DNA of 64,000 nucleotides from an uncultured bacterium (GCA_963704645.1 OY969926.1:1088001-1152000); one strand, 5' to 3'; counted from the first letter of the stretch, positions 1-64,000 are shown. The notes: generated by a model from the sequence alone, not told the origin. Translations and numbers: made by a program.

Positions 1-576
1 AGTTTTGGTGGTGGTGTTTCTGTACAAGCCCAAGGCGATGCTGGAAGTGGCCCAAATATAGGGTTTACCGAGTGCAACTTTTCTGGCAAAGATGGAAAGC
101 AAGGAGCTACCCTAATTCAAAATTGTTTAAGGTCTATTTTTACGTTTGCTTTCGTAATAGCACTGTTTTTAATTGCATTTAGAATTGGTTTTGATGCAGT
201 GGAAGATTTCAACCCATTCGTAAACGGAAATTCTACTAATGATGCTGTAAAAACTGTATCTGAAGTGGCAATTGGTTTAATTTTAATTGGTGGGCCAGTG
301 TTGTTTTTGAACACGGTTAATTCTAGTTTGTTAAACTTTAATTTTTTAAACTTAGGCAGCTTAACTTCAAGCAATTCTACAAGTGGAACTCCAGGTAGCC
401 AATCTAATCAAGGTACAACACAACAATTTAACACAACAGTTACGGATGCAGCACTTAATAACAATGGCAATACTGTTGTAGCTGTAAATATAAGCCAACA
501 AAATGCTGCAGAATCATTGTGTGCGTTATCACAAAGTAGTTGCGAGTTACTGAAAAAAGGTGGCTCTATTAAATAA
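1..576 (+). CDS. Pilin-like (TrbC/VirB2-type, CPR pilin) membrane protein, 5' end outside window
   Basis: Frame 1 is open from base 1 (SFGGGVSVQAQ...C...C-LRSIFTFAFVIALFLIAFRIG...AVKTVSEVAIGLILIGGPVLFLNTVN). Two hydrophobic helices with a charged linker, as in CPR pilins. Confidence 0.55.
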   Translation, partial: SFGGGVSVQAQGDAGSGPNIGFTECNFSGKDGKQGATLIQNCLRSIFTFAFVIALFLIAFRIGFDAVEDFNPFVNGNSTNDAVKTVSEVAIGLILIGGPVLFLNTVNSSLLNFNFLNLGSLTSSNSTSGTPGSQSNQGTTQQFNTTVTDAALNNNGNTVVAVNISQQNAAESLCALSQSSCELLKKGGSIK

Positions 577-582
577 ATTCTT

Positions 583-1194
583 ATGTTACGCAAAATAAAT
601 ATTCTAAGTAATCTAAAAAAACTAGCAGTGTTGCCAGTCTTAGTTTTAATACTTTTTAATACTCTTTACATAGTAACCGTTGCTCAAGACAGCAATTCTG
701 ATATAACACCAGAAAAATATAAAGAAGCTCAAAACACCATTAGTCAGGTGCTTGGTGTTCAGGTATTATGCCAAGAACCATTTTTAAACTTTAAAGCTAC
801 TCAAGATTGCATAAACTTAGAAATTGGAGGGTTTTTACCAGTTCTAGAAGCTGTAGATGAAGGCTTAAGAAACCAATTAACCCCACTAAGAGATTCTAAT
901 AAAACATTTTTTGGCCCAATGTATAACCAACAAGAACTTGAAATTTTGCCAATTGAAATTTTGTCTATTCCAAGTCACAAACCTAGCTGCCAGTGGAATT
1001 ACTCTGTTTTACAAACTGTAGGTAAACCTCTTGCCAAACGTTACACAATTGCTTTTGAAAGTTGTGGGCTAGATATTTCATCATACCAATTACTAGAAAT
1101 TAAAAATGGCCAACCTGCCACTAAATTATCTGGTAAAATTGAGACTAGAACTTTATTAATACCGTTAAACCAAACTTTTTACTTAATTGCATAA
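583..1194 (+). CDS. Hypothetical secreted protein
   Basis: 203-aa ORF with N-terminal signal/TM segment, co-oriented with neighbours. Confidence 0.6.
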   Translation: MLRKINILSNLKKLAVLPVLVLILFNTLYIVTVAQDSNSDITPEKYKEAQNTISQVLGVQVLCQEPFLNFKATQDCINLEIGGFLPVLEAVDEGLRNQLTPLRDSNKTFFGPMYNQQELEILPIEILSIPSHKPSCQWNYSVLQTVGKPLAKRYTIAFESCGLDISSYQLLEIKNGQPATKLSGKIETRTLLIPLNQTFYLIA

Positions 1195-1206
1195 TACATT
1201 ACAAAT

Positions 1207-2385
1207 ATGTTTCAGAATTTACAAATAATGTGGCAAGACCCAAATGGCAGGAAGAAAATATTCTTCTTTGTAGGGGTTGGTTTGGGTGTAATTTTGTTAA
1301 TTGCTTTAATAATTAGACTAAACTTTGGTGGAGGTAGCAACACGGCTATTCAAAATGTTAATAGCAATATTACACAACAGATTGGTTACAAACAGGAAGT
1401 AACTACACAAAGTTTTGGAGATAGTCAGGTTCTGGAAAAAATTGATTCATCTAGTGTGTCTTCAGCAAGTGTGGTTTTTTCTGGTTCAAATCAGGCTATT
1501 TATTTGAATGCAGACTTTAAGTTAAGAGTAAAAAATACTGATATTCCAAATTCACCAAGTTTTGCCAACCCAAAAATTATTAATACAGCTGAAGGAGTTA
1601 TTTTAAACGAACCGAACCGAACTACAATTTTACAGCCAAACAATAGTTTTAGAAAGATTGATAATAACTATAGTCTAAATCAATATTTTGTTGTTAGTTC
1701 TGGTAAATTAATTACAAAGTGGGCTTATATATCTTTTGCGAATAATAGCTATACAGTAAAAACGGCCGACGATATTAATTTTAGCAAAGAAATTATAGTA
1801 GCAAACATAACACCTACAATATCAGCTAGAATGGCTGAATTAGTTAATTTTAATCAAAAAATTTATTTAGTTGCTTGGGAAAACATAAACAGACAAGGAA
1901 ACATGGAAGTTTGGCAAATTAAAGAAGCTGGAACACCTGCAATAAAAGTTTTCTCCAAAGCCCAAGTTCAATCTGTAAGCTATGGCTCGGATAGCATGCT
2001 TGTAACAACATTCAGCTTAAAGCCAACTGAATTAACTTTGTATCAAAATACATGGTTAGATTTCAAACTAAATCCAGCTGGCAACCCAACAGATTTGCAA
2101 CTAGATTTTAATTTAAGCCAAGCTAATGTATTTGGTTCACTTCTGGCAGAACGTTGCTATGTAGATTTAGGTGGAAAAGCCTATTGTTTGGTTAAAGAGA
2201 AAAAGGTAACTCAAAATTCTTATGTTAGCAAAGATGTTATTTTGAAAATTGATTTACGTCTGGGTGGTGTTTCTAAAATTCAAGAAAATCTAGCTATTTC
2301 AGCTTCCAACATTTACCTAGATTCCACAGGAGGAATTTACATTGTCTCTCAGGAAGAAAAAATTTTGTATAAGGTAAAGGTTTAA
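1207..2385 (+). CDS. Hypothetical membrane-anchored beta-rich protein
   Basis: 392-aa ORF, single N-terminal TM helix, beta-strand-like periodicity. Confidence 0.6.
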   Translation: MFQNLQIMWQDPNGRKKIFFFVGVGLGVILLIALIIRLNFGGGSNTAIQNVNSNITQQIGYKQEVTTQSFGDSQVLEKIDSSSVSSASVVFSGSNQAIYLNADFKLRVKNTDIPNSPSFANPKIINTAEGVILNEPNRTTILQPNNSFRKIDNNYSLNQYFVVSSGKLITKWAYISFANNSYTVKTADDINFSKEIIVANITPTISARMAELVNFNQKIYLVAWENINRQGNMEVWQIKEAGTPAIKVFSKAQVQSVSYGSDSMLVTTFSLKPTELTLYQNTWLDFKLNPAGNPTDLQLDFNLSQANVFGSLLAERCYVDLGGKAYCLVKEKKVTQNSYVSKDVILKIDLRLGGVSKIQENLAISASNIYLDSTGGIYIVSQEEKILYKVKV

Positions 2386-2553
2386 TTTAAGGGGAAAGGT
2401 AATTCACGAAAGCTGTTGCAGGGGGATATCAATAATCTCATTTTTAATAAGTGGAATTATAGTAAAAGTGAGGCATCACCCAAGCATGAATTAAAATCCT
2501 ATAGAGTCATTCACTCATCCTGAAGTTGCTTCGGAGTCTAAATTGAGTGTTGC

Positions 2554-2689
2554 GTAGGGGAAACATTTATGCCCCCAGGTACCACGAGGAAGTAAAACAC
2601 ACTAAACCTAAGAGTTTTCCAATTGCAATATTGATAAATTATAGAAATAAACCACAATCCAAAAAGGAGATGGTAAACATCTCCCCTAC
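2554..2689. repeat. Inverted pair of GTAG-type REP-like palindromes
   Basis: gtaggggaaacatttatgccccc at 2554-2576 (+) and gtaggggagatgtttaccatctcc on the minus strand at 2666-2689. Confidence 0.55.
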
Positions 2690-2694
2690 AGTGA

Positions 2695-4518
2695 TTAACT
2701 TGTTTTCCCCTTCCACCAAATACCGAAGCCCCAAGTGTAATCATCTACTTGGAAACCTAGGCTTGCAATTTCATTTCTGTATTCATCACTTTTGGCAAAA
2801 TCTTTATCTGTCCTAGCAATTTTCCTTAGATGTCCTAACTCCAAAGCTTTATTGTATTTTAAAAAATCTATGTTTTTCACAGAGAATAAATTAAGCTGCA
2901 AAAAGTTTTCATCGAAGTAAATTAAATTAGCCAGCTCATTTTCATTTAAACTATTATTTTTTGTAATAGAATTAACTTGTTCCAACAAAGTATTCTGGTA
3001 TAACTCTAAGAATTTTGGAGTATCTAAATTGTTAGCTAAAACTGCCATCCACTCAAGGTTTTTTGTTGATAAATTTGGAGATTTAGGAAATGTATCTGCC
3101 TTAGTCTGGCTGTTTTCCCAGAAAGATTTTAACTTTGCAGCTTCTTTTCTTAAATTGAACAGCCTATTTTCCGACTGGGTAAGTTTGTCCCAGGTAAAGT
3201 TCATCTGGTCTTGGTAATTATGTTCTAGTAGTAACAATTTAAAAGCCAAAACATCGTAGTTTTTCTTAGAAAAATCCCATAGAATATAGGAATTACCTAA
3301 ACTTTTACTCATTTTAGCTCCGTCAATTAATAAGTGTTCCCAATGAACCCAGTTTTTAGACAGATGAAAACCTAAAGCTTCAGACTGCAAAATTTCATTT
3401 TTATGATGAATGGGAATATGCTCAATCCCCCCTGTGTGCAAATCTATTTCATAAGAATAATTGGGGTTATCACTCGATTCTAATTGAGATGTCTGAGCTT
3501 GAACTCCACAATTTTCAGCAGAAATTTCTTCAACTTTATGTATGAACAATTTTGAGTTTGAATTGAATCTTTTTTTACCAATAATTTGGCTTATCATAGT
3601 TACACATTCGCCGTGCCAACCAGGGCAACCCCATTTAAAATCTATAGCTATAGGGTAAATTAATTTAAAAATTTCTTTTGATTTTAAGCTGCTAAAAGCG
3701 TATGGAATATTACCTTTTTCAATTTCTTCATTAAAACTATCTGAACCAATTCCAAGTTCCTGGCTAATTTCTACAAAAAGTTTTGAAGCTTCTGGATATT
3801 CGTTAAATCTCCATTTCTGCAAACTGTTTTCGGAAACAAATTTCCACAAAGCCGCATCGTGAGGATGTCTTTTTTGAGTTTGAACAATATCTCTTCCTGT
3901 AAAATTAGAATCTCCCTCACCCTCGGTTTTGGCAAAACTGGTAACAAGTTCAAGCTCGTCATTTTTATTAGAGTTATTCGATGTTAAAACCTGATTAGCT
4001 AAGGTGTCATAATAAATTCCGTCATCAGTAAAATAAGCTTTTTTCTGCTTAACTAATTCTAAAGCTAACAGCATTTGCTCTTCAATGTATTGACTAGCCT
4101 TGGGCATTTTTTCTCCAAAAGGAACTTCAAAGTTCAAACTTTTAGCTTGTAATAAATAATCGTCTAAATAAAATTGCACTATTTCAGCCACACTTTTACC
4201 GTCTCTTTTCGCGCCTTTCTCCATTTTGTCTTCACCTTCGTCTGTATCTTCATTTACCAAGTGACCAACGTCAGTGATATTCACAACCCAATCAACTTTC
4301 CAACCTAAAACTTTAGCTAATTTAGAAAAAGTATCGTTGAACCACAAAGCCCGCATATTACCAATATGTTGGTAGCCATAAATTGTAGGGCCACAAGAAT
4401 ATAGTTTTATATTATCTTTTTCAACTGTAGAATTGGGATCTAAACTAAAACTTTGTTTTTTGTAACTATCAAACAAGGTTATTGGCAAAGGCTGCATAAT
4501 GTATATATTCAAGAACAA
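2695..4518 (-). CDS. cysS: Cysteinyl-tRNA synthetase
   Basis: YSCGPT, HIGN, NITDVGH, ALWK, PGWHGEC, DLHTGG, HHKNE and KMSKS motifs; start may be M at 4497. Confidence 0.95.
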   Translation of the reverse strand: MFLNIYIMQPLPITLFDSYKKQSFSLDPNSTVEKDNIKLYSCGPTIYGYQHIGNMRALWFNDTFSKLAKVLGWKVDWVVNITDVGHLVNEDTDEGEDKMEKGAKRDGKSVAEIVQFYLDDYLLQAKSLNFEVPFGEKMPKASQYIEEQMLLALELVKQKKAYFTDDGIYYDTLANQVLTSNNSNKNDELELVTSFAKTEGEGDSNFTGRDIVQTQKRHPHDAALWKFVSENSLQKWRFNEYPEASKLFVEISQELGIGSDSFNEEIEKGNIPYAFSSLKSKEIFKLIYPIAIDFKWGCPGWHGECVTMISQIIGKKRFNSNSKLFIHKVEEISAENCGVQAQTSQLESSDNPNYSYEIDLHTGGIEHIPIHHKNEILQSEALGFHLSKNWVHWEHLLIDGAKMSKSLGNSYILWDFSKKNYDVLAFKLLLLEHNYQDQMNFTWDKLTQSENRLFNLRKEAAKLKSFWENSQTKADTFPKSPNLSTKNLEWMAVLANNLDTPKFLELYQNTLLEQVNSITKNNSLNENELANLIYFDENFLQLNLFSVKNIDFLKYNKALELGHLRKIARTDKDFAKSDEYRNEIASLGFQVDDYTWGFGIWWKGKTS

Positions 4519-4862
4519 ATTAGAAAATTGGGCAAGTAAGTTCTAATGACTGGTACATCTTAGCCCCTCAAAATTTGAGCCACTTCGCTGTAATATAATT
4601 TATGAATTAAAACCACAATTATAGGAATAACAACTAAGTATATCCCAACAAACAAACTTCGTGTGAATTTTGAATGGTGCTTGATTTCTAGAACAATTAT
4701 TCTATGCCTATATTAAGCAATGGAAAGATACGTATTGGTTTGAGGATTACCATTTTGTCAGCAAAATAAAGTATATATTTTAAAGGGAGAATAGTCGTTA
4801 GGGTTTAGACTTGGTCACAATAACCTTTGACATTTCCCCTGCGTATAAGGAACTATTAAATT

Positions 4863-6344
4863 ATGAACAAACTTAGATTAAAAACGTGGCACTACGTCTT
4901 TGCTTTTGTAGCATTGTTTTTTGTGCTTCTAATAGTTTTAGCTTATCAAAATAACCCACTTTTAGGTTGGGGCTGGGAAGGGCAGTTGTATTGGAATTTT
5001 TATACATATATTAGCCAGGGGCAAAAACCTTTTGTTAATTTTTTCATTGAATACCCTCCAATTTCGGTTTATTTTATAACTTTACCAGTATTATTAAGCA
5101 GAACCTTAACACAGCTTGAATACCTAGCAACTTTTGTTTTTATTACTTCTGGCTTGGCTCTATCGGTTCCATTTATTTTAAATTGGGCAGCAAAAAAAGT
5201 TTCACACAAAAATTTAACTGAAAAATCGGATTCAAAAGATTTAAATAGCGGTCAGGTATCTAAAGACGATACACTAAGTTTGAATGAAGAGGAAGATATA
5301 GAAGATAATAATATTTCCAATGAAAATATAGCCGCAAAGAATTATATCTTGGAGGGAAACATAAACTTCTGGAATTCAGCGTATTTGCTTTTACTGCTTC
5401 CAGCTTTTACATTAATTGTAACCAGATATGACATTTTTCCAGCCTGGTTAAGCTTAGTTGCCATTTGTGTCTGGATTGTTAGTTTAAAGAAATCGGGATG
5501 GATTTTGCCAACATTGGTTTATACATTTTTAGCATTAGCAACATTTATAAAACTGTACCCAATATTAATAATTTTAGTTCTAGCTGTGTTAGATTTATGG
5601 AGAAGGAAATGGTGGAATATAGGAATTGCAGTTGTCACTTTTATTGTGGTGTCTATTCCAAGTATATATTTAGCAGTAAATGGGTCGCTAAGATTTCAAG
5701 AATTTGTAAACTACCAAACAGTGTCTAGAGATTTACAAATTGAAAGTGTTTATGCCAGTGCAGCTTTTGGTTTAGAAAAATTAAACTTAGTTGAACCAAG
5801 TAAAGTTATCCTTCAAAATGGATCTTATGAACTTACTAATAATTACGCCAAGAGCATAGCCAAAGTAAATTTCCACATTTTAGCTGTAATTTTTATTGCA
5901 AGTTTTATTGCCATATTATTTAGGTTAAAGCCTTGGGGCGATAGTAGTTTCAAGGTAATTAAGTTTATTACTCCAAGCTACCAACAGCTGGTTAATTTAT
6001 CTGTTTTGGGAAGTCTGTTTGCAGTATCAACTTTTTTATTATGGAACAAGGTTATGTCGCCACAATATCTTGTTTGGGTTGTAATAATGTTACCTTTATT
6101 AAGTTTTGTTCCACTTGAAATGACCTCAAAAGTTAAAATATTTTGGAATTGGTTTATAATACTATTTCTTACTTTTTTAATTTACCCTCTAAATTACAGT
6201 GGTATGTTCAATCGTGAAATTGCCAGCGTTGTAATACTTTTAGCTAGAAATATACTTCTAATTTGGTGGTGGTTTTGGTTATTAAAAACTATGCTTAAAT
6301 TTTCCAAAGCTGATAAAAGTTTAGATCTCCATTTTTATAAATAA
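4863..6344 (+). CDS. GT-C fold glycosyltransferase (GT87/DUF2029-like)
   Basis: Multi-TM protein with EYPP, RYD, KLYP and NKVxSPQY motifs. Confidence 0.75.
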   Translation: MNKLRLKTWHYVFAFVALFFVLLIVLAYQNNPLLGWGWEGQLYWNFYTYISQGQKPFVNFFIEYPPISVYFITLPVLLSRTLTQLEYLATFVFITSGLALSVPFILNWAAKKVSHKNLTEKSDSKDLNSGQVSKDDTLSLNEEEDIEDNNISNENIAAKNYILEGNINFWNSAYLLLLLPAFTLIVTRYDIFPAWLSLVAICVWIVSLKKSGWILPTLVYTFLALATFIKLYPILIILVLAVLDLWRRKWWNIGIAVVTFIVVSIPSIYLAVNGSLRFQEFVNYQTVSRDLQIESVYASAAFGLEKLNLVEPSKVILQNGSYELTNNYAKSIAKVNFHILAVIFIASFIAILFRLKPWGDSSFKVIKFITPSYQQLVNLSVLGSLFAVSTFLLWNKVMSPQYLVWVVIMLPLLSFVPLEMTSKVKIFWNWFIILFLTFLIYPLNYSGMFNREIASVVILLARNILLIWWWFWLLKTMLKFSKADKSLDLHFYK

Positions 6345-7530
6345 GAATAAGCTGGTTGCTTAAATAATCTAAATAGCCACCTTCTACACTTGTTTCTTTT
6401 CTATTTATATCTACAGGATATTGCTCTATAGTTGAACTTTTATCTAAGTCAATAATTGTAACCATCCCATCTTTTCCTGCAGATAAAATATAATTAGTAT
6501 TAGATATTGGGTTGAAAACAGTAATTGGCATTGTATGCTCTGTTTTTATGGTATTTTTTAAGTTAAGAAAATCTTTATCCCAGACCTGAACTTTATAGGC
6601 TTTGCGATCAATGTTAGATAATTTGCTTAAATTTACAGCAACTTTTTCTTCAACTTCAGTAATAACATAGTTTTGTCCGTTAAAATTATGCATTGAAGAT
6701 ATTTTTTCAGACGAACTTTTGTTAAATATTTCCAAACCTTTCGAATTGTATGAAAGCATATTCAAACTATCTTTAGAAACAAAAATAGCTGCTTCTTCAT
6801 TTTCACCAAAAAATATTGTTTTAGAAGCTGGTAACTTAAAATTACCAATTACGTCACCAGTGCTTGCATTCCAAACCACTGCCTCAGACATATTATTGTC
6901 TCTTTGAAACAAAGCCCAAAGCTGATTGTTTTCTGGCCAATATTTAACTGTAGTTAAAGTTAATTGCTTTAGATTATCTTCTATTTTAAATTCTTCTAAA
7001 GTTACCTTGAAGCTACTTGCACTGTCTTTAATAAATGCTGGAATATTTTGATTAAATTCAACATATTTTAAATTTTCTCCATTCAAAAACCAATAGCTAT
7101 TGTCAGCCAATGTAGATTCTTTAGAAGACTTTATTAAATTCCAAACCTGACTTTCCTGTGGAGTTGAAGAATTGTCAGAGTAGGAATTAATTAAAACTTT
7201 AGTATTATCTAAAGACCTTGTTATAAAAATTTCTGAATTTTGAGAAAGATCAAAAGCCGATTCATTCCTGTTTATATTTATTAACTTTATTTTATTGCTA
7301 TAGTTAGGGGAAACACCATAACCTAAAAGCTCTCCATAATAAGGAAGAAAAGTATTACTTAAATTAACTTTAGAACCGCCAAAACTTGTGTAAACTACCA
7401 ATCCAATAACTAAAAGTGCAACAAGAACAATAGCCTGCAACAATTTATTTAAAAATGCGGAATACTTAGAATGAGTTTGTATCATTTTGTGGATAATTTT
7501 TAATTTGGCATAGTATAATTTAATGCACAA
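6295..7530 (-). CDS. Membrane-anchored WD40-like beta-propeller protein
   Basis: N-terminal TM; repeats such as VVWN, VQVWD, ILSAGKDGMVTIID; start probably M at 7485. Confidence 0.6.
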   Translation of the reverse strand: MCIKLYYAKLKIIHKMIQTHSKYSAFLNKLLQAIVLVALLVIGLVVYTSFGGSKVNLSNTFLPYYGELLGYGVSPNYSNKIKLININRNESAFDLSQNSEIFITRSLDNTKVLINSYSDNSSTPQESQVWNLIKSSKESTLADNSYWFLNGENLKYVEFNQNIPAFIKDSASSFKVTLEEFKIEDNLKQLTLTTVKYWPENNQLWALFQRDNNMSEAVVWNASTGDVIGNFKLPASKTIFFGENEEAAIFVSKDSLNMLSYNSKGLEIFNKSSSEKISSMHNFNGQNYVITEVEEKVAVNLSKLSNIDRKAYKVQVWDKDFLNLKNTIKTEHTMPITVFNPISNTNYILSAGKDGMVTIIDLDKSSTIEQYPVDINRKETSVEGGYLDYLSNQLILIYKNGDLNFYQLWKI

Positions 7531-7600
7531 GATTTGTCATGTTTTAAGTTTTTAAATATACTATGCTCAATACAACTTTGCCCTCAAAAATTTTTAATTT

Positions 7601-8371
7601 ATGACAACAACAGATTCTGCCAAAAAACTTCAAGATTTAAGGGTTTTCCATGTTGGAATAGGGCTTGTTCTATTTCTACAAGGGCTTTTAATTTGGTTAT
7701 TAAGTTCTAATTTTAGTTTGCCAATTACTACATCTTATCTTCAAAAAGATATTGATTTAAGCGTACTTGTTCCTACAGTTCAGCAAGTTGCAAGAATAGA
7801 AGTTGGGAATTTAGTTGTAGTATTCATGCTTATTGCCGGTCTTTCACATTTAATCATTGCTCTGCCTGCTGTGTTTGCCAGATACACCAAATATATAGAA
7901 ATCAACAAAAACCCATTTAGATGGATTGAATATGCTATAACAGCACCTATTATGATAGTTGTTTTGGGGTTGTTAACAGGAATATTTGATTTAACAACAT
8001 TAATTTTACTGGTTGGAAGCACTGCTTCCATGATATTATTTGGAAGTTTAATGGAAAGCATAAATGGAGGTAGAAGAAAGACTAACTGGCTACCTTTCAT
8101 TTATGGGTCTGTTGCGGGAATTCTTCCTTGGTTAATTATTTGGATGTACATTGTGGGAGCTAGAGAAATTAGTTTAATCTCGGCAGCAATTATTTTCGCA
8201 TTTTTTAGTTTAATGTTATTCTTTGCACTTTTCCCAATAAATTTATTTTTGTACTACAAAAAAATTGGCCCATGGAAAAACTATGAATTTACAGAAACTA
8301 TGTTCATAATGCTAAGCCTAGTTAGCAAATCCGCCCTAGCCTGGCAAGTATTTTTGGGTATTTTGGGGTAA
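7601..8371 (+). CDS. Heliorhodopsin
   Basis: 7-TM protein with NPFRWIEYAITAPIM and LSLVSK (retinal Lys) SALAWQVF; conserved His in TM1 and TM2. Confidence 0.9.
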   Translation: MTTTDSAKKLQDLRVFHVGIGLVLFLQGLLIWLLSSNFSLPITTSYLQKDIDLSVLVPTVQQVARIEVGNLVVVFMLIAGLSHLIIALPAVFARYTKYIEINKNPFRWIEYAITAPIMIVVLGLLTGIFDLTTLILLVGSTASMILFGSLMESINGGRRKTNWLPFIYGSVAGILPWLIIWMYIVGAREISLISAAIIFAFFSLMLFFALFPINLFLYYKKIGPWKNYEFTETMFIMLSLVSKSALAWQVFLGILG

Positions 8372-8455
8372 GGCTAGAATTAATGTAAATTGCTACATAA
8401 GGAATATATTTAACTTTGACCTATCATATTTTGTATGCTTTTATTAGAAGGCTAA

Positions 8456-8854
8456 TTGCAAATTTATAGGAGAAATATATTGAAAGATCTAACCTATACA
8501 GGAATTCCTCAAGGTAAAAGACTTGAAGTAGAATTGAATTTTCCTCATCAAGAAATAGAGTTTGGAACTGAAACTTTATTTTCTGTAATGCCAAAAACTC
8601 ATAAAATTGTGTTGGATCCAAATTTTTCTTACTTCAACCAAGAAGAAAATCATTGGGGCTTTGATCTCGAAAAACATGAAAATCTATATGAGAACATATT
8701 TTTCTTAGCTTTTTATTTGAAGGCTGAGACTATAAAACCTGGTGATAAGTTTCAACTTCCAAATGTTTCATATTATCCTCGTGGAATTTCAGGTGGGAGA
8801 TGTATACCAATATCTTTAGATGTTGAAATACTTTCCACGTGCCTAATTGACTAG
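8456..8854 (+). CDS. Hypothetical protein
   Basis: 132-aa ORF followed by a terminator-like hairpin (8866-8896); start uncertain. Confidence 0.45.
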   Translation: MQIYRRNILKDLTYTGIPQGKRLEVELNFPHQEIEFGTETLFSVMPKTHKIVLDPNFSYFNQEENHWGFDLEKHENLYENIFFLAFYLKAETIKPGDKFQLPNVSYYPRGISGGRCIPISLDVEILSTCLID

Positions 8855-8945
8855 CAACCGTTTAGTTACCCTTCGTGTCTGGAGGGTGATTTTTTATGGC
8901 AAAAATTAAAACCGCTTACGCGGTGATTTTATAAAAGTTTTATGA

Positions 8946-9033
8946 TGGCGGAGACGGGGGGATTCGAACTCCCGATACCTTGCGGTATACTCGCTTTCCA
9001 AGCGAGCGCACTAGGCCACTATGCGACATCTCC
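8946..9033 (-). tRNA. tRNA-Ser(GGA)
   Basis: Reverse complement GGAGATGTCGCATAGTGGCCTAGTGCG-CTCGC-TTGGAAA-GCGAG-long variable arm-GGGAGTTCGAATCCCC-CCGTCTCCGCCA; encoded CCA. Confidence 0.95.
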
Positions 9034-9141
9034 AAACCTTTTCAATTGATTTATTTTTGTTGGAATTAGTCAAGGGCTTTATATAAATTGACCAAAGCAC
9101 AGCTTATCCGATACGACCGAAACTTTCGAGACTGTCACCCT

Positions 9142-10221
9142 TGTATATGTCATAAATTTCAGTGACAGAATTTAAATCTTCTTTTAGATTATTTCTGTTA
9201 AATTTTTAACAACATATATTCTAACATAATATGCGTTTAAATGATAATACTTTAACCAAGAATTACCTTAGACATATGAAACAATTAGTTCAAGAATATG
9301 AATTAATTAAAACAAGGAAACATCCTAGATATGTATTTGTAAATGAATTCTACAAAGCAAATAATATAACTAGACAAAACTTCATCAAATATTACAATAG
9401 GTATAAATTAGTTTCTATGGATAGTAGTTTAATTCCAAAGAAAAGAGGGAGAAAGTTTGGTAGTTTAAAAAGTATTCCTTTCATACAGAATAAGATTATT
9501 GAACTTAGAAACCAAGGATTTGGTAGATATGAGATACACGATTTCCTTTTACCTAAGTATGGTAAATATACTCCTTCACCTACGACTATTTACAATATAC
9601 TATTAAAGAAAGGATTGAATAGATTAGATCCAAGAGTAATTCAAACTAACAAAAGAAGAATCATTAAAGATAAAGCAGGAGAATTAGGCCATATGGATTG
9701 CCACAGACTAGCCAAAGGAATACTGGAGGGTGAAAAGAATGAATACTTTCTACTAAGCTTAACAGATGACTTTACTAGAATAGTTATGACCATACTAATA
9801 CCTAATCTGCAAGCTCTAACAGTTATGCTTTATACTCAAAGATTATTAGCAGTATTCAATAGATGTTACAACATAGATTTTCAAAGTATATTAACAGACA
9901 ATGGACCCGAATTTGGAAGGAAAGAAACAAAAGAAGAAAACAAACAAAACCATCCATTTGAAAGATTACTGTTAGAATACAACATTAAGCATAAGTACAC
10001 TAGAGCCTACAGGCCACAAACCAATGGTAAAGTAGAAAGATTCTGGAGAAGTTTAGAGGAAGAATTACTTAGAGAGCAAGTATACCCAGATAAAGAAAGT
10101 TTAGAAGAAGAATTATTTGAATATTGTTGCTACTTCAACCATATTAGAAGACATCAAGGTATTGGTAATATTACTCCCTATGAGAAACTTAATTCTGTCA
10201 CTGAATAAGTTGACATATACA
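9142..10221 (+). mobile_element. IS481-family insertion sequence, copy 1 (1080 bp)
   Basis: TGT...ACA ends, 31-bp imperfect TIR TGTATATGTCA-N-TTCAGTGACAGAATT; near-identical copy at 44980-46059. Confidence 0.92.
9231..10208 (+). CDS. IS481-family DDE transposase (integrase core)
   Basis: HMD...DD...TDNGPEF...RPQTNGKVERF...YFNHIRRHQGI motifs. Confidence 0.92.
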   Translation: MRLNDNTLTKNYLRHMKQLVQEYELIKTRKHPRYVFVNEFYKANNITRQNFIKYYNRYKLVSMDSSLIPKKRGRKFGSLKSIPFIQNKIIELRNQGFGRYEIHDFLLPKYGKYTPSPTTIYNILLKKGLNRLDPRVIQTNKRRIIKDKAGELGHMDCHRLAKGILEGEKNEYFLLSLTDDFTRIVMTILIPNLQALTVMLYTQRLLAVFNRCYNIDFQSILTDNGPEFGRKETKEENKQNHPFERLLLEYNIKHKYTRAYRPQTNGKVERFWRSLEEELLREQVYPDKESLEEELFEYCCYFNHIRRHQGIGNITPYEKLNSVTE

Positions 10222-10329
10222 ACCCCGAATTTATTTCAGGGTCTAAATGGTGAGGTGGCTATCCATGTTACAAAACAAGACAACCCTACTTAAATTGACA
10301 ATCACTATTCCTAAAGACAAATTCATAAT

Positions 10330-11088
10330 ATGGCTTCTGTAATTGCTATTGTAAACCAAAAAGGTGGGGTGGGTAAAACCACAAGCACTGTAAATTTATC
10401 GGCAGCTTTAGCAAGGGGCGGTTTTAAAACACTTTTAATTGACTTAGATCCTCAAGCTCATTCTGTTGAGCATTTGGGTGTAAAGCCAGCTCAAAATCAA
10501 TCAATTCTAGAAGTTTTACAGGGAATTATTCCTGTGGAATCTAGTGTAATTGCTTCTTATTTACCAAATTTGTGGGTTCTACCTTCCAATTTAAAATTAG
10601 GCCAATTTAACCAATACGCTCCAACTGGCAAACAGTTTGCTTTAAAAGAATGTTTAAGCCAAGATTTTAGATCCAAATTCGATTTTATATTAATAGACTG
10701 CCAACCCTCCCTTTCGTTATTAACCTTAAACGCATTAACTGCTTCAGACAAAGTTTTATTACCAGTTCAAGCAGAGTTTTTGGCTTTAGATGGACTTACC
10801 CAACTTATTGTAACATTAAAGGAAATTCAAACCAAGCTTCACCCAAGGTTGCAAGTTTTAGGTGTTTTACTAACAATGTTTGATAGAAGAAACAAACTCA
10901 GCAGCGAGGTTCAAGCTGAGCTAGCCAAAAACTTTGGCCCAGATTTGTTTAGAACAATTATACCAAGAAGCGTAAAATTAGCAGAAGCACCAAGCTTTGC
11001 AAAATCAATTTTCGAATACGCCCCAGATTCCCCAGCAGCCTTTGCTTATTTAGAAGCCGCCAAAGAAATGCTAGAAAAAATGAAGTAA
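10330..11088 (+). CDS. parA: ParA/Soj family ATPase
   Basis: NQKGGVGKTT deviant Walker A, DLDPQ, IDCQP, EAPS. Confidence 0.9.
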   Translation: MASVIAIVNQKGGVGKTTSTVNLSAALARGGFKTLLIDLDPQAHSVEHLGVKPAQNQSILEVLQGIIPVESSVIASYLPNLWVLPSNLKLGQFNQYAPTGKQFALKECLSQDFRSKFDFILIDCQPSLSLLTLNALTASDKVLLPVQAEFLALDGLTQLIVTLKEIQTKLHPRLQVLGVLLTMFDRRNKLSSEVQAELAKNFGPDLFRTIIPRSVKLAEAPSFAKSIFEYAPDSPAAFAYLEAAKEMLEKMK

Positions 11089-11349
11089 ACATTTTCTCCC
11101 AATAAAAAAAGCTTGTACCGTAAAATACAAACCTTTTATAAAATTTAATCTAAACTGCAACTATTTTTAAGCCTTTGTTTGGCTTTATTAAACTCATCGG
11201 AGTTTGATATATTTTGATAATAGTATTGATTGTCCTCTACAACTTGAATAAGATATGCAAGCATACTACAGCTATCAAGTTCATCTAAGTATTTATCGTA
11301 TAGCTCAGCTAGATATGTATTCTGGCTAGTGAGCCAACATAAATGTAAA

Positions 11350-12096
11350 GGGTCTAGATAAGTTAAGAAAAATTAATAGGGTTTTCTCTGATTAGTTTTA
11401 AAACTATTTGGTAAAGATTATTTTGTCTATTATTAAATCTAAATTCTGTTTCTTTTAGATGCAAATAAAAATTATTCTTTGTTCCATTAAACTTAATCAA
11501 TCTTCTTTTAGCATAAGCCCAGAAACTTTCTATTCCATTAATATGATTTTTACCTCTAGCAAATTCATCACGAGAATGAAATATTCTATAGTGTTTATAA
11601 CCCTCTGTAATTAAACCATTGTAACTTTTCCAACCATCTGTATAAACAGTTGTGTCTTCAAGTATTTTTCCTTTAATTATTGGTAATAATTCTTTTTTAT
11701 CTACTTTATTAACAATTTGAGTATATACTTTACCATTCCTTTTTAAAAGTCCAAATACCACTGTTTTACCTTTAGCTCCTCTGCCTCTCTTTCCTCTAAT
11801 TCTTCTAGAGCCAAAATAACTTTCATCAAGTTCTACTTCACCTGATACTTTTTCAATATTTAATCCTTCTTGTAACTTAAATATTTTAACCCTAATTTCA
11901 TGGAATATTTTAGTAATTGTAACTCTACTAATTCCACATAACTTAGAACTATCTGTAGCGTTTAAATCCGCACAAAATAGTTTAGCTATTTCTCTAAATT
12001 TTGCTTCAGAAATACGTGAACGCTGGATATACTTGTTTTTCATTGTTATGATAAGCTATAATGAACAATTAGATTGTTGTCAGCTTATCTAGACCC
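11350..12096 (-). mobile_element. IS1595-family (IS1016-like) insertion sequence, 747 bp
   Basis: TIR GGGTCTAGATAAG at both ends; 7-bp direct repeat ATGTAAA at 11343-11349 and 12097-12103. Confidence 0.9.
11363..12043 (-). CDS. IS1595-family transposase
   Basis: VELDESYFG, RGRGAKGK, YTDGW, HINGIESFW, LKETEFRFN motifs. Confidence 0.92.
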   Translation of the reverse strand: MKNKYIQRSRISEAKFREIAKLFCADLNATDSSKLCGISRVTITKIFHEIRVKIFKLQEGLNIEKVSGEVELDESYFGSRRIRGKRGRGAKGKTVVFGLLKRNGKVYTQIVNKVDKKELLPIIKGKILEDTTVYTDGWKSYNGLITEGYKHYRIFHSRDEFARGKNHINGIESFWAYAKRRLIKFNGTKNNFYLHLKETEFRFNNRQNNLYQIVLKLIRENPINFS

Positions 12097-12235
12097 ATGT
12101 AAATATACCTTGTTAGCACAGTCACCGCTAATTATTTGTCTGTTACCAGAATTATTCAATTCCTCCTCCGTTATTATTTTGTAATAAAATAAACCTAAAC
12201 TAAGTTTAACGTACAATTTTATAGCTTTGTCAAAG

Positions 12236-13588
12236 CTATTTTAAGCCGGCAATTAATTCCTTTTTAATTCCAAGTTGCTGGGTGAAACGTTCTTCAGATT
12301 GGCTAATTACTTGGCTGGCTATATCTAAAATATCTTGGGTAGAACGGTAGTTTAAAGACAGAACAATTTCTTTACTTTGGGGGAAATTTTGTTTGAACTT
12401 CCACAAATTTTGAATGTTTGCCCCTTGAAATTTGTAAATAGCTTGGTCGTCGTCACCTACTACTAAAACGTTTGGTTGAAAATCTGGAATATTTGAATGC
12501 AGCAAATTTAAAAGCAAGCGCAATTGCACCCCATTTGTGTCTTGAAATTCATCTACCAGAATAAATTGGTACTTTTCTTGCAAGTTAAAAGCCAATTCAG
12601 GGTTTTCCTGGTCTTCAAATTTATTCACAACCTGCATTAACATATCTGCAAAATCGTAGAAACATTGCTTGTGCATTTCTTGCTGATACTTCGTATAAAC
12701 TTCAATTAAAGCTTCCTGTTTAGTTAATTTAGCAGTTTCTTTAAACACTAATTTTTCAAATTTATTTTTTTCTAAATTACTACTTTTCCATGCAGTTAAA
12801 GGCTTTGTACTGTCACTTTCTTGTATTTCTAAATTAGCTTGTTGAATACTTAACAACATGCTTTCAGCTAAACTTGGATATATTTTCGCCCAATTGTAAG
12901 CTAAATTTTCAGTTTGCTCCACAGTAATTTTTTGAATATGTTTAGATGCAATACTTTCAAAATTTGAATAAAATTCTGGCCAAATTTCTAATGTTTTTTT
13001 GGAAACTGTAGCATAAAACTGTTCTGGAATAATGTTGTTAATTTCAGATAAAAAAGAGCTATTGACTGCGGTTATCTCCGCCAAATCTACTTCAGAAATT
13101 CCACCTTGTTTTAAACGCTGAATAGAGTCTAAAGAATCGTTTAAATATATAAAATCATGGTCTTGGCTGAATTTAGAAAGAGGGTTTTCAAAACCTAAAT
13201 TTTCAAAAATACTACGAAGAATTGTATATTGGCCAACTTCATCTACGGGCTGATAATTAACTCCAAAAAAGAACTGTTCTGGGTTTTGGTTAATTATTTC
13301 GCTGCCGAAACTATGAAAAGTATGAAAAGCCACCTGGTTAGCTTGAGCACCAATTAAACTATGAAGTCTTTTTCTCATGTTGCTGGCAGCGGCTTCGGTA
13401 AAAGATAGACACAGCACGGAAGAAGGCAAACTGTCTGTTAATTTCAAAATTTGCCCAATACGCATAGAAAGAATTTGGGTTTTACCACTTCCAGGCCCAG
13501 CCAAAACAATTACAGGGCCATAAATTGCTTCTACAGCTTCTTTTTGAGCTTGGTTTAATTTGCTAAATTCTAAATCAAAATTGTTCAC
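12236..13588 (-). CDS. UvrD/PcrA-like SF1 helicase, N-terminal half only
   Basis: LNQAQ, AGPGSGKT, TFHS, VDEFQD, VGDDDQAIY, LNYRS; ends shortly after motif IV. Confidence 0.85.
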   Translation of the reverse strand: MNNFDLEFSKLNQAQKEAVEAIYGPVIVLAGPGSGKTQILSMRIGQILKLTDSLPSSVLCLSFTEAAASNMRKRLHSLIGAQANQVAFHTFHSFGSEIINQNPEQFFFGVNYQPVDEVGQYTILRSIFENLGFENPLSKFSQDHDFIYLNDSLDSIQRLKQGGISEVDLAEITAVNSSFLSEINNIIPEQFYATVSKKTLEIWPEFYSNFESIASKHIQKITVEQTENLAYNWAKIYPSLAESMLLSIQQANLEIQESDSTKPLTAWKSSNLEKNKFEKLVFKETAKLTKQEALIEVYTKYQQEMHKQCFYDFADMLMQVVNKFEDQENPELAFNLQEKYQFILVDEFQDTNGVQLRLLLNLLHSNIPDFQPNVLVVGDDDQAIYKFQGANIQNLWKFKQNFPQSKEIVLSLNYRSTQDILDIASQVISQSEERFTQQLGIKKELIAGLK

Positions 13589-13706
13589 CTTTTAGAAATG
13601 AACGAATTAAGAAAAATGGGCAAGAAAAAAAGCCCTACTCATAATTTAGTGGGCTTTATTAAAACATCAGCTTTAGAAACAAAGACAAATCAAGGCTGTT
13701 TATTAT

Positions 13707-14006
13707 TTAATTTTGAGAAACTAAAGGAGCTTCATCTTGCAAGTTTAGCCAAGCAAATATACTTTCTTGTTTGCAAAGTTTAGCAAGAACTCCAAGATCT
13801 GACAAAATTATTTTTTCTAGGTCATTTAAAAGTTCATTTTCTAACTTCTGAATTGAATCTGCCCAGTTTTCCTCATCAAAAAAAATTGACAACAAAGATT
13901 CTAAATCTTCATACCCACACTCTTGATTTTTTTGAGCCGTCCAAATTTTTTTCAGTGCCTGCAACATCTTTTGTTGAAATTCATCAAGATTGCAAATTGC
14001 ATCCAT
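13707..14006 (-). CDS. Hypothetical acidic protein
   Basis: 99-aa ORF, ATG preceded by AAAGGA. Confidence 0.5.
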   Translation of the reverse strand: MDAICNLDEFQQKMLQALKKIWTAQKNQECGYEDLESLLSIFFDEENWADSIQKLENELLNDLEKIILSDLGVLAKLCKQESIFAWLNLQDEAPLVSQN

Positions 14007-14159
14007 AATGACAAATCCTTTTATTCAATAGAATAAACTTACAAAACCAAAGCACCATTAACATGTCAACAAATTTTACCAGAATTAGATATTCATCCAC
14101 CCACTAATTTTCACCCAATATTTAAGAGGAGCTACAGTTGTAAACTCCTCTTTTTTATT

Positions 14160-14357
14160 TTAAACCTTGGCAGTATTTAAGCACCCCGCCTTAACTTTAT
14201 CAAAAACTGTCTGAATAAATTCTGCTCGATAGTGGCTGTACCGTGTGTACAAACTTTCCAAAATAGCTAAATCAGTTTTTCCACTGTCAAGTAAGTCCCG
14301 AATATCATTTTCCAAATTCAAATCAGTCATTCTAATTCTCCAATTAGTAAATTCCAA
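14160..14357 (-). CDS. Small hypothetical protein
   Basis: Short ORF (start perhaps M at 14330) followed by hairpin 14126-14155. Confidence 0.35.
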   Translation of the reverse strand: MEFTNWRIRMTDLNLENDIRDLLDSGKTDLAILESLYTRYSHYRAEFIQTVFDKVKAGCLNTAKV

Positions 14358-14418
14358 AAACTATTCTAGTTAAACATTTTGGAATAAATTAGTCAAAAAA
14401 AGCCCCGGATTGCGCTAC

Positions 14419-14484
14419 TTAAACCCCAAAATATTTCTTCAATTTGGAAAATACATTAGCTCCTACCAGTTCGTAGACTAGTTC
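14419..14484 (-). repeat. Displaced duplicate of the uvrC 3' end
   Basis: 66 bp, 58/66 identical to 16251-16316; encodes ELVYELVGANVFSKLKKYFGV*. Confidence 0.85.
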
Positions 14485-14506
14485 TTGACAAAAATATTGT
14501 ATATAT

Positions 14507-14989
14507 ATGGTCAATTCATTCCTTATTGGAATAATTAACTTAACTGCAGGTGTACACTTGATTACCACTACTGCCACTTTGCCAGATTCTAAGCTTGAAA
14601 AAAATGCCGTCATTTTAGAAGCTGTTATGAATCACAATTTCAGCGATGTTATTGCTTATATTAAAAGTAAAAATGTTGTTGAGGAATCTAAAATTCCTGA
14701 GCTTCTAAAGCAATATCAACTGTACATGTATTTGCGTGCCGTTGAGTCTTTTTCTTTGGCAATGTCTTGCACAAAAATTGACGCAATTTGGCATGCTCAC
14801 ATTCTTGACACAGAAGACTACGCTCAATTCTGTTACAAAATTAACAGCGGTCAAATGATTCATCATCGCCCTTCAACAAAACACAAATGTGTTGGAGAAT
14901 GTTCAGACCTAGCCACCATGGAAAGGCTCTACAAGAAACATTTCGGAGATGAAGGCTTTTGGGGAGGTAGTGTAAACATTTGCTGGTAG
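14507..14989 (+). CDS. Glycine-rich-domain-protein-like (GRDP/DUF1399-like) protein
   Basis: IDAIWHAHILDTEDYAQFC...IHHRP motif. Confidence 0.6.
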   Translation: MVNSFLIGIINLTAGVHLITTTATLPDSKLEKNAVILEAVMNHNFSDVIAYIKSKNVVEESKIPELLKQYQLYMYLRAVESFSLAMSCTKIDAIWHAHILDTEDYAQFCYKINSGQMIHHRPSTKHKCVGECSDLATMERLYKKHFGDEGFWGGSVNICW

Positions 14990-15071
14990 ATTAATACCTG
15001 CGTTGGCCTTTAACTAAAACTTAGGCATATATAAAGTGGACTTGTAATGAGTCCACATTTTAAATTTTTTT

Positions 15072-15716
15072 ATGCTGTCATTATTTGATTTTAAAGAAAA
15101 AGCACCGAAAATAGAAAAGCCAATTGCGAAGGTAATTAGTGGCACTTCTGAAGTATGGAATAACGGTAAGCAAATATTTTCTGGAGATAAAATTATTGGT
15201 GGACATAATGTTTGCCACCCTTTAATTCATGTCTTATGTAACAACTTGGGAATAATAGAGGTTAAGCCTACTTCATCAACTGATGAGTGCCTAACAATTG
15301 GCCTAAGTCTTAGTCTTGTACCAGCATTTGAGAAAGATTTTAGAGTTTTAGGAGTTAAAGATATTAACACCGAATGGCAAAGACTTGAATTTTTATTCAA
15401 AAGATATTTACCTCAATTAGACCAAGATGAAGTAAGTCTTACAAACTTATCAAAAGTTTTTAAATTGTCTCGCTTGCTTGGTAAAAGGCTTAAAGATAAT
15501 CAAACATATAATACCGATAATATAAACGATTTGTATAGCCTACATATTGATTGGTACGAAAATAAAGAAGATAAATTACCCTTCCTGCTTTCAATAGAAA
15601 CCGATGCTTCTGAAAAATTATTGAAACCAGACTCAACAAATTATCAACAAGTTAAAGGGCTAATTGATTTAATTAACAAATTAATCGCTCAGCTTCCAAA
15701 TTATTTAAAGAATTAA
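15072..15716 (+). CDS. Hypothetical protein
   Basis: 214-aa ORF, coupled to the downstream GNAT. Confidence 0.55.
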   Translation: MLSLFDFKEKAPKIEKPIAKVISGTSEVWNNGKQIFSGDKIIGGHNVCHPLIHVLCNNLGIIEVKPTSSTDECLTIGLSLSLVPAFEKDFRVLGVKDINTEWQRLEFLFKRYLPQLDQDEVSLTNLSKVFKLSRLLGKRLKDNQTYNTDNINDLYSLHIDWYENKEDKLPFLLSIETDASEKLLKPDSTNYQQVKGLIDLINKLIAQLPNYLKN

Positions 15717-15717
15717 T

Positions 15718-16233
15718 ATGTTAAATAAAATTGATTTTATAATTGAACCAGCATTGAAAGAAGATTATAAAAGTCTAAATTGGGTTAATAAACAAACTTG
15801 GTTGCACACTTACCCTAATGAAGAAAACAAAATAACTTTAGAGGATATTAAAAACTTGCCTTGGACTAAATTTGAGGGAGACTGGAGAACAAAACTTGCA
15901 TCTTTTGAGGAAGGTTTATACTACTTTAAAGCCAAAATTGATAATAAAATTGTTGGATTTATTGTAATTAAAGAGTTGGCGGAATTTATAGCCATCGGCT
16001 CCATATACATTTTACCAAATTATCAGAATCTGGGAATAGGATCAGGTCTTGTAAATCACGCACTTAAATTTGTTTCAAAGCAAAAACCAATTGTAATTAA
16101 AGTTGCTGAATACAACCTAAACTCAATTAATTTCTACAAAAAACTTGGTTTTGTTTACGATGAAAAAATATCCGATTTTCAACTATCTCCAAATAAAGCT
16201 ATTCCGCAAATTAAAATGGTTTGGAATAGATAA
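15718..16233 (+). CDS. GNAT family N-acetyltransferase
   Basis: YILPNYQNLGIGSGL acetyl-CoA motif; N..SINFYKKLGF. Confidence 0.88.
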   Translation: MLNKIDFIIEPALKEDYKSLNWVNKQTWLHTYPNEENKITLEDIKNLPWTKFEGDWRTKLASFEEGLYYFKAKIDNKIVGFIVIKELAEFIAIGSIYILPNYQNLGIGSGLVNHALKFVSKQKPIVIKVAEYNLNSINFYKKLGFVYDEKISDFQLSPNKAIPQIKMVWNR

Positions 16234-16250
16234 AGCTCAAAAAAACACCC

Positions 16251-17270
16251 CTAAACTCCAAAATACTTCTTCAATTTAGAAAATACATTGGCTCCAACCA
16301 GTTCGTGGATTAGTTCAGGGTTCTTATCTATAGCTGTGGCAATTGCAGCAACCGATCCGAAGGTGGAAAGCAGCTTTTGCTTAGTTACAGGGCCTATTCC
16401 AATAATATCGTCTAGTTGACTTTTAGAAATAGTTTTAAGTCTGGCATTGCGGTTGTTAGTAATGGCAAATCTATGGGCCTCATCACGAATACGTTGCATC
16501 ATAAATCTGGACTGGCCTTCCAATAAAACAGGAGCGCTTTGGTTTGGTAAAAACACTTCTTCCTCTTTTTTAGCCAAAGAACAAATTTCAATTTTACTCA
16601 ATAAGTTAAATTCAGTTAGCACCATTTCATCTGAACTTAATTGACCTTTTCCGCCGTCTACAATAATTAAATCTGGTAATTCCCAAGGGTTTGGCTTTGG
16701 TGTTGCCGCCAATCTTAAGTCTTTATCTTGGTTTTGCAATGCGCCCAGATCCAGTTTTTCTTGGCATTCAAAATACTTTTTAATTCTACGGGTTAAAACT
16801 TCTCTATGATTGGCAAAATCGTCGTTTTGTTCCTTAGTTTTGAACAATCTATAATCTTTTGAGGAAGGTCTTCCGTCTTTAAAAACAACCATTGAACCAT
16901 AAACAAATTTACCCGAAAGATGGGAAATATCGTAACATTCCATTCTTCTTGGAACTTTTTTCAAACCAAGCTTTTGCTGAATTTCCACCAAGGCCAGATA
17001 TAGGTTATTTTCCTCAAAAATGTTCAGCCTTTGCCCCAATTGCTGTCTTTGTAAATAAATAAAAGCGTTTTGTTTAGCTAAATCTTGCAACTGCGAAATT
17101 TCAATTTGGTTTTCTTGCATTACATTGCGCAAATAAACCTCAGTTCCAGCTAGTTCAGCTAAATTATCTTTTTGCTGAGTAGTTAAATTCACTCTAACCA
17201 AGGCGGTGTTATTTTGTAAATCTGGATTCAAAGGTAGATTTTCAGGAAGTAAAGCGGAATTGTCTTGCAT
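16251..17270 (-). CDS. uvrC: UvrC C-terminal module (RNase H-like endonuclease + HhH), no GIY-YIG domain
   Basis: RMECYDISH, DDFA, PDLIIVDGGKGQL, LAKKEE, RIRDEAHRFA, GIGP. Confidence 0.85.
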   Translation of the reverse strand: MQDNSALLPENLPLNPDLQNNTALVRVNLTTQQKDNLAELAGTEVYLRNVMQENQIEISQLQDLAKQNAFIYLQRQQLGQRLNIFEENNLYLALVEIQQKLGLKKVPRRMECYDISHLSGKFVYGSMVVFKDGRPSSKDYRLFKTKEQNDDFANHREVLTRRIKKYFECQEKLDLGALQNQDKDLRLAATPKPNPWELPDLIIVDGGKGQLSSDEMVLTEFNLLSKIEICSLAKKEEEVFLPNQSAPVLLEGQSRFMMQRIRDEAHRFAITNNRNARLKTISKSQLDDIIGIGPVTKQKLLSTFGSVAAIATAIDKNPELIHELVGANVFSKLKKYFGV

Positions 17271-17313
17271 GGTTGTTAATTAAGACAACACAAAGTTTAA
17301 ACAAAAAGCAAAT

Positions 17314-19854
17314 TTAAACTACAACTTCTTCTAAAATTTGAATTTTTTTGGCTTTTACCTTTATTTCTTCATCTTTAACATCTACAATTAAATTCATAGT
17401 TGTTGGGTGATCTAGTAAGAATTCTGCTAGCGGGTCTTGCAAGTATCTTGCCACTAAACCTTTTACTTCTCTTGCCCCGTATTCTAACTTTTGATTGGCT
17501 TTATTTGCCACAAAGTTAACAAGTTCTTCTGTGAAAGAAACTGTTCTTCCTTGCTTTAACAAATGATTTTGTAGGAACCCGAACTCTTTGGAAATAATTT
17601 GGTTCAAAACTGACCTTGATATTGGCTTGAAAACAACTTTTCCGGTCAATCTTCCTAAAATTTCTGGCTTAACTGTTTTTTCAACAGTTTCCATTACCTG
17701 CTTTTTAAGACTGACGTAATCTTCTTCTTCCTCGTTTGTTAGCTCGGTAAAGCCAATTTTAGAAGCAAATTTATTTAGTTTGTTTTTACCCAAATTACTT
17801 GTTAGAAATATTAAAGCGTTGTTACAACCAACACTTACACCTTTGGAATCAGTAATTTTTCCATCTTCCAACATTTGCAGCAAAATATTCATTACTTCAG
17901 GATGAGCTTTTTCAATTTCATCAAAAAGTACTACTGAATAAGGTCTTTTCCTTAAGAATTCTGTAAGTTGTGGAGCATCATCATAACCCACATAACCAGC
18001 AGGAGCACCAAGTAAACGGCTTAAACTATGCTTTTCTCTAAATTCTGACATATCTATTTTAAGAAGATATTTATCTGGGTTACCGTATAATTCTTTAGTT
18101 AGAATTTTTACCATTTCAGTTTTTCCAACTCCAGTAGGACCCAATAACAAGAAAGATGCAATTGGCCCAGTGTGAGGGCTAACCCCAGCGTAAGAACGTT
18201 TTAATGCTTGAGTAATTTCTGTAGTAGCTTCTGTCTGCCCAAAAATTTGCTGATCTAAAGCCTTTTTCATGTCTTTAATTTGGGTAAAAATATTATTACT
18301 AATACGCACAATTGGAACACCAGAAATTTCTGAAACTACTTTTTCTAAAAGCTCCAAAGTAACTACGCTTTTTTCTTTAGCTTCTTTGTTGGGAACATTT
18401 AAGCTAGAAAGTTTTTGCTCTAGTTCACGCTGATCTTGTTCAAACTTCTCAGAAAGTTCAAAGTTTTGATTCAAAATTGCTTCATTTTTCTGCTTAATTA
18501 AATCTAAAATTTGCTTTTCAACATCGGCCCAACTATTTTCAGAATCTTTGTTTAACTTAGTTTCACCATGAGCTATAATTCTTGAGCGCACCAAGGTTTC
18601 GTCTAGCAAATCTATAGCTTTATCTGGGAAAAATCTTTCAGGAATAAATCTGTCGGCAAGCTCAACCAACTTTGGCACTAATTCATCTGGGAAAATTGCG
18701 TTGTGATAGTTTTCGTACAAGCTTTTTGTACCTCGCAAAATATTAATGGTTTGGGTTGTATCTGGTTCATCAAGTCTAATTGCCTGGAAACGTCTTTCAA
18801 AGGCTTTATCCTTTTTTACAATTGTTCTGTATTCGTCTTCGGTTGTTGCTCCAATAATACTAATTTCTCCACGAGACAAGGCTGGCTTTAACATTTGCAC
18901 CAAATCTGGCCCAGCACTACTTCCACTACTTCCAGCTCCTGAAGCGGTATGAACTTCATCAATAAACAAAATTACGTCCTTAGCCTCAACTATTTCTTCC
19001 AAAATAGCTTTTACACGCTGTTCAAACTCTCCTCTAAAAACTGAACCTGCAATTAAATTACCAACGTCCAAACTTAAAATACGTTTGTCGTGTAACCAAT
19101 CTGGAACTTTTCCTGTGTTAATGCGCTTGGCAAGACCTTCTACCAAGGCTGTTTTTCCAACACCAGGTTCACCCAACAAAATTGGATTGTTCTTTAGCTT
19201 TCTGCTTAAAATTTGAATTAGACGTTCAATTTCTTTATCTCTTTCCACTAAATCGAAGTTGTTTTCAGCTTTTACTTTCTGGTTTAAATCTACAGTGAAA
19301 AATTCTAAAGCAGAGTCTTTATTATTTCTTTTTGTTTTCTTGGCAGTCGCCCCACTTCTAATTTCCTCGCTTTTTACCCCTTTGCCGTAACTTATGAATA
19401 ACGAGTTTAAAATATCTTTTAGCTTTTGACTGCTATTGTCTGTTAAATTCATTAAAGCTCGACCATGAGAATTTGGCGTGTCTAAAATTCCAAAAACTAA
19501 ATGTTCAATTCCAATATAATTATAGCTGAAACTGTCTGCAACACGTAAAGCTGAATCTATACATTGTTGAAGTTCTTCTGTAATTTCTGGCAACCAACTA
19601 TTAGTTTCGGTTTTACCCTTATTGTAATTTTGGAATCTTTCCAAACCCTGTCTTCTAATTATTTCTAGAAGTTCTTGGTTGGAAATGTTGTCCATGAAAG
19701 AAATTTGAAATGGTAAATCGCCTTGAGGTTGAGACAAAATGCCAAACAAGACATGCTCACTGCCAATATAGTTATGGCCAAGCTGAATAGCAATTTGCTG
19801 AGCTACAGCTAAAGCATTTTTAGATCTAGCATCAAATTTTGGTAAAGACGGCAT
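17314..19854 (-). CDS. clpC: ATP-dependent Clp protease ATP-binding subunit (ClpC-like)
   Basis: Clp-N domain, two AAA+ modules (GEPGVGKT, GPTGVGKT), UVR-type M domain. Confidence 0.9.
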   Translation of the reverse strand: MPSLPKFDARSKNALAVAQQIAIQLGHNYIGSEHVLFGILSQPQGDLPFQISFMDNISNQELLEIIRRQGLERFQNYNKGKTETNSWLPEITEELQQCIDSALRVADSFSYNYIGIEHLVFGILDTPNSHGRALMNLTDNSSQKLKDILNSLFISYGKGVKSEEIRSGATAKKTKRNNKDSALEFFTVDLNQKVKAENNFDLVERDKEIERLIQILSRKLKNNPILLGEPGVGKTALVEGLAKRINTGKVPDWLHDKRILSLDVGNLIAGSVFRGEFEQRVKAILEEIVEAKDVILFIDEVHTASGAGSSGSSAGPDLVQMLKPALSRGEISIIGATTEDEYRTIVKKDKAFERRFQAIRLDEPDTTQTINILRGTKSLYENYHNAIFPDELVPKLVELADRFIPERFFPDKAIDLLDETLVRSRIIAHGETKLNKDSENSWADVEKQILDLIKQKNEAILNQNFELSEKFEQDQRELEQKLSSLNVPNKEAKEKSVVTLELLEKVVSEISGVPIVRISNNIFTQIKDMKKALDQQIFGQTEATTEITQALKRSYAGVSPHTGPIASFLLLGPTGVGKTEMVKILTKELYGNPDKYLLKIDMSEFREKHSLSRLLGAPAGYVGYDDAPQLTEFLRKRPYSVVLFDEIEKAHPEVMNILLQMLEDGKITDSKGVSVGCNNALIFLTSNLGKNKLNKFASKIGFTELTNEEEEDYVSLKKQVMETVEKTVKPEILGRLTGKVVFKPISRSVLNQIISKEFGFLQNHLLKQGRTVSFTEELVNFVANKANQKLEYGAREVKGLVARYLQDPLAEFLLDHPTTMNLIVDVKDEEIKVKAKKIQILEEVVV

Positions 19855-19961
19855 ATGAAATTAGTTTTAAAAGTTAATTTGAAATATAAAATTATTTTTA
19901 TTATAGATGTGCTTATTATATTGTAAGTATCTAATTTACAGAATAGAAAAATTTTCCAATC

Positions 19962-19988
19962 TTGGCAAGTACTAATTTAGGTTGCTAA
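19962..19988. promoter_or_regulatory. Degenerate CIRCE-like inverted repeat upstream of clpC
   Basis: TTGGCAAGT-N9-GGTTGCTAA versus CIRCE consensus TTAGCACTC-N9-GAGTGCTAA. Confidence 0.3.
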
Positions 19989-20365
19989 GAAAGGATGTAG
20001 ATTTTAGAGTTGAATTTTCCGAAAAAAAAGAAAAGCCTCCCATTACGAAATAGTAATGAGGGCAAAGTAACAATTATGCTTACTGAAAGTGCTACCTTTT
20101 ATTTTGGTAGTTCCTGCTGGGGCTCCACAGCTTTTGGTAATAATGTATCAAGTGGATCTACATGGGCTGTAAAACCGCTTGGGAAATTAAATGGAGAGTT
20201 TATCAGTAAATTTGCATCAGGTTGATTATTTTTTACCACACTTGTCTGTTGATAAAAATCAGTCACAAGGCCGCTACTAGAATTCTTCAGCATATTTATT
20301 TGCTCCTTAAGTTTAAATCCAGCTTTGTTTAAGCCAAACACTTAATTCCAAACACATTTTTAAAA

Positions 20366-21244
20366 CTAAGGCAAGTATTTCCCTAAAAAACTTCTGCGGT
20401 GAATTGGAGTAAATCCAAATTCTTTTATGGCCGTAATATGTTTAGCCGTTCCATAGCCCATATTGCTTTGTAAATAATATTCTGGATAGTTTTTGGAATA
20501 TTCAATCATAATTTCATCTCTAAATTGTTTAGCTAAATTGGAAGCTAGAGCTATGCTTAAAAATTTATCATCACCAAAGTTTTCTTCAGTAATTTCTAGG
20601 TTGGCATTTTTAAGAATTGATCCTAATTCGTTCGCTGCTAAAATTTTTTGGATGTTCTCCTTTCCAAGTTTTAAGGATAATAAAATGTGTAAATTCTCCT
20701 GTAAAATTAAATTTAAGAGTTCTACTTGATAACTTTCTTGCAACTTCAAAGTTCCGTCTAAAAATAAATGGCTTTTTAAATATTCAGGGTTTATTTCAGA
20801 AAGGAGGAGAAGACCAAAAGCCAGTAAATGCCGAATACAAACTGCAATTCCATATTCATCAATTAAGCTTGAACTGGCTTGCAAAACTATGTTAAACGGT
20901 GATATTTCCCCAACCTTTTCAGCGACTTCTTTTCTAAATTTCGCAGTGGTTTTTTTGCTATCACGCAACTTTTGCCAGAAGGGTTTTTGAGTAAAAAGGG
21001 AGTCCAAGCTTTGCGTTGACTTAGCAAGTTTATCAAGCTCAATCTCGTGGATATTACTCTCAGTTAGAGCAGTAACAGAGTCTAAAGCGATTGATTTCGT
21101 ACTATTACTATTAATATGCCTGTATGTATAAACCCCCACTTCAACTGGAAGTACTACAAGTCCAACGCAAACAGGACCTGCCACTGGGCCTCTACCCACT
21201 TCGTCTACTCCAACCTGCCATTGTTTTAATTCTTGGATTTCCAT
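20366..21244 (-). CDS. rnhB: Ribonuclease HII with insertions
   Basis: GVDEVGRGPVAGP, RDSKK, IALASNLAK..RD, GYGTAKH, HRRSF. Confidence 0.92.
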   Translation of the reverse strand: MEIQELKQWQVGVDEVGRGPVAGPVCVGLVVLPVEVGVYTYRHINSNSTKSIALDSVTALTESNIHEIELDKLAKSTQSLDSLFTQKPFWQKLRDSKKTTAKFRKEVAEKVGEISPFNIVLQASSSLIDEYGIAVCIRHLLAFGLLLLSEINPEYLKSHLFLDGTLKLQESYQVELLNLILQENLHILLSLKLGKENIQKILAANELGSILKNANLEITEENFGDDKFLSIALASNLAKQFRDEIMIEYSKNYPEYYLQSNMGYGTAKHITAIKEFGFTPIHRRSFLGKYLP

Positions 21245-21289
21245 ATTTAGGATGTTTAAGCTACGTCCAACTCTTTATTAAAAGCCTAA

Positions 21290-22201
21290 CTACGCCCCAC
21301 TCCATTTTAAAGCTACTTGGCTTATTGGAGAAAGTAAATCTGTTTCTTGCACACTTTCCTTACCATTAATTACAGCAACTAATCTTTCTAGTCCCATACC
21401 TGTGTCTATATTTTTAGCTGGCATTGGCACAATATTTATTGGCTCTTTGCTTGAATCCTTTTCACCCTCAAATTGCATAAACACATGATTCCAAATTTCA
21501 ATTATCTGGTTATCTACAAAATCAAACTTTTGGGAATCTGTTAAATTTGGTAAAATTGTTTCCTGAAAATTAATTGGATGCTTATTACTTAAATAGTAAA
21601 TTTCGCTGCATGGCCCACATGGCCCACGATAAGGCAAACCCCACCAATTGTCTTTACCACTCATAGTTCTAACTCGGTAAACATATTTAGTGCCAGGTAA
21701 ATTAGCTGAAACATCATCAAAATTGTATTCTGCACCAACATCGGCTGTAATTCCTACTTTTGCGAATTGCTTAACCCAAGCTTGAATAGCTTCATCATCT
21801 TGCTCAACCGATTCATTTCCTCTGTAAACGGTTACATACAAGCGTTCAGGATCTAGCCCTAGCCAATCTTTGGACGTTAAAAATTCAAAACCCCAAGCTA
21901 TAGATTCTTGCTTAAAATAATCACCTAAAGACCAAGATCCTAACATTTCAAAGAAAGTAAGATGCCTGTTATCTCCTACTTCTTCAATATCATCAGTACG
22001 AACACACTTTTGTGAATTAGCTAGTCGTGTTCCACTTGGATGAGGTTGTCCCATTAAAAACGGAACTAGCGGTTGCATTCCGGCTGTATTGAATAAAACG
22101 GTAGGATCTTCTTTGGGAACAAGTGCAGCTGAAGGCAAAATGGCATGACCTTTACTTGCGAAAAAGTCTATGAATTTCTGACGAATAACTTTGCCTTCCA
22201 T
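21290..22201 (-). CDS. alaS: Alanyl-tRNA synthetase, N-terminal catalytic domain only
   Basis: LFNTAGMQP, QKCVR, HLTFFEMLG, GPCGPCSEI, EIWNHVFMQF, IDTGMGLER; stops at 303 aa. Confidence 0.88.
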   Translation of the reverse strand: MEGKVIRQKFIDFFASKGHAILPSAALVPKEDPTVLFNTAGMQPLVPFLMGQPHPSGTRLANSQKCVRTDDIEEVGDNRHLTFFEMLGSWSLGDYFKQESIAWGFEFLTSKDWLGLDPERLYVTVYRGNESVEQDDEAIQAWVKQFAKVGITADVGAEYNFDDVSANLPGTKYVYRVRTMSGKDNWWGLPYRGPCGPCSEIYYLSNKHPINFQETILPNLTDSQKFDFVDNQIIEIWNHVFMQFEGEKDSSKEPINIVPMPAKNIDTGMGLERLVAVINGKESVQETDLLSPISQVALKWSGA

Positions 22202-22219
22202 ATTTACGGTTTTGAGTAA

Positions 22220-23299
22220 TTAAAACTGACTAATAATTTTTACTGTGGTGGTTGTTAATTCAGGATCTGGTTTTCCACCCATAGCAGGATCTGAACCTTC
22301 GGCTATTATTGGGTTAACTTTTTCAACAATTTGATCTAAAATGCTAAGACTGGAATCGTCTACTGTGCCAAAAACAGTGTAATCAGCTGGTAATACAGTT
22401 TTATCTAAAGTAATAAAGTATTGACTTGTTGCAGAATTTGGAGCAGAAGTTTTAGCCATTAAAATTAAACCTTTTCTGTAAGTAATTTGTCCTGTAGTAG
22501 AATTGAAATCAGAGTACAAACTAGGGGCACGAAGTTCCGGAGTGTTAGTTAAAACTTGAGCATTTCCTTCAGTTTTGTATTGAGGAGATTTTCCATCTTT
22601 CCAAATCTCATCTGGAACCTGATTGCCGCTAGCAGTTTCGCCGCCTGTTCCATCCTCCTTAGGATCACCACCTTGTAAAACCTTGAAATTATCTACTTCT
22701 ACAATTCTGTGTGGTCTATTTCCATCATAAAACTTACGACTAGTTAAACGTACAAAGTTTTCTACTGTTGCAGGTGCATATTCTTTCTTTAAAGTTAGGT
22801 TGATTGTTCCAAAATCTTTCACATCCATAGCAATTTTCCACTCTGAGGTTGAGTCAATTTTTAAGACTGAATTTTCCTGTTCAATTTGTTTAGCTTTTGC
22901 CTCTGCAGTTTCTTTGGCTTTTGTTTCATTTTCTTTCCTAATTCTAGCTGCAATTGCTTCGTCAGTGTTGTTTAAAACGTGAGGAATATATATAAAGCTA
23001 ACACTTAAAATTATAGCAATAAAAACAACCCCAATTAATACTGAAATGGCCTTATTTTGTAGGTTTTCATCTTTTAATAATTCTGCATATTTATAGTTTT
23101 TGTCCTTAGCAGATTCCATTTTTTCAGCTTCCATAGTTACTACTTTTTGTTCCATTTTAACTGGTTGTGTGGTAACTTTTTTTGTAGGTTTTGCTGAAAT
23201 TTCAGATGTTTTTAATTCAGGTTTAGTAGTTTTAGCCGAAGTGTTTTTGCTACCAGAAGTTTTTTTAGTAGTTTTAGAAGTTTTATTATTAGAAGCCAT
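22220..23299 (-). CDS. Membrane-anchored cyclophilin-type peptidyl-prolyl isomerase
   Basis: APATVENF, HRIV, QGGDP..DGTGG, MAK..PNSATSQYFI, YTVFG; one TM after a Lys-rich N-tail. Confidence 0.88.
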   Translation of the reverse strand: MASNNKTSKTTKKTSGSKNTSAKTTKPELKTSEISAKPTKKVTTQPVKMEQKVVTMEAEKMESAKDKNYKYAELLKDENLQNKAISVLIGVVFIAIILSVSFIYIPHVLNNTDEAIAARIRKENETKAKETAEAKAKQIEQENSVLKIDSTSEWKIAMDVKDFGTINLTLKKEYAPATVENFVRLTSRKFYDGNRPHRIVEVDNFKVLQGGDPKEDGTGGETASGNQVPDEIWKDGKSPQYKTEGNAQVLTNTPELRAPSLYSDFNSTTGQITYRKGLILMAKTSAPNSATSQYFITLDKTVLPADYTVFGTVDDSSLSILDQIVEKVNPIIAEGSDPAMGGKPDPELTTTTVKIISQF

Positions 23300-23589
23300 A
23301 TTTTGACAAAAGTATTGTTTAGTTGGTATACTACATCAGACAGATTCAGCCAAGTTAGTCAAGTATTTAATCTTGAAACGCATCACCGTAGAGTGTTTTG
23401 GCCCAACTCAGTTTAAAATTTTTTCCAAGCCGAATAAGGCCTTGCATGTTGTGCACCCAAAACATTACGATATATAGAACCAATCTATTCAAATATCTTA
23501 AATAATGTTACATCAAATTAACTCTTCAGAACTTCTGTTGATGCCGTTTACTAGGTAGTAAAATACCAAACCAAAACCACTCTATATTC

Positions 23590-25753
23590 ATGTCCAAATT
23601 TACAATAGCCCAAGCTTTAGCTTCTAATAAAGTACCAGAAAATACAGACGAACCAAGAAAAAAGAAATCTTCGGCCGATAGAAAAAGGCTTACTATCGGT
23701 TCAGCTAAAGTTACCAAAATTAAAGTTCCAAAAATTACTAAAATTTTTAAAGCTAAGGAAGTTGTTAAAACTGAAGAAGAACTAGCAGAAGAAGCAAAAA
23801 AAGTTCCGGTAAAACTAACCAGAGCAGCCTTAGCCAGAAAGGCCAACCCTAAAGAACTTGTTACCAGAAAAGGTATACTTGGATTGAACCTTGTTTCAAC
23901 TGCCGACACCAACCGTTTAGCAGCCTTGGAAGACGATTCTATTGAGCAACGTGGAGGCAGAAGATACCGTGTAACAGACGATGGTGTAAAAATTAAAATG
24001 AAGAAAGTTACTAAGCGTAGAATTAGTAAAAGTTCTGGTAAAGTTTTAAAGAAATTCATTGAAAACGATGCTTCTTTATACCCAGAATTTCAAAGACAGC
24101 CTTTAGATTGGCAGGCCAATGTTGTAGATACAATTAAGCAAGCTATTACCAGAGGTTTTGTTACCGAAGACGAGCTGTTATTCATGTTACCAAGGCCAGA
24201 AGAAAATATTAGACTTTTGGAAGACTTGTACGATTTAGCCGAAGACAGTGGGGCCGGAATTAAACTAGATAATACTTTAGATAGTTTGTGGGACACTCTA
24301 GAAAACGAGGATGAAATGAAACGCCGTGAAATGGAATTGGCTGAAAAGCTTTCAGGTTCCTTGGCAGGAGATGTTGGTGGTGACGAACTAAAAGATGATT
24401 CTGTTCAAAACTATATTAGAGATGTTTCAAGGTACCCTGTGCTAACTAAAGAGCAGGAAGTGGAATTAGCCAAAAGAATTGAGCAAGGCGACCAAAGCGC
24501 CAAACGTGAATTAACTTATGCCAACCTTAAATTAGTTGTTCATAATGCCAAAAAATACATGGGCAGAAACCTTGCCTTTCTAGATTTAATTCAAGAAGGA
24601 AACATGGGTTTGTTCCGTGCTGTAGAAAAATTTGATTGGAGACGTGGCTATAAGTTTTCTACTTACGCCAGTTACTGGATTGACCAAAGTATTAGAAGGG
24701 CACTTAGCCGACCAAAGCAGACCAGTGCGTTTGCCTGTTCACGTTGAAGAAAAACTTAACCGTTTCAAAAAAGAAAAGCGTGCTTTAATTGACGAACTGG
24801 GAAGAGAACCAACCGACGACGAGTTGGCAGAAAAGCTAGAACTAGATATGGACACCATCTTCTACTTCAGAAGAATTAGCCAAGACACAGTTTCTATAGA
24901 TACAATGATTGGTTTTTCTGATGACAGTGATACTTTAATGGTGGAAATGATTGAGGACGAAAACACAGCTCCGCCAATTGAAGTAGCCAGTAACAGAATT
25001 TTACGTGGTCATGTAATGAAAATTATTGATGACGTTTTAGAACCTCGTGAAAAGAAAGTAATTTTATTAAGATTTGGTTTAGATGGAACTAATGTTTCCC
25101 ACACTTTAGAAGAAATTGGAGAAGTTTTTCATGTTACCCGTGAACGTGTTCGCCAAATTGAAGAAGTAGCTTTAAACAAAATTAGGCAACACAATGAAAG
25201 TTTTAAATTAGTAGATTTCTTGGAAGGTGTTCACCCACAAACCTTTAATAATGAAGAGGTTAAAGCTGTGGATGTAGACAAAGAAATTCAAATTGGAAAG
25301 AAAATTCCTTTAGAAGTTTTAGTAGAGCAAATTGTACACCAAATTGTAAGCCAAGAGTCAGCTTTGTTCTTTATTAAAGGCGAAATGGGAAGCGGCAAAA
25401 CCAGAGCAGTACAGGACATTTGTAAGAAACTAGGAACAGAAGTAGAAGCAACGTCCCCTACTTTTGCCCTACTTCAAAAGTACCAATTGGCAACATCAAG
25501 CGCTGCCAAACAAAACGCCCAAATGGAAAATGTAGCCCATTTAGATTTACACAGGTTAAAAACTATAACCAAGGAAGACGAAGGTTGGATTGAAGAAGAA
25601 ATGGTAAACACCCAACAAGTTGTATTTGTTGAATGGCCAGAAAAACTTCTAAAAAACCAAGGTTTTATTCAATTCATAGGAAGAAAGTTCTACATAATTG
25701 AAGCCAAAATAGGCAAAAAAGGCGACCACTACTTCAGAATCAGAGAAGATTAG
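23590..25753 (+). CDS. rpoD: Primary sigma factor RpoD (+1 frameshift at ~24705) fused C-terminally to a TsaE-like ATPase
   Basis: ORF1 has region 1.2 (DSVQNY) and region 2 ([20 protein letters not shown]). The +1 frame continues [12 protein letters not shown], region 4 ([17 protein letters not shown]), then [24 protein letters not shown]. Confidence 0.88.
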
Positions 25754-25754
25754 T

Positions 25755-26090
25755 AGCGGAGACCACCGTGTCTCCATTTATACAAAAACAAAAACGTAGG
25801 AGAGGGATTTATCCTCCCTCATTGGGGAAACAAGGAACGATTGAATTCATGTTGGTATTGATATATAACGTTTTGTAGAGGAGGGCTCCTGCCCTCCATT
25901 GTTGTTTTGTATGAACATGTAGCATCTCAATTTATGCAAAAACGTAGGGGAAAGTACCCCTATTTAGGGGTCAAGCCGAAGGCTTGGGGGTAGTTTTAAA
26001 TTAATACAAGCATCTATTCCCCTCTTGAAGGGTGGCAACTTCCAAGGGTTCCCGAAAATTTTAATTTTTGGGATGAAGTTGTCGGGGTGG
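25755..26090. repeat. Cluster of REP-like palindromes
   Basis: Several GTAG-led hairpins (25755, 25796, 25875, 25944) and a CCCCTC..GGG..GGGGTG-type palindrome at ~26018-26090 with a nested hairpin. Confidence 0.65.
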
Positions 26091-26865
26091 ATTCTTAAAG
26101 AATGCAGCTTCAGGAGTAACTATAAAATTTACAAAACAAACCTCCCTCAAAATTAATAAAAATAATGAGGGAGAGGTGCTTTACTACCACTTGTTTAGCC
26201 AGTCTTTGACTATGTGAATGATAGCTCTTCCGCCATCTCTAACCAACGGATGATTTGCTGTGTTGAAAATTAAAGTTGCACCGCTGGTGTACTTTTGAAT
26301 TTTTTTAGGGGTCAATTTAGTCCTTTTGAACTTGTTAATTTTAGACATAATATAAATGTAAAATAGCCCTAACCTATAGAAAACAGAAAAATAAAACTTT
26401 ATTTTGTCTAGTATTACATATAACAAACTAGACATTAGCACTTTTTATTTAAGTAAAGTTTTTATAATTAAATGTTCACTTTATCTTGTATTAAAAGGCT
26501 TTGTGGGTATTTGGTAAGTAGTATTATTTGACAACAGGAAATTTTTGTTTTAGTATGAATTTAGTATCTTACCTCTAAATGAATGTGCTCTATTTCTTAG
26601 GGCTTGTTTTAGTATTTAAATAATTTATGATGTGGTCAAGCAAAATTTACGCTCTTATCTCTGAGTTTGTCTATTTAGTTTTACTTTATCTAAATTTATT
26701 AAATTCTCCACTAGATGTAGTGAACTAGAAATTTAACTACATCTAGTATTATATAAATATTTTAATAATAAATGTAGTAGTATATTTAGATTTTTGGATT
26801 GTATACTTAAACGCAAAACTACCCCCAAGCCTTCGGCTTGACCCCTAAATAGGGGTACTTTCCCC
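25947..26865. repeat. Perfect 51-bp inverted repeat pair (25947-25997 / 26815-26865)
   Basis: ggggaaagtacccctatttaggggtcaagccgaaggcttgggggtagtttt and its exact reverse complement. Confidence 0.9.
26184..26348 (-). CDS. Small basic hypothetical protein (~54 aa)
   Basis: MSKINKFKRTK...KDWLNKW followed by a terminator-like hairpin (~26140-26176). Confidence 0.4.
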   Translation of the reverse strand: MSKINKFKRTKLTPKKIQKYTSGATLIFNTANHPLVRDGGRAIIHIVKDWLNKW

Positions 26866-26922
26866 AACACAGGAGGATAAATCCTTCCCCTACAAAAAAT
26901 TCACTTGAATTACATCTCAACT

Positions 26923-27007
26923 TTGACACAAAAATAAAAAATGTTTAATATTATAGTACATTTTCCCATTGGGACGACCTCTTTTTAGAGGGTTATTTTT
27001 TTACTAG
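26923..27007 (+). ncRNA. Putative toxin-associated small RNA copy 1, with promoter
   Basis: TTGACA(26923)-17-TAATAT; hairpins TCCC-ATT-GGGA and CCTCT-TTTT-AGAGG; abuts toxin stop at 26993. Confidence 0.6.
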
Positions 27008-27403
27008 AAATTCTATAAATTTATTTTGAATATTCTGAAATTCGTTTACACCCACTTTAGAAGTTGAATATTGTAATCTTTTAGCATCGAAAGATCTGAT
27101 CTGGCTAAAAACTAAGTAGCTGCAAGACCCTCTAATTTCTAATTTATAAAACCAGCTTCCAACTTTTTCTTTAGAAGTTAAAGGAATGCCAATAAAACTT
27201 TCTTTATTAAGCTTTTTTAGTATAAACACAGGTCTTAAAAATAGCTTTTCCGAATAGTTTGAATTATTTTTTCCATTTATTTCTCGACCAATATTTTGAC
27301 CAAACACACAATACCAAATTTCTCTTTCTTCAAACAAAGGCCGAAGACTATTTTGCTGTATTTTAAATTTTAATTTAATCCAAGTTAGAAATTCTTCCCA
27401 CAT
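26993..27403 (-). CDS. PemK/MazF-like toxin (orphan)
   Basis: FEEREIWYCVFGQNIGREINGK...RPVFILKK...IPLTS...SQIRSFDAKRL. Confidence 0.88.
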   Translation of the reverse strand: MWEEFLTWIKLKFKIQQNSLRPLFEEREIWYCVFGQNIGREINGKNNSNYSEKLFLRPVFILKKLNKESFIGIPLTSKEKVGSWFYKLEIRGSCSYLVFSQIRSFDAKRLQYSTSKVGVNEFQNIQNKFIEFLVKK

Positions 27404-27530
27404 TAAATAATTCCTACAAAAGTTTTAAAGTTAGTCTAAAAAAGTTTGGTCAAAAGTTGGACTAATTGAGTTTAAAAAGATAAACGTGCAATTATTAAAA
27501 ATTAGTTTCCACAAGTCTTATGCTGAAACT

Positions 27531-27613
27531 TTGACACAAAAATAAAAACCCATTAACATTAGTAAATAAATTGGGATTACCCATGTACCTCTGGAAACAG
27601 AGGTTAATTTATT
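27531..27613 (+). ncRNA. Putative toxin-associated small RNA copy 2, with promoter
   Basis: TTGACA(27531)-17-TAACAT; TGGG-ATTA-CCCA; ACCTCTG-GAAA-CAGAGGT; flanks AATAAATT/AATTTATT are complementary. Confidence 0.65.
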
Positions 27614-28004
27614 ATTTAAATATAACTTCAATGACATATTTTTTTATTTGATTTAATTCTGCTGTGGAAAGCTGAGCAATTTTCTTTCTAAACCGTTTAG
27701 AATCTAACGCTCTTATTTGCGAAACTAAAGCTGAATAGTATTGACCGCCGTAGCTAATTTTAAAATAGTATTTATTTTCTTTTAGCTTTGAGCTGATAGG
27801 AATAGCTAAGCAAAACCTACTATTAAATTTTTTTACTACGACAATTGGCCTTACAAAATTAAGACCTTTTCCATTTTCCTCATCTCCCAAGTTTTTACCC
27901 AAATTAACCCACCAAATTTCACCTTCATTATAAAAATAAGGTCTGAAGTTGTTTTCTTCAATTTTAAATTTTAATTTAATCCAAGTTAGAAATTCTTCCC
28001 ACAT
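27612..28004 (-). CDS. PemK/MazF-like toxin (orphan)
   Basis: GEIWWVNLGKNLGDEENGKG...RPIVVVKKFN...IPISS...SQIRALDSKR. Confidence 0.9.
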   Translation of the reverse strand: MWEEFLTWIKLKFKIEENNFRPYFYNEGEIWWVNLGKNLGDEENGKGLNFVRPIVVVKKFNSRFCLAIPISSKLKENKYYFKISYGGQYYSALVSQIRALDSKRFRKKIAQLSTAELNQIKKYVIEVIFK

Positions 28005-28095
28005 TAAATAATTCCTACAAAAGTTTTAAAGTTAGTCTAAAAAAGTTTGGTTCATAGTTGGACGAATTTGAGGGCAAAAGACTTACCTTACAACT

Positions 28096-28178
28096 TTGAC
28101 ACAAAAATAAAAACTATTTATTGTTCATAGAACAAATTTGCAACAGCCACGTACCCCTTATTTGGGGTTAATTTATTG
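28096..28178 (+). ncRNA. Putative small RNA copy 3 (no adjacent toxin 3' end), with promoter
   Basis: TTGACA(28096)-17-TATTGT; TTGC-AACA-GCCA (one mismatch); ACCCC-TTATTT-GGGGT; TAATTT. Confidence 0.55.
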
Positions 28179-28193
28179 GCTTAAAATTTAACT

Positions 28194-28277
28194 TTGACGC
28201 ACTAGTAAAAATTATTCAGTATTGAACAAATTGGGATTACCCACAGCACCTCTAATAATAGAGGTATAATTTTGTTC
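28194..28277 (+). ncRNA. Putative small RNA copy 4 (orphan), with promoter
   Basis: TTGACG(28194)-17-CAGTAT; TGGG-ATTA-CCCA; ACCTCTA-ATAA-TAGAGGT; flanks GAACAAA/TTTGTTC are complementary. Confidence 0.55.
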
Positions 28278-28303
28278 TAATTTAGAACTAGCTAATCTCC
28301 CTT

Positions 28304-30295
28304 TTACTTATCATCCCAAATGTAAACACCATTAAATTTAGTCATTTCTATGGCTGACATATTTTTAATTCTTTCTAATAAAAGTTTACTTACACTATCA
28401 TCAGGTAGATTTGCAAAGATTTTGGAGGCTTCTGTGTATTTACCTTCTGAATAAAGTTTGTATCCCAATGAAAACTGTTGGACCAAATCTGTGTTGGACT
28501 GAGTTGGTTGCAAGAGTTCGTATATTGCAACACCTGCTTGTTTACCTTTAACTTGGACCAAATCTATCTGACGGTACAACCCGCCTTCAAAGCTTCCAAA
28601 AAAATGAGAATCTTGGGATAAATCTAAACCAGCAATTTCCAAAACTGCTTTAGAAACCAAAATTTCTATTCCGTACTTTTTAGTTAAACCTTCAAGCCTG
28701 GAAGCCAGGTTTACATTGTCACCCAAAACTGTGTATTCAAAACGCTTCTTTCCACCAATATTTCCTACAATTACATTGCCTGAATTTAGTCCAATGCCAA
28801 TTTTTAAGTCTTTAAATTCAGGGTGTTGTGCATTAAATTGCTGTAAAGATGTTTGCATTAAAAGAGTAGTTTGCATTGCTAACAGTGCATGTTTTGGGTT
28901 ATCAAGTGGAGCATTCCACAAAGCCATTATGCAATCACCTATGTATTTATCGATTGTTCCTTGCTGATTCAAAATTACTTCCCCTGCACTATCCAGATAC
29001 AAATTTGTGAGATGAACTAACTCTTCTGGAGACATAGTTTCTGCTAGAGATGTAAAACCACGAATATCGCTAAACAAAATAGTAACTGTTTTTTTGCTGC
29101 CACCAAGCTTAAGCTGGTCGGGATTTTTTAATACTTCTGCTAACAATGCCGGGCTTAGATATTGGCTAAAGGTTTCTGAAATGAATTTATTTTGTTTCCC
29201 TTTAGTGGCACTTTCAAAAGCCAAAAAACCCCCGAAACCTCCTATTAAACCGAAGCTGGAAGATAAAAATAGCCAAATATACCCCAATCCAAACAATACA
29301 GCTCCAAAAATGTTTATTACAATTAGGCATAAAAACTGGTTTATCAAAACGTTTTGCATTTTAGGCCATTTAAACCATAAACCAATTAGAACAGAATAGA
29401 TTAATGTGAAAATTAAATAATTCAACCATGGGTTAATTTGCTGCCTGTTTATATTTTCCAGTAAAGAGTTTACAACGTTGGCATGAATTTCCACCCCCGC
29501 AATTTGTTGGCCAAAAACACTTGTAAAATTATCATTCAAATTATTTTTCAAATCTTTGCTGGTTGAACCAATTAAAACAATTTTTCCTTCCAAATTAGCT
29601 TTATCTATGGAATTATTATACAAGTCGGAAAAGCTGTAGGTTTCAAATTGATTTTTTGCATATTCAAAATTATAATTTTGTTGAAAGCTTTGCTGCCTAA
29701 CTTTCACTTGAGCTTGGCTGCAATTGGAAGGGGTTTTATCTAAAACTGAGTTTTTAAATAAGGCAAAAGCAAAACTTGAATAACATTCACCCGAAACCTG
29801 CTTTGTTAAAGTTGCAGTTCTAATTTTACCATCTGTATCAGGGCTAAAATCAATTAAAGCGCTGGTTATATTTGATTTATTTTGAGGAACTAAAGGGCTT
29901 TCTAAAATTTTGTTATTATCGCTTTTAGCACCAAAAACAATTGGCATTTCAGAGTTATTTAAATACGCACTAAGCTGATCATCGCCCTGCCTGCTTTCTA
30001 AAAACAAAATGTCCAATCCTACAGCTCTGGGCTTAGCTTCTTCTAAGTTAGAAAGTGCTTTTGCAAAAATATCTCTGTTCCAAGGCCAAGCTCCAATTTG
30101 CTGTAAACTTTTATCGTCTATACCTATAATTACCACGTCTTTTCTAGCAGATATTACACCCTGCAACTGGTCAGTAATTGTTTGATTAGCTGAAGCCAAA
30201 GGAGGGGTTAAAGCCAATAACCAACCCAAAATTATTCCTAAGGGAATGTATAAATAATAGATAAAATTAGAATTAAGTTTAATAGCTTTGAACAT
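28304..30295 (-). CDS. CHASE2-domain class III adenylate/guanylate cyclase
   Basis: GAWPWNR, GVEIHAN (CHASE2); TMs; LFSDIRGFT, DKYIGDCIMA, GDNVNLASRLEG. Confidence 0.93.
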   Translation of the reverse strand: MFKAIKLNSNFIYYLYIPLGIILGWLLALTPPLASANQTITDQLQGVISARKDVVIIGIDDKSLQQIGAWPWNRDIFAKALSNLEEAKPRAVGLDILFLESRQGDDQLSAYLNNSEMPIVFGAKSDNNKILESPLVPQNKSNITSALIDFSPDTDGKIRTATLTKQVSGECYSSFAFALFKNSVLDKTPSNCSQAQVKVRQQSFQQNYNFEYAKNQFETYSFSDLYNNSIDKANLEGKIVLIGSTSKDLKNNLNDNFTSVFGQQIAGVEIHANVVNSLLENINRQQINPWLNYLIFTLIYSVLIGLWFKWPKMQNVLINQFLCLIVINIFGAVLFGLGYIWLFLSSSFGLIGGFGGFLAFESATKGKQNKFISETFSQYLSPALLAEVLKNPDQLKLGGSKKTVTILFSDIRGFTSLAETMSPEELVHLTNLYLDSAGEVILNQQGTIDKYIGDCIMALWNAPLDNPKHALLAMQTTLLMQTSLQQFNAQHPEFKDLKIGIGLNSGNVIVGNIGGKKRFEYTVLGDNVNLASRLEGLTKKYGIEILVSKAVLEIAGLDLSQDSHFFGSFEGGLYRQIDLVQVKGKQAGVAIYELLQPTQSNTDLVQQFSLGYKLYSEGKYTEASKIFANLPDDSVSKLLLERIKNMSAIEMTKFNGVYIWDDK

Positions 30296-30367
30296 TAATT
30301 GTGAATTTAAATTTGTTTTTGAAATGAATTAGCGGTTTAACAGCAAAATATTTTAGTCTTATTTACT

Positions 30368-31981
30368 TTAACACACTGTTCCATACTGAACTGAGATTGT
30401 AATAGTAACAGGAACACTAGCCAGTCCATTGTTATCCACGGCGGTTAGTTCTATTACATAGTTTGTATTGCTTCCACAGGTTCCTGGTGTAGTTAATTTC
30501 TTGGTTACGGAATTTCCCTTAGCAAATTCAACTCCATTAATTTTCCAAATCAAATTGTTGGTGCCTAAGTTGCCATCCTCAGGGTCTGTTCCTAGTCCGT
30601 TAAAAGTAACTGTAGCATAAGGGTCGCCTACTGCGTTAGTGGAGAATGGATAGCTGGCAGCAAAAATACTTCCGTTGCTTGGAGTACTAATAGTAGCCAC
30701 GGGGGATTGGTTTATGGGTTTAAGTGGAGCAGGAGTATTGGGTGTAATGTTTACAATTGTTTTAGGAACAGTTGGGTTTGCTTTCACCAAAATGGGCTGT
30801 TCTATTTTAAAAGAAATACTTCCAGCTACTTTATAACTTCCATCCCTAGCCTCAACTGCCAAATTATAGTCTCCAGCTTCTAGGTTTTCTAATAAAACAG
30901 TTTCTCCAACTGGTTTGTCTAGATTGTTCAATTTCCAGTTTATATTGGCAGATGGAAAAGGGCCTTTTCTGCATGGATTATAAGTAATTGCTTTTGCAGA
31001 AACGGAAGATTTGTTAGGTAGAGTTTTACCAGTACTACCACTTTGTATTTCTAGTGTAGCTCCTACGGCGCCGTCTCTATTTTTTTCTTCCAACAAAGTT
31101 AAGCAGTTTTCTTTTAAAGTGGGTAATTTGTTTTCACTATCAATTGTAGCTAAATCTGTAGATTCTTTGAATTTTAATATATCCGAAAGACTGAGTCTTT
31201 TTTTCCATAAATTATCTATAAAGCTATTTCTTGAATACCACCTACCCTGCTCAGACACTGGCCTTAAATTACCTTTTCTTACAATTCCACCAGCTTCTTT
31301 GGAACCAACTTCCACAAAATTACTTGGGGACAGTTCTGTTGTACTGTTGTCTAGTTTGGAAGTTACATCAACCTTACTCTCAATCAAATAAATTCCTGAA
31401 AGCTCTTCTGGTTTTTCAGAAAGTTCTACTCCAAAAATTGTTCCACGAACTGTAGCCAAAGTGGTTGACGTTTCTACTATATATTTGCCACTGCTAACTT
31501 TTTCTACTCTGTGCCAAGTTGAACCAATTAGCTGATTAAATTTACTTCCAGAATCTGTAATTTCTACTTTTATCTCTGTTTCTTTATCTAAGGAAATTAA
31601 TGAATTATCCGGCATTAAAACATGTGCCAAAGAATTTAGTCCAGTTTTTATAGTACTTCCAGAAGGAACTTGAACTTCTTCCGCATCAATATTACTATAA
31701 GTTTGATCATCTCTAACTTTAAAACTTGCTTCACCTTTTTCTTTAATTACGGTTATTAGCTGGCTTGTTTTTTCTATAGAGTTAGTGTTTTTTGGCCAGA
31801 AAGCCCAAATTAAAAACACAATGCTAAGCAATAATAATATAGCAATAATAATTTGATTAAATCTTTTTTGCCACCATTTTTGAGATTTGGATTTTAGTTC
31901 TGCAGAATTTGGATCAGACAAATTTATATCTGAATTTTCATAGGGGTTTGAGTTTTCAGAAGATTGAGTCTCAGCTTTCAT
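30368..31981 (-). CDS. FecR-domain membrane protein with C-terminal Ig/PKD-like domains
   Basis: TM, IKTG..S.A, ATVRGTIF; C-terminal NQSPVATI...DPEDG...LTAVDNNG. Confidence 0.75.
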   Translation of the reverse strand: MKAETQSSENSNPYENSDINLSDPNSAELKSKSQKWWQKRFNQIIIAILLLLSIVFLIWAFWPKNTNSIEKTSQLITVIKEKGEASFKVRDDQTYSNIDAEEVQVPSGSTIKTGLNSLAHVLMPDNSLISLDKETEIKVEITDSGSKFNQLIGSTWHRVEKVSSGKYIVETSTTLATVRGTIFGVELSEKPEELSGIYLIESKVDVTSKLDNSTTELSPSNFVEVGSKEAGGIVRKGNLRPVSEQGRWYSRNSFIDNLWKKRLSLSDILKFKESTDLATIDSENKLPTLKENCLTLLEEKNRDGAVGATLEIQSGSTGKTLPNKSSVSAKAITYNPCRKGPFPSANINWKLNNLDKPVGETVLLENLEAGDYNLAVEARDGSYKVAGSISFKIEQPILVKANPTVPKTIVNITPNTPAPLKPINQSPVATISTPSNGSIFAASYPFSTNAVGDPYATVTFNGLGTDPEDGNLGTNNLIWKINGVEFAKGNSVTKKLTTPGTCGSNTNYVIELTAVDNNGLASVPVTITISVQYGTVC

Positions 31982-32087
31982 AGTATGGATGTAATTTATG
32001 TGTTAGCAATTATGTCTATTTTGATGGTATTACCCAAGCTATTTGTCAATGTTTGACATTCACCCCAACTAAAGAGAACTTGATTGC

Positions 32088-32864
32088 ATGAACAAATACG
32101 TTTTAATTACAGGCGCCAGTACAGGAATTGGATATGAACTATCCAGAGTTGCCGCATCGAACAAATATAATTTAATTTTAGTTGCAAGAAACTTAAGCAA
32201 ATTGGAACAATTGAAGTTGGAAATAGAAAAAAAATTTGGCGTAAACGTTGAAATAATTTCGTCTGACCTATCTTTCAAACAATCTCCTAAAGAAATATAT
32301 AATTTGGTGAAAAGAAATAACTGGCCGGTTGAAATTTTAATTAACAATGCTGGGTTTGGAAGCAATGGCAGGTTTGACACACTAGATTTCCAAAACGAAA
32401 TGGACGAGTTGCAAGTAAATGTAGCCAGCTTAATGGAAATGTGTCATTTATTTATTCCAGACTTAATTAAAATGGGGAATGGTAAAATTATGAATGTTGG
32501 GTCTATAGCTGGCTTTGCACCTGGACCTTACATGGCTACTTACTATTCTACCAAGGCCTTTGTTAAAAGTTTTTCCATGGCATTAAATGAAGAATTAAAA
32601 GACGTTGGAGTTACTGTTTCAGTGCTTTGTCCTGGCGCTACCAAATCTGAATTTTTCAATAGAGCAAAATTTGCACAACATATGTCTTCTTCAAAAATGA
32701 TGATGAGTGCAGAAAAAGTTGCCCAAATTGGCTGGAAAGATATGATGAAAGGTAAAGCTATTACAATTTCAGGAATATCTAACCTAATAACAATTTCTTT
32801 GATTAAACATTTGCCAGAAACATTTTTGGCTAAAATAATGAAGACTTTTAATCAGTATAAGTAA
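32088..32864 (+). CDS. Short-chain dehydrogenase/reductase
   Basis: TGASTGIG, NNAG, YYSTK. Confidence 0.92.
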   Translation: MNKYVLITGASTGIGYELSRVAASNKYNLILVARNLSKLEQLKLEIEKKFGVNVEIISSDLSFKQSPKEIYNLVKRNNWPVEILINNAGFGSNGRFDTLDFQNEMDELQVNVASLMEMCHLFIPDLIKMGNGKIMNVGSIAGFAPGPYMATYYSTKAFVKSFSMALNEELKDVGVTVSVLCPGATKSEFFNRAKFAQHMSSSKMMMSAEKVAQIGWKDMMKGKAITISGISNLITISLIKHLPETFLAKIMKTFNQYK

Positions 32865-32868
32865 AATA

Positions 32869-34167
32869 CTATCCCTTAGTAATTAGAACTGAAATTCCAC
32901 CGACTACCAACACTACGGTAATAATAACTAAAACTACTCTCCAACCCTGATTTTCCACTTGGGGTATTTGGGAAGAGCTTTCATTTAGTTTAGGAGCAAA
33001 AATAACATCTATAGAATCTACTGCTTCTGGGGAAAGTTTGGTAAAATTCTTATTAACAAGCTGAACCTTAATAGTTTTTCTACCTTCAATTGTATCGCTT
33101 AATCCAATTTCGTTTAAGGTGAAGTCAGTTTTTGACCACAGAGTTTTCAATGGTTTGTTGTCTACATAAATTTGTAAATAGCCTTTCGTATCTTCGTTAT
33201 CATCTTTGGTAGCTTCAGTTAAAACAGTAAAATTATCTACCTGAACCAAAAACTTTTGATCTCCATCTACTGTTAAATTGGTTCTGTCTTTGCGAGGTTC
33301 AGTAATAGTTATTTTTGGCAAACCAACATCCAAACTTCCACTATAATTACTTCTTACTTGTAGAGAATTTCTATAATTTAAAACATTGCCGTTGGTTTGG
33401 GTTAGAACAAAAATTAAATTAGTGCTAAGTCCGTCTGGAATTCTACTAGATTCTAAATCACGAGTGTTGAATCTTACATAAATTTTCCCCTCAATGCTTT
33501 GAGAAACACTGAAAATACCTAGCCTGTTTTGATCTAAAATTTCGTTAACATAAACATTTAGCTTACCTCTGTTGGGCAATCTACTATCAGAATTTTCTAA
33601 CTCAAAATTGGTTAGCTGCAATGTAACATCTTTATCTGCCCCTCTTCCAATAACTGAATTTGGTGAGGGTTCTAGAACCTGTATTGATGGTAAATTACTT
33701 GAATTTTTAAACTTGAAAGTGAATAAAACTTTGGTAGGCTGAGCAGGAAAACGATTAGTTGAATCTATGTAAACAAATAGAATTTTATTACTACCTTCAG
33801 CCAATTTAGACCTTAAACTTAAAATAGGTAAGGGACTGGATCCAAATTCTGTAATTAGATTTGTGTCTTGGGAATCATCATTTAAATATATTTTTAAATA
33901 ACCCCCTCCCCTAGCTGGAGCATCTTTATATTTCAAATTCAAATCTGTTCCAGACCAGCCATATTTAATATCGTCGTCTAGGTTTAGCTCATTGTCGTAA
34001 GTATAACTGTTGTTTGCCTCTTTCCTTGTGTTTTCAGATTTCCCATCTTTAGTTACTTTACTAATAGCTAGATTAATAGGATTGGTAGCAGATTGGGCAA
34101 CAGCTGCCAGCGGCGTTCCAATTAAAATTGAACATAAAAAAACTATAAGCAAACCCTTGTAAGGCAT
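32869..34167 (-). CDS. Hypothetical secreted protein with C-terminal TM anchor and repeated Ig-like units
   Basis: Signal peptide; repeated P.I.I.EP and G.L.IY segments; C-terminal TM. Confidence 0.6.
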   Translation of the reverse strand: MPYKGLLIVFLCSILIGTPLAAVAQSATNPINLAISKVTKDGKSENTRKEANNSYTYDNELNLDDDIKYGWSGTDLNLKYKDAPARGGGYLKIYLNDDSQDTNLITEFGSSPLPILSLRSKLAEGSNKILFVYIDSTNRFPAQPTKVLFTFKFKNSSNLPSIQVLEPSPNSVIGRGADKDVTLQLTNFELENSDSRLPNRGKLNVYVNEILDQNRLGIFSVSQSIEGKIYVRFNTRDLESSRIPDGLSTNLIFVLTQTNGNVLNYRNSLQVRSNYSGSLDVGLPKITITEPRKDRTNLTVDGDQKFLVQVDNFTVLTEATKDDNEDTKGYLQIYVDNKPLKTLWSKTDFTLNEIGLSDTIEGRKTIKVQLVNKNFTKLSPEAVDSIDVIFAPKLNESSSQIPQVENQGWRVVLVIITVVLVVGGISVLITKG

Positions 34168-34194
34168 ATTAAATAAACACTGATCTGGCCTAGA

Positions 34195-35160
34195 CTATTT
34201 GTCAACAGTTTGGTCAATCCAACCGTGAAGCAAACGCAAATTGCCCAATTCGTCTTTATAAATTGATGTTTGTGTATATAATTTTTGCAAAATTTCTTGA
34301 GCCTCTAAAATATTTCTTGGGTCTAATTCCAAAATTATTTCCGCTGGTTTTAAGCTAGAATTTTTACCAATCTGCTTAATTAGTTTTCGGAATAAATCCA
34401 ACCCATCTTCCCCAGAAAAAATAGCTTTTTTAGGCTCATGTTGAATTTTATTTTGCTCTGAAATTTCAATATCTTTAGTGGGAACATAAGGCAAGTTTGA
34501 AACCAAAATATATGGTTGGTTGGAAATTAAATTTTTAAGTAAAAAGTTTGAAAGTAGGTTTGATTGAAAGAATTTAACATTACTGATTTGATTGTCATGA
34601 GCGTTTTGCACGGCAATTTTTATAACATTTTTGGAATAATCCGTTAGTACAACTTCCGGGAACATTTTGGCCAAATATAAACCAATTAAACCAGAACCAC
34701 AGCCAACATCTAACAAAAGATTAATGTTTGAAGATTTAATATGCAAGTCCTCCAAGCTTAAAATTTTATTATTACTAACTAAGCTTTCAACGTTTTTTAA
34801 TGGAGGTAATTGATCTATAGATTTATTAGAGATACTCGATATTGGTTGCACTCTTTCATGTAAAGTATTTTTGGAAATTGCCTCTAACCATTCTACAGTT
34901 TCTGGGCGAGGAATTAAAATATTTTTATTTAGTTTTAGTTTCAAGTCTAAAATTTCCACATGTCCCAAAACATAGTCCAAAGGAAAACCCTGTCTGTATA
35001 ATTCAAGTTTAGAGTTTAGATCGGATAATATTTTCAGGCTACGAGCTTTTGGCGAAGAGCTATTTTTTTTATATTCAGCAAGCTTCAAAGCAACATCCTC
35101 TGCAGTACATTTTAGTACATAAGCAGCAATTTTTAGTTCGTTAATATTATTAATATACAT
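34195..35160 (-). CDS. prmC: Release factor glutamine methyltransferase (HemK)
   Basis: PLDYVLG, LIPRPET, DVGCGSG, SNLPY, EP..A..GEDGL; start taken at MYINN. Confidence 0.85.
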   Translation of the reverse strand: MYINNINELKIAAYVLKCTAEDVALKLAEYKKNSSSPKARSLKILSDLNSKLELYRQGFPLDYVLGHVEILDLKLKLNKNILIPRPETVEWLEAISKNTLHERVQPISSISNKSIDQLPPLKNVESLVSNNKILSLEDLHIKSSNINLLLDVGCGSGLIGLYLAKMFPEVVLTDYSKNVIKIAVQNAHDNQISNVKFFQSNLLSNFLLKNLISNQPYILVSNLPYVPTKDIEISEQNKIQHEPKKAIFSGEDGLDLFRKLIKQIGKNSSLKPAEIILELDPRNILEAQEILQKLYTQTSIYKDELGNLRLLHGWIDQTVDK

Positions 35161-35576
35161 GATCAGAAATAAGTAAAAAATTAAATTGGTTTTGATTGTT
35201 TTAGAAAATAATGATTCAGCGTTCTCAAGTTTATTACAATTCTCAGTTTTAGATTTTGAATGTAAACACCTGTGCATTAATCTTTTTTACAAAGTAAGAT
35301 TTAAATTTCTTTTCCGCAAGTTTAAATTCTAGGCCAATTACAATTTATAACATGAAAAACCTAGTGTACGGTGTGGATTCAGGTGTTTTCTTAGAGCCTA
35401 TTATGTTTCCACTTATCTCTATCCTAAGTGTGTGAAATAAGGAAAAAACATATTCAAAAGTTTTTAAAAAGTGCGCATTACCAAGCTATATCAGCCGTGT
35501 TTTGAACAGTAAGATTTAATCTTTGACAGATGCTTTTTTTCGTGCTATACCCGCTCAAATTAAAGTTTGTTACAAT

Positions 35577-37052
35577 ATGTTAAATTCTCAATTTGAATAC
35601 CTTAGATCACCTAATTCTATAACTATAGCAGCAGGACATGGCGGAAGAGACCCTGGAGCAGTTTTTGGTGGAGACGTTGAAGCTCAAGATACAATTTTTA
35701 TGACCAAACGTATTGCAGATAATTTAAGGAGATGGGGGGTGGAAGTGAACTTGGTTCCAGATGATTTAGATTTAGTTGGGGCAATAAATTATATAAATTC
35801 TAAGTTTCAATGGGGGCAAACTTGGGCATTGGAAATACACCGAGATTCAGCAGGTGGAATTTCTCAACAAACACCTAACACACGAACTGGTGTGTACGGA
35901 TTTGGACAATACACTGGGCAAGACGGAAAGTTTTACAATGAAGATGTAAGAAGTATGAGCATTGCCCGTTTCATGAGAGACAAAATGGTGCAATTAGGTG
36001 CTGAAGTTAGCTCTTGGGCTAGACCAGACAGTGTTGCTACTTATGGTAGACTGGGCTGGATTAGAGACACCAAACCAGCAGCGCATTTAATTGAACTTGG
36101 TTTTGTGCAAGGTTTATACACCCCAGAACATTTAACTTGGCTAGCAGATATAGCCAGCGTAGCAATTTACGAAGCCTTCACCGGAAAAACAGCTCCATCA
36201 GGAACAACAAATTCAAATAACAATTCCAACCCAACCCCCAATATGTCAGAAGCAGATAAAATTTCAGTAGCTATTTTAGGAAATTACCGTGACCTACCTT
36301 TAGACATTCCTTCTTTACAAAACTTGTGGACACAGCATTCAGACCAAGCATTAGATCAAATTTTAGCTTCCTTCAGAAAAAACTTAACCGAATTTAGAAT
36401 GGTGTCTTTGCAAAAAGATCAGTGGATTGCTGAACGTGACCAAAGCATAATTAGTTTACAAAACTCTAAGGGAACCGCTTCGCCACAGTTAGACCAAATT
36501 AGACAAGAACTTGCAATTTCCAATCAGCAAAGAGAAAATTATAGGTTGCAACTAGCTAATTTAGTTTCTAATTACGATCAACTTCAAACAGAATTGGCCA
36601 ATTTAAAAAGAGGCTCCGTTACTCCATTAAACGCTTCATTAACCACCAGCGGTTTTTCAAGAACCAGCCTTGCCAGCTTTAACGGAAACTCAACCAGCGG
36701 AGCAAATACTCCCCAACAAAATTTACAGGTACCAATTCAGAATATGAATCAGCCTGTGAATCAATCTGGCATTAATTCTAGTAATAAACCGTTTTGGCAA
36801 AGTAAAAAATTTGGGGCAAACTTATTGAACACAGTTTCTTCAATAGCATTAATTACCTGGCAAACAGCCCAAATAAAACCAGAAGACGATTGGGCAATTA
36901 TTGGCACAAAACTAGGAACAGCTTTAGCTGGGGTGTTGGGAATTTCCTTTGTATCAAATCAATACATTAGAGCCCAGGGCAAGGTGGACGAAGCCTCTTT
37001 TGCCGGAGTAGCAACCAATATTTTACAACAATTTCTAAAAGGAGGAAAGTAG
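35577..37052 (+). CDS. N-acetylmuramoyl-L-alanine amidase (Amidase_3) with coiled coil and holin-like C-terminal TMs
   Basis: AGHGGRDPGA, E, LEIHRD, LIELGF; coiled coil; KPFWQSKKF plus two hydrophobic helices. Confidence 0.8.
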   Translation: MLNSQFEYLRSPNSITIAAGHGGRDPGAVFGGDVEAQDTIFMTKRIADNLRRWGVEVNLVPDDLDLVGAINYINSKFQWGQTWALEIHRDSAGGISQQTPNTRTGVYGFGQYTGQDGKFYNEDVRSMSIARFMRDKMVQLGAEVSSWARPDSVATYGRLGWIRDTKPAAHLIELGFVQGLYTPEHLTWLADIASVAIYEAFTGKTAPSGTTNSNNNSNPTPNMSEADKISVAILGNYRDLPLDIPSLQNLWTQHSDQALDQILASFRKNLTEFRMVSLQKDQWIAERDQSIISLQNSKGTASPQLDQIRQELAISNQQRENYRLQLANLVSNYDQLQTELANLKRGSVTPLNASLTTSGFSRTSLASFNGNSTSGANTPQQNLQVPIQNMNQPVNQSGINSSNKPFWQSKKFGANLLNTVSSIALITWQTAQIKPEDDWAIIGTKLGTALAGVLGISFVSNQYIRAQGKVDEASFAGVATNILQQFLKGGK

Positions 37053-37297
37053 CAAATATATATAGCTACAAATCAAACTAAACAAAGGCTTTAAAGTATA
37101 AGCCAGTTAATTCGTTAAAGAAAATAACTTGTTAAGCCTACCTCAAGTATTTTTACATAAAACAAACAATAAGATACACTAGGGGCAGGACTAAAGGTTG
37201 GATAGAAGGAAGGAAAGTTTAATAATAAGCTAAGGCTTAATACAAGACTAATACTTTATAGAAACAACCATAATCAAAAAAAAATCAAAACAAAAAC

Positions 37298-40200
37298 ATG
37301 TCTAGTATAAACACTAAACCTAATTCTGGTATTGAATCTAAACCATTTCAAAAAAATACAAGTAATAAAAATATATTTAACTTTCTTAAAAAGAAACCAT
37401 CTAAAATATTACAATTTAGTTTTATTGCTCTAGTGTTGGGTATAATTAGTTTAGCAGCCTATTCAAGTTTAAATAATGGAAGAAATGTAGCTTTTGCAGC
37501 AAACGACCCAGTAATAAGCTTAGCCTTATCTCAAAAGTCTGGAACAGCTCCTTTTGACTCGGGAACTTGTACAACCGGTGGAACAAGCTACACACCAGGA
37601 CAAGATGTTTGTGATGCAGATAATGTTGTTAGAACTTTAGATACTGTGGAGTATACTTGGACGGTGTCTGTTACTAGCGACCCTGCAAATAATGTTACTG
37701 TGGTTCAGACATTGCCTTCACAGATGATTTGGAATTCAGCTACTCTTCCTGTATTTTGTAGAACAGGAGCAGGATTTAACCCCCAATCTAGCTACAGTGG
37801 CCAGACACTTACTTGTAATCTAGGGTCTTTTACAGCCGGAACTTCTACTACAACAAATTATGACCAGATATTTGCTAAGGTTAAAGGAGATAATCTTAAC
37901 TCTACAAATATATTGACAGCACCAATTACTGCCAATGCTGATTCTAATGTTACAGCCGGTACTAGGACAGCTAACTCAACTTCTAATACCTTAAGTCCAT
38001 TGGCAATTAGTGCATCACCTAGATATGATTTAGTAGTTTTTACAACCAACCCTTCTGAATATTCAATAAGAAATAATCCTCAAGGAGATGTAGGCATAGT
38101 TGTGTCTGGAGTTGCCTCAATTAAATTACAAGGAAAAGGTGTTGAAATGCCCCAACAACCGTTTAGTTTTAACTTGGGACTTGAATATCTAACACCTGTA
38201 TCATCTGGCCAAACTTATTCAGGCGCTAAACTATATGATTGGGACACAAATTTGCTTGGTTGCTCAGGGACAGTAAACACTGTAGGCGCAGCGGATTATC
38301 CATCAAAAAATTTAAACTGCACCCAAACCGCACCTGGCGACACTGTATCCCTAATAGTAAATAATCAAGACTTGTCTGGTACAAATGCACCTGCTACAAT
38401 TTTCGCCAATGTTGTAAACTTTCCTAACATAGACATATTTTCACAGAAAGTTCGTTTTTGGATACCCAAGACTGATTTTGATAAATTATCTGGAACAAAT
38501 TTTCAGTTTAGAGCTGTAGGATCAAATTTTAATCCAGTGAGTATTTCTGGTGGTTCAAATAATGGCACTGGAATAGAATCAAATACCTTGAACAACGTAG
38601 GGAGTGTTACAACTTTTGGATATAATCCAGCAAACCCTCTCTCTGGTGTATATCAGCTATCAGATTTTGGAGGCCCTTCAGGAGATCTTAGAATATCTTC
38701 TGGCTTTCAGGTTTACACACTAAATGAATTAGGTAGAATAAGTGTAACACTTCTCAGTGCTGGATTGTTTAACACAGAAAATGCTTTAGATTTATGTACA
38801 GCAATTGACCCAACAATAGGTAGAGTGGCCGGGGATGTAGCTCTTCCAGCAGACCCTCAAAACATATATGCAGATTTTTCTAATTCAATAATTGAGTATG
38901 CGAATGTGAATGGATTTCCAGCCACCTCTTGTGACGACATAGGAACAACATGGGTTACTTCCCCAAACATTTCAAGCATAGGAGGTTTTGATAATGTCAC
39001 TCGAGTAAGAATTAAAAATATAAACAGACTTTCTCCTGGTATTCAGACTATTTTAAATATACCTTTTAGGTTTAACAATTCAGTACCGAACTTAGATGTT
39101 TTAGTCAGTCCTTATCAAACAATAATTAAATCTGCTACTGCCACAGCTGGGAATTGGCAAATAGTCGGCCAAAGTAGAGAAAAAATAGTTGTTAAAATGA
39201 TACCAAGGGTAAATTTTTCTATTTTAAATGATACTCCAAACAACAATACAACTACAGTACTTTTGAACAATCCAGCTGGTGGTAGTAACACTGTAAAATA
39301 CTCTTTAAAATATGGTAGTTTTTCCCAAACTTCAAATACAACTGACACCACTAGTATTTCATACAGACTTAGACTTCCAAAAGGCCAAATTTATTTAGTA
39401 GGTTCAAGTAGGCAAGGAGTGCCTACAGTTATGGCAGCCGGGCAGCCCGCTGAGACAAGTAATTTATTTGAACCAAGTAGTATAATTACTAATCTAGATG
39501 GAACTCAAGATATTCAATGGGACATATCTAATCTGCCTCTAAATAATCCTCAAAGTACTTATCCGAACTTGACTTTTAAAACTGTTGTTTCAGCTTTTAC
39601 ACCAAATGGCTCCATATTAAGTAATTCTGTAACTACTTTGAGTCCAGATTATTTCAATTCCACTGTAAGCCCTGCTTGTGGATCAGGCTGTTCATTACCC
39701 CAATCCACAATAACCGTCCAAAACCTATCCTCCTTCGCGGTAGAACAAGTTCCAAATAATCCACTGATTGAAAAGAATAAAGATCTTGGTTTCACACTTC
39801 GTTATGGTAATTTGGATACACTTAACCCTGTAGCTTCCTCAACGCATATTAATGTATTTCCTTTTAGCGCTCAAACACCACCACGCTCTCCTGCCACCTC
39901 CTTTACAGGTAATCTTGTTTTCAAAGGTTTAGTTGTAGCTCCAAATAGTGCTAGTTCAGACCCTGCTGTGGTTAATACTAATGACAACATAACAGGTGGT
40001 GCTGGTACTGTTCAATATACTAAAGCAGTAAGTAGTAGTAGTATAGCTTCTGATCCATGTGATGTTAGTAACAATCCTGCTGGCTCGCCCGTAAACACTA
40101 ATCCAAGATGTGCTGGTGTAGATGGTTCTGTAATTGGCACAGGAAGCACTATCTGGTGTGATGCTTCTCTAGATCCTGCTACTCCTAGTATTAAAAACTA

Positions 40201-43144
40201 CTCAATCTTAAACAATGCTGGAGTTTATTCTGGAACCAATGGAGCAAACTCTTCAACTTGTCCTACTACTCTTTCTGAAGTAACGGCTTTTAGATTAGTT
40301 ACAGGCTCTCTTCCTATTGCTTCTGGTTCTGGTGGAACTATCTATGAAGTTAAAGCTAACTTTGGTACTAATGGAAATACCAATAGTAATATCTACACTA
40401 ACTTATCTCAAGCCAGAGCTGAAGGTATTGCTACAGTTGCTACATCTAATAGTGCAGTAACCAGAGTAAGTAGTGGAAGTGTAAGTGGAAATATATTTAA
40501 TGATAAAGACAGCAATGGAATAAAAGATATTCTAGCTACTATTCCTAATCCAAACTTTGATCCAGGCCTACCAACTGATCCTATCTCCAACCCTGAAACT
40601 ATCACCAACCCAGAAAGTGACTTTGATCTTAGTGGGGTAAGCGTAGAACTAAGATACGGTACTGGTAATTTAGATGAAAACAACCTTCCAATTGCTGAGG
40701 GAAGTTTAATTACAACTGTAACTACTGATTCAACTGGAAACTACACTTTCCCTAATATCTCAAGCGGTAACTACACCGTAGTTGTACTTCAAAACGGTAT
40801 TCCTCTTTCTATTCAAACTACAGACAAAGACTTTGCATTAGACTTAGCTGCTAATCCAGGCTCTCCAAACAATACTCTTTTAGATAACTCAACGCCAATT
40901 ACTTTAACATATACCAACGGAGTGGGTGTAAACAATATTTCTAATGCAAACTTTGGATACAACCAATACAGCAGACTTACTGGTAAACTTTATGCTGATA
41001 CAAATAACAATGGAATTCAAGATGATGGAAGTGTAAATGGTAACCCAGCTGAACCAGACTTTAACTCTACCACTAATCTAATTCCAACTGGTACCAGTGT
41101 AGTTATTACTTCTACAACAACACCAAGTATTACTTACACTTTAACTACAGCAACATCTTCTACAGTTGTAAGTGGCTTTACTACAGGCAGCATTAACAAC
41201 AGCGGTGTTGGTTCAAGTTTTGGATCCTTTTCTCAAGACTTACCTGTAGGAGAATATACCGTAACTGTTCTTACCGCCAATCCTAAATACATTGTTTCAG
41301 TTTCAACTCAGCTTGGTGATGCTGTTGGAGCTAACCCAAGTACACTAACTGTTAGCTTTGGTCAAACAAGAAGTTCTGGAAATGATGGATTACACCTTGT
41401 TCAAATTCAAAATACAGATATTGACTCTATTGCTTGTAACCCAACTACAACAAATGTTGATACAACCACAGATTGTACTGTTACTTTAGTAGCCGGTAGA
41501 AACTTTAATGCTTTAAGTGGAAGTATAGACTTTAGAATAGGCGATGGAATTGCAGGACAAGGTGGAACTGTTAAAACCTGCTCTATTCCTGTTACTGGTA
41601 ATGGAGGAACTGGCAGTGATGGAACTATTACAGTTACAACTTTAACTTGTACGGGTATAACTGTAGGAAGTAATATTGGTATTTTCCCAGCAAGTTTTAA
41701 AACAAGCAACGATACAACTTTCATTACAGGATCAAGCCCAACTAATATTACAGTAATTAATACAATTCAACCTAGTGATATTGACAGCATAGTTTGCCAA
41801 AGTCCTAAAGTAGTTAATGCAACTACAGACTGTGTTGTTACTCTAACTGCCAATGCCGTAAGTAGTAACAGAGCCTTTAACAATTTAACTGGTAGTATTG
41901 CTCTTAAAATATCTGATGGTATACTTTTAACTTGTCCTAACTTTGCATCGTCTACTTCACCTTTTAACACTCTAAATTGTAATGCAGTTTCTGTAGGAAG
42001 CTTAATAAGTTCTGGAAATGGATATACTGTGAACTATGCTCTTAATGCTAGCACAACTACAACTGACGCACCTAATACTCCAAGTAAAAGCAATTATGTA
42101 GTGGTTAACAATACAATTCAACCTTCTAACCTATCTAGTGTGGTTTGTGATAGTCCTAAACTAATTAACCAAACAACAGACTGTGTAGTTACTTTGGTAA
42201 GTGGAAATAGTTTTGCTAACTTATCTGGTGACATTAAAATTAAGATTAATGATGGACTTGAAACCTCATGCCCTGCCTTCTCTTCCTCAATTACTCCGTT
42301 TAACACCTTAACATGTACAGTAATTCCAGTAGGAACTTTAATTGGAACTTTCAAACCGGCCTATAGTTTAAGTAGTTCAGCAGCAATAGACACATTAAGT
42401 ACTGATGTGGTTGTTTCTAATCCAGTTGATGAAACTATCTTGTCTAATCCATCAACTACAATTAATTGCCAAACAAATCAAATAAACTCTATTACAACTT
42501 GCACTTTCACTCTTCCTACAAATACTACTTTAGCCTCAGGATTAAAACTAGGTATTGGAGATTCTACACCAGCAGGAACTTGTATAGTAACTAATGCAAC
42601 TACAGAAGAAGTAACTTGTACAGGTGTACCAACAGGATCTTTAATAGGGCAACAAATTATTAAAGTGCAGATAGCCTCTGCAGCTGTGGTAGATACAACT
42701 AGTACTGCACTAGTAACAGACACTCCTTGTTCAACAACCAATCCTTGTGCTATTCTAGATTCTAGTCTAACCTACAACCCAACCCAAGCCCTAGCCAAAA
42801 GATATGGAGCTTCTGGTTCTACAAACTCAGATAACCTAATACTAACTCTAAAAGATACAAGATTAGAACAATCTGGATTTACTACAACATGTTCCATAAA
42901 ATATAAATTCAGAACAGATACAAGCTACAGAATATTAACAACAAACTCTACCTACAATAATACTACAGGATGTACAGGAAACCTTCTTAAAGCAAATCAA
43001 CTATTATTCAATGTAGACTTTGAAATAACTGCAATAACTACAAATACAACTACAAACACTACAAAGAACTATCTAATCTATTCCAACTACGATTTCAAAG
43101 CTGGTTCTATTGGAGTTACTTCTATTGGAGGAAGTGGGTTGTAG
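37298..43144 (+). CDS. Giant Thr/Ser/Asn-rich surface protein (DUF11- and SdrD-B-like domains, Cys-containing repeats)
   Basis: 1948 aa; N-terminal TM; SVSGNIFNDKDSNG...TTDSTGNYTF...NFG; three IQxxDxxSIxC..TTDCxVTL repeats. Confidence 0.8.
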   Translation: MSSINTKPNSGIESKPFQKNTSNKNIFNFLKKKPSKILQFSFIALVLGIISLAAYSSLNNGRNVAFAANDPVISLALSQKSGTAPFDSGTCTTGGTSYTPGQDVCDADNVVRTLDTVEYTWTVSVTSDPANNVTVVQTLPSQMIWNSATLPVFCRTGAGFNPQSSYSGQTLTCNLGSFTAGTSTTTNYDQIFAKVKGDNLNSTNILTAPITANADSNVTAGTRTANSTSNTLSPLAISASPRYDLVVFTTNPSEYSIRNNPQGDVGIVVSGVASIKLQGKGVEMPQQPFSFNLGLEYLTPVSSGQTYSGAKLYDWDTNLLGCSGTVNTVGAADYPSKNLNCTQTAPGDTVSLIVNNQDLSGTNAPATIFANVVNFPNIDIFSQKVRFWIPKTDFDKLSGTNFQFRAVGSNFNPVSISGGSNNGTGIESNTLNNVGSVTTFGYNPANPLSGVYQLSDFGGPSGDLRISSGFQVYTLNELGRISVTLLSAGLFNTENALDLCTAIDPTIGRVAGDVALPADPQNIYADFSNSIIEYANVNGFPATSCDDIGTTWVTSPNISSIGGFDNVTRVRIKNINRLSPGIQTILNIPFRFNNSVPNLDVLVSPYQTIIKSATATAGNWQIVGQSREKIVVKMIPRVNFSILNDTPNNNTTTVLLNNPAGGSNTVKYSLKYGSFSQTSNTTDTTSISYRLRLPKGQIYLVGSSRQGVPTVMAAGQPAETSNLFEPSSIITNLDGTQDIQWDISNLPLNNPQSTYPNLTFKTVVSAFTPNGSILSNSVTTLSPDYFNSTVSPACGSGCSLPQSTITVQNLSSFAVEQVPNNPLIEKNKDLGFTLRYGNLDTLNPVASSTHINVFPFSAQTPPRSPATSFTGNLVFKGLVVAPNSASSDPAVVNTNDNITGGAGTVQYTKAVSSSSIASDPCDVSNNPAGSPVNTNPRCAGVDGSVIGTGSTIWCDASLDPATPSIKNYSILNNAGVYSGTNGANSSTCPTTLSEVTAFRLVTGSLPIASGSGGTIYEVKANFGTNGNTNSNIYTNLSQARAEGIATVATSNSAVTRVSSGSVSGNIFNDKDSNGIKDILATIPNPNFDPGLPTDPISNPETITNPESDFDLSGVSVELRYGTGNLDENNLPIAEGSLITTVTTDSTGNYTFPNISSGNYTVVVLQNGIPLSIQTTDKDFALDLAANPGSPNNTLLDNSTPITLTYTNGVGVNNISNANFGYNQYSRLTGKLYADTNNNGIQDDGSVNGNPAEPDFNSTTNLIPTGTSVVITSTTTPSITYTLTTATSSTVVSGFTTGSINNSGVGSSFGSFSQDLPVGEYTVTVLTANPKYIVSVSTQLGDAVGANPSTLTVSFGQTRSSGNDGLHLVQIQNTDIDSIACNPTTTNVDTTTDCTVTLVAGRNFNALSGSIDFRIGDGIAGQGGTVKTCSIPVTGNGGTGSDGTITVTTLTCTGITVGSNIGIFPASFKTSNDTTFITGSSPTNITVINTIQPSDIDSIVCQSPKVVNATTDCVVTLTANAVSSNRAFNNLTGSIALKISDGILLTCPNFASSTSPFNTLNCNAVSVGSLISSGNGYTVNYALNASTTTTDAPNTPSKSNYVVVNNTIQPSNLSSVVCDSPKLINQTTDCVVTLVSGNSFANLSGDIKIKINDGLETSCPAFSSSITPFNTLTCTVIPVGTLIGTFKPAYSLSSSAAIDTLSTDVVVSNPVDETILSNPSTTINCQTNQINSITTCTFTLPTNTTLASGLKLGIGDSTPAGTCIVTNATTEEVTCTGVPTGSLIGQQIIKVQIASAAVVDTTSTALVTDTPCSTTNPCAILDSSLTYNPTQALAKRYGASGSTNSDNLILTLKDTRLEQSGFTTTCSIKYKFRTDTSYRILTTNSTYNNTTGCTGNLLKANQLLFNVDFEITAITTNTTTNTTKNYLIYSNYDFKAGSIGVTSIGGSGL

Positions 43145-43309
43145 GGGGTAATCCAAAAATGAAATTGAGGTATAAAGGTAATCCCTTAACTCCACAACGC
43201 TGTGTAGGGGAGATACCTTATCTCCCTGGGTAAATGAAGGGAAAGGAGGGGAGGTAAAGGACAAACCACCAATCGTAACTTCCTCGTTTCCTCACCCCCC
43301 CACACACCC

Positions 43310-43402
43310 AAACTACCCCCAAGCCTTTGGCTTGACCCCTTCGGGCAAACATGTCGGTTGAAACAAGTTCAACCTGCGCCAGTTTACTTACCAGGGGTAC
43401 TT
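43310..43402. repeat. Third copy of the 51-bp palindrome family with a nested REP insertion
   Basis: aaactacccccaagcctttggcttgacccct[52-nt insert containing ggttgaaacaagttcaacc]aggggtactt. Confidence 0.75.
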
Positions 43403-43505
43403 TTTATGTAGTAGCTTTCCCAGCACCCCTATCTAGGCACGACTGTCCCGTTCTTGATAATTTTTACCAAAACCTAATTAAGAAGAAATGATAGGTAGGC
43501 AACCC

Positions 43506-44882
43506 CTACTTCAACAACTTCAAAACTTCTTGTTCGCGAATTGTAGTAAACTTAATTGTTGGGTTTAGGTTCATTTTTAAAGCGTTGGCGGTTTTGGTTC
43601 TAGTTTCAATTTGGGTTGGTGTACGTAAGTTTCCGCTTAAAGTTAGTCTTCCCGAAAAAATTGGTAAAGTACTACTTTTAAACCAGTTTTTTACATCTAA
43701 ATTAAATGTGGAAGAAAGAATAGCAACCATTATGGCCAAGTCTAAATTTTCGTCTGGGTTTGAATTTGGCCAGCCAGAAATTTGTAAGTAAACGTCTCTT
43801 CCAGTTAAGTCTAGGTTTAAATATTTTTCGCAAATAGCCAAAATTGTATTTAGCTTGGCCGTTTTTATTCCCAAAGCTTCTCTTCGTCCAAAAAAGTTTC
43901 CTGCGCCTGCCGTTTTAGCTGGAGTTACCAAAGCTTGAATTTCAACAACCAAAGGCAAATCTCCGTCTAAAGCCAAGCCGTAAGCAACGCCCATTCCACT
44001 TTCAGTGTTACCAAGCAAGGCCAAACTTGGGTTAGTAATAACTTCCAAACCAGACGCACCCATATTCATAAGCATGGTTGGTGTGGTTGGGCCGTACCTA
44101 TGTTTATTAAAACGTAAACTTCTAAAATTGCCCACATTGGCGTTTTCTAAAATTAAAACAGAATCTACTAAGTGCTCTAGGGTTTTAGGGCCTGCAATTT
44201 GTCCTTCTTTAGTAACGTGCCCAATTATTATAATTGCCATGTTTTTATTCTTACTTAAAGCCAATAAATGACTGGCTAAAGTTGTTACCTGACTAACCGA
44301 ACCAGGAGCAGTTTCAAGGTTGGCTGTAAAAATTGTTTGAATAGAATCTACCACCAAAACATCGAAATTAAAACTGGCCAATTTACCTTCCATTTCTTCA
44401 TAGGAATTGGTTTGCAAAATGTTTAAAGTTTCTGGAATACCAAGTCGTTTAGCCCGTTTAGCAATTTCCAAGGCCGATTCTTCTGCAGTTAAGTAGCAAA
44501 CTTGTAAATTAGAATTTAGCTTATTTTGTAGAAGCGAACGGACCAGCTGTAAAGCCAAAGTGCTTTTACCAAGACCAGGTTCACCCGCTAACAAAGTTAA
44601 ACTAGCTGGCACTAAACCACCACCCCAAAATTGGTTTAGCATTGCCGCTTCAAACTTAAACAAAGGTGATAAATTTACATCTTCTAACCTAGAATACAAT
44701 TTTTCAAGTTTTGTAATTTGATTATTCTGAATAGACGGTTGCTTTTTGCTGGTAGCATTTATTGGCGAAACTGTTTCTTCCACAAAACTATTCCAACTGT
44801 CACAACTGGGGCATTTACCAACCCACTTAGCAGTTTTAAAATTACAGTTAGAACAAACAAAAACACTTTTAGCTAAGGCCAT
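43506..44882 (-). CDS. radA: DNA repair protein RadA/Sms
   Basis: C4 zinc finger, GEPGLGKSTL, DSIQT, GHVTKEG.IAGP..LEHLVD, KHRYG. Confidence 0.93.
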   Translation of the reverse strand: MALAKSVFVCSNCNFKTAKWVGKCPSCDSWNSFVEETVSPINATSKKQPSIQNNQITKLEKLYSRLEDVNLSPLFKFEAAMLNQFWGGGLVPASLTLLAGEPGLGKSTLALQLVRSLLQNKLNSNLQVCYLTAEESALEIAKRAKRLGIPETLNILQTNSYEEMEGKLASFNFDVLVVDSIQTIFTANLETAPGSVSQVTTLASHLLALSKNKNMAIIIIGHVTKEGQIAGPKTLEHLVDSVLILENANVGNFRSLRFNKHRYGPTTPTMLMNMGASGLEVITNPSLALLGNTESGMGVAYGLALDGDLPLVVEIQALVTPAKTAGAGNFFGRREALGIKTAKLNTILAICEKYLNLDLTGRDVYLQISGWPNSNPDENLDLAIMVAILSSTFNLDVKNWFKSSTLPIFSGRLTLSGNLRTPTQIETRTKTANALKMNLNPTIKFTTIREQEVLKLLK

Positions 44883-44979
44883 ATTTTAATGTGAGATGGT
44901 AAGTGGGAAATGTAAAGAGTTGCTTTGGAAGATTAATTTGAAAGTTTATTAAGCCTAGACAAATGAGTACTGTCACCCT

Positions 44980-46059
44980 TGTATATGTCATAAATTTCAG
45001 TGACAGAATTTAAATCTTCTTTTAGATTATTTCTGTTAAATTTTTAACAACATACATTCTAACATAATATGCGTTTAAATGATAATACTTTAACCAAGAA
45101 TTACCTTAGACATATGAAACAATTAGTTCAAGAATATGAATTAATTAAAACAAGGAAACATCCTAGATATGTATTTGTAAATGAATTCTACAAAGCAAAT
45201 AATATAACTAGACAAAACTTCATCAAATATTACAATAGGTATAAATTAGTCTCTATGGATAGTAGTTTAATTCCAAAGAAAAGAGGAAGAAAGTTTGGTA
45301 GTTTAAAAAGTATTCCCTTTATACAGAATAAGATTATTGAACTTAGAAACCAAGGATTTGGTAGATATGAGATACACGATTTCCTTTTACCTAAGTATGG
45401 TAAATATACTCCTTCACCTACGACTATTTACAATATACTATTAAAGAAAGGATTGAATAGATTAGATCCAAGAGTAATTCAAACTAACAAAAGAAGAATC
45501 ATTAAAGATAAAGCAGGAGAATTAGGCCATATGGATTGCCACAGACTAGCTAAAGGAATACTGGAGGGTGAAAAGAATGAATACTTTCTACTAAGCTTAA
45601 CAGATGACTTTACTAGAATAGTTATGACCATACTAATACCTAATCTACAAGCTCTAACAGTTATGCTTTATACTCAAAGATTATTAGCAGTATTCAATAG
45701 ATGTTACAACATAGATTTTCAAAGTATATTAACAGACAATGGACCCGAATTTGGAAGGAAAGAAACAAAAGAAGAAAACAAACAAAACCATCCATTTGAA
45801 AGATTACTGTTAGAATACAACATTAAGCATAAGTACACTAGAGCCTACAGGCCACAAACCAATGGTAAAGTAGAAAGATTCTGGAGAAGTTTAGAGGAAG
45901 AATTACTTAGAGAGCAAGTATACCCAGATAAAGAAAGTTTAGAAGAAGAATTATTTGAATATTGTTGCTACTTCAACCATATTAGAAGACATCAAGGTAT
46001 TGGTAATATTACTCCCTATGAGAAACTTAATTCTGTCACTGAATAAGTTGACATATACA
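44980..46059 (+). mobile_element. IS481-family insertion sequence, copy 2 (1080 bp)
   Basis: Same TIRs and identical transposase protein as copy 1. Confidence 0.92.
45069..46046 (+). CDS. IS481-family transposase
   Basis: Identical 325-aa protein to 9231..10208. Confidence 0.92.
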   Translation: MRLNDNTLTKNYLRHMKQLVQEYELIKTRKHPRYVFVNEFYKANNITRQNFIKYYNRYKLVSMDSSLIPKKRGRKFGSLKSIPFIQNKIIELRNQGFGRYEIHDFLLPKYGKYTPSPTTIYNILLKKGLNRLDPRVIQTNKRRIIKDKAGELGHMDCHRLAKGILEGEKNEYFLLSLTDDFTRIVMTILIPNLQALTVMLYTQRLLAVFNRCYNIDFQSILTDNGPEFGRKETKEENKQNHPFERLLLEYNIKHKYTRAYRPQTNGKVERFWRSLEEELLREQVYPDKESLEEELFEYCCYFNHIRRHQGIGNITPYEKLNSVTE

Positions 46060-46176
46060 GCCCTGAACTTGTTTCAGGGTCTAAGCCTGGAGTGGTCGAT
46101 ATTCGAATTACAAACTGGAGTTTTTCGCCCAAAAAATTAAGAGCTCTAGCGTATTTACTAGAACTCTTTTGGCGAC

Positions 46177-46389
46177 CTAAATTTTAGTATATCCATTAGG
46201 GGGCATTGAGTCTTTAGCTATTGCAATTACTTCATAAAAGTGGCCATCAGTGGCACTTGGGTTGTACTTGTAATAATATTCGTGATAGGGTATAGATGCC
46301 ACCCACTCAGAAACATCATAACCCAATCTACCAGTGTTACTGTCTCTTACAAAAACAACTTTTCCGGTTTTAGCACCTGTAGTGATCAT
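46177..46389 (-). CDS. Small hypothetical protein (paralog A)
   Basis: 70 aa ending PPNGYTKI; has its own promoter-like and terminator repeats. Confidence 0.6.
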   Translation of the reverse strand: MITTGAKTGKVVFVRDSNTGRLGYDVSEWVASIPYHEYYYKYNPSATDGHFYEVIAIAKDSMPPNGYTKI

Positions 46390-46511
46390 TGTTAATTTAC
46401 CTAATTTTACGCTGCCTTATATTTAAAGCACACAAAAACACATTTAACAAGTGAGATTTCTTGGTCAAAAATTAAGAGTTCTAGCGTATTTACTAGAACT
46501 CCTATTAGATA

Positions 46512-46751
46512 TTAAATTTGAGTATAACCCTCAGGTGGGTTCTCGTCTGGAATATGATCATGTCCAGCTAAACCTGAGTTTTTTACTGCAACCAACCGAA
46601 AACAGTTTCCGATGTTTTTCGCCCAAAAAGTATGGACAGGAAAAAAGTACATCCAACTCTTCACTTCTTCAGTATAAGTTCCATCTTCATTCGAGATGGC
46701 TTGCACTTGAATTTCTCGGTCGTTACTGCTAAAATTTCCATCAAATGACAT
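46512..46751 (-). CDS. Small hypothetical protein (paralog B)
   Basis: 79 aa ending PPEGYTQI; same flanking repeats; GGAGAG before ATG. Confidence 0.6.
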   Translation of the reverse strand: MSFDGNFSSNDREIQVQAISNEDGTYTEEVKSWMYFFPVHTFWAKNIGNCFRLVAVKNSGLAGHDHIPDENPPEGYTQI

Positions 46752-47072
46752 AAAATACTCTCCATCAAAATTTGATTTGGCTATTTATTTAAAGCACATA
46801 AAAACACATTTGGCAATAGTCTCATTATGACTTCCTAAAAATTAATAATAAAGATTTACATCGATTTTTTTCAATAATGTCATTAATAATTAAATCAATA
46901 TTGTTGTTCACTTTTTCAACATTTTCACTCTTTAGCCTCTGAACAAATCAGTAGTTATAAATCATTAGATCGAAGATATATATTAATTTCAACCATTGCG
47001 ATTATTCTTGGTTTATCAGTCTCACAATTATTTACCATCAAAATCTCTAGTTTTTTTCCAGCTCTACCTTAA

Positions 47073-47092
47073 ACCCTGAAACAAGTTCAGGG
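47073..47092 (-). repeat. REP-like palindrome CCCTGAACTTGTTTCAGGGT
   Basis: Exact reverse complement of 46061-46080. Confidence 0.75.
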
Positions 47093-47252
47093 GGCGCAGG
47101 CTTTGTAGTTCCCTGCTTAAAAAAGATAAAAATGTTCATAACTCCTAAAGTTATACTTAAAGCTAGACATTCCCCTGCCCTTTTGCCAATAAATACCAAT
47201 TAAGCTACAATTTTAACCGAACACAAACCAAAACAGATAGCAGTAAAATTTT

Positions 47253-48656
47253 ATGCGCCAAGCTAAACATACAAAAAAACATTTACACAAAAAACACAGA
47301 CACCAGGCCAATTTAAATTCTAAAAAGTACGAACAAAATTTAAATTCCCAGACTAGTTTGTACAGCAAGTTGAAATCTATTATAGGCCGTTTTGGCCCAG
47401 GAATTATAACCGGTGCAAGCGATGATGACCCATCTGGAATTACCACATATTCTCAGGCTGGTGCCAGTTTTGGTTTTCAAACTTTGTGGACTGTTGTTAT
47501 TACCCTTCCATTAATGACTGCTGTTCAAGAAATGTGTGGCAGAATTGGACTGGTAACCAGCATGGGTTTAACCAAAGTTGTAAAAAAACACTATCCAAAA
47601 TGGGTAATTTACTTAATAGGGCTAGTAACCGTTCCTGCTATAATTTTAAACATAGCTGCAGATCTAGCTGGAATGGGAGCAGTTTCCAACATGCTTTTCC
47701 CGGCTATTCCAACTTGGGTTTTTACTATTTTGGCGGCTCTATCTATAATGTTTAGTCTAGTCTTATTTTCGTACAAAAAAATTGAAAATATTTTGAAATG
47801 GTTAACTTTGGTTTTGCTGACATACTTAATTGTACCTTTCTTTATAACCCTAGATTGGGGCTATATTTTATACTCTATTGTTTCACCAAAAATACAATTT
47901 TCTAAGGAATATATTGCCATCATTGTAGGAATTTTAGGTACCACAATTTCACCATATTTATTTTTCTGGGAAGCCAGTATGGAAGTAGAAGAACACGAAG
48001 AAAAATATTCCAAAATTGGAGGTTTGGAGAAAAACACATTTGAAGCAAAGAGCGATGAAACTAATTTCGTAGAAGCTACAGTGGGCGAAGTTAAAACTAT
48101 GCGTCAAGACAACGCTTTAGGAATGTTTCTTTCTAACTTTGTGATGTTCTTTATTATTTTAGTTACAGGTTCAGTACTATTTAACGGTGGAACTGGCGGT
48201 ATTGACACAGTACAAGAAGCGGCAGCGGCACTAAAACCACTGGCAGGAGATTTTGCCTATTTACTATTTGCAGTTGGGGTAATTGGAACAGGTTTTTTGG
48301 CCATTCCAGTATTGGCTGGTGCTTGCGGCTATATTGTCTCAGAAATGTTTGATTGGCGTGAAGGCATGAACAACAAGTTTAAACAAGCCAGAGGTTTTTA
48401 TGAAGTTATTTGTTTTTGTATTTTAATGGGATTAGGTTTAAACATTTCTGGTATTGACCCTATTCAAGGTATGATTTGGTCGGCTATAGTTTACGGAGTT
48501 ACAGCGCCAATTTTAATTGGAATTATTATGCACATTGCTAACCGTGAAGACATTATGGGCAAATGGAAAAATGGTTGGCTGGTGAATATTTTAGGAGGTG
48601 CTGGGTTAGTTTTAATGACTGTGGCAGCTGTGGCTTTATTGGTGGTTGGGGTGTAA
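47253..48656 (+). CDS. NRAMP-family divalent metal transporter
   Basis: GPGIITGASDDDPSGITTYSQAGA, QEMC.R, GTTISPYLFFW; His-rich N-tail. Confidence 0.9.
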   Translation: MRQAKHTKKHLHKKHRHQANLNSKKYEQNLNSQTSLYSKLKSIIGRFGPGIITGASDDDPSGITTYSQAGASFGFQTLWTVVITLPLMTAVQEMCGRIGLVTSMGLTKVVKKHYPKWVIYLIGLVTVPAIILNIAADLAGMGAVSNMLFPAIPTWVFTILAALSIMFSLVLFSYKKIENILKWLTLVLLTYLIVPFFITLDWGYILYSIVSPKIQFSKEYIAIIVGILGTTISPYLFFWEASMEVEEHEEKYSKIGGLEKNTFEAKSDETNFVEATVGEVKTMRQDNALGMFLSNFVMFFIILVTGSVLFNGGTGGIDTVQEAAAALKPLAGDFAYLLFAVGVIGTGFLAIPVLAGACGYIVSEMFDWREGMNNKFKQARGFYEVICFCILMGLGLNISGIDPIQGMIWSAIVYGVTAPILIGIIMHIANREDIMGKWKNGWLVNILGGAGLVLMTVAAVALLVVGV

Positions 48657-48676
48657 AACAACCTAAATTTAAATAT

Positions 48677-49957
48677 ATGAGTTCAACTGTTGAAAGTTTT
48701 GCGACATCAAAAAATCAGATTAGCAATTACAAAAATGTTCCACCAAATGAAGAAAAGGTTGAACGGGTGGAAAAATTTATTGCAAGATTACCTTTAAACG
48801 GAGAAGGGAATATTAATTTATATTTACTTGCTGTTGCAGTTTTGGATTATTCAATAAATGCTTCAGTTGAAGAAATTTACGAAGCATTGTTAAATGTTGG
48901 TGGAAATATTGTTTTTACAAAAGTTAAAGTTGAAAAAGGTATTTCATTAATAAAAGGGCAAGAGGAAAGAGTTAAATTGCAAAAAATTGAAAATCTTAGG
49001 AATTTTCTGAGCCAAATAATTTATCTAAATGGAAAAGGTGCAAAATTGGAATTAGTTAAAAGAAATACAGTTGAGGATATTAAATCAAAAGAACAGACTG
49101 AAGGGGAAATACTATTTAATGATTTTGTAGATTTTGCAATTAAAAACTCTGAGGAAATTATTGATACTTGTATAAGTAATGATGAAGAAGAGTTAGTTGT
49201 AAGCCGAGATTTAATTTCAGATTATTTTTATGATAATTTCTATTCTTCTAGTCCAGATCAAAACTTAGAAGTTTCAAAAGAAAAACAACTAGAATATAGA
49301 CGTTTGGCCGATAAAGCCCAAGAAATTAATTCTCACATAGAGTATGATGAACGAGGCTGGTATAAAATTAAAGGTGGTAAATTGTATGAATACAAAGAAG
49401 ATGTTATTGGCAGAGTTTATTTTAACGTAGACCCCATGTTTGGGCCCAAGTTATTAAACCAATTGCAAGTTTTATTAAGCCAAAGAGTTTCTACTTTTCA
49501 AGCTAAAATTCCAGAAAGCTATGAAGATAGAAAAGATAACTGCGTATTATATTTTACCAAACAAGATCAAGCAGTAGTACTTGAAATAGTTAACCAGATT
49601 GCAACAAGTAATCAATTTATATTTAGAAATGAACTAGGGAAAGGTCAGAAAAAAATTTTAAAAGGAATTGGTTTTGCCCAAGATGCAACTGAAGGACCAA
49701 GTAAAGATTTTAGGTATTATGAAACGAACAATGATAATATTACTTCTTTTGGTGGAAAACTATCTTTCATTTTTGGCGTAGTATTTAAAGCAGTAATAGC
49801 AAGGCAGCTGGATTGGCAAAAAGATAAGGAAACTATAAAAGAACTGTATAACAAGATTTGTAAAATTCATAATGTTGACCCTAAAGACCCAGCTTTTCAT
49901 ATACAAGACAACAATTTTGAAACAATAAGAAATTTTGCAGAACAAAACACAGCTTAA
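48677..49957 (+). CDS. Protein with HopA1-family-like C-terminal domain
   Basis: GRVYFNV, FQAKI, RKDNCVLYF, GIGFAQD, SFG motifs; start taken at MSST. Confidence 0.6.
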   Translation: MSSTVESFATSKNQISNYKNVPPNEEKVERVEKFIARLPLNGEGNINLYLLAVAVLDYSINASVEEIYEALLNVGGNIVFTKVKVEKGISLIKGQEERVKLQKIENLRNFLSQIIYLNGKGAKLELVKRNTVEDIKSKEQTEGEILFNDFVDFAIKNSEEIIDTCISNDEEELVVSRDLISDYFYDNFYSSSPDQNLEVSKEKQLEYRRLADKAQEINSHIEYDERGWYKIKGGKLYEYKEDVIGRVYFNVDPMFGPKLLNQLQVLLSQRVSTFQAKIPESYEDRKDNCVLYFTKQDQAVVLEIVNQIATSNQFIFRNELGKGQKKILKGIGFAQDATEGPSKDFRYYETNNDNITSFGGKLSFIFGVVFKAVIARQLDWQKDKETIKELYNKICKIHNVDPKDPAFHIQDNNFETIRNFAEQNTA

Positions 49958-49973
49958 TTCCCCCAACAACAAA

Positions 49974-49997
49974 GGCGATGATTAACATCGCCCCTAC
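49974..49997 (-). repeat. GTAG-type REP-like palindrome between convergent genes
   Basis: Minus strand gtaggggcgatgttaatcatcgcc. Confidence 0.55.
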
Positions 49998-50016
49998 CCT
50001 AATTTTTAGAAATAAA

Positions 50017-50571
50017 TTAGCTGTTAGACTTTAAGTATTCTAAAATTGTGTCTGCATCGGAAATTTCGAATGGATCTGTTGGACAGTCATCAGAAAAACC
50101 TGGCTCTATGAACATTTTTGTAATTGTTCCATCTTCAACAACCATGGAGTATCTCCAAGATCTGTCACCAAAACCTAGATTGTTCTTTTTAACCAACATT
50201 CCCATTCCTCTTGTAAAATCTGCATTTCCATCTGGAAGTAAGAAAATGTTATTCACACCTTGTGCCTTTCCCCATTGGAACATTACGAAAGCATCGTTTA
50301 CACTTAAACAAATTACTTCATCAACACCTAAGTCTTTGAAAGCTTGGTAATTGTTTTCATAACCTGGTAAATGTGTGCTGGAACATGTCGGTGTGAAGGC
50401 ACCTGGTAAAGAGAATAAAACAATTTTCTTTCCTGCAAAAACATCGTTAGTAGATAAATCTTTCCAACTAAATTTGTTTGGACCTTCGGCATTTTCATCG
50501 CGTACACGGGTTTTAAAAGTTACTTGTGGCACTTTCTGGCCTTCAATATTTTTGTGATCTGAACTGGACAT
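50017..50571 (-). CDS. Peroxiredoxin (Prx5/PGdx type)
   Basis: LPGAFTPTCS..HLPGY, SVNDAFVM, DGNADFT, RSWRYSM. Confidence 0.93.
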   Translation of the reverse strand: MSSSDHKNIEGQKVPQVTFKTRVRDENAEGPNKFSWKDLSTNDVFAGKKIVLFSLPGAFTPTCSSTHLPGYENNYQAFKDLGVDEVICLSVNDAFVMFQWGKAQGVNNIFLLPDGNADFTRGMGMLVKKNNLGFGDRSWRYSMVVEDGTITKMFIEPGFSDDCPTDPFEISDADTILEYLKSNS

Positions 50572-50738
50572 ATATTTTAAATTTAATTTTTAATGGCAAT
50601 TTCTTACCTAATTAATTAACATTTTAGAGGCACTTTTTGTCAAAGAATTTACCCTATCTATACAGAGCAGTCCAAACTTTGAATATTAAAAAATATAGAC
50701 GTTTAGGCTTTTTACACTAATATTATTCTTGTACATTT

Positions 50739-51134
50739 ATGGAGAATTTTATAAAAAACTTTACAAACTGGTTTAGTTTAAAACCTGAGTTAGAATTCTT
50801 AAAAAGTTCTAAAAATTTTAATGAAAGAGAAATTTGGTGGACACATTTAGGCAGCAACTTAGGTTTTGAAATTGATGGTAAAACCTTACAATACACCAGG
50901 CCAGCACTGATACTTAAAAAAATTTCTACCCAAACAGCATTAATACTTCCGCTTACCTCAAAAGACAAGAATGGAAGTTGGTACATTCCAATAATTGTAG
51001 ATGAAAAAGAAGGAAGAGTAATTCTTTCTCAAAGCCGAACTATAGATAGTAAAAGATTAAAATCCAGACTTGTGACTATTAATGAAAGAGAATTTAAAAA
51101 TATAAAAGAAAAATTTATTCAATTTATTGGGTAA
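50739..51134 (+). CDS. PemK/MazF-like toxin (orphan)
   Basis: FNEREIWWTHLGSNLGFEIDGK...RPALILKK...LPLTS...SQSRTIDSKRL. Confidence 0.9.
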   Translation: MENFIKNFTNWFSLKPELEFLKSSKNFNEREIWWTHLGSNLGFEIDGKTLQYTRPALILKKISTQTALILPLTSKDKNGSWYIPIIVDEKEGRVILSQSRTIDSKRLKSRLVTINEREFKNIKEKFIQFIG

Positions 51135-51215
51135 AAATTGTCCTCCCATTTCTGGGAGGTTAGCGACTGACGTCGAAATTACTATGATAATAATACTTAC
51201 CATGACTTTTGTCAA
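51131..51215 (-). ncRNA. Putative toxin-associated small RNA copy 6, with promoter
   Basis: Minus strand TTGACA(51215)-17-TATTAT; CGAC-GTCA-GTCG; CCTCCCA-GAAA-TGGGAGG; ends at toxin stop. Confidence 0.65.
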
Positions 51216-51449
51216 TTATGTATCCTTACTTTCCAATTTTATTTTCCCAATAAAATAACACAAAGGTAAACATTATCATGTTTCAGAATTACAGTAACAC
51301 CCTGATAAAGAAATATCAAGAAGAATTTTTACAACAAGTTAGTAGGTTTAAATCTTTTTGATTAATTTTCAACTGAAATAATTGCTAGATAATAACTAAA
51401 ATGTACAACCAGAGCAAACAAAGCCTTCAAATTATTTTGCTGAAAATAA

Positions 51450-52538
51450 CTACCCCGCCAAATTCTTAAGGTGGAACTTATTATAAGCCCAAGAGCCAAG
51501 CAATATTAGAAATACTGACGAGCCCATCAAAACTAATAGCTCTGGAATAATATCGCCCAAACCTTTGTTGAATTGCAAAACTTTTCTAAAAGCTTCTGTT
51601 GCATAAGCACTTGGAACTAGGCTGGTTAAACTTGGACCGCCAAAAATTTTAATCTCTGGAAAAGCCACGAAAGCTCCAGACAAAAAACCCAGAATTACCG
51701 AGGCCAGGGTTCCTATATTAGCTGCCAAATTGTCGTTTTTAAAGCTAGAAACTATAACCATGCCAAGACCAACTGTGAACAAATTAGTAGGAATTGAAAC
51801 CAATAAAGCCAAGCTTAATGCCGACCAACTAGCTGAATAACCAAAAACTAGAACAGCCCCAAAAAGCAAAATGGTTTGAAACAAAGCTATAACAGATTGA
51901 CTTAATAAATGCCCAACAATTATCTGCCAACTTTGAACTTTGGCTGTAAAATACCTAAATGTATAATTTCGCCTAATTTCGTTGCTCATTTGGAAAATTA
52001 TTTGAGGTAGTAAATTTAAAATTCCGTAAACAATTAAACCAGGAACAAGATAAGTAAAGGCCGTGGTTTTTTCAGAATTACTTACAGTAGAAACAACTTC
52101 TAATTTAGATTCATTTTGATAGAAAAACTGATTAGAATAACTGGAAATAATGCCAATAACAGCATTACTTTTAACACTGTAGGTATTGGCGTAAACTTTA
52201 ACTTTAGGCTGTGTAGAAAATTCTAGGAAGGCGTCCAACTTACCATCTTGCACCTTACTTTTACCTTCTTCCAAATTAGCAATTTCAGAGATTTCAAACT
52301 GGGAAACATTTTTAGGAGTTTTAATATTTTGCAATTCTTTAATAAAACTAGTCTGATACAAAGCCGAAGAATTTGATGAATAAGCTATTTTAAAAACCTG
52401 CTCACTGCTATTGGTGTTGAAAACCAAGGCAAATATTCCAATAAATACCACTGGTAAAATGAACACAATGGACCAGCTTTTAATGTCACGTAAAATATAT
52501 AGCAGGTTTTTTTTAGCAATTGATAATGTTTTATTCAT
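51450..52538 (-). CDS. ABC-2 type transporter permease
   Basis: N-terminal TM, extracellular domain, six C-terminal TMs. Confidence 0.85.
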   Translation of the reverse strand: MNKTLSIAKKNLLYILRDIKSWSIVFILPVVFIGIFALVFNTNSSEQVFKIAYSSNSSALYQTSFIKELQNIKTPKNVSQFEISEIANLEEGKSKVQDGKLDAFLEFSTQPKVKVYANTYSVKSNAVIGIISSYSNQFFYQNESKLEVVSTVSNSEKTTAFTYLVPGLIVYGILNLLPQIIFQMSNEIRRNYTFRYFTAKVQSWQIIVGHLLSQSVIALFQTILLFGAVLVFGYSASWSALSLALLVSIPTNLFTVGLGMVIVSSFKNDNLAANIGTLASVILGFLSGAFVAFPEIKIFGGPSLTSLVPSAYATEAFRKVLQFNKGLGDIIPELLVLMGSSVFLILLGSWAYNKFHLKNLAG

Positions 52539-52559
52539 AAGTATTTTATGTAAAAAGTT

Positions 52560-53498
52560 TTATTCACGAATTTCTTTACCGGTAAGAATTAAGAAAATAT
52601 CTTCCAAGGAAGGTTCTCTCATTTCCAAGTTATTAGTTTGAACATTTAAATTCGCTAGGGCAGGAAGTAATTCTTGCAACACAAAATTCGAATTTTTAGC
52701 CAGTAAACTAAAGCCTTTCTCTGAAAAAATAGCGGTTGGGAAAAGTAATTCTAAACCTAATATTTGTTCAGAATTTAAGCTATCTACTTTTACTTCAAGC
52801 AAAGTTCCGTTGCCATATTTTTCTTTTAATTCATCAACTGTGCCTTCAGCAATAATTAAACCATCATCTATAATAACTACATAATCACATAGTTTTTCTG
52901 CCTCTTCCAAATAGTGATCGGTTAAAATTACAGCCTTGTTTTGGTTTTTTAAGTTTTTAATGAAGTCCCATAAAAATATTCTAGATTGAGGGTCAATTCC
53001 CGGTGAAGGCTCGTCTAAAAATACCATACTTGGATTATGAATAATAGAAATGGCTAAGTTTAACCTTCTTTTATATCCCCCAGAAAGATTTATTGCCAAA
53101 GTATTCAATTCCGATTGTAGGTTTAGGCCAGCAATTAAAATATCTGTATTTTCTTTAATTTGTTGTTTGCTCATACCCTGTAAAGACCCTGTAAATAAAA
53201 GGTTTTCGTGCAAAGTTAATTTATCCCAAATTACAATTTCTTGAGGCATAACACCTATTTTGCTTCTAAAATTACTTGGAACAAATTTAAAGGTTTCTCC
53301 TTCAATTTCAATCTCTCCAGAAGTTGGCGTAATTTGCCCTGAAAGCATTTTAATTATTGTAGATTTACCAGATCCGTTTGGACCAAGCAATCCCAGAATT
53401 TGTCCTTGTCTAATTTGTAAACTAACATTTTTCACTGCTAGCTTAGAATTTTTGCCATCATTAAAACTTCTACTTAAATTGCGGGCATTTATTTGCAT
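52560..53498 (-). CDS. ABC transporter ATP-binding protein
   Basis: GPNGSGKS, LSGG, LDEP, H-loop, LEDIFL..TG. Confidence 0.93.
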   Translation of the reverse strand: MQINARNLSRSFNDGKNSKLAVKNVSLQIRQGQILGLLGPNGSGKSTIIKMLSGQITPTSGEIEIEGETFKFVPSNFRSKIGVMPQEIVIWDKLTLHENLLFTGSLQGMSKQQIKENTDILIAGLNLQSELNTLAINLSGGYKRRLNLAISIIHNPSMVFLDEPSPGIDPQSRIFLWDFIKNLKNQNKAVILTDHYLEEAEKLCDYVVIIDDGLIIAEGTVDELKEKYGNGTLLEVKVDSLNSEQILGLELLFPTAIFSEKGFSLLAKNSNFVLQELLPALANLNVQTNNLEMREPSLEDIFLILTGKEIRE

Positions 53499-53548
53499 AA
53501 AGCCACTAACAATAGTTTTGAATTATTTGTAAACCCAACTTTAAAAGA

Positions 53549-54112
53549 TTATTCTGGTTTTGGTGCAGGTGCTTTGATGGTTTCATTAACCGGCTTATAA
53601 TTTTGTAAACCTGCAGGAACTGGAGCATCAATAGTTGAACCAGGAGGGTTAACTTTTATTGAAATATTATTATTTAGATTCACTTGCTCATCTTTACTAA
53701 GTTCAACATTAAGATTGCCTTGTATTGGAAGCGGCACAACTTGTTGAGTACAGGTTTGAGCTTCAGAACTAGGAAGTTTGGAATCTAAATTTAAAGTTAA
53801 AATAATTTTATCACCTAGCTTAGCTAAATTGTAAGATTTCAAAGATACACAGCCATTTTGGCCATAAACTTTACCGTTATAACTGATTGATTTACTTTGG
53901 GTTGAATATTTAAAAAATATATCTTCCTTCTTAACATCTATCTGTACGTTTTCAGTTTTGCTAGCTGCTGTTTTGGGTTGGGTAAAAGTATAGTATGCAA
54001 ACAAACCACATACCAACAATATTACACCAAGAATTACTAAAATAATTGTTGTTCTATTACGCCCTGTAATTAAACTAGCCTGATTGTTAAAATTTGGGGT
54101 TAAAATATTCAT
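53549..54112 (-). CDS. Hypothetical membrane-anchored protein
   Basis: Single TM; GC...CTQ..VP motif pair. Confidence 0.55.
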   Translation of the reverse strand: MNILTPNFNNQASLITGRNRTTIILVILGVILLVCGLFAYYTFTQPKTAASKTENVQIDVKKEDIFFKYSTQSKSISYNGKVYGQNGCVSLKSYNLAKLGDKIILTLNLDSKLPSSEAQTCTQQVVPLPIQGNLNVELSKDEQVNLNNNISIKVNPPGSTIDAPVPAGLQNYKPVNETIKAPAPKPE

Positions 54113-54295
54113 ATTAAAGTTTTCTGCAATTGTTATTAGAGATTAATTTATGTTAGTTTAATATAGTTTCTTTAAATAAGCAAACAATTCAGGAGCAAGG
54201 ATAATATTTCGTAATTCTCTAAATGTGTGTTCCATAAATGCTTATCATAAAGATGAAAAAATAACTACTAAAAAATATTCGCTGGAAGCTGTTAT

Positions 54296-55564
54296 TTATA
54301 ATATATTTTCACGAACCTCATTTACCATTTGCATTTCTTCATTTGTAGGAATAATCCAAACTTGTATTGTAGAATTTTCGGAAGAAATTTTGACTGAACT
54401 TTTACATTCATCAGAATTTGCATTAACTTGAAGGTCTAAATTAAGCCCAAGAAAAGCAAATCTTTCACAAATTTTTTGACGAATTAAATGCGAACCTTCC
54501 CCAACTGCTCCACTAAATATTATAGCTTCAGCACCATCTAAAACCGATATATAAGCTCCTAACTTCTCTATAATTCTTTCCACAAAAAAGTCTAAAGCAA
54601 ATTTAGCCTGCGGTTTAATATTATAGTCTTGAATGATAGTAACTAAATTGCTAGTATAACCCGATATTCCTAAAATACCAGATTTTTTATTTAAAATTGT
54701 AGCTGTTTCCTGCCAGCTTAGGTTTTCAGCTTGATTATAAAAACTTAAAGCTTCCAAATTTACTTCCCCAGAACGTGTTCCCATTGGCAAACCTTCGTTC
54801 GGGCTAAAACCCATGCTAGTTTGATAACTTTCACCATCTTTTATAGCGCAAAGGCTAGAACCACTTCCAAGATGTAAAGTAACAATTTTGCCCTTAGACA
54901 ATCCATTATTTTTACTTAATGTTTTCTCGCTCGAGACATCGCTAACACCCTTGGCGGATACTAGCTGATCTACCAAGTTACCACTAAACTTGTTCTTGTA
55001 ATATGTCTGCGATAGATATTTGTGGGAAAGTCCGTGAAACCCGAAGCGTTTTATTCCGCACTCTTTATAAGCTTTAATGGGAAGAGCGTAAATCTGATTA
55101 ATTTCTGGTAAACTAGTGTGAAAAGCAGTATCAAAAACTGCTATTTGTTTAAGTTTGGTGAAGTTTTTTTGTAATAGTTTAATTTCAGCTATAGCTGGCG
55201 GATTATGTAACGGAGCAATTTGATTTAACTTTTCCAATTCAACAATTACATTTTCATCAATTTGGGTTGAATTAGTAAATTTATTTCCCCCGTGAACAAT
55301 TCTATGAATAACCGTTAATTCTAAAAAATTATCTACAATTTTTAATTCTTGAATTAAATTTAGAACTAAAATAGAACCTTCTAAATATTGCGATGAAGAA
55401 AGAGGGCGAGTTTCAACTTTATTATTAAAAGTAAACACAAACTGATACTCATTGGCCATGTAATTAGTTAATTTGCCAAACAGAATTGGAGAGTTGGAAT
55501 TAGTAGGATAAAGGCTAAATTTTAAAGAAGAAGATCCTTTGTTTAAAGCTAAATAGTTGGGCAT
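54296..55564 (-). CDS. ackA: Acetate kinase
   Basis: N.GSSSLK, HRIVHGG, APLHNP, FDTAFH, GFHGLSH, HLGSGSS, MGTRSG, TNEE. Confidence 0.95.
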   Translation of the reverse strand: MPNYLALNKGSSSLKFSLYPTNSNSPILFGKLTNYMANEYQFVFTFNNKVETRPLSSSQYLEGSILVLNLIQELKIVDNFLELTVIHRIVHGGNKFTNSTQIDENVIVELEKLNQIAPLHNPPAIAEIKLLQKNFTKLKQIAVFDTAFHTSLPEINQIYALPIKAYKECGIKRFGFHGLSHKYLSQTYYKNKFSGNLVDQLVSAKGVSDVSSEKTLSKNNGLSKGKIVTLHLGSGSSLCAIKDGESYQTSMGFSPNEGLPMGTRSGEVNLEALSFYNQAENLSWQETATILNKKSGILGISGYTSNLVTIIQDYNIKPQAKFALDFFVERIIEKLGAYISVLDGAEAIIFSGAVGEGSHLIRQKICERFAFLGLNLDLQVNANSDECKSSVKISSENSTIQVWIIPTNEEMQMVNEVRENIL

Positions 55565-55624
55565 AGGTTGATTTTAATGAAGTGTATAAGTCTGAGCTTG
55601 AATTTGTAACTAAATTAAATAGTG

Positions 55625-55709
55625 TTGACATAAATTATAACAAATGTTCTAATTAGCTTACAAATTGCCGTTAGGTACGACCTCTCAGAAATGAGAGGGT
55701 TAATTTTTG
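55625..55709 (+). ncRNA. Putative toxin-associated small RNA copy 5, with promoter
   Basis: TTGACA(55625)-17-(TG.)TCTAAT; TGCC-GTTA-GGTA; CCTCTCA-GAAA-TGAGAGG; abuts toxin stop at 55700. Confidence 0.65.
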
Positions 55710-56095
55710 CCCAAAATAATCTGAGACATTTTTCTTTTAAGAATCAATAATTCGTTATCACTAATTTTTCCAAGTTTGTAGCTTAATCTTTGTACATCTA
55801 TAGCTTTCATCTGAGAAAGTAAAACTGATATATTTTTCTGACGCATTTTTAAATTGAAATAATATTTATTATCTTTAATTTTAGAACTTGTTGGCAAACC
55901 ATAGAATAGTTTATGGTTGAACTTTCGTATTATCACAACTGGACGTAAAAACTGGTCACCTTTTCCGTTTTCCTCATGACCTATATTTTCTCCTAAATGA
56001 CACCACCATATCTCCGCTTCTCTAAAAACCGGGTATTTTTCATTTTCATGTAATTTTGGTTTTAACTTAAACCAGTCCAAAAAGTTTTTAATCAT
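55700..56095 (-). CDS. PemK/MazF-like toxin (orphan)
   Basis: FREAEIWWCHLGENIGHEENGKG..FLRPVVIIRKFN...LPTSS...SQMKAID..RL. Confidence 0.9.
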   Translation of the reverse strand: MIKNFLDWFKLKPKLHENEKYPVFREAEIWWCHLGENIGHEENGKGDQFLRPVVIIRKFNHKLFYGLPTSSKIKDNKYYFNLKMRQKNISVLLSQMKAIDVQRLSYKLGKISDNELLILKRKMSQIILGKN

Positions 56096-56209
56096 ACTTT
56101 TGTTTATATTTTATGCTTAATAAGCTACAATTTTTAGGCAAGAAAAAAGACCAATGTATTTTTGTACAAAGGCCTATTTAAAATATTACTCAATCGAGAA
56201 TGGGCATGT

Positions 56210-56893
56210 TTAGAAACCAGCTGTAGGGCTTCCAAAAATTTCCACTTCCACTTTTTTATCTCTCAAATATACCAGACTGTCTGGATACTTGAAATCGATG
56301 GTTAGCGGGAAATTTCCCAAACCTTGGTAATCACCAATAACTATTTTCCGCTCCCCCTTCTTCTCACCTAAACTTAGGCCGTAAGCTTCGTCAGTTTTAG
56401 GACCTTTGGTGGTTACTTGAAACTGGAGTTTTAGACCAGTTGCAGTTTTCGCAATTGAATGACACTCAATTGCAGACTGCAATTTAGGCTCACCATTTTC
56501 ATCAAGCCAAAAGCTTAGAAGAGTAGGATAGCCATTTGGCATTATCATTTTCACATGAATAAGCTTTGTTCCAGGCCAGCTGACTGACACTTCATAAGCT
56601 CTTCTGTCTGAAGAAACAAATGTCTCTTTTTTTACTGTTTGCTGGCCATATTTTGACTGTTGGTTCGCAAGCCAATTTTTAGTTGCACTAGCCATATCTT
56701 TCTCAAAGTCATCAAAACTTAGCTGATAAACTAGCTTTGGTGAGGTTAGCTCGATCTGCTGTACAGGATTTTCTGTGTTGGTGGGTTGTGTTAAAGTTTG
56801 CGTAACTCCACAAGCATTTAAACTAACAACACAAAAAACGCTGACAAGTAGAAAAGTCACAAACTGCAAAACTTTTTTTAATGAGCGAGTCAT
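56210..56893 (-). CDS. Putative lipoprotein
   Basis: Signal peptide with LNAC lipobox. Confidence 0.65.
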   Translation of the reverse strand: MTRSLKKVLQFVTFLLVSVFCVVSLNACGVTQTLTQPTNTENPVQQIELTSPKLVYQLSFDDFEKDMASATKNWLANQQSKYGQQTVKKETFVSSDRRAYEVSVSWPGTKLIHVKMIMPNGYPTLLSFWLDENGEPKLQSAIECHSIAKTATGLKLQFQVTTKGPKTDEAYGLSLGEKKGERKIVIGDYQGLGNFPLTIDFKYPDSLVYLRDKKVEVEIFGSPTAGF

Positions 56894-56997
56894 CTTGAAA
56901 TCTCCATCAATTATAAGTGAATTATAGTTTTAAACTATACTTATATAAAAGCACATATTTTGGGTTAAAGCAAGCTTGTTTTTCTTTTATTTTCCCA

Positions 56998-58344
56998 CTA
57001 TATTCCCATGTTGTTATAATGTGTGCCGAAAGATAATATATTAATTTGCCCGTCATAGCCTTGGTTCATACAAAGTCTATTTTTATCGTTAAGTCTGGCT
57101 GACATAAAACAATTTGCCCCATTTTTGATAAATTCTAAGTTTAGGCCTTTGTAATTAGAGTAATGGCTAACAAAAGCCTCCAGATTTCCACCACATTGTG
57201 CTATAAGTTTAAAAATATCTGTTATTTTCTGTACATTTTTGTAGTTGTTTAGAACCGACATTGAGTTATTTTTATAAGCCTTGTTTTCAATTTTATAATT
57301 AATACCTAGAGATGTTAAATTGTGTTTTAGTAGTTCTATACCAGTGTAATTAGCGTAGTCTTGCTGTGTTTCATAAGTAGTGCTTTCCGCTTCTTGATAA
57401 GGCTGATATTGATATTCGTACTCATAATTTTGCTCTGGCTCAGAGCTTTCATATCCTCGTTCAAAACTCTCAGGCTCTTCTATTAAACTTTCCTCTTGAT
57501 CATCTAAATTATCATCTGCAGAGGTTTCACGATCAAGCAACCAATAGGTATTATTTATAATTTGATGTAATACAGACTCATTGCTTTTAAAACCATCAAA
57601 CATCACAGCAGGATTATTTTGTATTGGAACTAAAATATCGCTTTGGAAATTATACCCAAAAGCTGTTTGCAATGTTGCTCTAGTGTCATTTAATGTAGTA
57701 CTGATAAAGCCTGTAGTAAGATTTACATTTTTTGCTCTGCTAGATTTGGCAAAACCAGTTTGTTTAACTCTATCCATAGTGTTATTTTCCAGCTTAATCA
57801 CGCCCATTTTATCTAAATTTATTAGCGAAAGCCCTAGTGATGAATGTAAACGTACCAGCTCTATTAATAAATTTTCAGTGTCCCAATATCCTTCACCGGA
57901 ATCAGGGTTAACCATAAACAATGAACCAAGTCTTGAATTTCTTAAATTTTTAACGTCATTCAAAACGTACAAGCTTACTATCATTAAATAAATACATTTA
58001 TAGTTTATACTTAGAATGTTTTCAGTGTCACCTTGGTCTATTGAATTAGCAATTTCATCCATAACCTCTTTAGTAAGATTTATGCAATCTTCAAGAAAGT
58101 CACCTGGCCCGCCTTGGCTACTCCATTTACCAGATAAAATACCTGATAATAATAAGTTTTCAATTTCATCTAATATATAATATGTCTGATATCTTGTGTC
58201 AAAATTTTCAAAGTAATTAATTAAGTCTAAGCCTTCTTTTCTCAATGCCCATCTTTCTGTTGAATTAAGATTTTTCTCTAAGAAAAATAATATCCCTTTA
58301 TATACATCTGATCTTGTATCTTCAAAATAACTGTCTCTTTCCAT
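56998..58344 (-). CDS. Hypothetical protein with possible C-terminal RelE/YoeB-like domain
   Basis: Acidic linker, then ...SARLNDKNRL...ILSFGTHY. Confidence 0.5.
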   Translation of the reverse strand: MERDSYFEDTRSDVYKGILFFLEKNLNSTERWALRKEGLDLINYFENFDTRYQTYYILDEIENLLLSGILSGKWSSQGGPGDFLEDCINLTKEVMDEIANSIDQGDTENILSINYKCIYLMIVSLYVLNDVKNLRNSRLGSLFMVNPDSGEGYWDTENLLIELVRLHSSLGLSLINLDKMGVIKLENNTMDRVKQTGFAKSSRAKNVNLTTGFISTTLNDTRATLQTAFGYNFQSDILVPIQNNPAVMFDGFKSNESVLHQIINNTYWLLDRETSADDNLDDQEESLIEEPESFERGYESSEPEQNYEYEYQYQPYQEAESTTYETQQDYANYTGIELLKHNLTSLGINYKIENKAYKNNSMSVLNNYKNVQKITDIFKLIAQCGGNLEAFVSHYSNYKGLNLEFIKNGANCFMSARLNDKNRLCMNQGYDGQINILSFGTHYNNMGI

Positions 58345-58393
58345 AATAAAATTAACTCAAGCACAAAAATTTAAGTTTAGCAAAATATTTTGC

Positions 58394-60877
58394 CTACCCC
58401 TGCTCTTCCCATTTCCAACTCAAAACCTCTGGTAAATCATTTCCGTTTTCAACAATGTATTTTTTGTGTTCTACTAGTTTTGATTTTAAGATTTGGATTA
58501 ATTCTACAGACTTTTCTGCTATAATTGAATTATTTTTTGAGGCTATTTCCAAAGCTTTAATTGCCATGTCAAACCTTGATGTTCCATTTAAAACTTGCAT
58601 GTCAAAAGGTGTTGTTGTACTGCCTTGTTCCATATAACCCAAAATTGTGGTTTTACTAGCTAAACTTGTACCATACAAAATTTGTTTTAAAGCACTTGGG
58701 TAACCGTGGAAGTTTATTAAAACTTCAGTATTTTCTGGGAAAATTCGCTTATAAATTTGTTCAGCATTTTCAGTCGAGGAGACAGCACCCAAACCAAAAC
58801 TAGTTAGCTGGCTTATATTTACATATTTAAATGAAAGTTCTGGAGCGTTTTGTTTCAGCCAGCTAATTGCAGCCATAGTTTCCAAAGTTTGATAGTCGCC
58901 AGCTGAAGCTAAAATAATATCTGGAGATGAATTTTGAGAGTTGTTTACACCAGAATTACCAGCAAATTCCCATTCCATAATACCTGCTTCAACTTGAGCT
59001 TTAGCCTTATTTACATCAAGCCATTGTGGAAGATCAGTTTTACCTGCTACAATTAAATTTACAGTGTTATTTTCGGTTAAAACTTTTTTTGCAACTTCTA
59101 AACCAATATTAACATCTACTGGGAAATATACATTGGCGAAATCTACATTTTTAGATAGCAAAGTATTAATTAGAACAGGGTTTTGATGCGTAAAACCGTT
59201 ATGATCTTGCCTCCAAGTTGTGCTGGTTGCAATGTAATTCATGCTTGGTCTACTGCCCCTCCAATTAAATTTGTTCGCCTGACTGGAATACTTAATAAAT
59301 TGGTCAATTTGACTTATAATAATGGCTAGAAAAGCTTCGTAAGAAATTAAAATACCGTAACCCCCAAAGGCATTATAACCTTGCATCCAGCTTTGCAAAG
59401 TTTGCTCGCTAAGTATCTCCATAATTTGTCCACTTTCACCTAAATTGTCGTCCCATTCTTTTAGTGGAAGATTAAAAACTCTGTCTGTGTTTTCGTATAA
59501 AGTTTCTAATCGGTTAGACTCGGCTTCGTCTGGGGAAAAAATTCTGAATTTATTTGGGTTCTGGCTAATAATTTGGCTTAAATATTTTGAAACATGAACC
59601 ATTAAATTACCATTTTGACCTTTAACTAAAGTTTGGATTTGGAAGTTTAAAATATCAGGCAAAGCAAGCGGTTGATTAGCTAATGATAAAGTTGATTGAA
59701 TATTACCAAGTCTATTTTCTGGGGATGGTAAAAACTTTGTTACTTCTGGACGCACCGTGTTTTGCAATGTGTCTACCAGCTCTTCAATTTTGTAAGATTC
59801 AAGCCAGCTTTTTAGCACTTCAAATTCAGCTTTATTTTGTTTAGGATTTTTTAAAGGAAGCCCGTGAGCCAAATTATTTCCTTCAATTTTCCCCCCATTA
59901 GCAAATTTCGGCCCAGTCCAACCCTTCAAAGTTCGCAGTAAAATAACAGGTAATTTAGTGGTTTTACCAGCTTTATAATTTACAATTTGTTGATAAGCTA
60001 AGGTTAAAGTTTCCAAATACGTTGTAAGCCATTCTTCACTTTCATTTAAATCAGCAAAGTTCTGAGTAACCAAAAATGGTTTATAATTTAAGCCTTCAAA
60101 GTACTTAAATAAATCTTCATCACTCATTCTGCTGTATACAGTTGGGCCAGAAATTTTGTAATCATTTAAGTGTAAAATTGGTAGAACAGCTCCGTCAGAT
60201 TCACGGTTAATAAATTTATTACTTTGCCAAGAAGCAGCCAAAGCACCAGTTTCAGCCTCACCGTCACCAACCACGCAAACCGTAATTAAATGGGGGTTAG
60301 ATAATATAGAGCCATAAGCTAAACCAAGAGAATAACCTAACTCTCCCCCTTCATTTATACTACCAGGGAGACCAGGATAAGTGTGACTTGGAAAGCCTTC
60401 AGGCCAGCTAAAATTTTTAATTAGGTTTTCTGCACCAGTTAAAGTTTCAGGGTATTGTGGGTAATATTTGCCTAAACTTCCCTCAAGCCACAAATTGCTT
60501 AAAATAGCAGGAGCTCCATGCCCTGGCCCAACAATTAACAACATTTTTGCAGGGGAATACTGGTCATTTAACGTCTCACCTACTTTCTTAACATCTTCAG
60601 TAGCGGAGAATCTTGATTCTCCATTTCCAATGTGCAAGTTAAAATTCAACCAATTCAAACCAGCATAAATTAAATTAAGCCCTGGAACAGTTCCCCAATG
60701 CCCAACTACTCTTTCTTTCAAATGATGTTCAACTAATGGTTCTTCCAACCAAAAATTATCTTTTAAATATAAAGTAGAAACAGAAATATAGTTAGTTAAA
60801 CGAATATTTTTTATTAGCCAGTCTAAATCTGCACTGTATTTATTTTTATTTAAAGGATTTTTTGAAGTTTCCGGCAT
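58394..60877 (-). CDS. xfp: Xylulose-5-phosphate/fructose-6-phosphate phosphoketolase
   Basis: GHWGT.PG, GPGHG, EGGELGY, GDGEAETG, SYEAF, QDHNGFTHQ. Confidence 0.95.
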   Translation of the reverse strand: MPETSKNPLNKNKYSADLDWLIKNIRLTNYISVSTLYLKDNFWLEEPLVEHHLKERVVGHWGTVPGLNLIYAGLNWLNFNLHIGNGESRFSATEDVKKVGETLNDQYSPAKMLLIVGPGHGAPAILSNLWLEGSLGKYYPQYPETLTGAENLIKNFSWPEGFPSHTYPGLPGSINEGGELGYSLGLAYGSILSNPHLITVCVVGDGEAETGALAASWQSNKFINRESDGAVLPILHLNDYKISGPTVYSRMSDEDLFKYFEGLNYKPFLVTQNFADLNESEEWLTTYLETLTLAYQQIVNYKAGKTTKLPVILLRTLKGWTGPKFANGGKIEGNNLAHGLPLKNPKQNKAEFEVLKSWLESYKIEELVDTLQNTVRPEVTKFLPSPENRLGNIQSTLSLANQPLALPDILNFQIQTLVKGQNGNLMVHVSKYLSQIISQNPNKFRIFSPDEAESNRLETLYENTDRVFNLPLKEWDDNLGESGQIMEILSEQTLQSWMQGYNAFGGYGILISYEAFLAIIISQIDQFIKYSSQANKFNWRGSRPSMNYIATSTTWRQDHNGFTHQNPVLINTLLSKNVDFANVYFPVDVNIGLEVAKKVLTENNTVNLIVAGKTDLPQWLDVNKAKAQVEAGIMEWEFAGNSGVNNSQNSSPDIILASAGDYQTLETMAAISWLKQNAPELSFKYVNISQLTSFGLGAVSSTENAEQIYKRIFPENTEVLINFHGYPSALKQILYGTSLASKTTILGYMEQGSTTTPFDMQVLNGTSRFDMAIKALEIASKNNSIIAEKSVELIQILKSKLVEHKKYIVENGNDLPEVLSWKWEEQG

Positions 60878-61123
60878 AGTTGAACTAAGTATAAATTAAA
60901 AGTTGATTATGGCCAAATTGACCTTTTAGCAAGACTATGCTTAAACATAAAATATGTTCGTCTTAAATGATAATTGTTCAGTGGTTTCAAAACCAATGAA
61001 ACTTACTTGTAGATTTCCAACCAATGCATAGAACCCCTATATTTTCTATATATTCGCTGGGAATTTCCTAGCGTTTTTGTTTTACGAAAAAAACATTTAT
61101 TTAGAGTTGGAGAAATTAACATC

Positions 61124-61678
61124 GTGATTGGATCAAATTTGTTTAATGCTGGCGAGTGTGAAGTTTTAGATTCTGAAAGGTTAATTTTGAGACCTTTAGA
61201 AGTTGATGATTTACAGGCAATTATGGCTTATGCTACAGACCCCGAGACTGTAAAGTGGTTAAGCATTGGCGTTCAAACTGAAGAGCAGGTTTTGTTTTGG
61301 CTTACCAAACAAATTTTATCTTACAGCCAACCCAGTTCAAGTCTAACTTGGGCAATCTGCTTGCAAGAAACTGGTGAATGCATTGGTTGTATTGAGTTAG
61401 TTTCTGACGGCACTATTGGCTATGCATCCGCCCAAAAATATTGGGGTAATGGATACATGACCGAAGCTGTTAGAATTGTAACATCTTTCGCTTTTAAATT
61501 TGAATTTATAGATTGCCTAAAAATTCCTGTCTACCAACCCAACATTGCATCGCAGAAAGTTGCTCTAAACAATGGGTTTACACAAGGCTCACTCATTCCT
61601 AACCACACACTAAAAAATGGCGAGTCTTTATCTGCCTATGTTTTCAGATTAACCAAAGAGGAATATTTCTCAAAATAA
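61124..61678 (+). CDS. RimJ/RimL-type GNAT acetyltransferase
   Basis: ERLILRP, YWGNGYMTEA, NIASQKV...GF. Confidence 0.85.
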   Translation: MIGSNLFNAGECEVLDSERLILRPLEVDDLQAIMAYATDPETVKWLSIGVQTEEQVLFWLTKQILSYSQPSSSLTWAICLQETGECIGCIELVSDGTIGYASAQKYWGNGYMTEAVRIVTSFAFKFEFIDCLKIPVYQPNIASQKVALNNGFTQGSLIPNHTLKNGESLSAYVFRLTKEEYFSK

Positions 61679-61754
61679 AAACAACCCCTAGAATATTATT
61701 TTCTGGGGGAATATTTTTTGGTAAATAATTCTTTATTAAAAGCAATAATTTCAA

Positions 61755-63389
61755 CTAGCCTAAAAACCTTTTATTTGGTAATGAGTTTTGAGTAAGATTG
61801 TTCGGATTCAAAGTTGAATTATCAACATTTTGAGAAGAGTTTGGAATATTTGGAGTTGCAATAGTTTCATTTTGATTAGAAACATCTACTACATTTTCGC
61901 CACTTATTACAGCGTCCGCTTCTACATGTTCTATATTTTCGTAAGGCCAAACAGGTTGAGACGAATTATTTTGAACAGGGTTTGAAAATGTAATATCTGG
62001 CAAAACTTCATCTGAAGAGCTAGGTTGTAAATTAGAGGAATTGAATTGAGAAGTTTGATCAAATGAAGTTGGAGAAGTATTAAAACTGCTAGTATTTGAT
62101 GACAGTATTTCATCATTTAACCCCGTCTCTCTTGGGTAATTATCTAAGCTAAATTCATCTTCAGGTTTTTCCAAATTAGAAACAGGAATAGAATTCTGTA
62201 TCAGTTTAGGTTGCTCAGTTTGGCTTAGCATACTTTTAAACTGTCCATCTAGGGTTGGGTTTGCAATATTCGTATTAATAGTTGGCGCGGGCTGTTTATT
62301 GCTTAATAACTTCTGGTTTTTTTGTTTGGCAAAGTTAACAATATTAAGCTTTTCTAAAATCAACATAACAATGTTTATTAATAACAAAACACCAGAAAAA
62401 ATAAGAGCCGGTAAAATTAAATTGAAAGACAAACGAAGCAAATTCCAAGCTAATAAATTAACAATTTCGCTGGTTGCAAAACCTGGTAAAAGTAGCAGGT
62501 TAAGACTGGAACTTAAATAGGCAAAACCACCCGTAACCAATAGCCAAAAAACACATAAACTTAAAGTGCTAGTAGAAATAAACCAAGAAAGTCTACGTAA
62601 ATAAGCCAACATTTTGCGGTTGGAAAACGCCACCAAAGCTAAATTTGCAGCAATTAGAAGAGCAAATACTGCAAAGTAGACTAAGGCTTTGCTTCTAAAA
62701 TCTAGCAACTGATCACGTGCCCAATTCAACCTGCTTAATGTAACTTGATTGGCTCCAGAAATTATAGATTCTGCCCTTACTTGATTACTTAGCGGGGAAA
62801 TTGGGTTATTTTTTAATACATCATCTAAGCTATTAAAACCATTTTGCTGTGCAACACCTAATACTTCAGAAAGCTTTTTTGAACCATCTTTAACCTCAGC
62901 TGGTAAACAAAAAGTTTTGCTGGAATCGTATCCCTCAGTTTTTAATTTAGCTAAATCTTCGGTTGAGCAAGTTTCAATATTTGTGTTACTTTCTTTGGCA
63001 ATTTTACTAGCCTGTTCGTCTATACCCTCCCTTACAACTTTTTCTATATCTGAGGTTGGTAAATAAAAATTTAAAATATTTGAGTCTCCTTGTAGCCACC
63101 TTGTAACGTAATCTATATTAGTTTCTGATACATTTTTAAGCCAATCTGGAGTTACTAGTTTATTTACAATCGGCCCAATTACTAAGTATCCAATGGCCTG
63201 ACTAGAGCCAGGAGTATTTTCATAATTCTTCTTAAGTTGGTCGTTAAGTTTAGAATAAAAGTTTTCTTGGTTTAAAGAATCTTTATGAATACTGGCGTTT
63301 GGCAATGTAAAAGCAATACTAAAAGCCACAATTAATAGTGGTAAAATTGCCACAATAAAACCCTGAAGAAATGTTTGTAATAAACGCAT
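61755..63389 (-). CDS. Hypothetical membrane protein with disordered C-tail
   Basis: N-terminal TM, three central TMs, N/S/Q-rich tail. Confidence 0.6.
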   Translation of the reverse strand: MRLLQTFLQGFIVAILPLLIVAFSIAFTLPNASIHKDSLNQENFYSKLNDQLKKNYENTPGSSQAIGYLVIGPIVNKLVTPDWLKNVSETNIDYVTRWLQGDSNILNFYLPTSDIEKVVREGIDEQASKIAKESNTNIETCSTEDLAKLKTEGYDSSKTFCLPAEVKDGSKKLSEVLGVAQQNGFNSLDDVLKNNPISPLSNQVRAESIISGANQVTLSRLNWARDQLLDFRSKALVYFAVFALLIAANLALVAFSNRKMLAYLRRLSWFISTSTLSLCVFWLLVTGGFAYLSSSLNLLLLPGFATSEIVNLLAWNLLRLSFNLILPALIFSGVLLLINIVMLILEKLNIVNFAKQKNQKLLSNKQPAPTINTNIANPTLDGQFKSMLSQTEQPKLIQNSIPVSNLEKPEDEFSLDNYPRETGLNDEILSSNTSSFNTSPTSFDQTSQFNSSNLQPSSSDEVLPDITFSNPVQNNSSQPVWPYENIEHVEADAVISGENVVDVSNQNETIATPNIPNSSQNVDNSTLNPNNLTQNSLPNKRFLG

Positions 63390-63444
63390 GATGTTCTATA
63401 CCTAGTTACACCACTTTGCTTTGTCAAACCAAGGCACTAAAAAT

Positions 63445-63999
63445 CTATAATTTAAAACTATCAAACCCTTCGTATTTGTCAAAAGATAGCAGATATAAAC
63501 TTTTGAGGGTGTTTTTTGAATATTCTTTTAATTCCATTAGCACAGTATTTATACTAGCTCTATCTGAGTTTTCCAATACAGCATCGTCTATTATTATAGG
63601 TAATTTCTCACATAATTTTTTAAAAGCAAATTTATCCCCAGTTACAATTTCATAAAATTTATCAATGGAAACTCTTCTAATTCTATCGTTTCTCATTTGC
63701 CCACTATCAACGCTTATTACCCAAGGCGAGTTTTGGCTTTTTTTGGCTATCACTTCAACTAACATGCAAGTTGCATTAGAATTTTGCAATAGTTTATTTT
63801 GCATAGAAATATAAATTTTTTGCGCAGACCCAGAGTTCATTGTGTTATGCTTATTTTTTATTTCTACAAAGATATTGTCCTTTTCATTCACAATATCAAA
63901 ACCTTTTTTTGGAACAGTCCAGTCTTTTGAAATATACTTGAATATATTTTGATGAAAATAACCAATTAAGTTACTGTTAGTTTTATCTACTTGTCTTAT
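63445..63999 (-). CDS. Eco47II-family type II restriction endonuclease, 5' end outside window
   Basis: Frame is open to the window edge: RQVDKTNSNLIGYFHQNIF...GFDI...EIKNKHNTMNSGS. Confidence 0.8.
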   Translation of the reverse strand: MRQVDKTNSNLIGYFHQNIFKYISKDWTVPKKGFDIVNEKDNIFVEIKNKHNTMNSGSAQKIYISMQNKLLQNSNATCMLVEVIAKKSQNSPWVISVDSGQMRNDRIRRVSIDKFYEIVTGDKFAFKKLCEKLPIIIDDAVLENSDRASINTVLMELKEYSKNTLKSLYLLSFDKYEGFDSFKL

Positions 64000-64000
64000 T

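Follow-up and report, generated by a model that had tools for sequence, protein, structure and literature searches.

Convergent structured RNA genes at the 3' ends of MazF/PemK-like toxin genes: a candidate RNA antitoxin, with a related toxin on the Campylobacter plasmid pVir

Introduction

[quoted passage not shown] A different association is represented in Rfam by the pemK RNA motif family, whose name reflects a link to pemK genes and which is located upstream of these genes in Firmicutes. The CjrA/CjpT pair of Campylobacter jejuni 81-176, encoded by the plasmid pVir, was reportedly described by Shen et al. in 2016 (Mol Microbiol 101:909). Two publications present CjrA as an antisense RNA that serves as the antitoxin in a type I system of pVir, the toxin being a protein (PMC10470494, PMC7826846). 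The AbiF/RCd22 system, as outlined in a preprint, likewise joins a protein toxin with a structured RNA (bioRxiv 10.1101/2025.04.15.648962).

Here we analyze a 64-kb stretch of DNA from an uncultured bacterium (hereafter, the window) that contains four MazF/PemK-like toxin genes, each convergent with a short gene for a predicted structured RNA. As in par, txpA/RatA and bsrG/SR4, the predicted RNA gene sits opposite the toxin gene under a promoter of its own and extends over the 3' end of that gene, where its own terminator hairpin closes it, and this layout is conserved. However, the toxins of those systems are small hydrophobic peptides, whereas the window encodes soluble MazF-fold proteins of 130–136 aa, predicted to be RNases, and the RNA, with its conserved single-stranded leader, measures about 50 nt, compared with 100–220 nt for the Bacillus type I RNAs. 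The type II MazEF/PemIK systems share the toxin family and fold, but the window loci lack a MazE/PemI-type gene. ToxIN, CptIN, TenpIN and AbiF/RCd22 resemble the present loci in combining an RNase toxin of related fold with a structured RNA, and some of the loci also have tandem RNA units; nevertheless, their RNAs are upstream, same-strand tandem repeats processed by the toxin. No such upstream repeat antitoxin was found here: single units with separate promoters face the toxin genes, and the toxin resembles canonical MazF most closely.

Results

The toxin genes lack a protein antitoxin

As the initial annotation had proposed, four ORFs in the window are PemK/MazF-like. All four exceed the PF02452 cut-off of 23.1 bits, scoring 26.4–57.5 bits, and the fold is that of MazF:

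26993–27403, minus strand: MazF/PemK-like toxin gene 1, 136 aa (PF02452, E = 8.2e-6)
27612–28004, minus strand: MazF/PemK-like toxin gene 2, 130 aa (PF02452, E = 1.8e-15)
50739–51134, plus strand: MazF/PemK-like toxin gene 3, 131 aa (PF02452, E = 8.3e-12)
55700–56095, minus strand: MazF/PemK-like toxin gene 4, 131 aa (PF02452, E = 2.4e-12)

The top Foldseek matches of the AlphaFold model of toxin 2 (pLDDT 82.6) were MazF proteins of S. aureus, M. tuberculosis, B. subtilis and E. coli, whose query-normalized TM-scores were about 0.56–0.66, and no ToxN-type toxin was among the structural matches listed. The model includes an extra N-terminal helix (residues 2–17). Invariant Arg-Pro and Thr/Ser-Ser-Lys positions, which are catalytic in MazF, align with those of B. 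subtilis MazF. Given the fold and these aligned positions, the toxin looks active, and endoribonuclease activity and toxicity are predicted.

The adjacent, co-transcribed antitoxin gene (MazE/AbrB, RHH and so on) that characterizes type II MazEF systems was not found next to the window toxins: an ORF check revealed no antitoxin-like neighbor at any of the four, and the small ORFs beside them produced no antitoxin-type Pfam match. The lack of an upstream antitoxin ORF, first noticed in the window, extends to 76 related toxin loci, which share no conserved upstream ORF and in which the neighbors of the toxin are varied housekeeping genes. The single exception among the 76 (L140) contains, in addition to the RNA unit, an ORF that on visual inspection looks like an AbrB-type antitoxin.

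Six RNA units in the window

The repeated convergent unit that had been pointed out in this DNA is real and is present in six copies, all built on the same plan of a sigma-70 promoter, a leader of about 6 nt, a 4-bp hairpin (hairpin 1) and a terminator hairpin. In the list below, z is that of the fold and R1 is a covariance model with a six-sequence seed that includes two window units and one further copy from this genome, so that seed members match by construction:

26923–26951, plus strand: promoter of RNA unit 1 (TTGACA, 17 nt, TAATAT)
26958–27003, plus strand: RNA unit 1, leader ACAUUU, hairpin 1 UCCC/GGGA, terminator hairpin 26978–26991 (z −2.09)
27531–27559, plus strand: promoter of RNA unit 2 (TTGACA, 17 nt, TAACAT)
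27566–27616, plus strand: RNA unit 2, leader AUAAAU, hairpin 1 UGGG/CCCA (R1 67.8 bits, in seed; z −3.24)
28096–28180, plus strand: orphan RNA unit 3, promoter and RNA (R1 32.5 bits; RNA part 28131–28180, z −1.32)
28194–28277, plus strand: orphan RNA unit 4, promoter TTGACG with −10 CAGTAT (R1 46.6 bits; z −2.85)
51130–51215, minus strand: RNA unit 5, promoter 51215–51187 (TTGACA, 17 nt, TATTAT), RNA from about 51180 (z −4.00)
55625–55710, plus strand: RNA unit 6, promoter 55625–55653 (TTGACA, 17 nt, TCTAAT), RNA from about 55660 (R1 63.3 bits, in seed; z −3.26)

Each of the four units linked to a toxin has the stop codon of that toxin within its U-rich tail or directly after it. The tail of unit 1 spans the stop codon of toxin 1 (26993–26995), and that of unit 5, which has hairpin 1 CGAC/GUCG and a terminator hairpin at 51159–51142, spans the stop codon of toxin 3 (51132–51134). 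In unit 2, the terminator hairpin (27587–27604, GAAA loop) is followed by a tail extending to the toxin 2 stop codon (27612–27614), and in unit 6, with leader ACAAAU and hairpin 1 UGCC/GGUA including a G-U pair, the toxin 4 stop codon (55700–55702) comes directly after the terminator hairpin (55681–55698). The hairpin 1 variants first read from the DNA (TCCC/GGGA, TGGG/CCCA, TGCC/GGTA and CGAC/GTCG) and the GAAA loops are as originally described. Of the orphan units, unit 3 has a decayed hairpin 1, is located upstream of toxin 2 and is directed away from it, and unit 4, which has the same hairpin 1 as unit 2, faces the 3' end of a gene for a 663-aa protein (28304–30295, minus strand).

The window matches to R1 at E < 1e-3, six in all, correspond to these units (26955–27003, 27563–27616, 28129–28180, 28223–28277 and 55657–55710 on the plus strand and 51130–51184 on the minus strand); one further match, at 49012–49059, is marginal (E 0.094). 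A consensus scanner flagged TTGACA-17-TAnnnT promoters at 26923, 27531 and 28096 (plus) and at 51215 (minus), the weaker promoters at 28194 and 55625 not being flagged, and found a terminator at each of the six units, with four terminators in 26850–28350 against 0.4 expected. The two-hairpin fold is present in five of the six units (z −2.1 to −4.0), the exception being the orphan at 28131–28180.

Linkage of the RNA unit to the toxin

Genome-wide, there are nine units, seven of which abut MazF-like genes (five intact, one split and one fragment), and the remaining two stand in the array beside toxin 2; the four weakest genome-wide R1 matches are ordinary terminators without hairpin 1. The toxin has at least 530 relatives in species-representative genomes. 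At the loci of relatives, 35 of 39 R1 matches and all 16 R2 matches are on the opposite strand just past the toxin. In a separate set of 41 matches in relatives, eight are ordinary terminators without hairpin 1. Co-occurrence with the toxin family in other genomes, which had been suggested as a check, is borne out: a strict promoter-plus-two-hairpin detector found a unit after 49 of 74 toxin genes, the counts for the three control regions being 0, 0 and 1 of 74, although genomes of one family are kin and these linkage counts are not independent events. In an RNA-first search, the first 18 nt of the RNA gave 120 metagenome matches in 119 loci, among which 85 matches face a MazF-like ORF, 11 are on contigs too short to tell, nine belong to full units without a MazF-like ORF and 15 are bare 18-mers without a unit. 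Broken toxin copies (one split, one fragment) retain their RNA units, and further units lack any toxin, which is the pattern expected of antitoxins. Orphan or tandem units without an adjoining complementary target occur at 28096 and 28194 in the window and at loci L020, L014, L033 and L115.

Structure, strand and promoter of the RNA across the family

In an alignment of 63 sequences, which had been fitted to the model, 97.9% of the stem cells pair, compared with 68% in shuffled sequences and 47–60% in slid registers, and all 11 stem pairs show compensatory changes, so that the covariation originally noted in hairpin 1 holds for both stems. G-U cells outnumber A-C cells (15 vs 3), and the hairpin-2 loops are GNRA in 44 of the 63 sequences and of the reverse-complement class in none; together, the loops and the G-U excess place the RNA on the promoter strand. 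UUCG tetraloops also occur among the units. Pairing between the 5' and 3' flanks, from which a three-way junction had been proposed, is present in the 27566 unit, but the junction itself is unsupported because 50% of the flank cells pair in the 63 members, which is the slid-register background.

The promoter register is fixed. Among 63 distinct units from the RNA-first search, the −10 element scores at least 4/6 in 62, in every one of which it ends exactly 6 nt ahead of the leading A; the −35 element scores at least 5/6 in 48 units; and most have the toxin stop 39–57 nt from +1. The single-stranded leader (ACAAAU, AUAAAU, AUAUUU) and the start 7 nt after the −10 element are conserved across distant lineages. 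In many type C units, the tail is A-rich rather than U-rich (A 42%, T 31%), which leaves the 3' end of their RNA undefined.

No Rfam 15 family matched the RNA: the search was negative at gathering thresholds over the whole window, at E up to 10 over 26850–28320, and in 20 related loci when hits with E up to 0.1 were admitted, and the pemK motif differs in that it matched neither the window units nor these 20 loci.

A related module on pVir

The plasmid pVir of C. jejuni 81-176 encodes a member of this MazF subfamily (40% identical across 102 residues, the N-terminal extension among them), which is the only TA gene named among the 49 annotated features, with no antitoxin annotated. Convergent with it are a promoter and a structured RNA, predicted to be about 86 nt long with three hairpins, that ends in a GC hairpin 6 nt from the toxin stop codon; an R1 search did not detect this RNA. 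CjpT is likely to be this MazF-like gene. The present module resembles CjrA/CjpT in that pVir carries a homologous toxin with a convergent structured RNA, and differs in that the predicted pVir RNA is longer than the window units (about 45–55 nt). The convergent design also recurs in subfamily members on other Campylobacterota plasmids and prophages. The earlier view that no system with such a layout had been described is weakened by the pVir homolog with its convergent RNA and by the published CjrA on this plasmid. The literature searched did not describe an RNA structure shared across the family, its distribution among uncultured bacteria with small genomes, or a corresponding Rfam family.

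Discussion

The lack of a protein antitoxin, combined with a real, strand-specific, covarying and tightly linked RNA that has no Rfam match, makes an RNA antitoxin the best reading of these loci, and we consider it probable that the RNA neutralizes the MazF-like toxin by some mechanism. The module would comprise the gene for a MazF-fold endoribonuclease with an extra N-terminal helix and a convergent RNA of about 45–55 nt, constitutively promoted on the opposite strand, in which a 6-nt leader (ACAAAU or a close variant) precedes a short hairpin and a GC-rich terminator hairpin, and which would end on top of the toxin stop codon. If both strands are transcribed, the toxin mRNA, having no terminator of its own before the RNA gene, would read through it and acquire a 3' end perfectly complementary to the abundant small RNA. 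Duplex formation and head-on transcription would then reduce the toxin mRNA level, and once synthesis of the unstable RNA stops, for instance upon loss of the module, the toxin would be produced. We tentatively favor this 3'-overlapping antisense (type I-like) mechanism over direct binding of the toxin, while giving it slightly less than an even chance. The 3' complementarity follows automatically from the overlap.

A cis-antisense RNA requires no particular sequence, so that the conservation of the leader sequence and of the exact start favors a conserved partner that recognizes the RNA; GNRA and UUCG tetraloops are ill suited to kissing-loop contacts; and the orphan or tandem units without a complementary target and the undefined 3' ends of type C units also count against antisense action. 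The antitoxin might instead be type III-like, with the folded RNA binding the MazF dimer directly: the 5' leader would fill the substrate groove as a product-like mimic, uncleavable because no preceding nucleotide supplies the attacking 2'-OH, the two hairpins would serve as a stable handle, and the antisense overlap would be a by-product of tight linkage. The leader, with its constant sequence, 6-nt length and exact start across lineages, contrasts as this would predict with stems that drift with compensation, and stable GNRA/UUCG tetraloops are typical of scaffold RNAs. Tandem units would increase the amount of RNA, an effect that repeats have in type III systems already described, and the RNA shows no extra pairing to the translation start of its own toxin (cognate −11.55 vs non-cognate −12.16 kcal/mol, p 0.92). 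The MazF fold binds single-stranded RNA in solved complexes (4mdx and 5hjz are among the top matches), and the modeled N-terminal helix (residues 2–17) could be an RNA-binding addition. Nevertheless, we regard direct binding as rather unlikely: three genes of unrelated kinds also have an intact unit next to them, the leader shows some variation, the closest folds are those of type II MazF proteins with no ToxN-type toxin among the matches listed, and CjrA, the one published candidate for a relative, is classed as a type I antisense RNA (PMC7826846, PMC10470494). Were it true, this would be a new type III-like class, in which inhibition of a canonical MazF by an RNA antitoxin would be shown for the first time, spanning hundreds of small-genome uncultured bacteria as well as Campylobacterota plasmids and prophages.

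The same co-inheritance and conserved sequence features would be expected if the RNA were a partner of the nuclease other than an antidote, either a processed substrate or cofactor or a trans-acting regulator under toxin control. This appears improbable, given that a genome could hardly maintain several copies of a free-standing MazF-fold RNase whose catalytic positions are conserved if nothing inhibited it, and that RNA units persist beside broken toxins and alone. Far less credible still is the absence of any dedicated function, with the unit being an ordinary terminator that happens to have a promoter next to it, or what is left of the end of a mobile element. Hairpin 2 and its tail do resemble the ordinary terminators of this genome, to which the weakest R1 matches belong, but the full unit is confined to these loci, and the covariation of hairpin 1, the fixed promoter register and the control counts bring this possibility close to refuted; in particular, a generic terminator motif, named at the outset as a potential refutation, is not what the detector counts reveal. 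The RNA antitoxin therefore remains our preferred reading.

The module is distributed in small-genome uncultured bacteria, with the subfamily also found on Campylobacterota plasmids and prophages; annotation pipelines label genes of this subfamily type II toxins. The unrelated genes that intact units abut in relatives are of the Schlafen/AlbA_2, DUF1828-DUF1829 and DUF1877-like types, which suggests that the RNA does not depend on the type of toxin and counts in favor of the antisense mechanism. The C-terminus of the Schlafen ORF is KQKN, as in two of ten aligned MazF-like proteins (P0003 and P0007), which fits a cassette swap that retained the RNA. Where a unit adjoins a non-MazF gene, however, the two may not function as a pair, the unit being left over after the toxin gene was replaced; at locus L041, an in-frame Gly-Lys-Asn-stop remnant can be read by eye after the new ORF.

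MazF-like genes and convergent RNA units in the genome

The genome that holds the window is a single contig of 1.27 Mb with approximately 33% G+C. The four ORFs initially annotated as PemK/MazF toxins all produced significant Pfam matches to this family (E values from 8.2e-6 to 1.8e-15); the NCBIfam matches, also to MazF, were weak, and a PADLOC search with these ORFs yielded no match. The AlphaFold model of the protein encoded at 27612-28004 (pLDDT 82.6) is a MazF barrel with an additional N-terminal helix (residues 2-17), and the nearest PDB structures are MazF proteins from Staphylococcus aureus, Mycobacterium tuberculosis, Bacillus subtilis and Escherichia coli. In the profile of the toxin family, an invariant Arg-Pro and a Thr/Ser-Ser-Lys motif align with the matching positions of B. 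subtilis MazF, which we take to be catalytic.

The predicted convergent unit, consisting of a promoter, a short leader and two hairpins, was recovered on the opposite strand directly beyond the stop codon of all four genes, and two additional copies lie in tandem upstream of the second toxin:

26993-27403 (-), MazF-like toxin 1; RNA predicted to start at ~26958
27612-28004 (-), MazF-like toxin 2; RNA predicted to start at ~27566
28096-28180 (+), orphan RNA unit 3; RNA predicted to start at ~28131
28194-28277 (+), orphan RNA unit 4; RNA predicted to start at ~28226
50739-51134 (+), MazF-like toxin 3; RNA predicted to start at ~51180 (minus strand)
55700-56095 (-), MazF-like toxin 4; RNA predicted to start at ~55660

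The starts were deduced from promoter geometry, and the expected length of the RNAs, as read from the sequence, is 45-55 nt. A consensus scanner flagged promoters in four of the six units and terminators in all six (in the first region, four against 0.4 expected). Five units adopt the two-hairpin fold (z from -2.1 to -4.0), hairpin 1 being decayed in the orphan unit at 28131-28180.

Toxins 1 and 2 are only ~40% identical overall, yet their 5' leaders and first 15 codons are nearly the same (27404-27470 and 28005-28070), and the RNA promoters at 26921-26946, 27529-27554 and 28094-28119 have ~20 identical bases in common, a mosaic pointing to exchange between modules by recombination or gene conversion. 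Orphan unit 4 (region 28194-28306) faces the 3' end of a gene for a 663-aa protein (28304-30295, minus strand), and the intervening gap of ~39 nt contains another small hairpin. Two inverted copies of a ~28-nt stretch that starts with TTGACC and includes a short GGGG/CCCC hairpin lie ~0.9 kb apart (~25947-25974, minus strand, and 26838-26865, plus strand).

By tblastn, the toxin was detected at three more sites of this genome, as an intact gene, as a gene broken into two pieces and as a C-terminal fragment, and a convergent unit accompanies each of them. In the fifth intact toxin (L001:601-1035, G000:C1:387200-387634), the usual stop codon is gone and a 144-aa ORF traverses the entire opposite-strand RNA unit. 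By eye, an apparent transposase fragment can be recognized next to the split toxin (L002:133-489), and a pair of small ORFs resembling a PIN-type toxin and its antitoxin next to the toxin fragment (L003:1-613). TGA is the stop codon of just 43 of the 880 long reading frames in this genome; nevertheless, recoding was rejected, and no alternative code is needed, because reading frames under table 11 still account for 83% of the genome.

Absence of a conserved protein antitoxin

In agreement with the initial annotation, no antitoxin-like ORF was found beside the four window genes. Among the 76 loci of the toxin family with enough upstream sequence, no recurring upstream ORF family was detected, the neighbors being varied housekeeping genes with two exceptions: a 60-aa ORF that by eye resembles AbrB/MazE, directly upstream of a saccharibacterial toxin that also has a convergent RNA (L140:914-1563), and an ORF of ~100 aa common to loci L123 and L143. 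As the upstream ORFs are not conserved, the module behaves as a self-contained two-part insert. A small ORF in the toxin sense across the RNA was also considered and rejected: it is conserved only where the DNA is nearly identical and has no antitoxin-type Pfam match.

Structure, strand and specificity of the RNA

The covariance model R1 was built from six copies of the unit, two of them from the window, using the RNA part only, with the promoter left out. The covariation originally noticed by eye in hairpin 1 holds on a larger scale: in 63 sequences aligned to R1, 97.9% of the cells contain standard pairs, compared to 68% after shuffling, and both-side changes are seen at all 11 pairs; the alignment is fitted to the model, which favors pairing, but the margin is large, and registers slid by 1-3 columns are only 47-60% paired. 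In contrast, the suggested helix between the 5' and 3' flanks, with its three-way junction, is not supported, since the 50% of cells paired in a gapless, single-register test equals the background. The excess of G-U over A-C cells (15 vs 3), the GNRA loops of hairpin 2 (44 of 63, against 0 of 63 for the reverse-complement class) and the UUCG loops that close many first hairpins in the wider family argue that the functional strand is the promoter strand. The leader is mostly ACAAAU, with variants AUAAAU, AUAUUU and ACUUUU.

Within the window, R1 retrieved the six units and one marginal extra match. Genome-wide, at E values up to 1, it gave 12 matches, namely 8 units and 4 terminators, whereas the unit that accompanies the toxin at ~387 kb, the ninth in this genome, scores below this range. 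The four weakest matches are ordinary terminators without hairpin 1 and without a promoter and, therefore, hairpin 2 with its tail represents a terminator type common in this genome. The promoter, leader and hairpin 1 constitute the specific part. Rfam searches of the window and of 20 related loci returned only noise and tRNAs, and no Rfam family matches the signature.

Distribution among related genomes

The comparison covered the genome of the window and 40 relatives, 24 from the same family and 16 from outside, 41 genomes in total. Fifteen of the 24 same-family genomes yielded the toxin, compared to none of the 16 others; R1 matches at E values up to 1e-3 were likewise found in 15 of the 24 but also in one of the 16, where the sole match is a plain terminator. 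A tally of the two tables puts toxin and R1 match together in thirteen genomes. The 41 matches outside the window's own genome were sorted by context; because these genomes are kin, the counts are not independent.

Table. Context of the 41 R1 matches in related genomes
Adjoining a MazF-like gene (one truncated): 20
Tandem second copy: 1
Adjoining other ORFs: 5
Without a convergent ORF of at least 50 aa, or with a short unrelated one: 6
Contig end: 1
Plain terminators: 8

Three intact units adjoin genes unrelated to MazF:

L035:371-1554, unit with a Schlafen/AlbA_2 protein of 380 aa
L036:1501-2362, unit with a DUF1828-DUF1829 protein, DUF6978 gene upstream
L041:1501-2053, unit with a DUF1877-like protein, ClpP-like gene upstream

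The Schlafen ORF ends with the residues KQKN, as do 2 of 10 aligned MazF-like proteins (P0003 and P0007), and the new ORF at L041 is followed by what, by eye, is an in-frame vestige of the C-terminus of a MazF protein. These loci look like cassette swaps that retained the RNA, which would imply a protein-independent mechanism unless the units are relics. In several relatives, two or three units, each with its own promoter, are arranged in tandem (L020:1236-1491, L014:1880-2207, L033:1907-2076 and L115).

Linkage in the wider family

Relatives of the toxin are encoded in at least 530 stretches of species-representative genomes. Most of the matches listed carry public labels of Saccharibacteria, Parcubacteria or other Patescibacteria, and some carry those of Rickettsiales, Alphaproteobacteria or Bdellovibrionales. 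In the best 80 of these loci, 35 of the 39 R1 matches are located immediately beyond the toxin on the opposite strand, as are all 16 matches of a second, narrow model, R2, which covers type C units only and found 16 of the 80 loci; the unit also occurs as a 'CCGAGA' variant. A strict detector that is blind to sequence identity identified the unit in 49 of 74 testable loci, compared to 0, 0 and 1 of 74 in the controls (sense strand of the same region and either strand of the upstream region). It demands a -35 element, a -10 element, a first hairpin located 4-10 nt downstream of the start and, as the second one, a GC hairpin. Most of the loci missed by the detector also carry a unit variant, as judged by eye, and few of the intact toxin genes among the loci examined lack a recognizable unit.

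The reverse search, a scan of metagenome contigs with the 18 nt at the 5' end of the most frequent RNA variant, yielded at least 119 loci.

Table. Context of the 120 RNA-first matches listed
Facing a MazF-like ORF (hmmsearch): 85
Contig too short to tell: 11
Full unit without a MazF-like ORF: 9
Bare 18-mer in unrelated sequence: 15

Among the 63 distinct MazF-linked units in these listed matches, 62 have a -10 hexamer (at least 4 of 6 positions) ending exactly 6 nt before the leading A, and 48 have a -35 element with at least 5 of 6 positions; as the search pattern did not include the promoter, this fixed register is an independent check. In most of the 63, the toxin stop codon and the predicted RNA start are 39-57 nt apart. 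Phage carriage of the RNA was considered and rejected: of the 13 loci from two scans of viral contigs, 12 contain the bare motif but no unit, and the remaining one is too short for a verdict. In the patescibacterial loci L124 (four genes), L101, L099, L075 and L094, tRNA genes are located within ~1 kb of the module.

A probable RNA antitoxin and its mode of action

The convergent layout described in the initial annotation is confirmed, and its range has become much wider. The comparative evidence supports well the proposal that the RNA is the antitoxin of the MazF-like toxin: in all other cases known to us, members of this toxin family come with an inhibitor; broken toxin copies retain their units and other units stand without a toxin; intact toxins devoid of a unit are scarce; and the RNA has a near-consensus promoter. 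Of two candidate mechanisms, we favor antisense, type I-like action on the toxin transcript because the layout is invariably convergent and overlapping, because no terminator for the toxin transcript precedes the RNA gene, and because intact units adjoin the three unrelated genes. As read from the sequence, each G-U pair of the RNA weakens the hairpin 1 complement on the sense strand, where the complement of hairpin 2 is not followed by a U-run.

The competing explanation is direct, type III-like binding of the RNA to the toxin, and several features speak for it: the single-stranded leader is conserved and its start fixed, the hairpins are capped by tetraloops, units occur in tandem arrays, and there is no extra complementarity to the toxin translation start. 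Pairing in trans with the latter was rejected, cognate combinations being no better than non-cognate ones (p 0.92, 43 loci). As a conjecture, cleavage would be impossible for an RNA whose 5' end coincides exactly with the recognition sequence, and such an RNA might serve as a product mimic seated in the groove. Antisense action, the reading we prefer, and direct binding predict opposite outcomes of rescue, and the module is a clean test case of how a 50-nt RNA could restrain a catalytic RNase toxin.

Public genomes contain hundreds of MazF genes annotated as 'type II toxin' for which an antitoxin is nowhere visible, and the RNA unit is likely to be their missing partner, with a searchable signature absent from Rfam. 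We are aware of almost no information on RNA regulators in small-genome uncultured bacteria.

Relatives in Campylobacterota

When plasmids and phages were searched with toxin 4 (tblastn), the subfamily was found in Campylobacterota only: in Nitratiruptor plasmids (42% identity), small Helicobacter suis plasmids, Campylobacter coli plasmids, pVir of Campylobacter jejuni 81-176 and seven Campylobacter prophages. At every locus read, there is a convergent extended -10 promoter, and the last GC hairpin of a structured RNA adjoins the stop codon; the folds have z from -3.0 to -4.7. The Nitratiruptor RNA resembles the window units in its two-hairpin design and AUAAAU leader, whereas longer RNAs are predicted in Campylobacter and Helicobacter. 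R1 produced no match at the predicted Campylobacterota RNAs, where the likeness rests on reading and folding.

Of the 49 features annotated on pVir, only the MazF-like gene, at 30630-31034 of the record, is named as a toxin-antitoxin gene. Two papers (PMC10470494, PMC7826846) describe for pVir of strain 81-176 a type I system in which the antitoxin is the antisense small RNA CjrA, both citing Shen et al. 2016. We consider it likely that the published toxin, CjpT, is the pVir MazF-like gene. If so, the layout has been described once already, as a type I system, and the present finding would broaden it into a large family whose RNA has a defined structure. The complete novelty claimed in the initial annotation probably does not hold; no family-level description of this RNA was found in the literature searched. 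A poorly known Campylobacter plasmid-stability system would thereby be tied to a large family across small-genome uncultured bacteria. In the CJIE4-3 prophage (L292, record 31945-32379), the genes for the terminase large subunit and the portal protein flank the MazF-like gene together with its convergent RNA.
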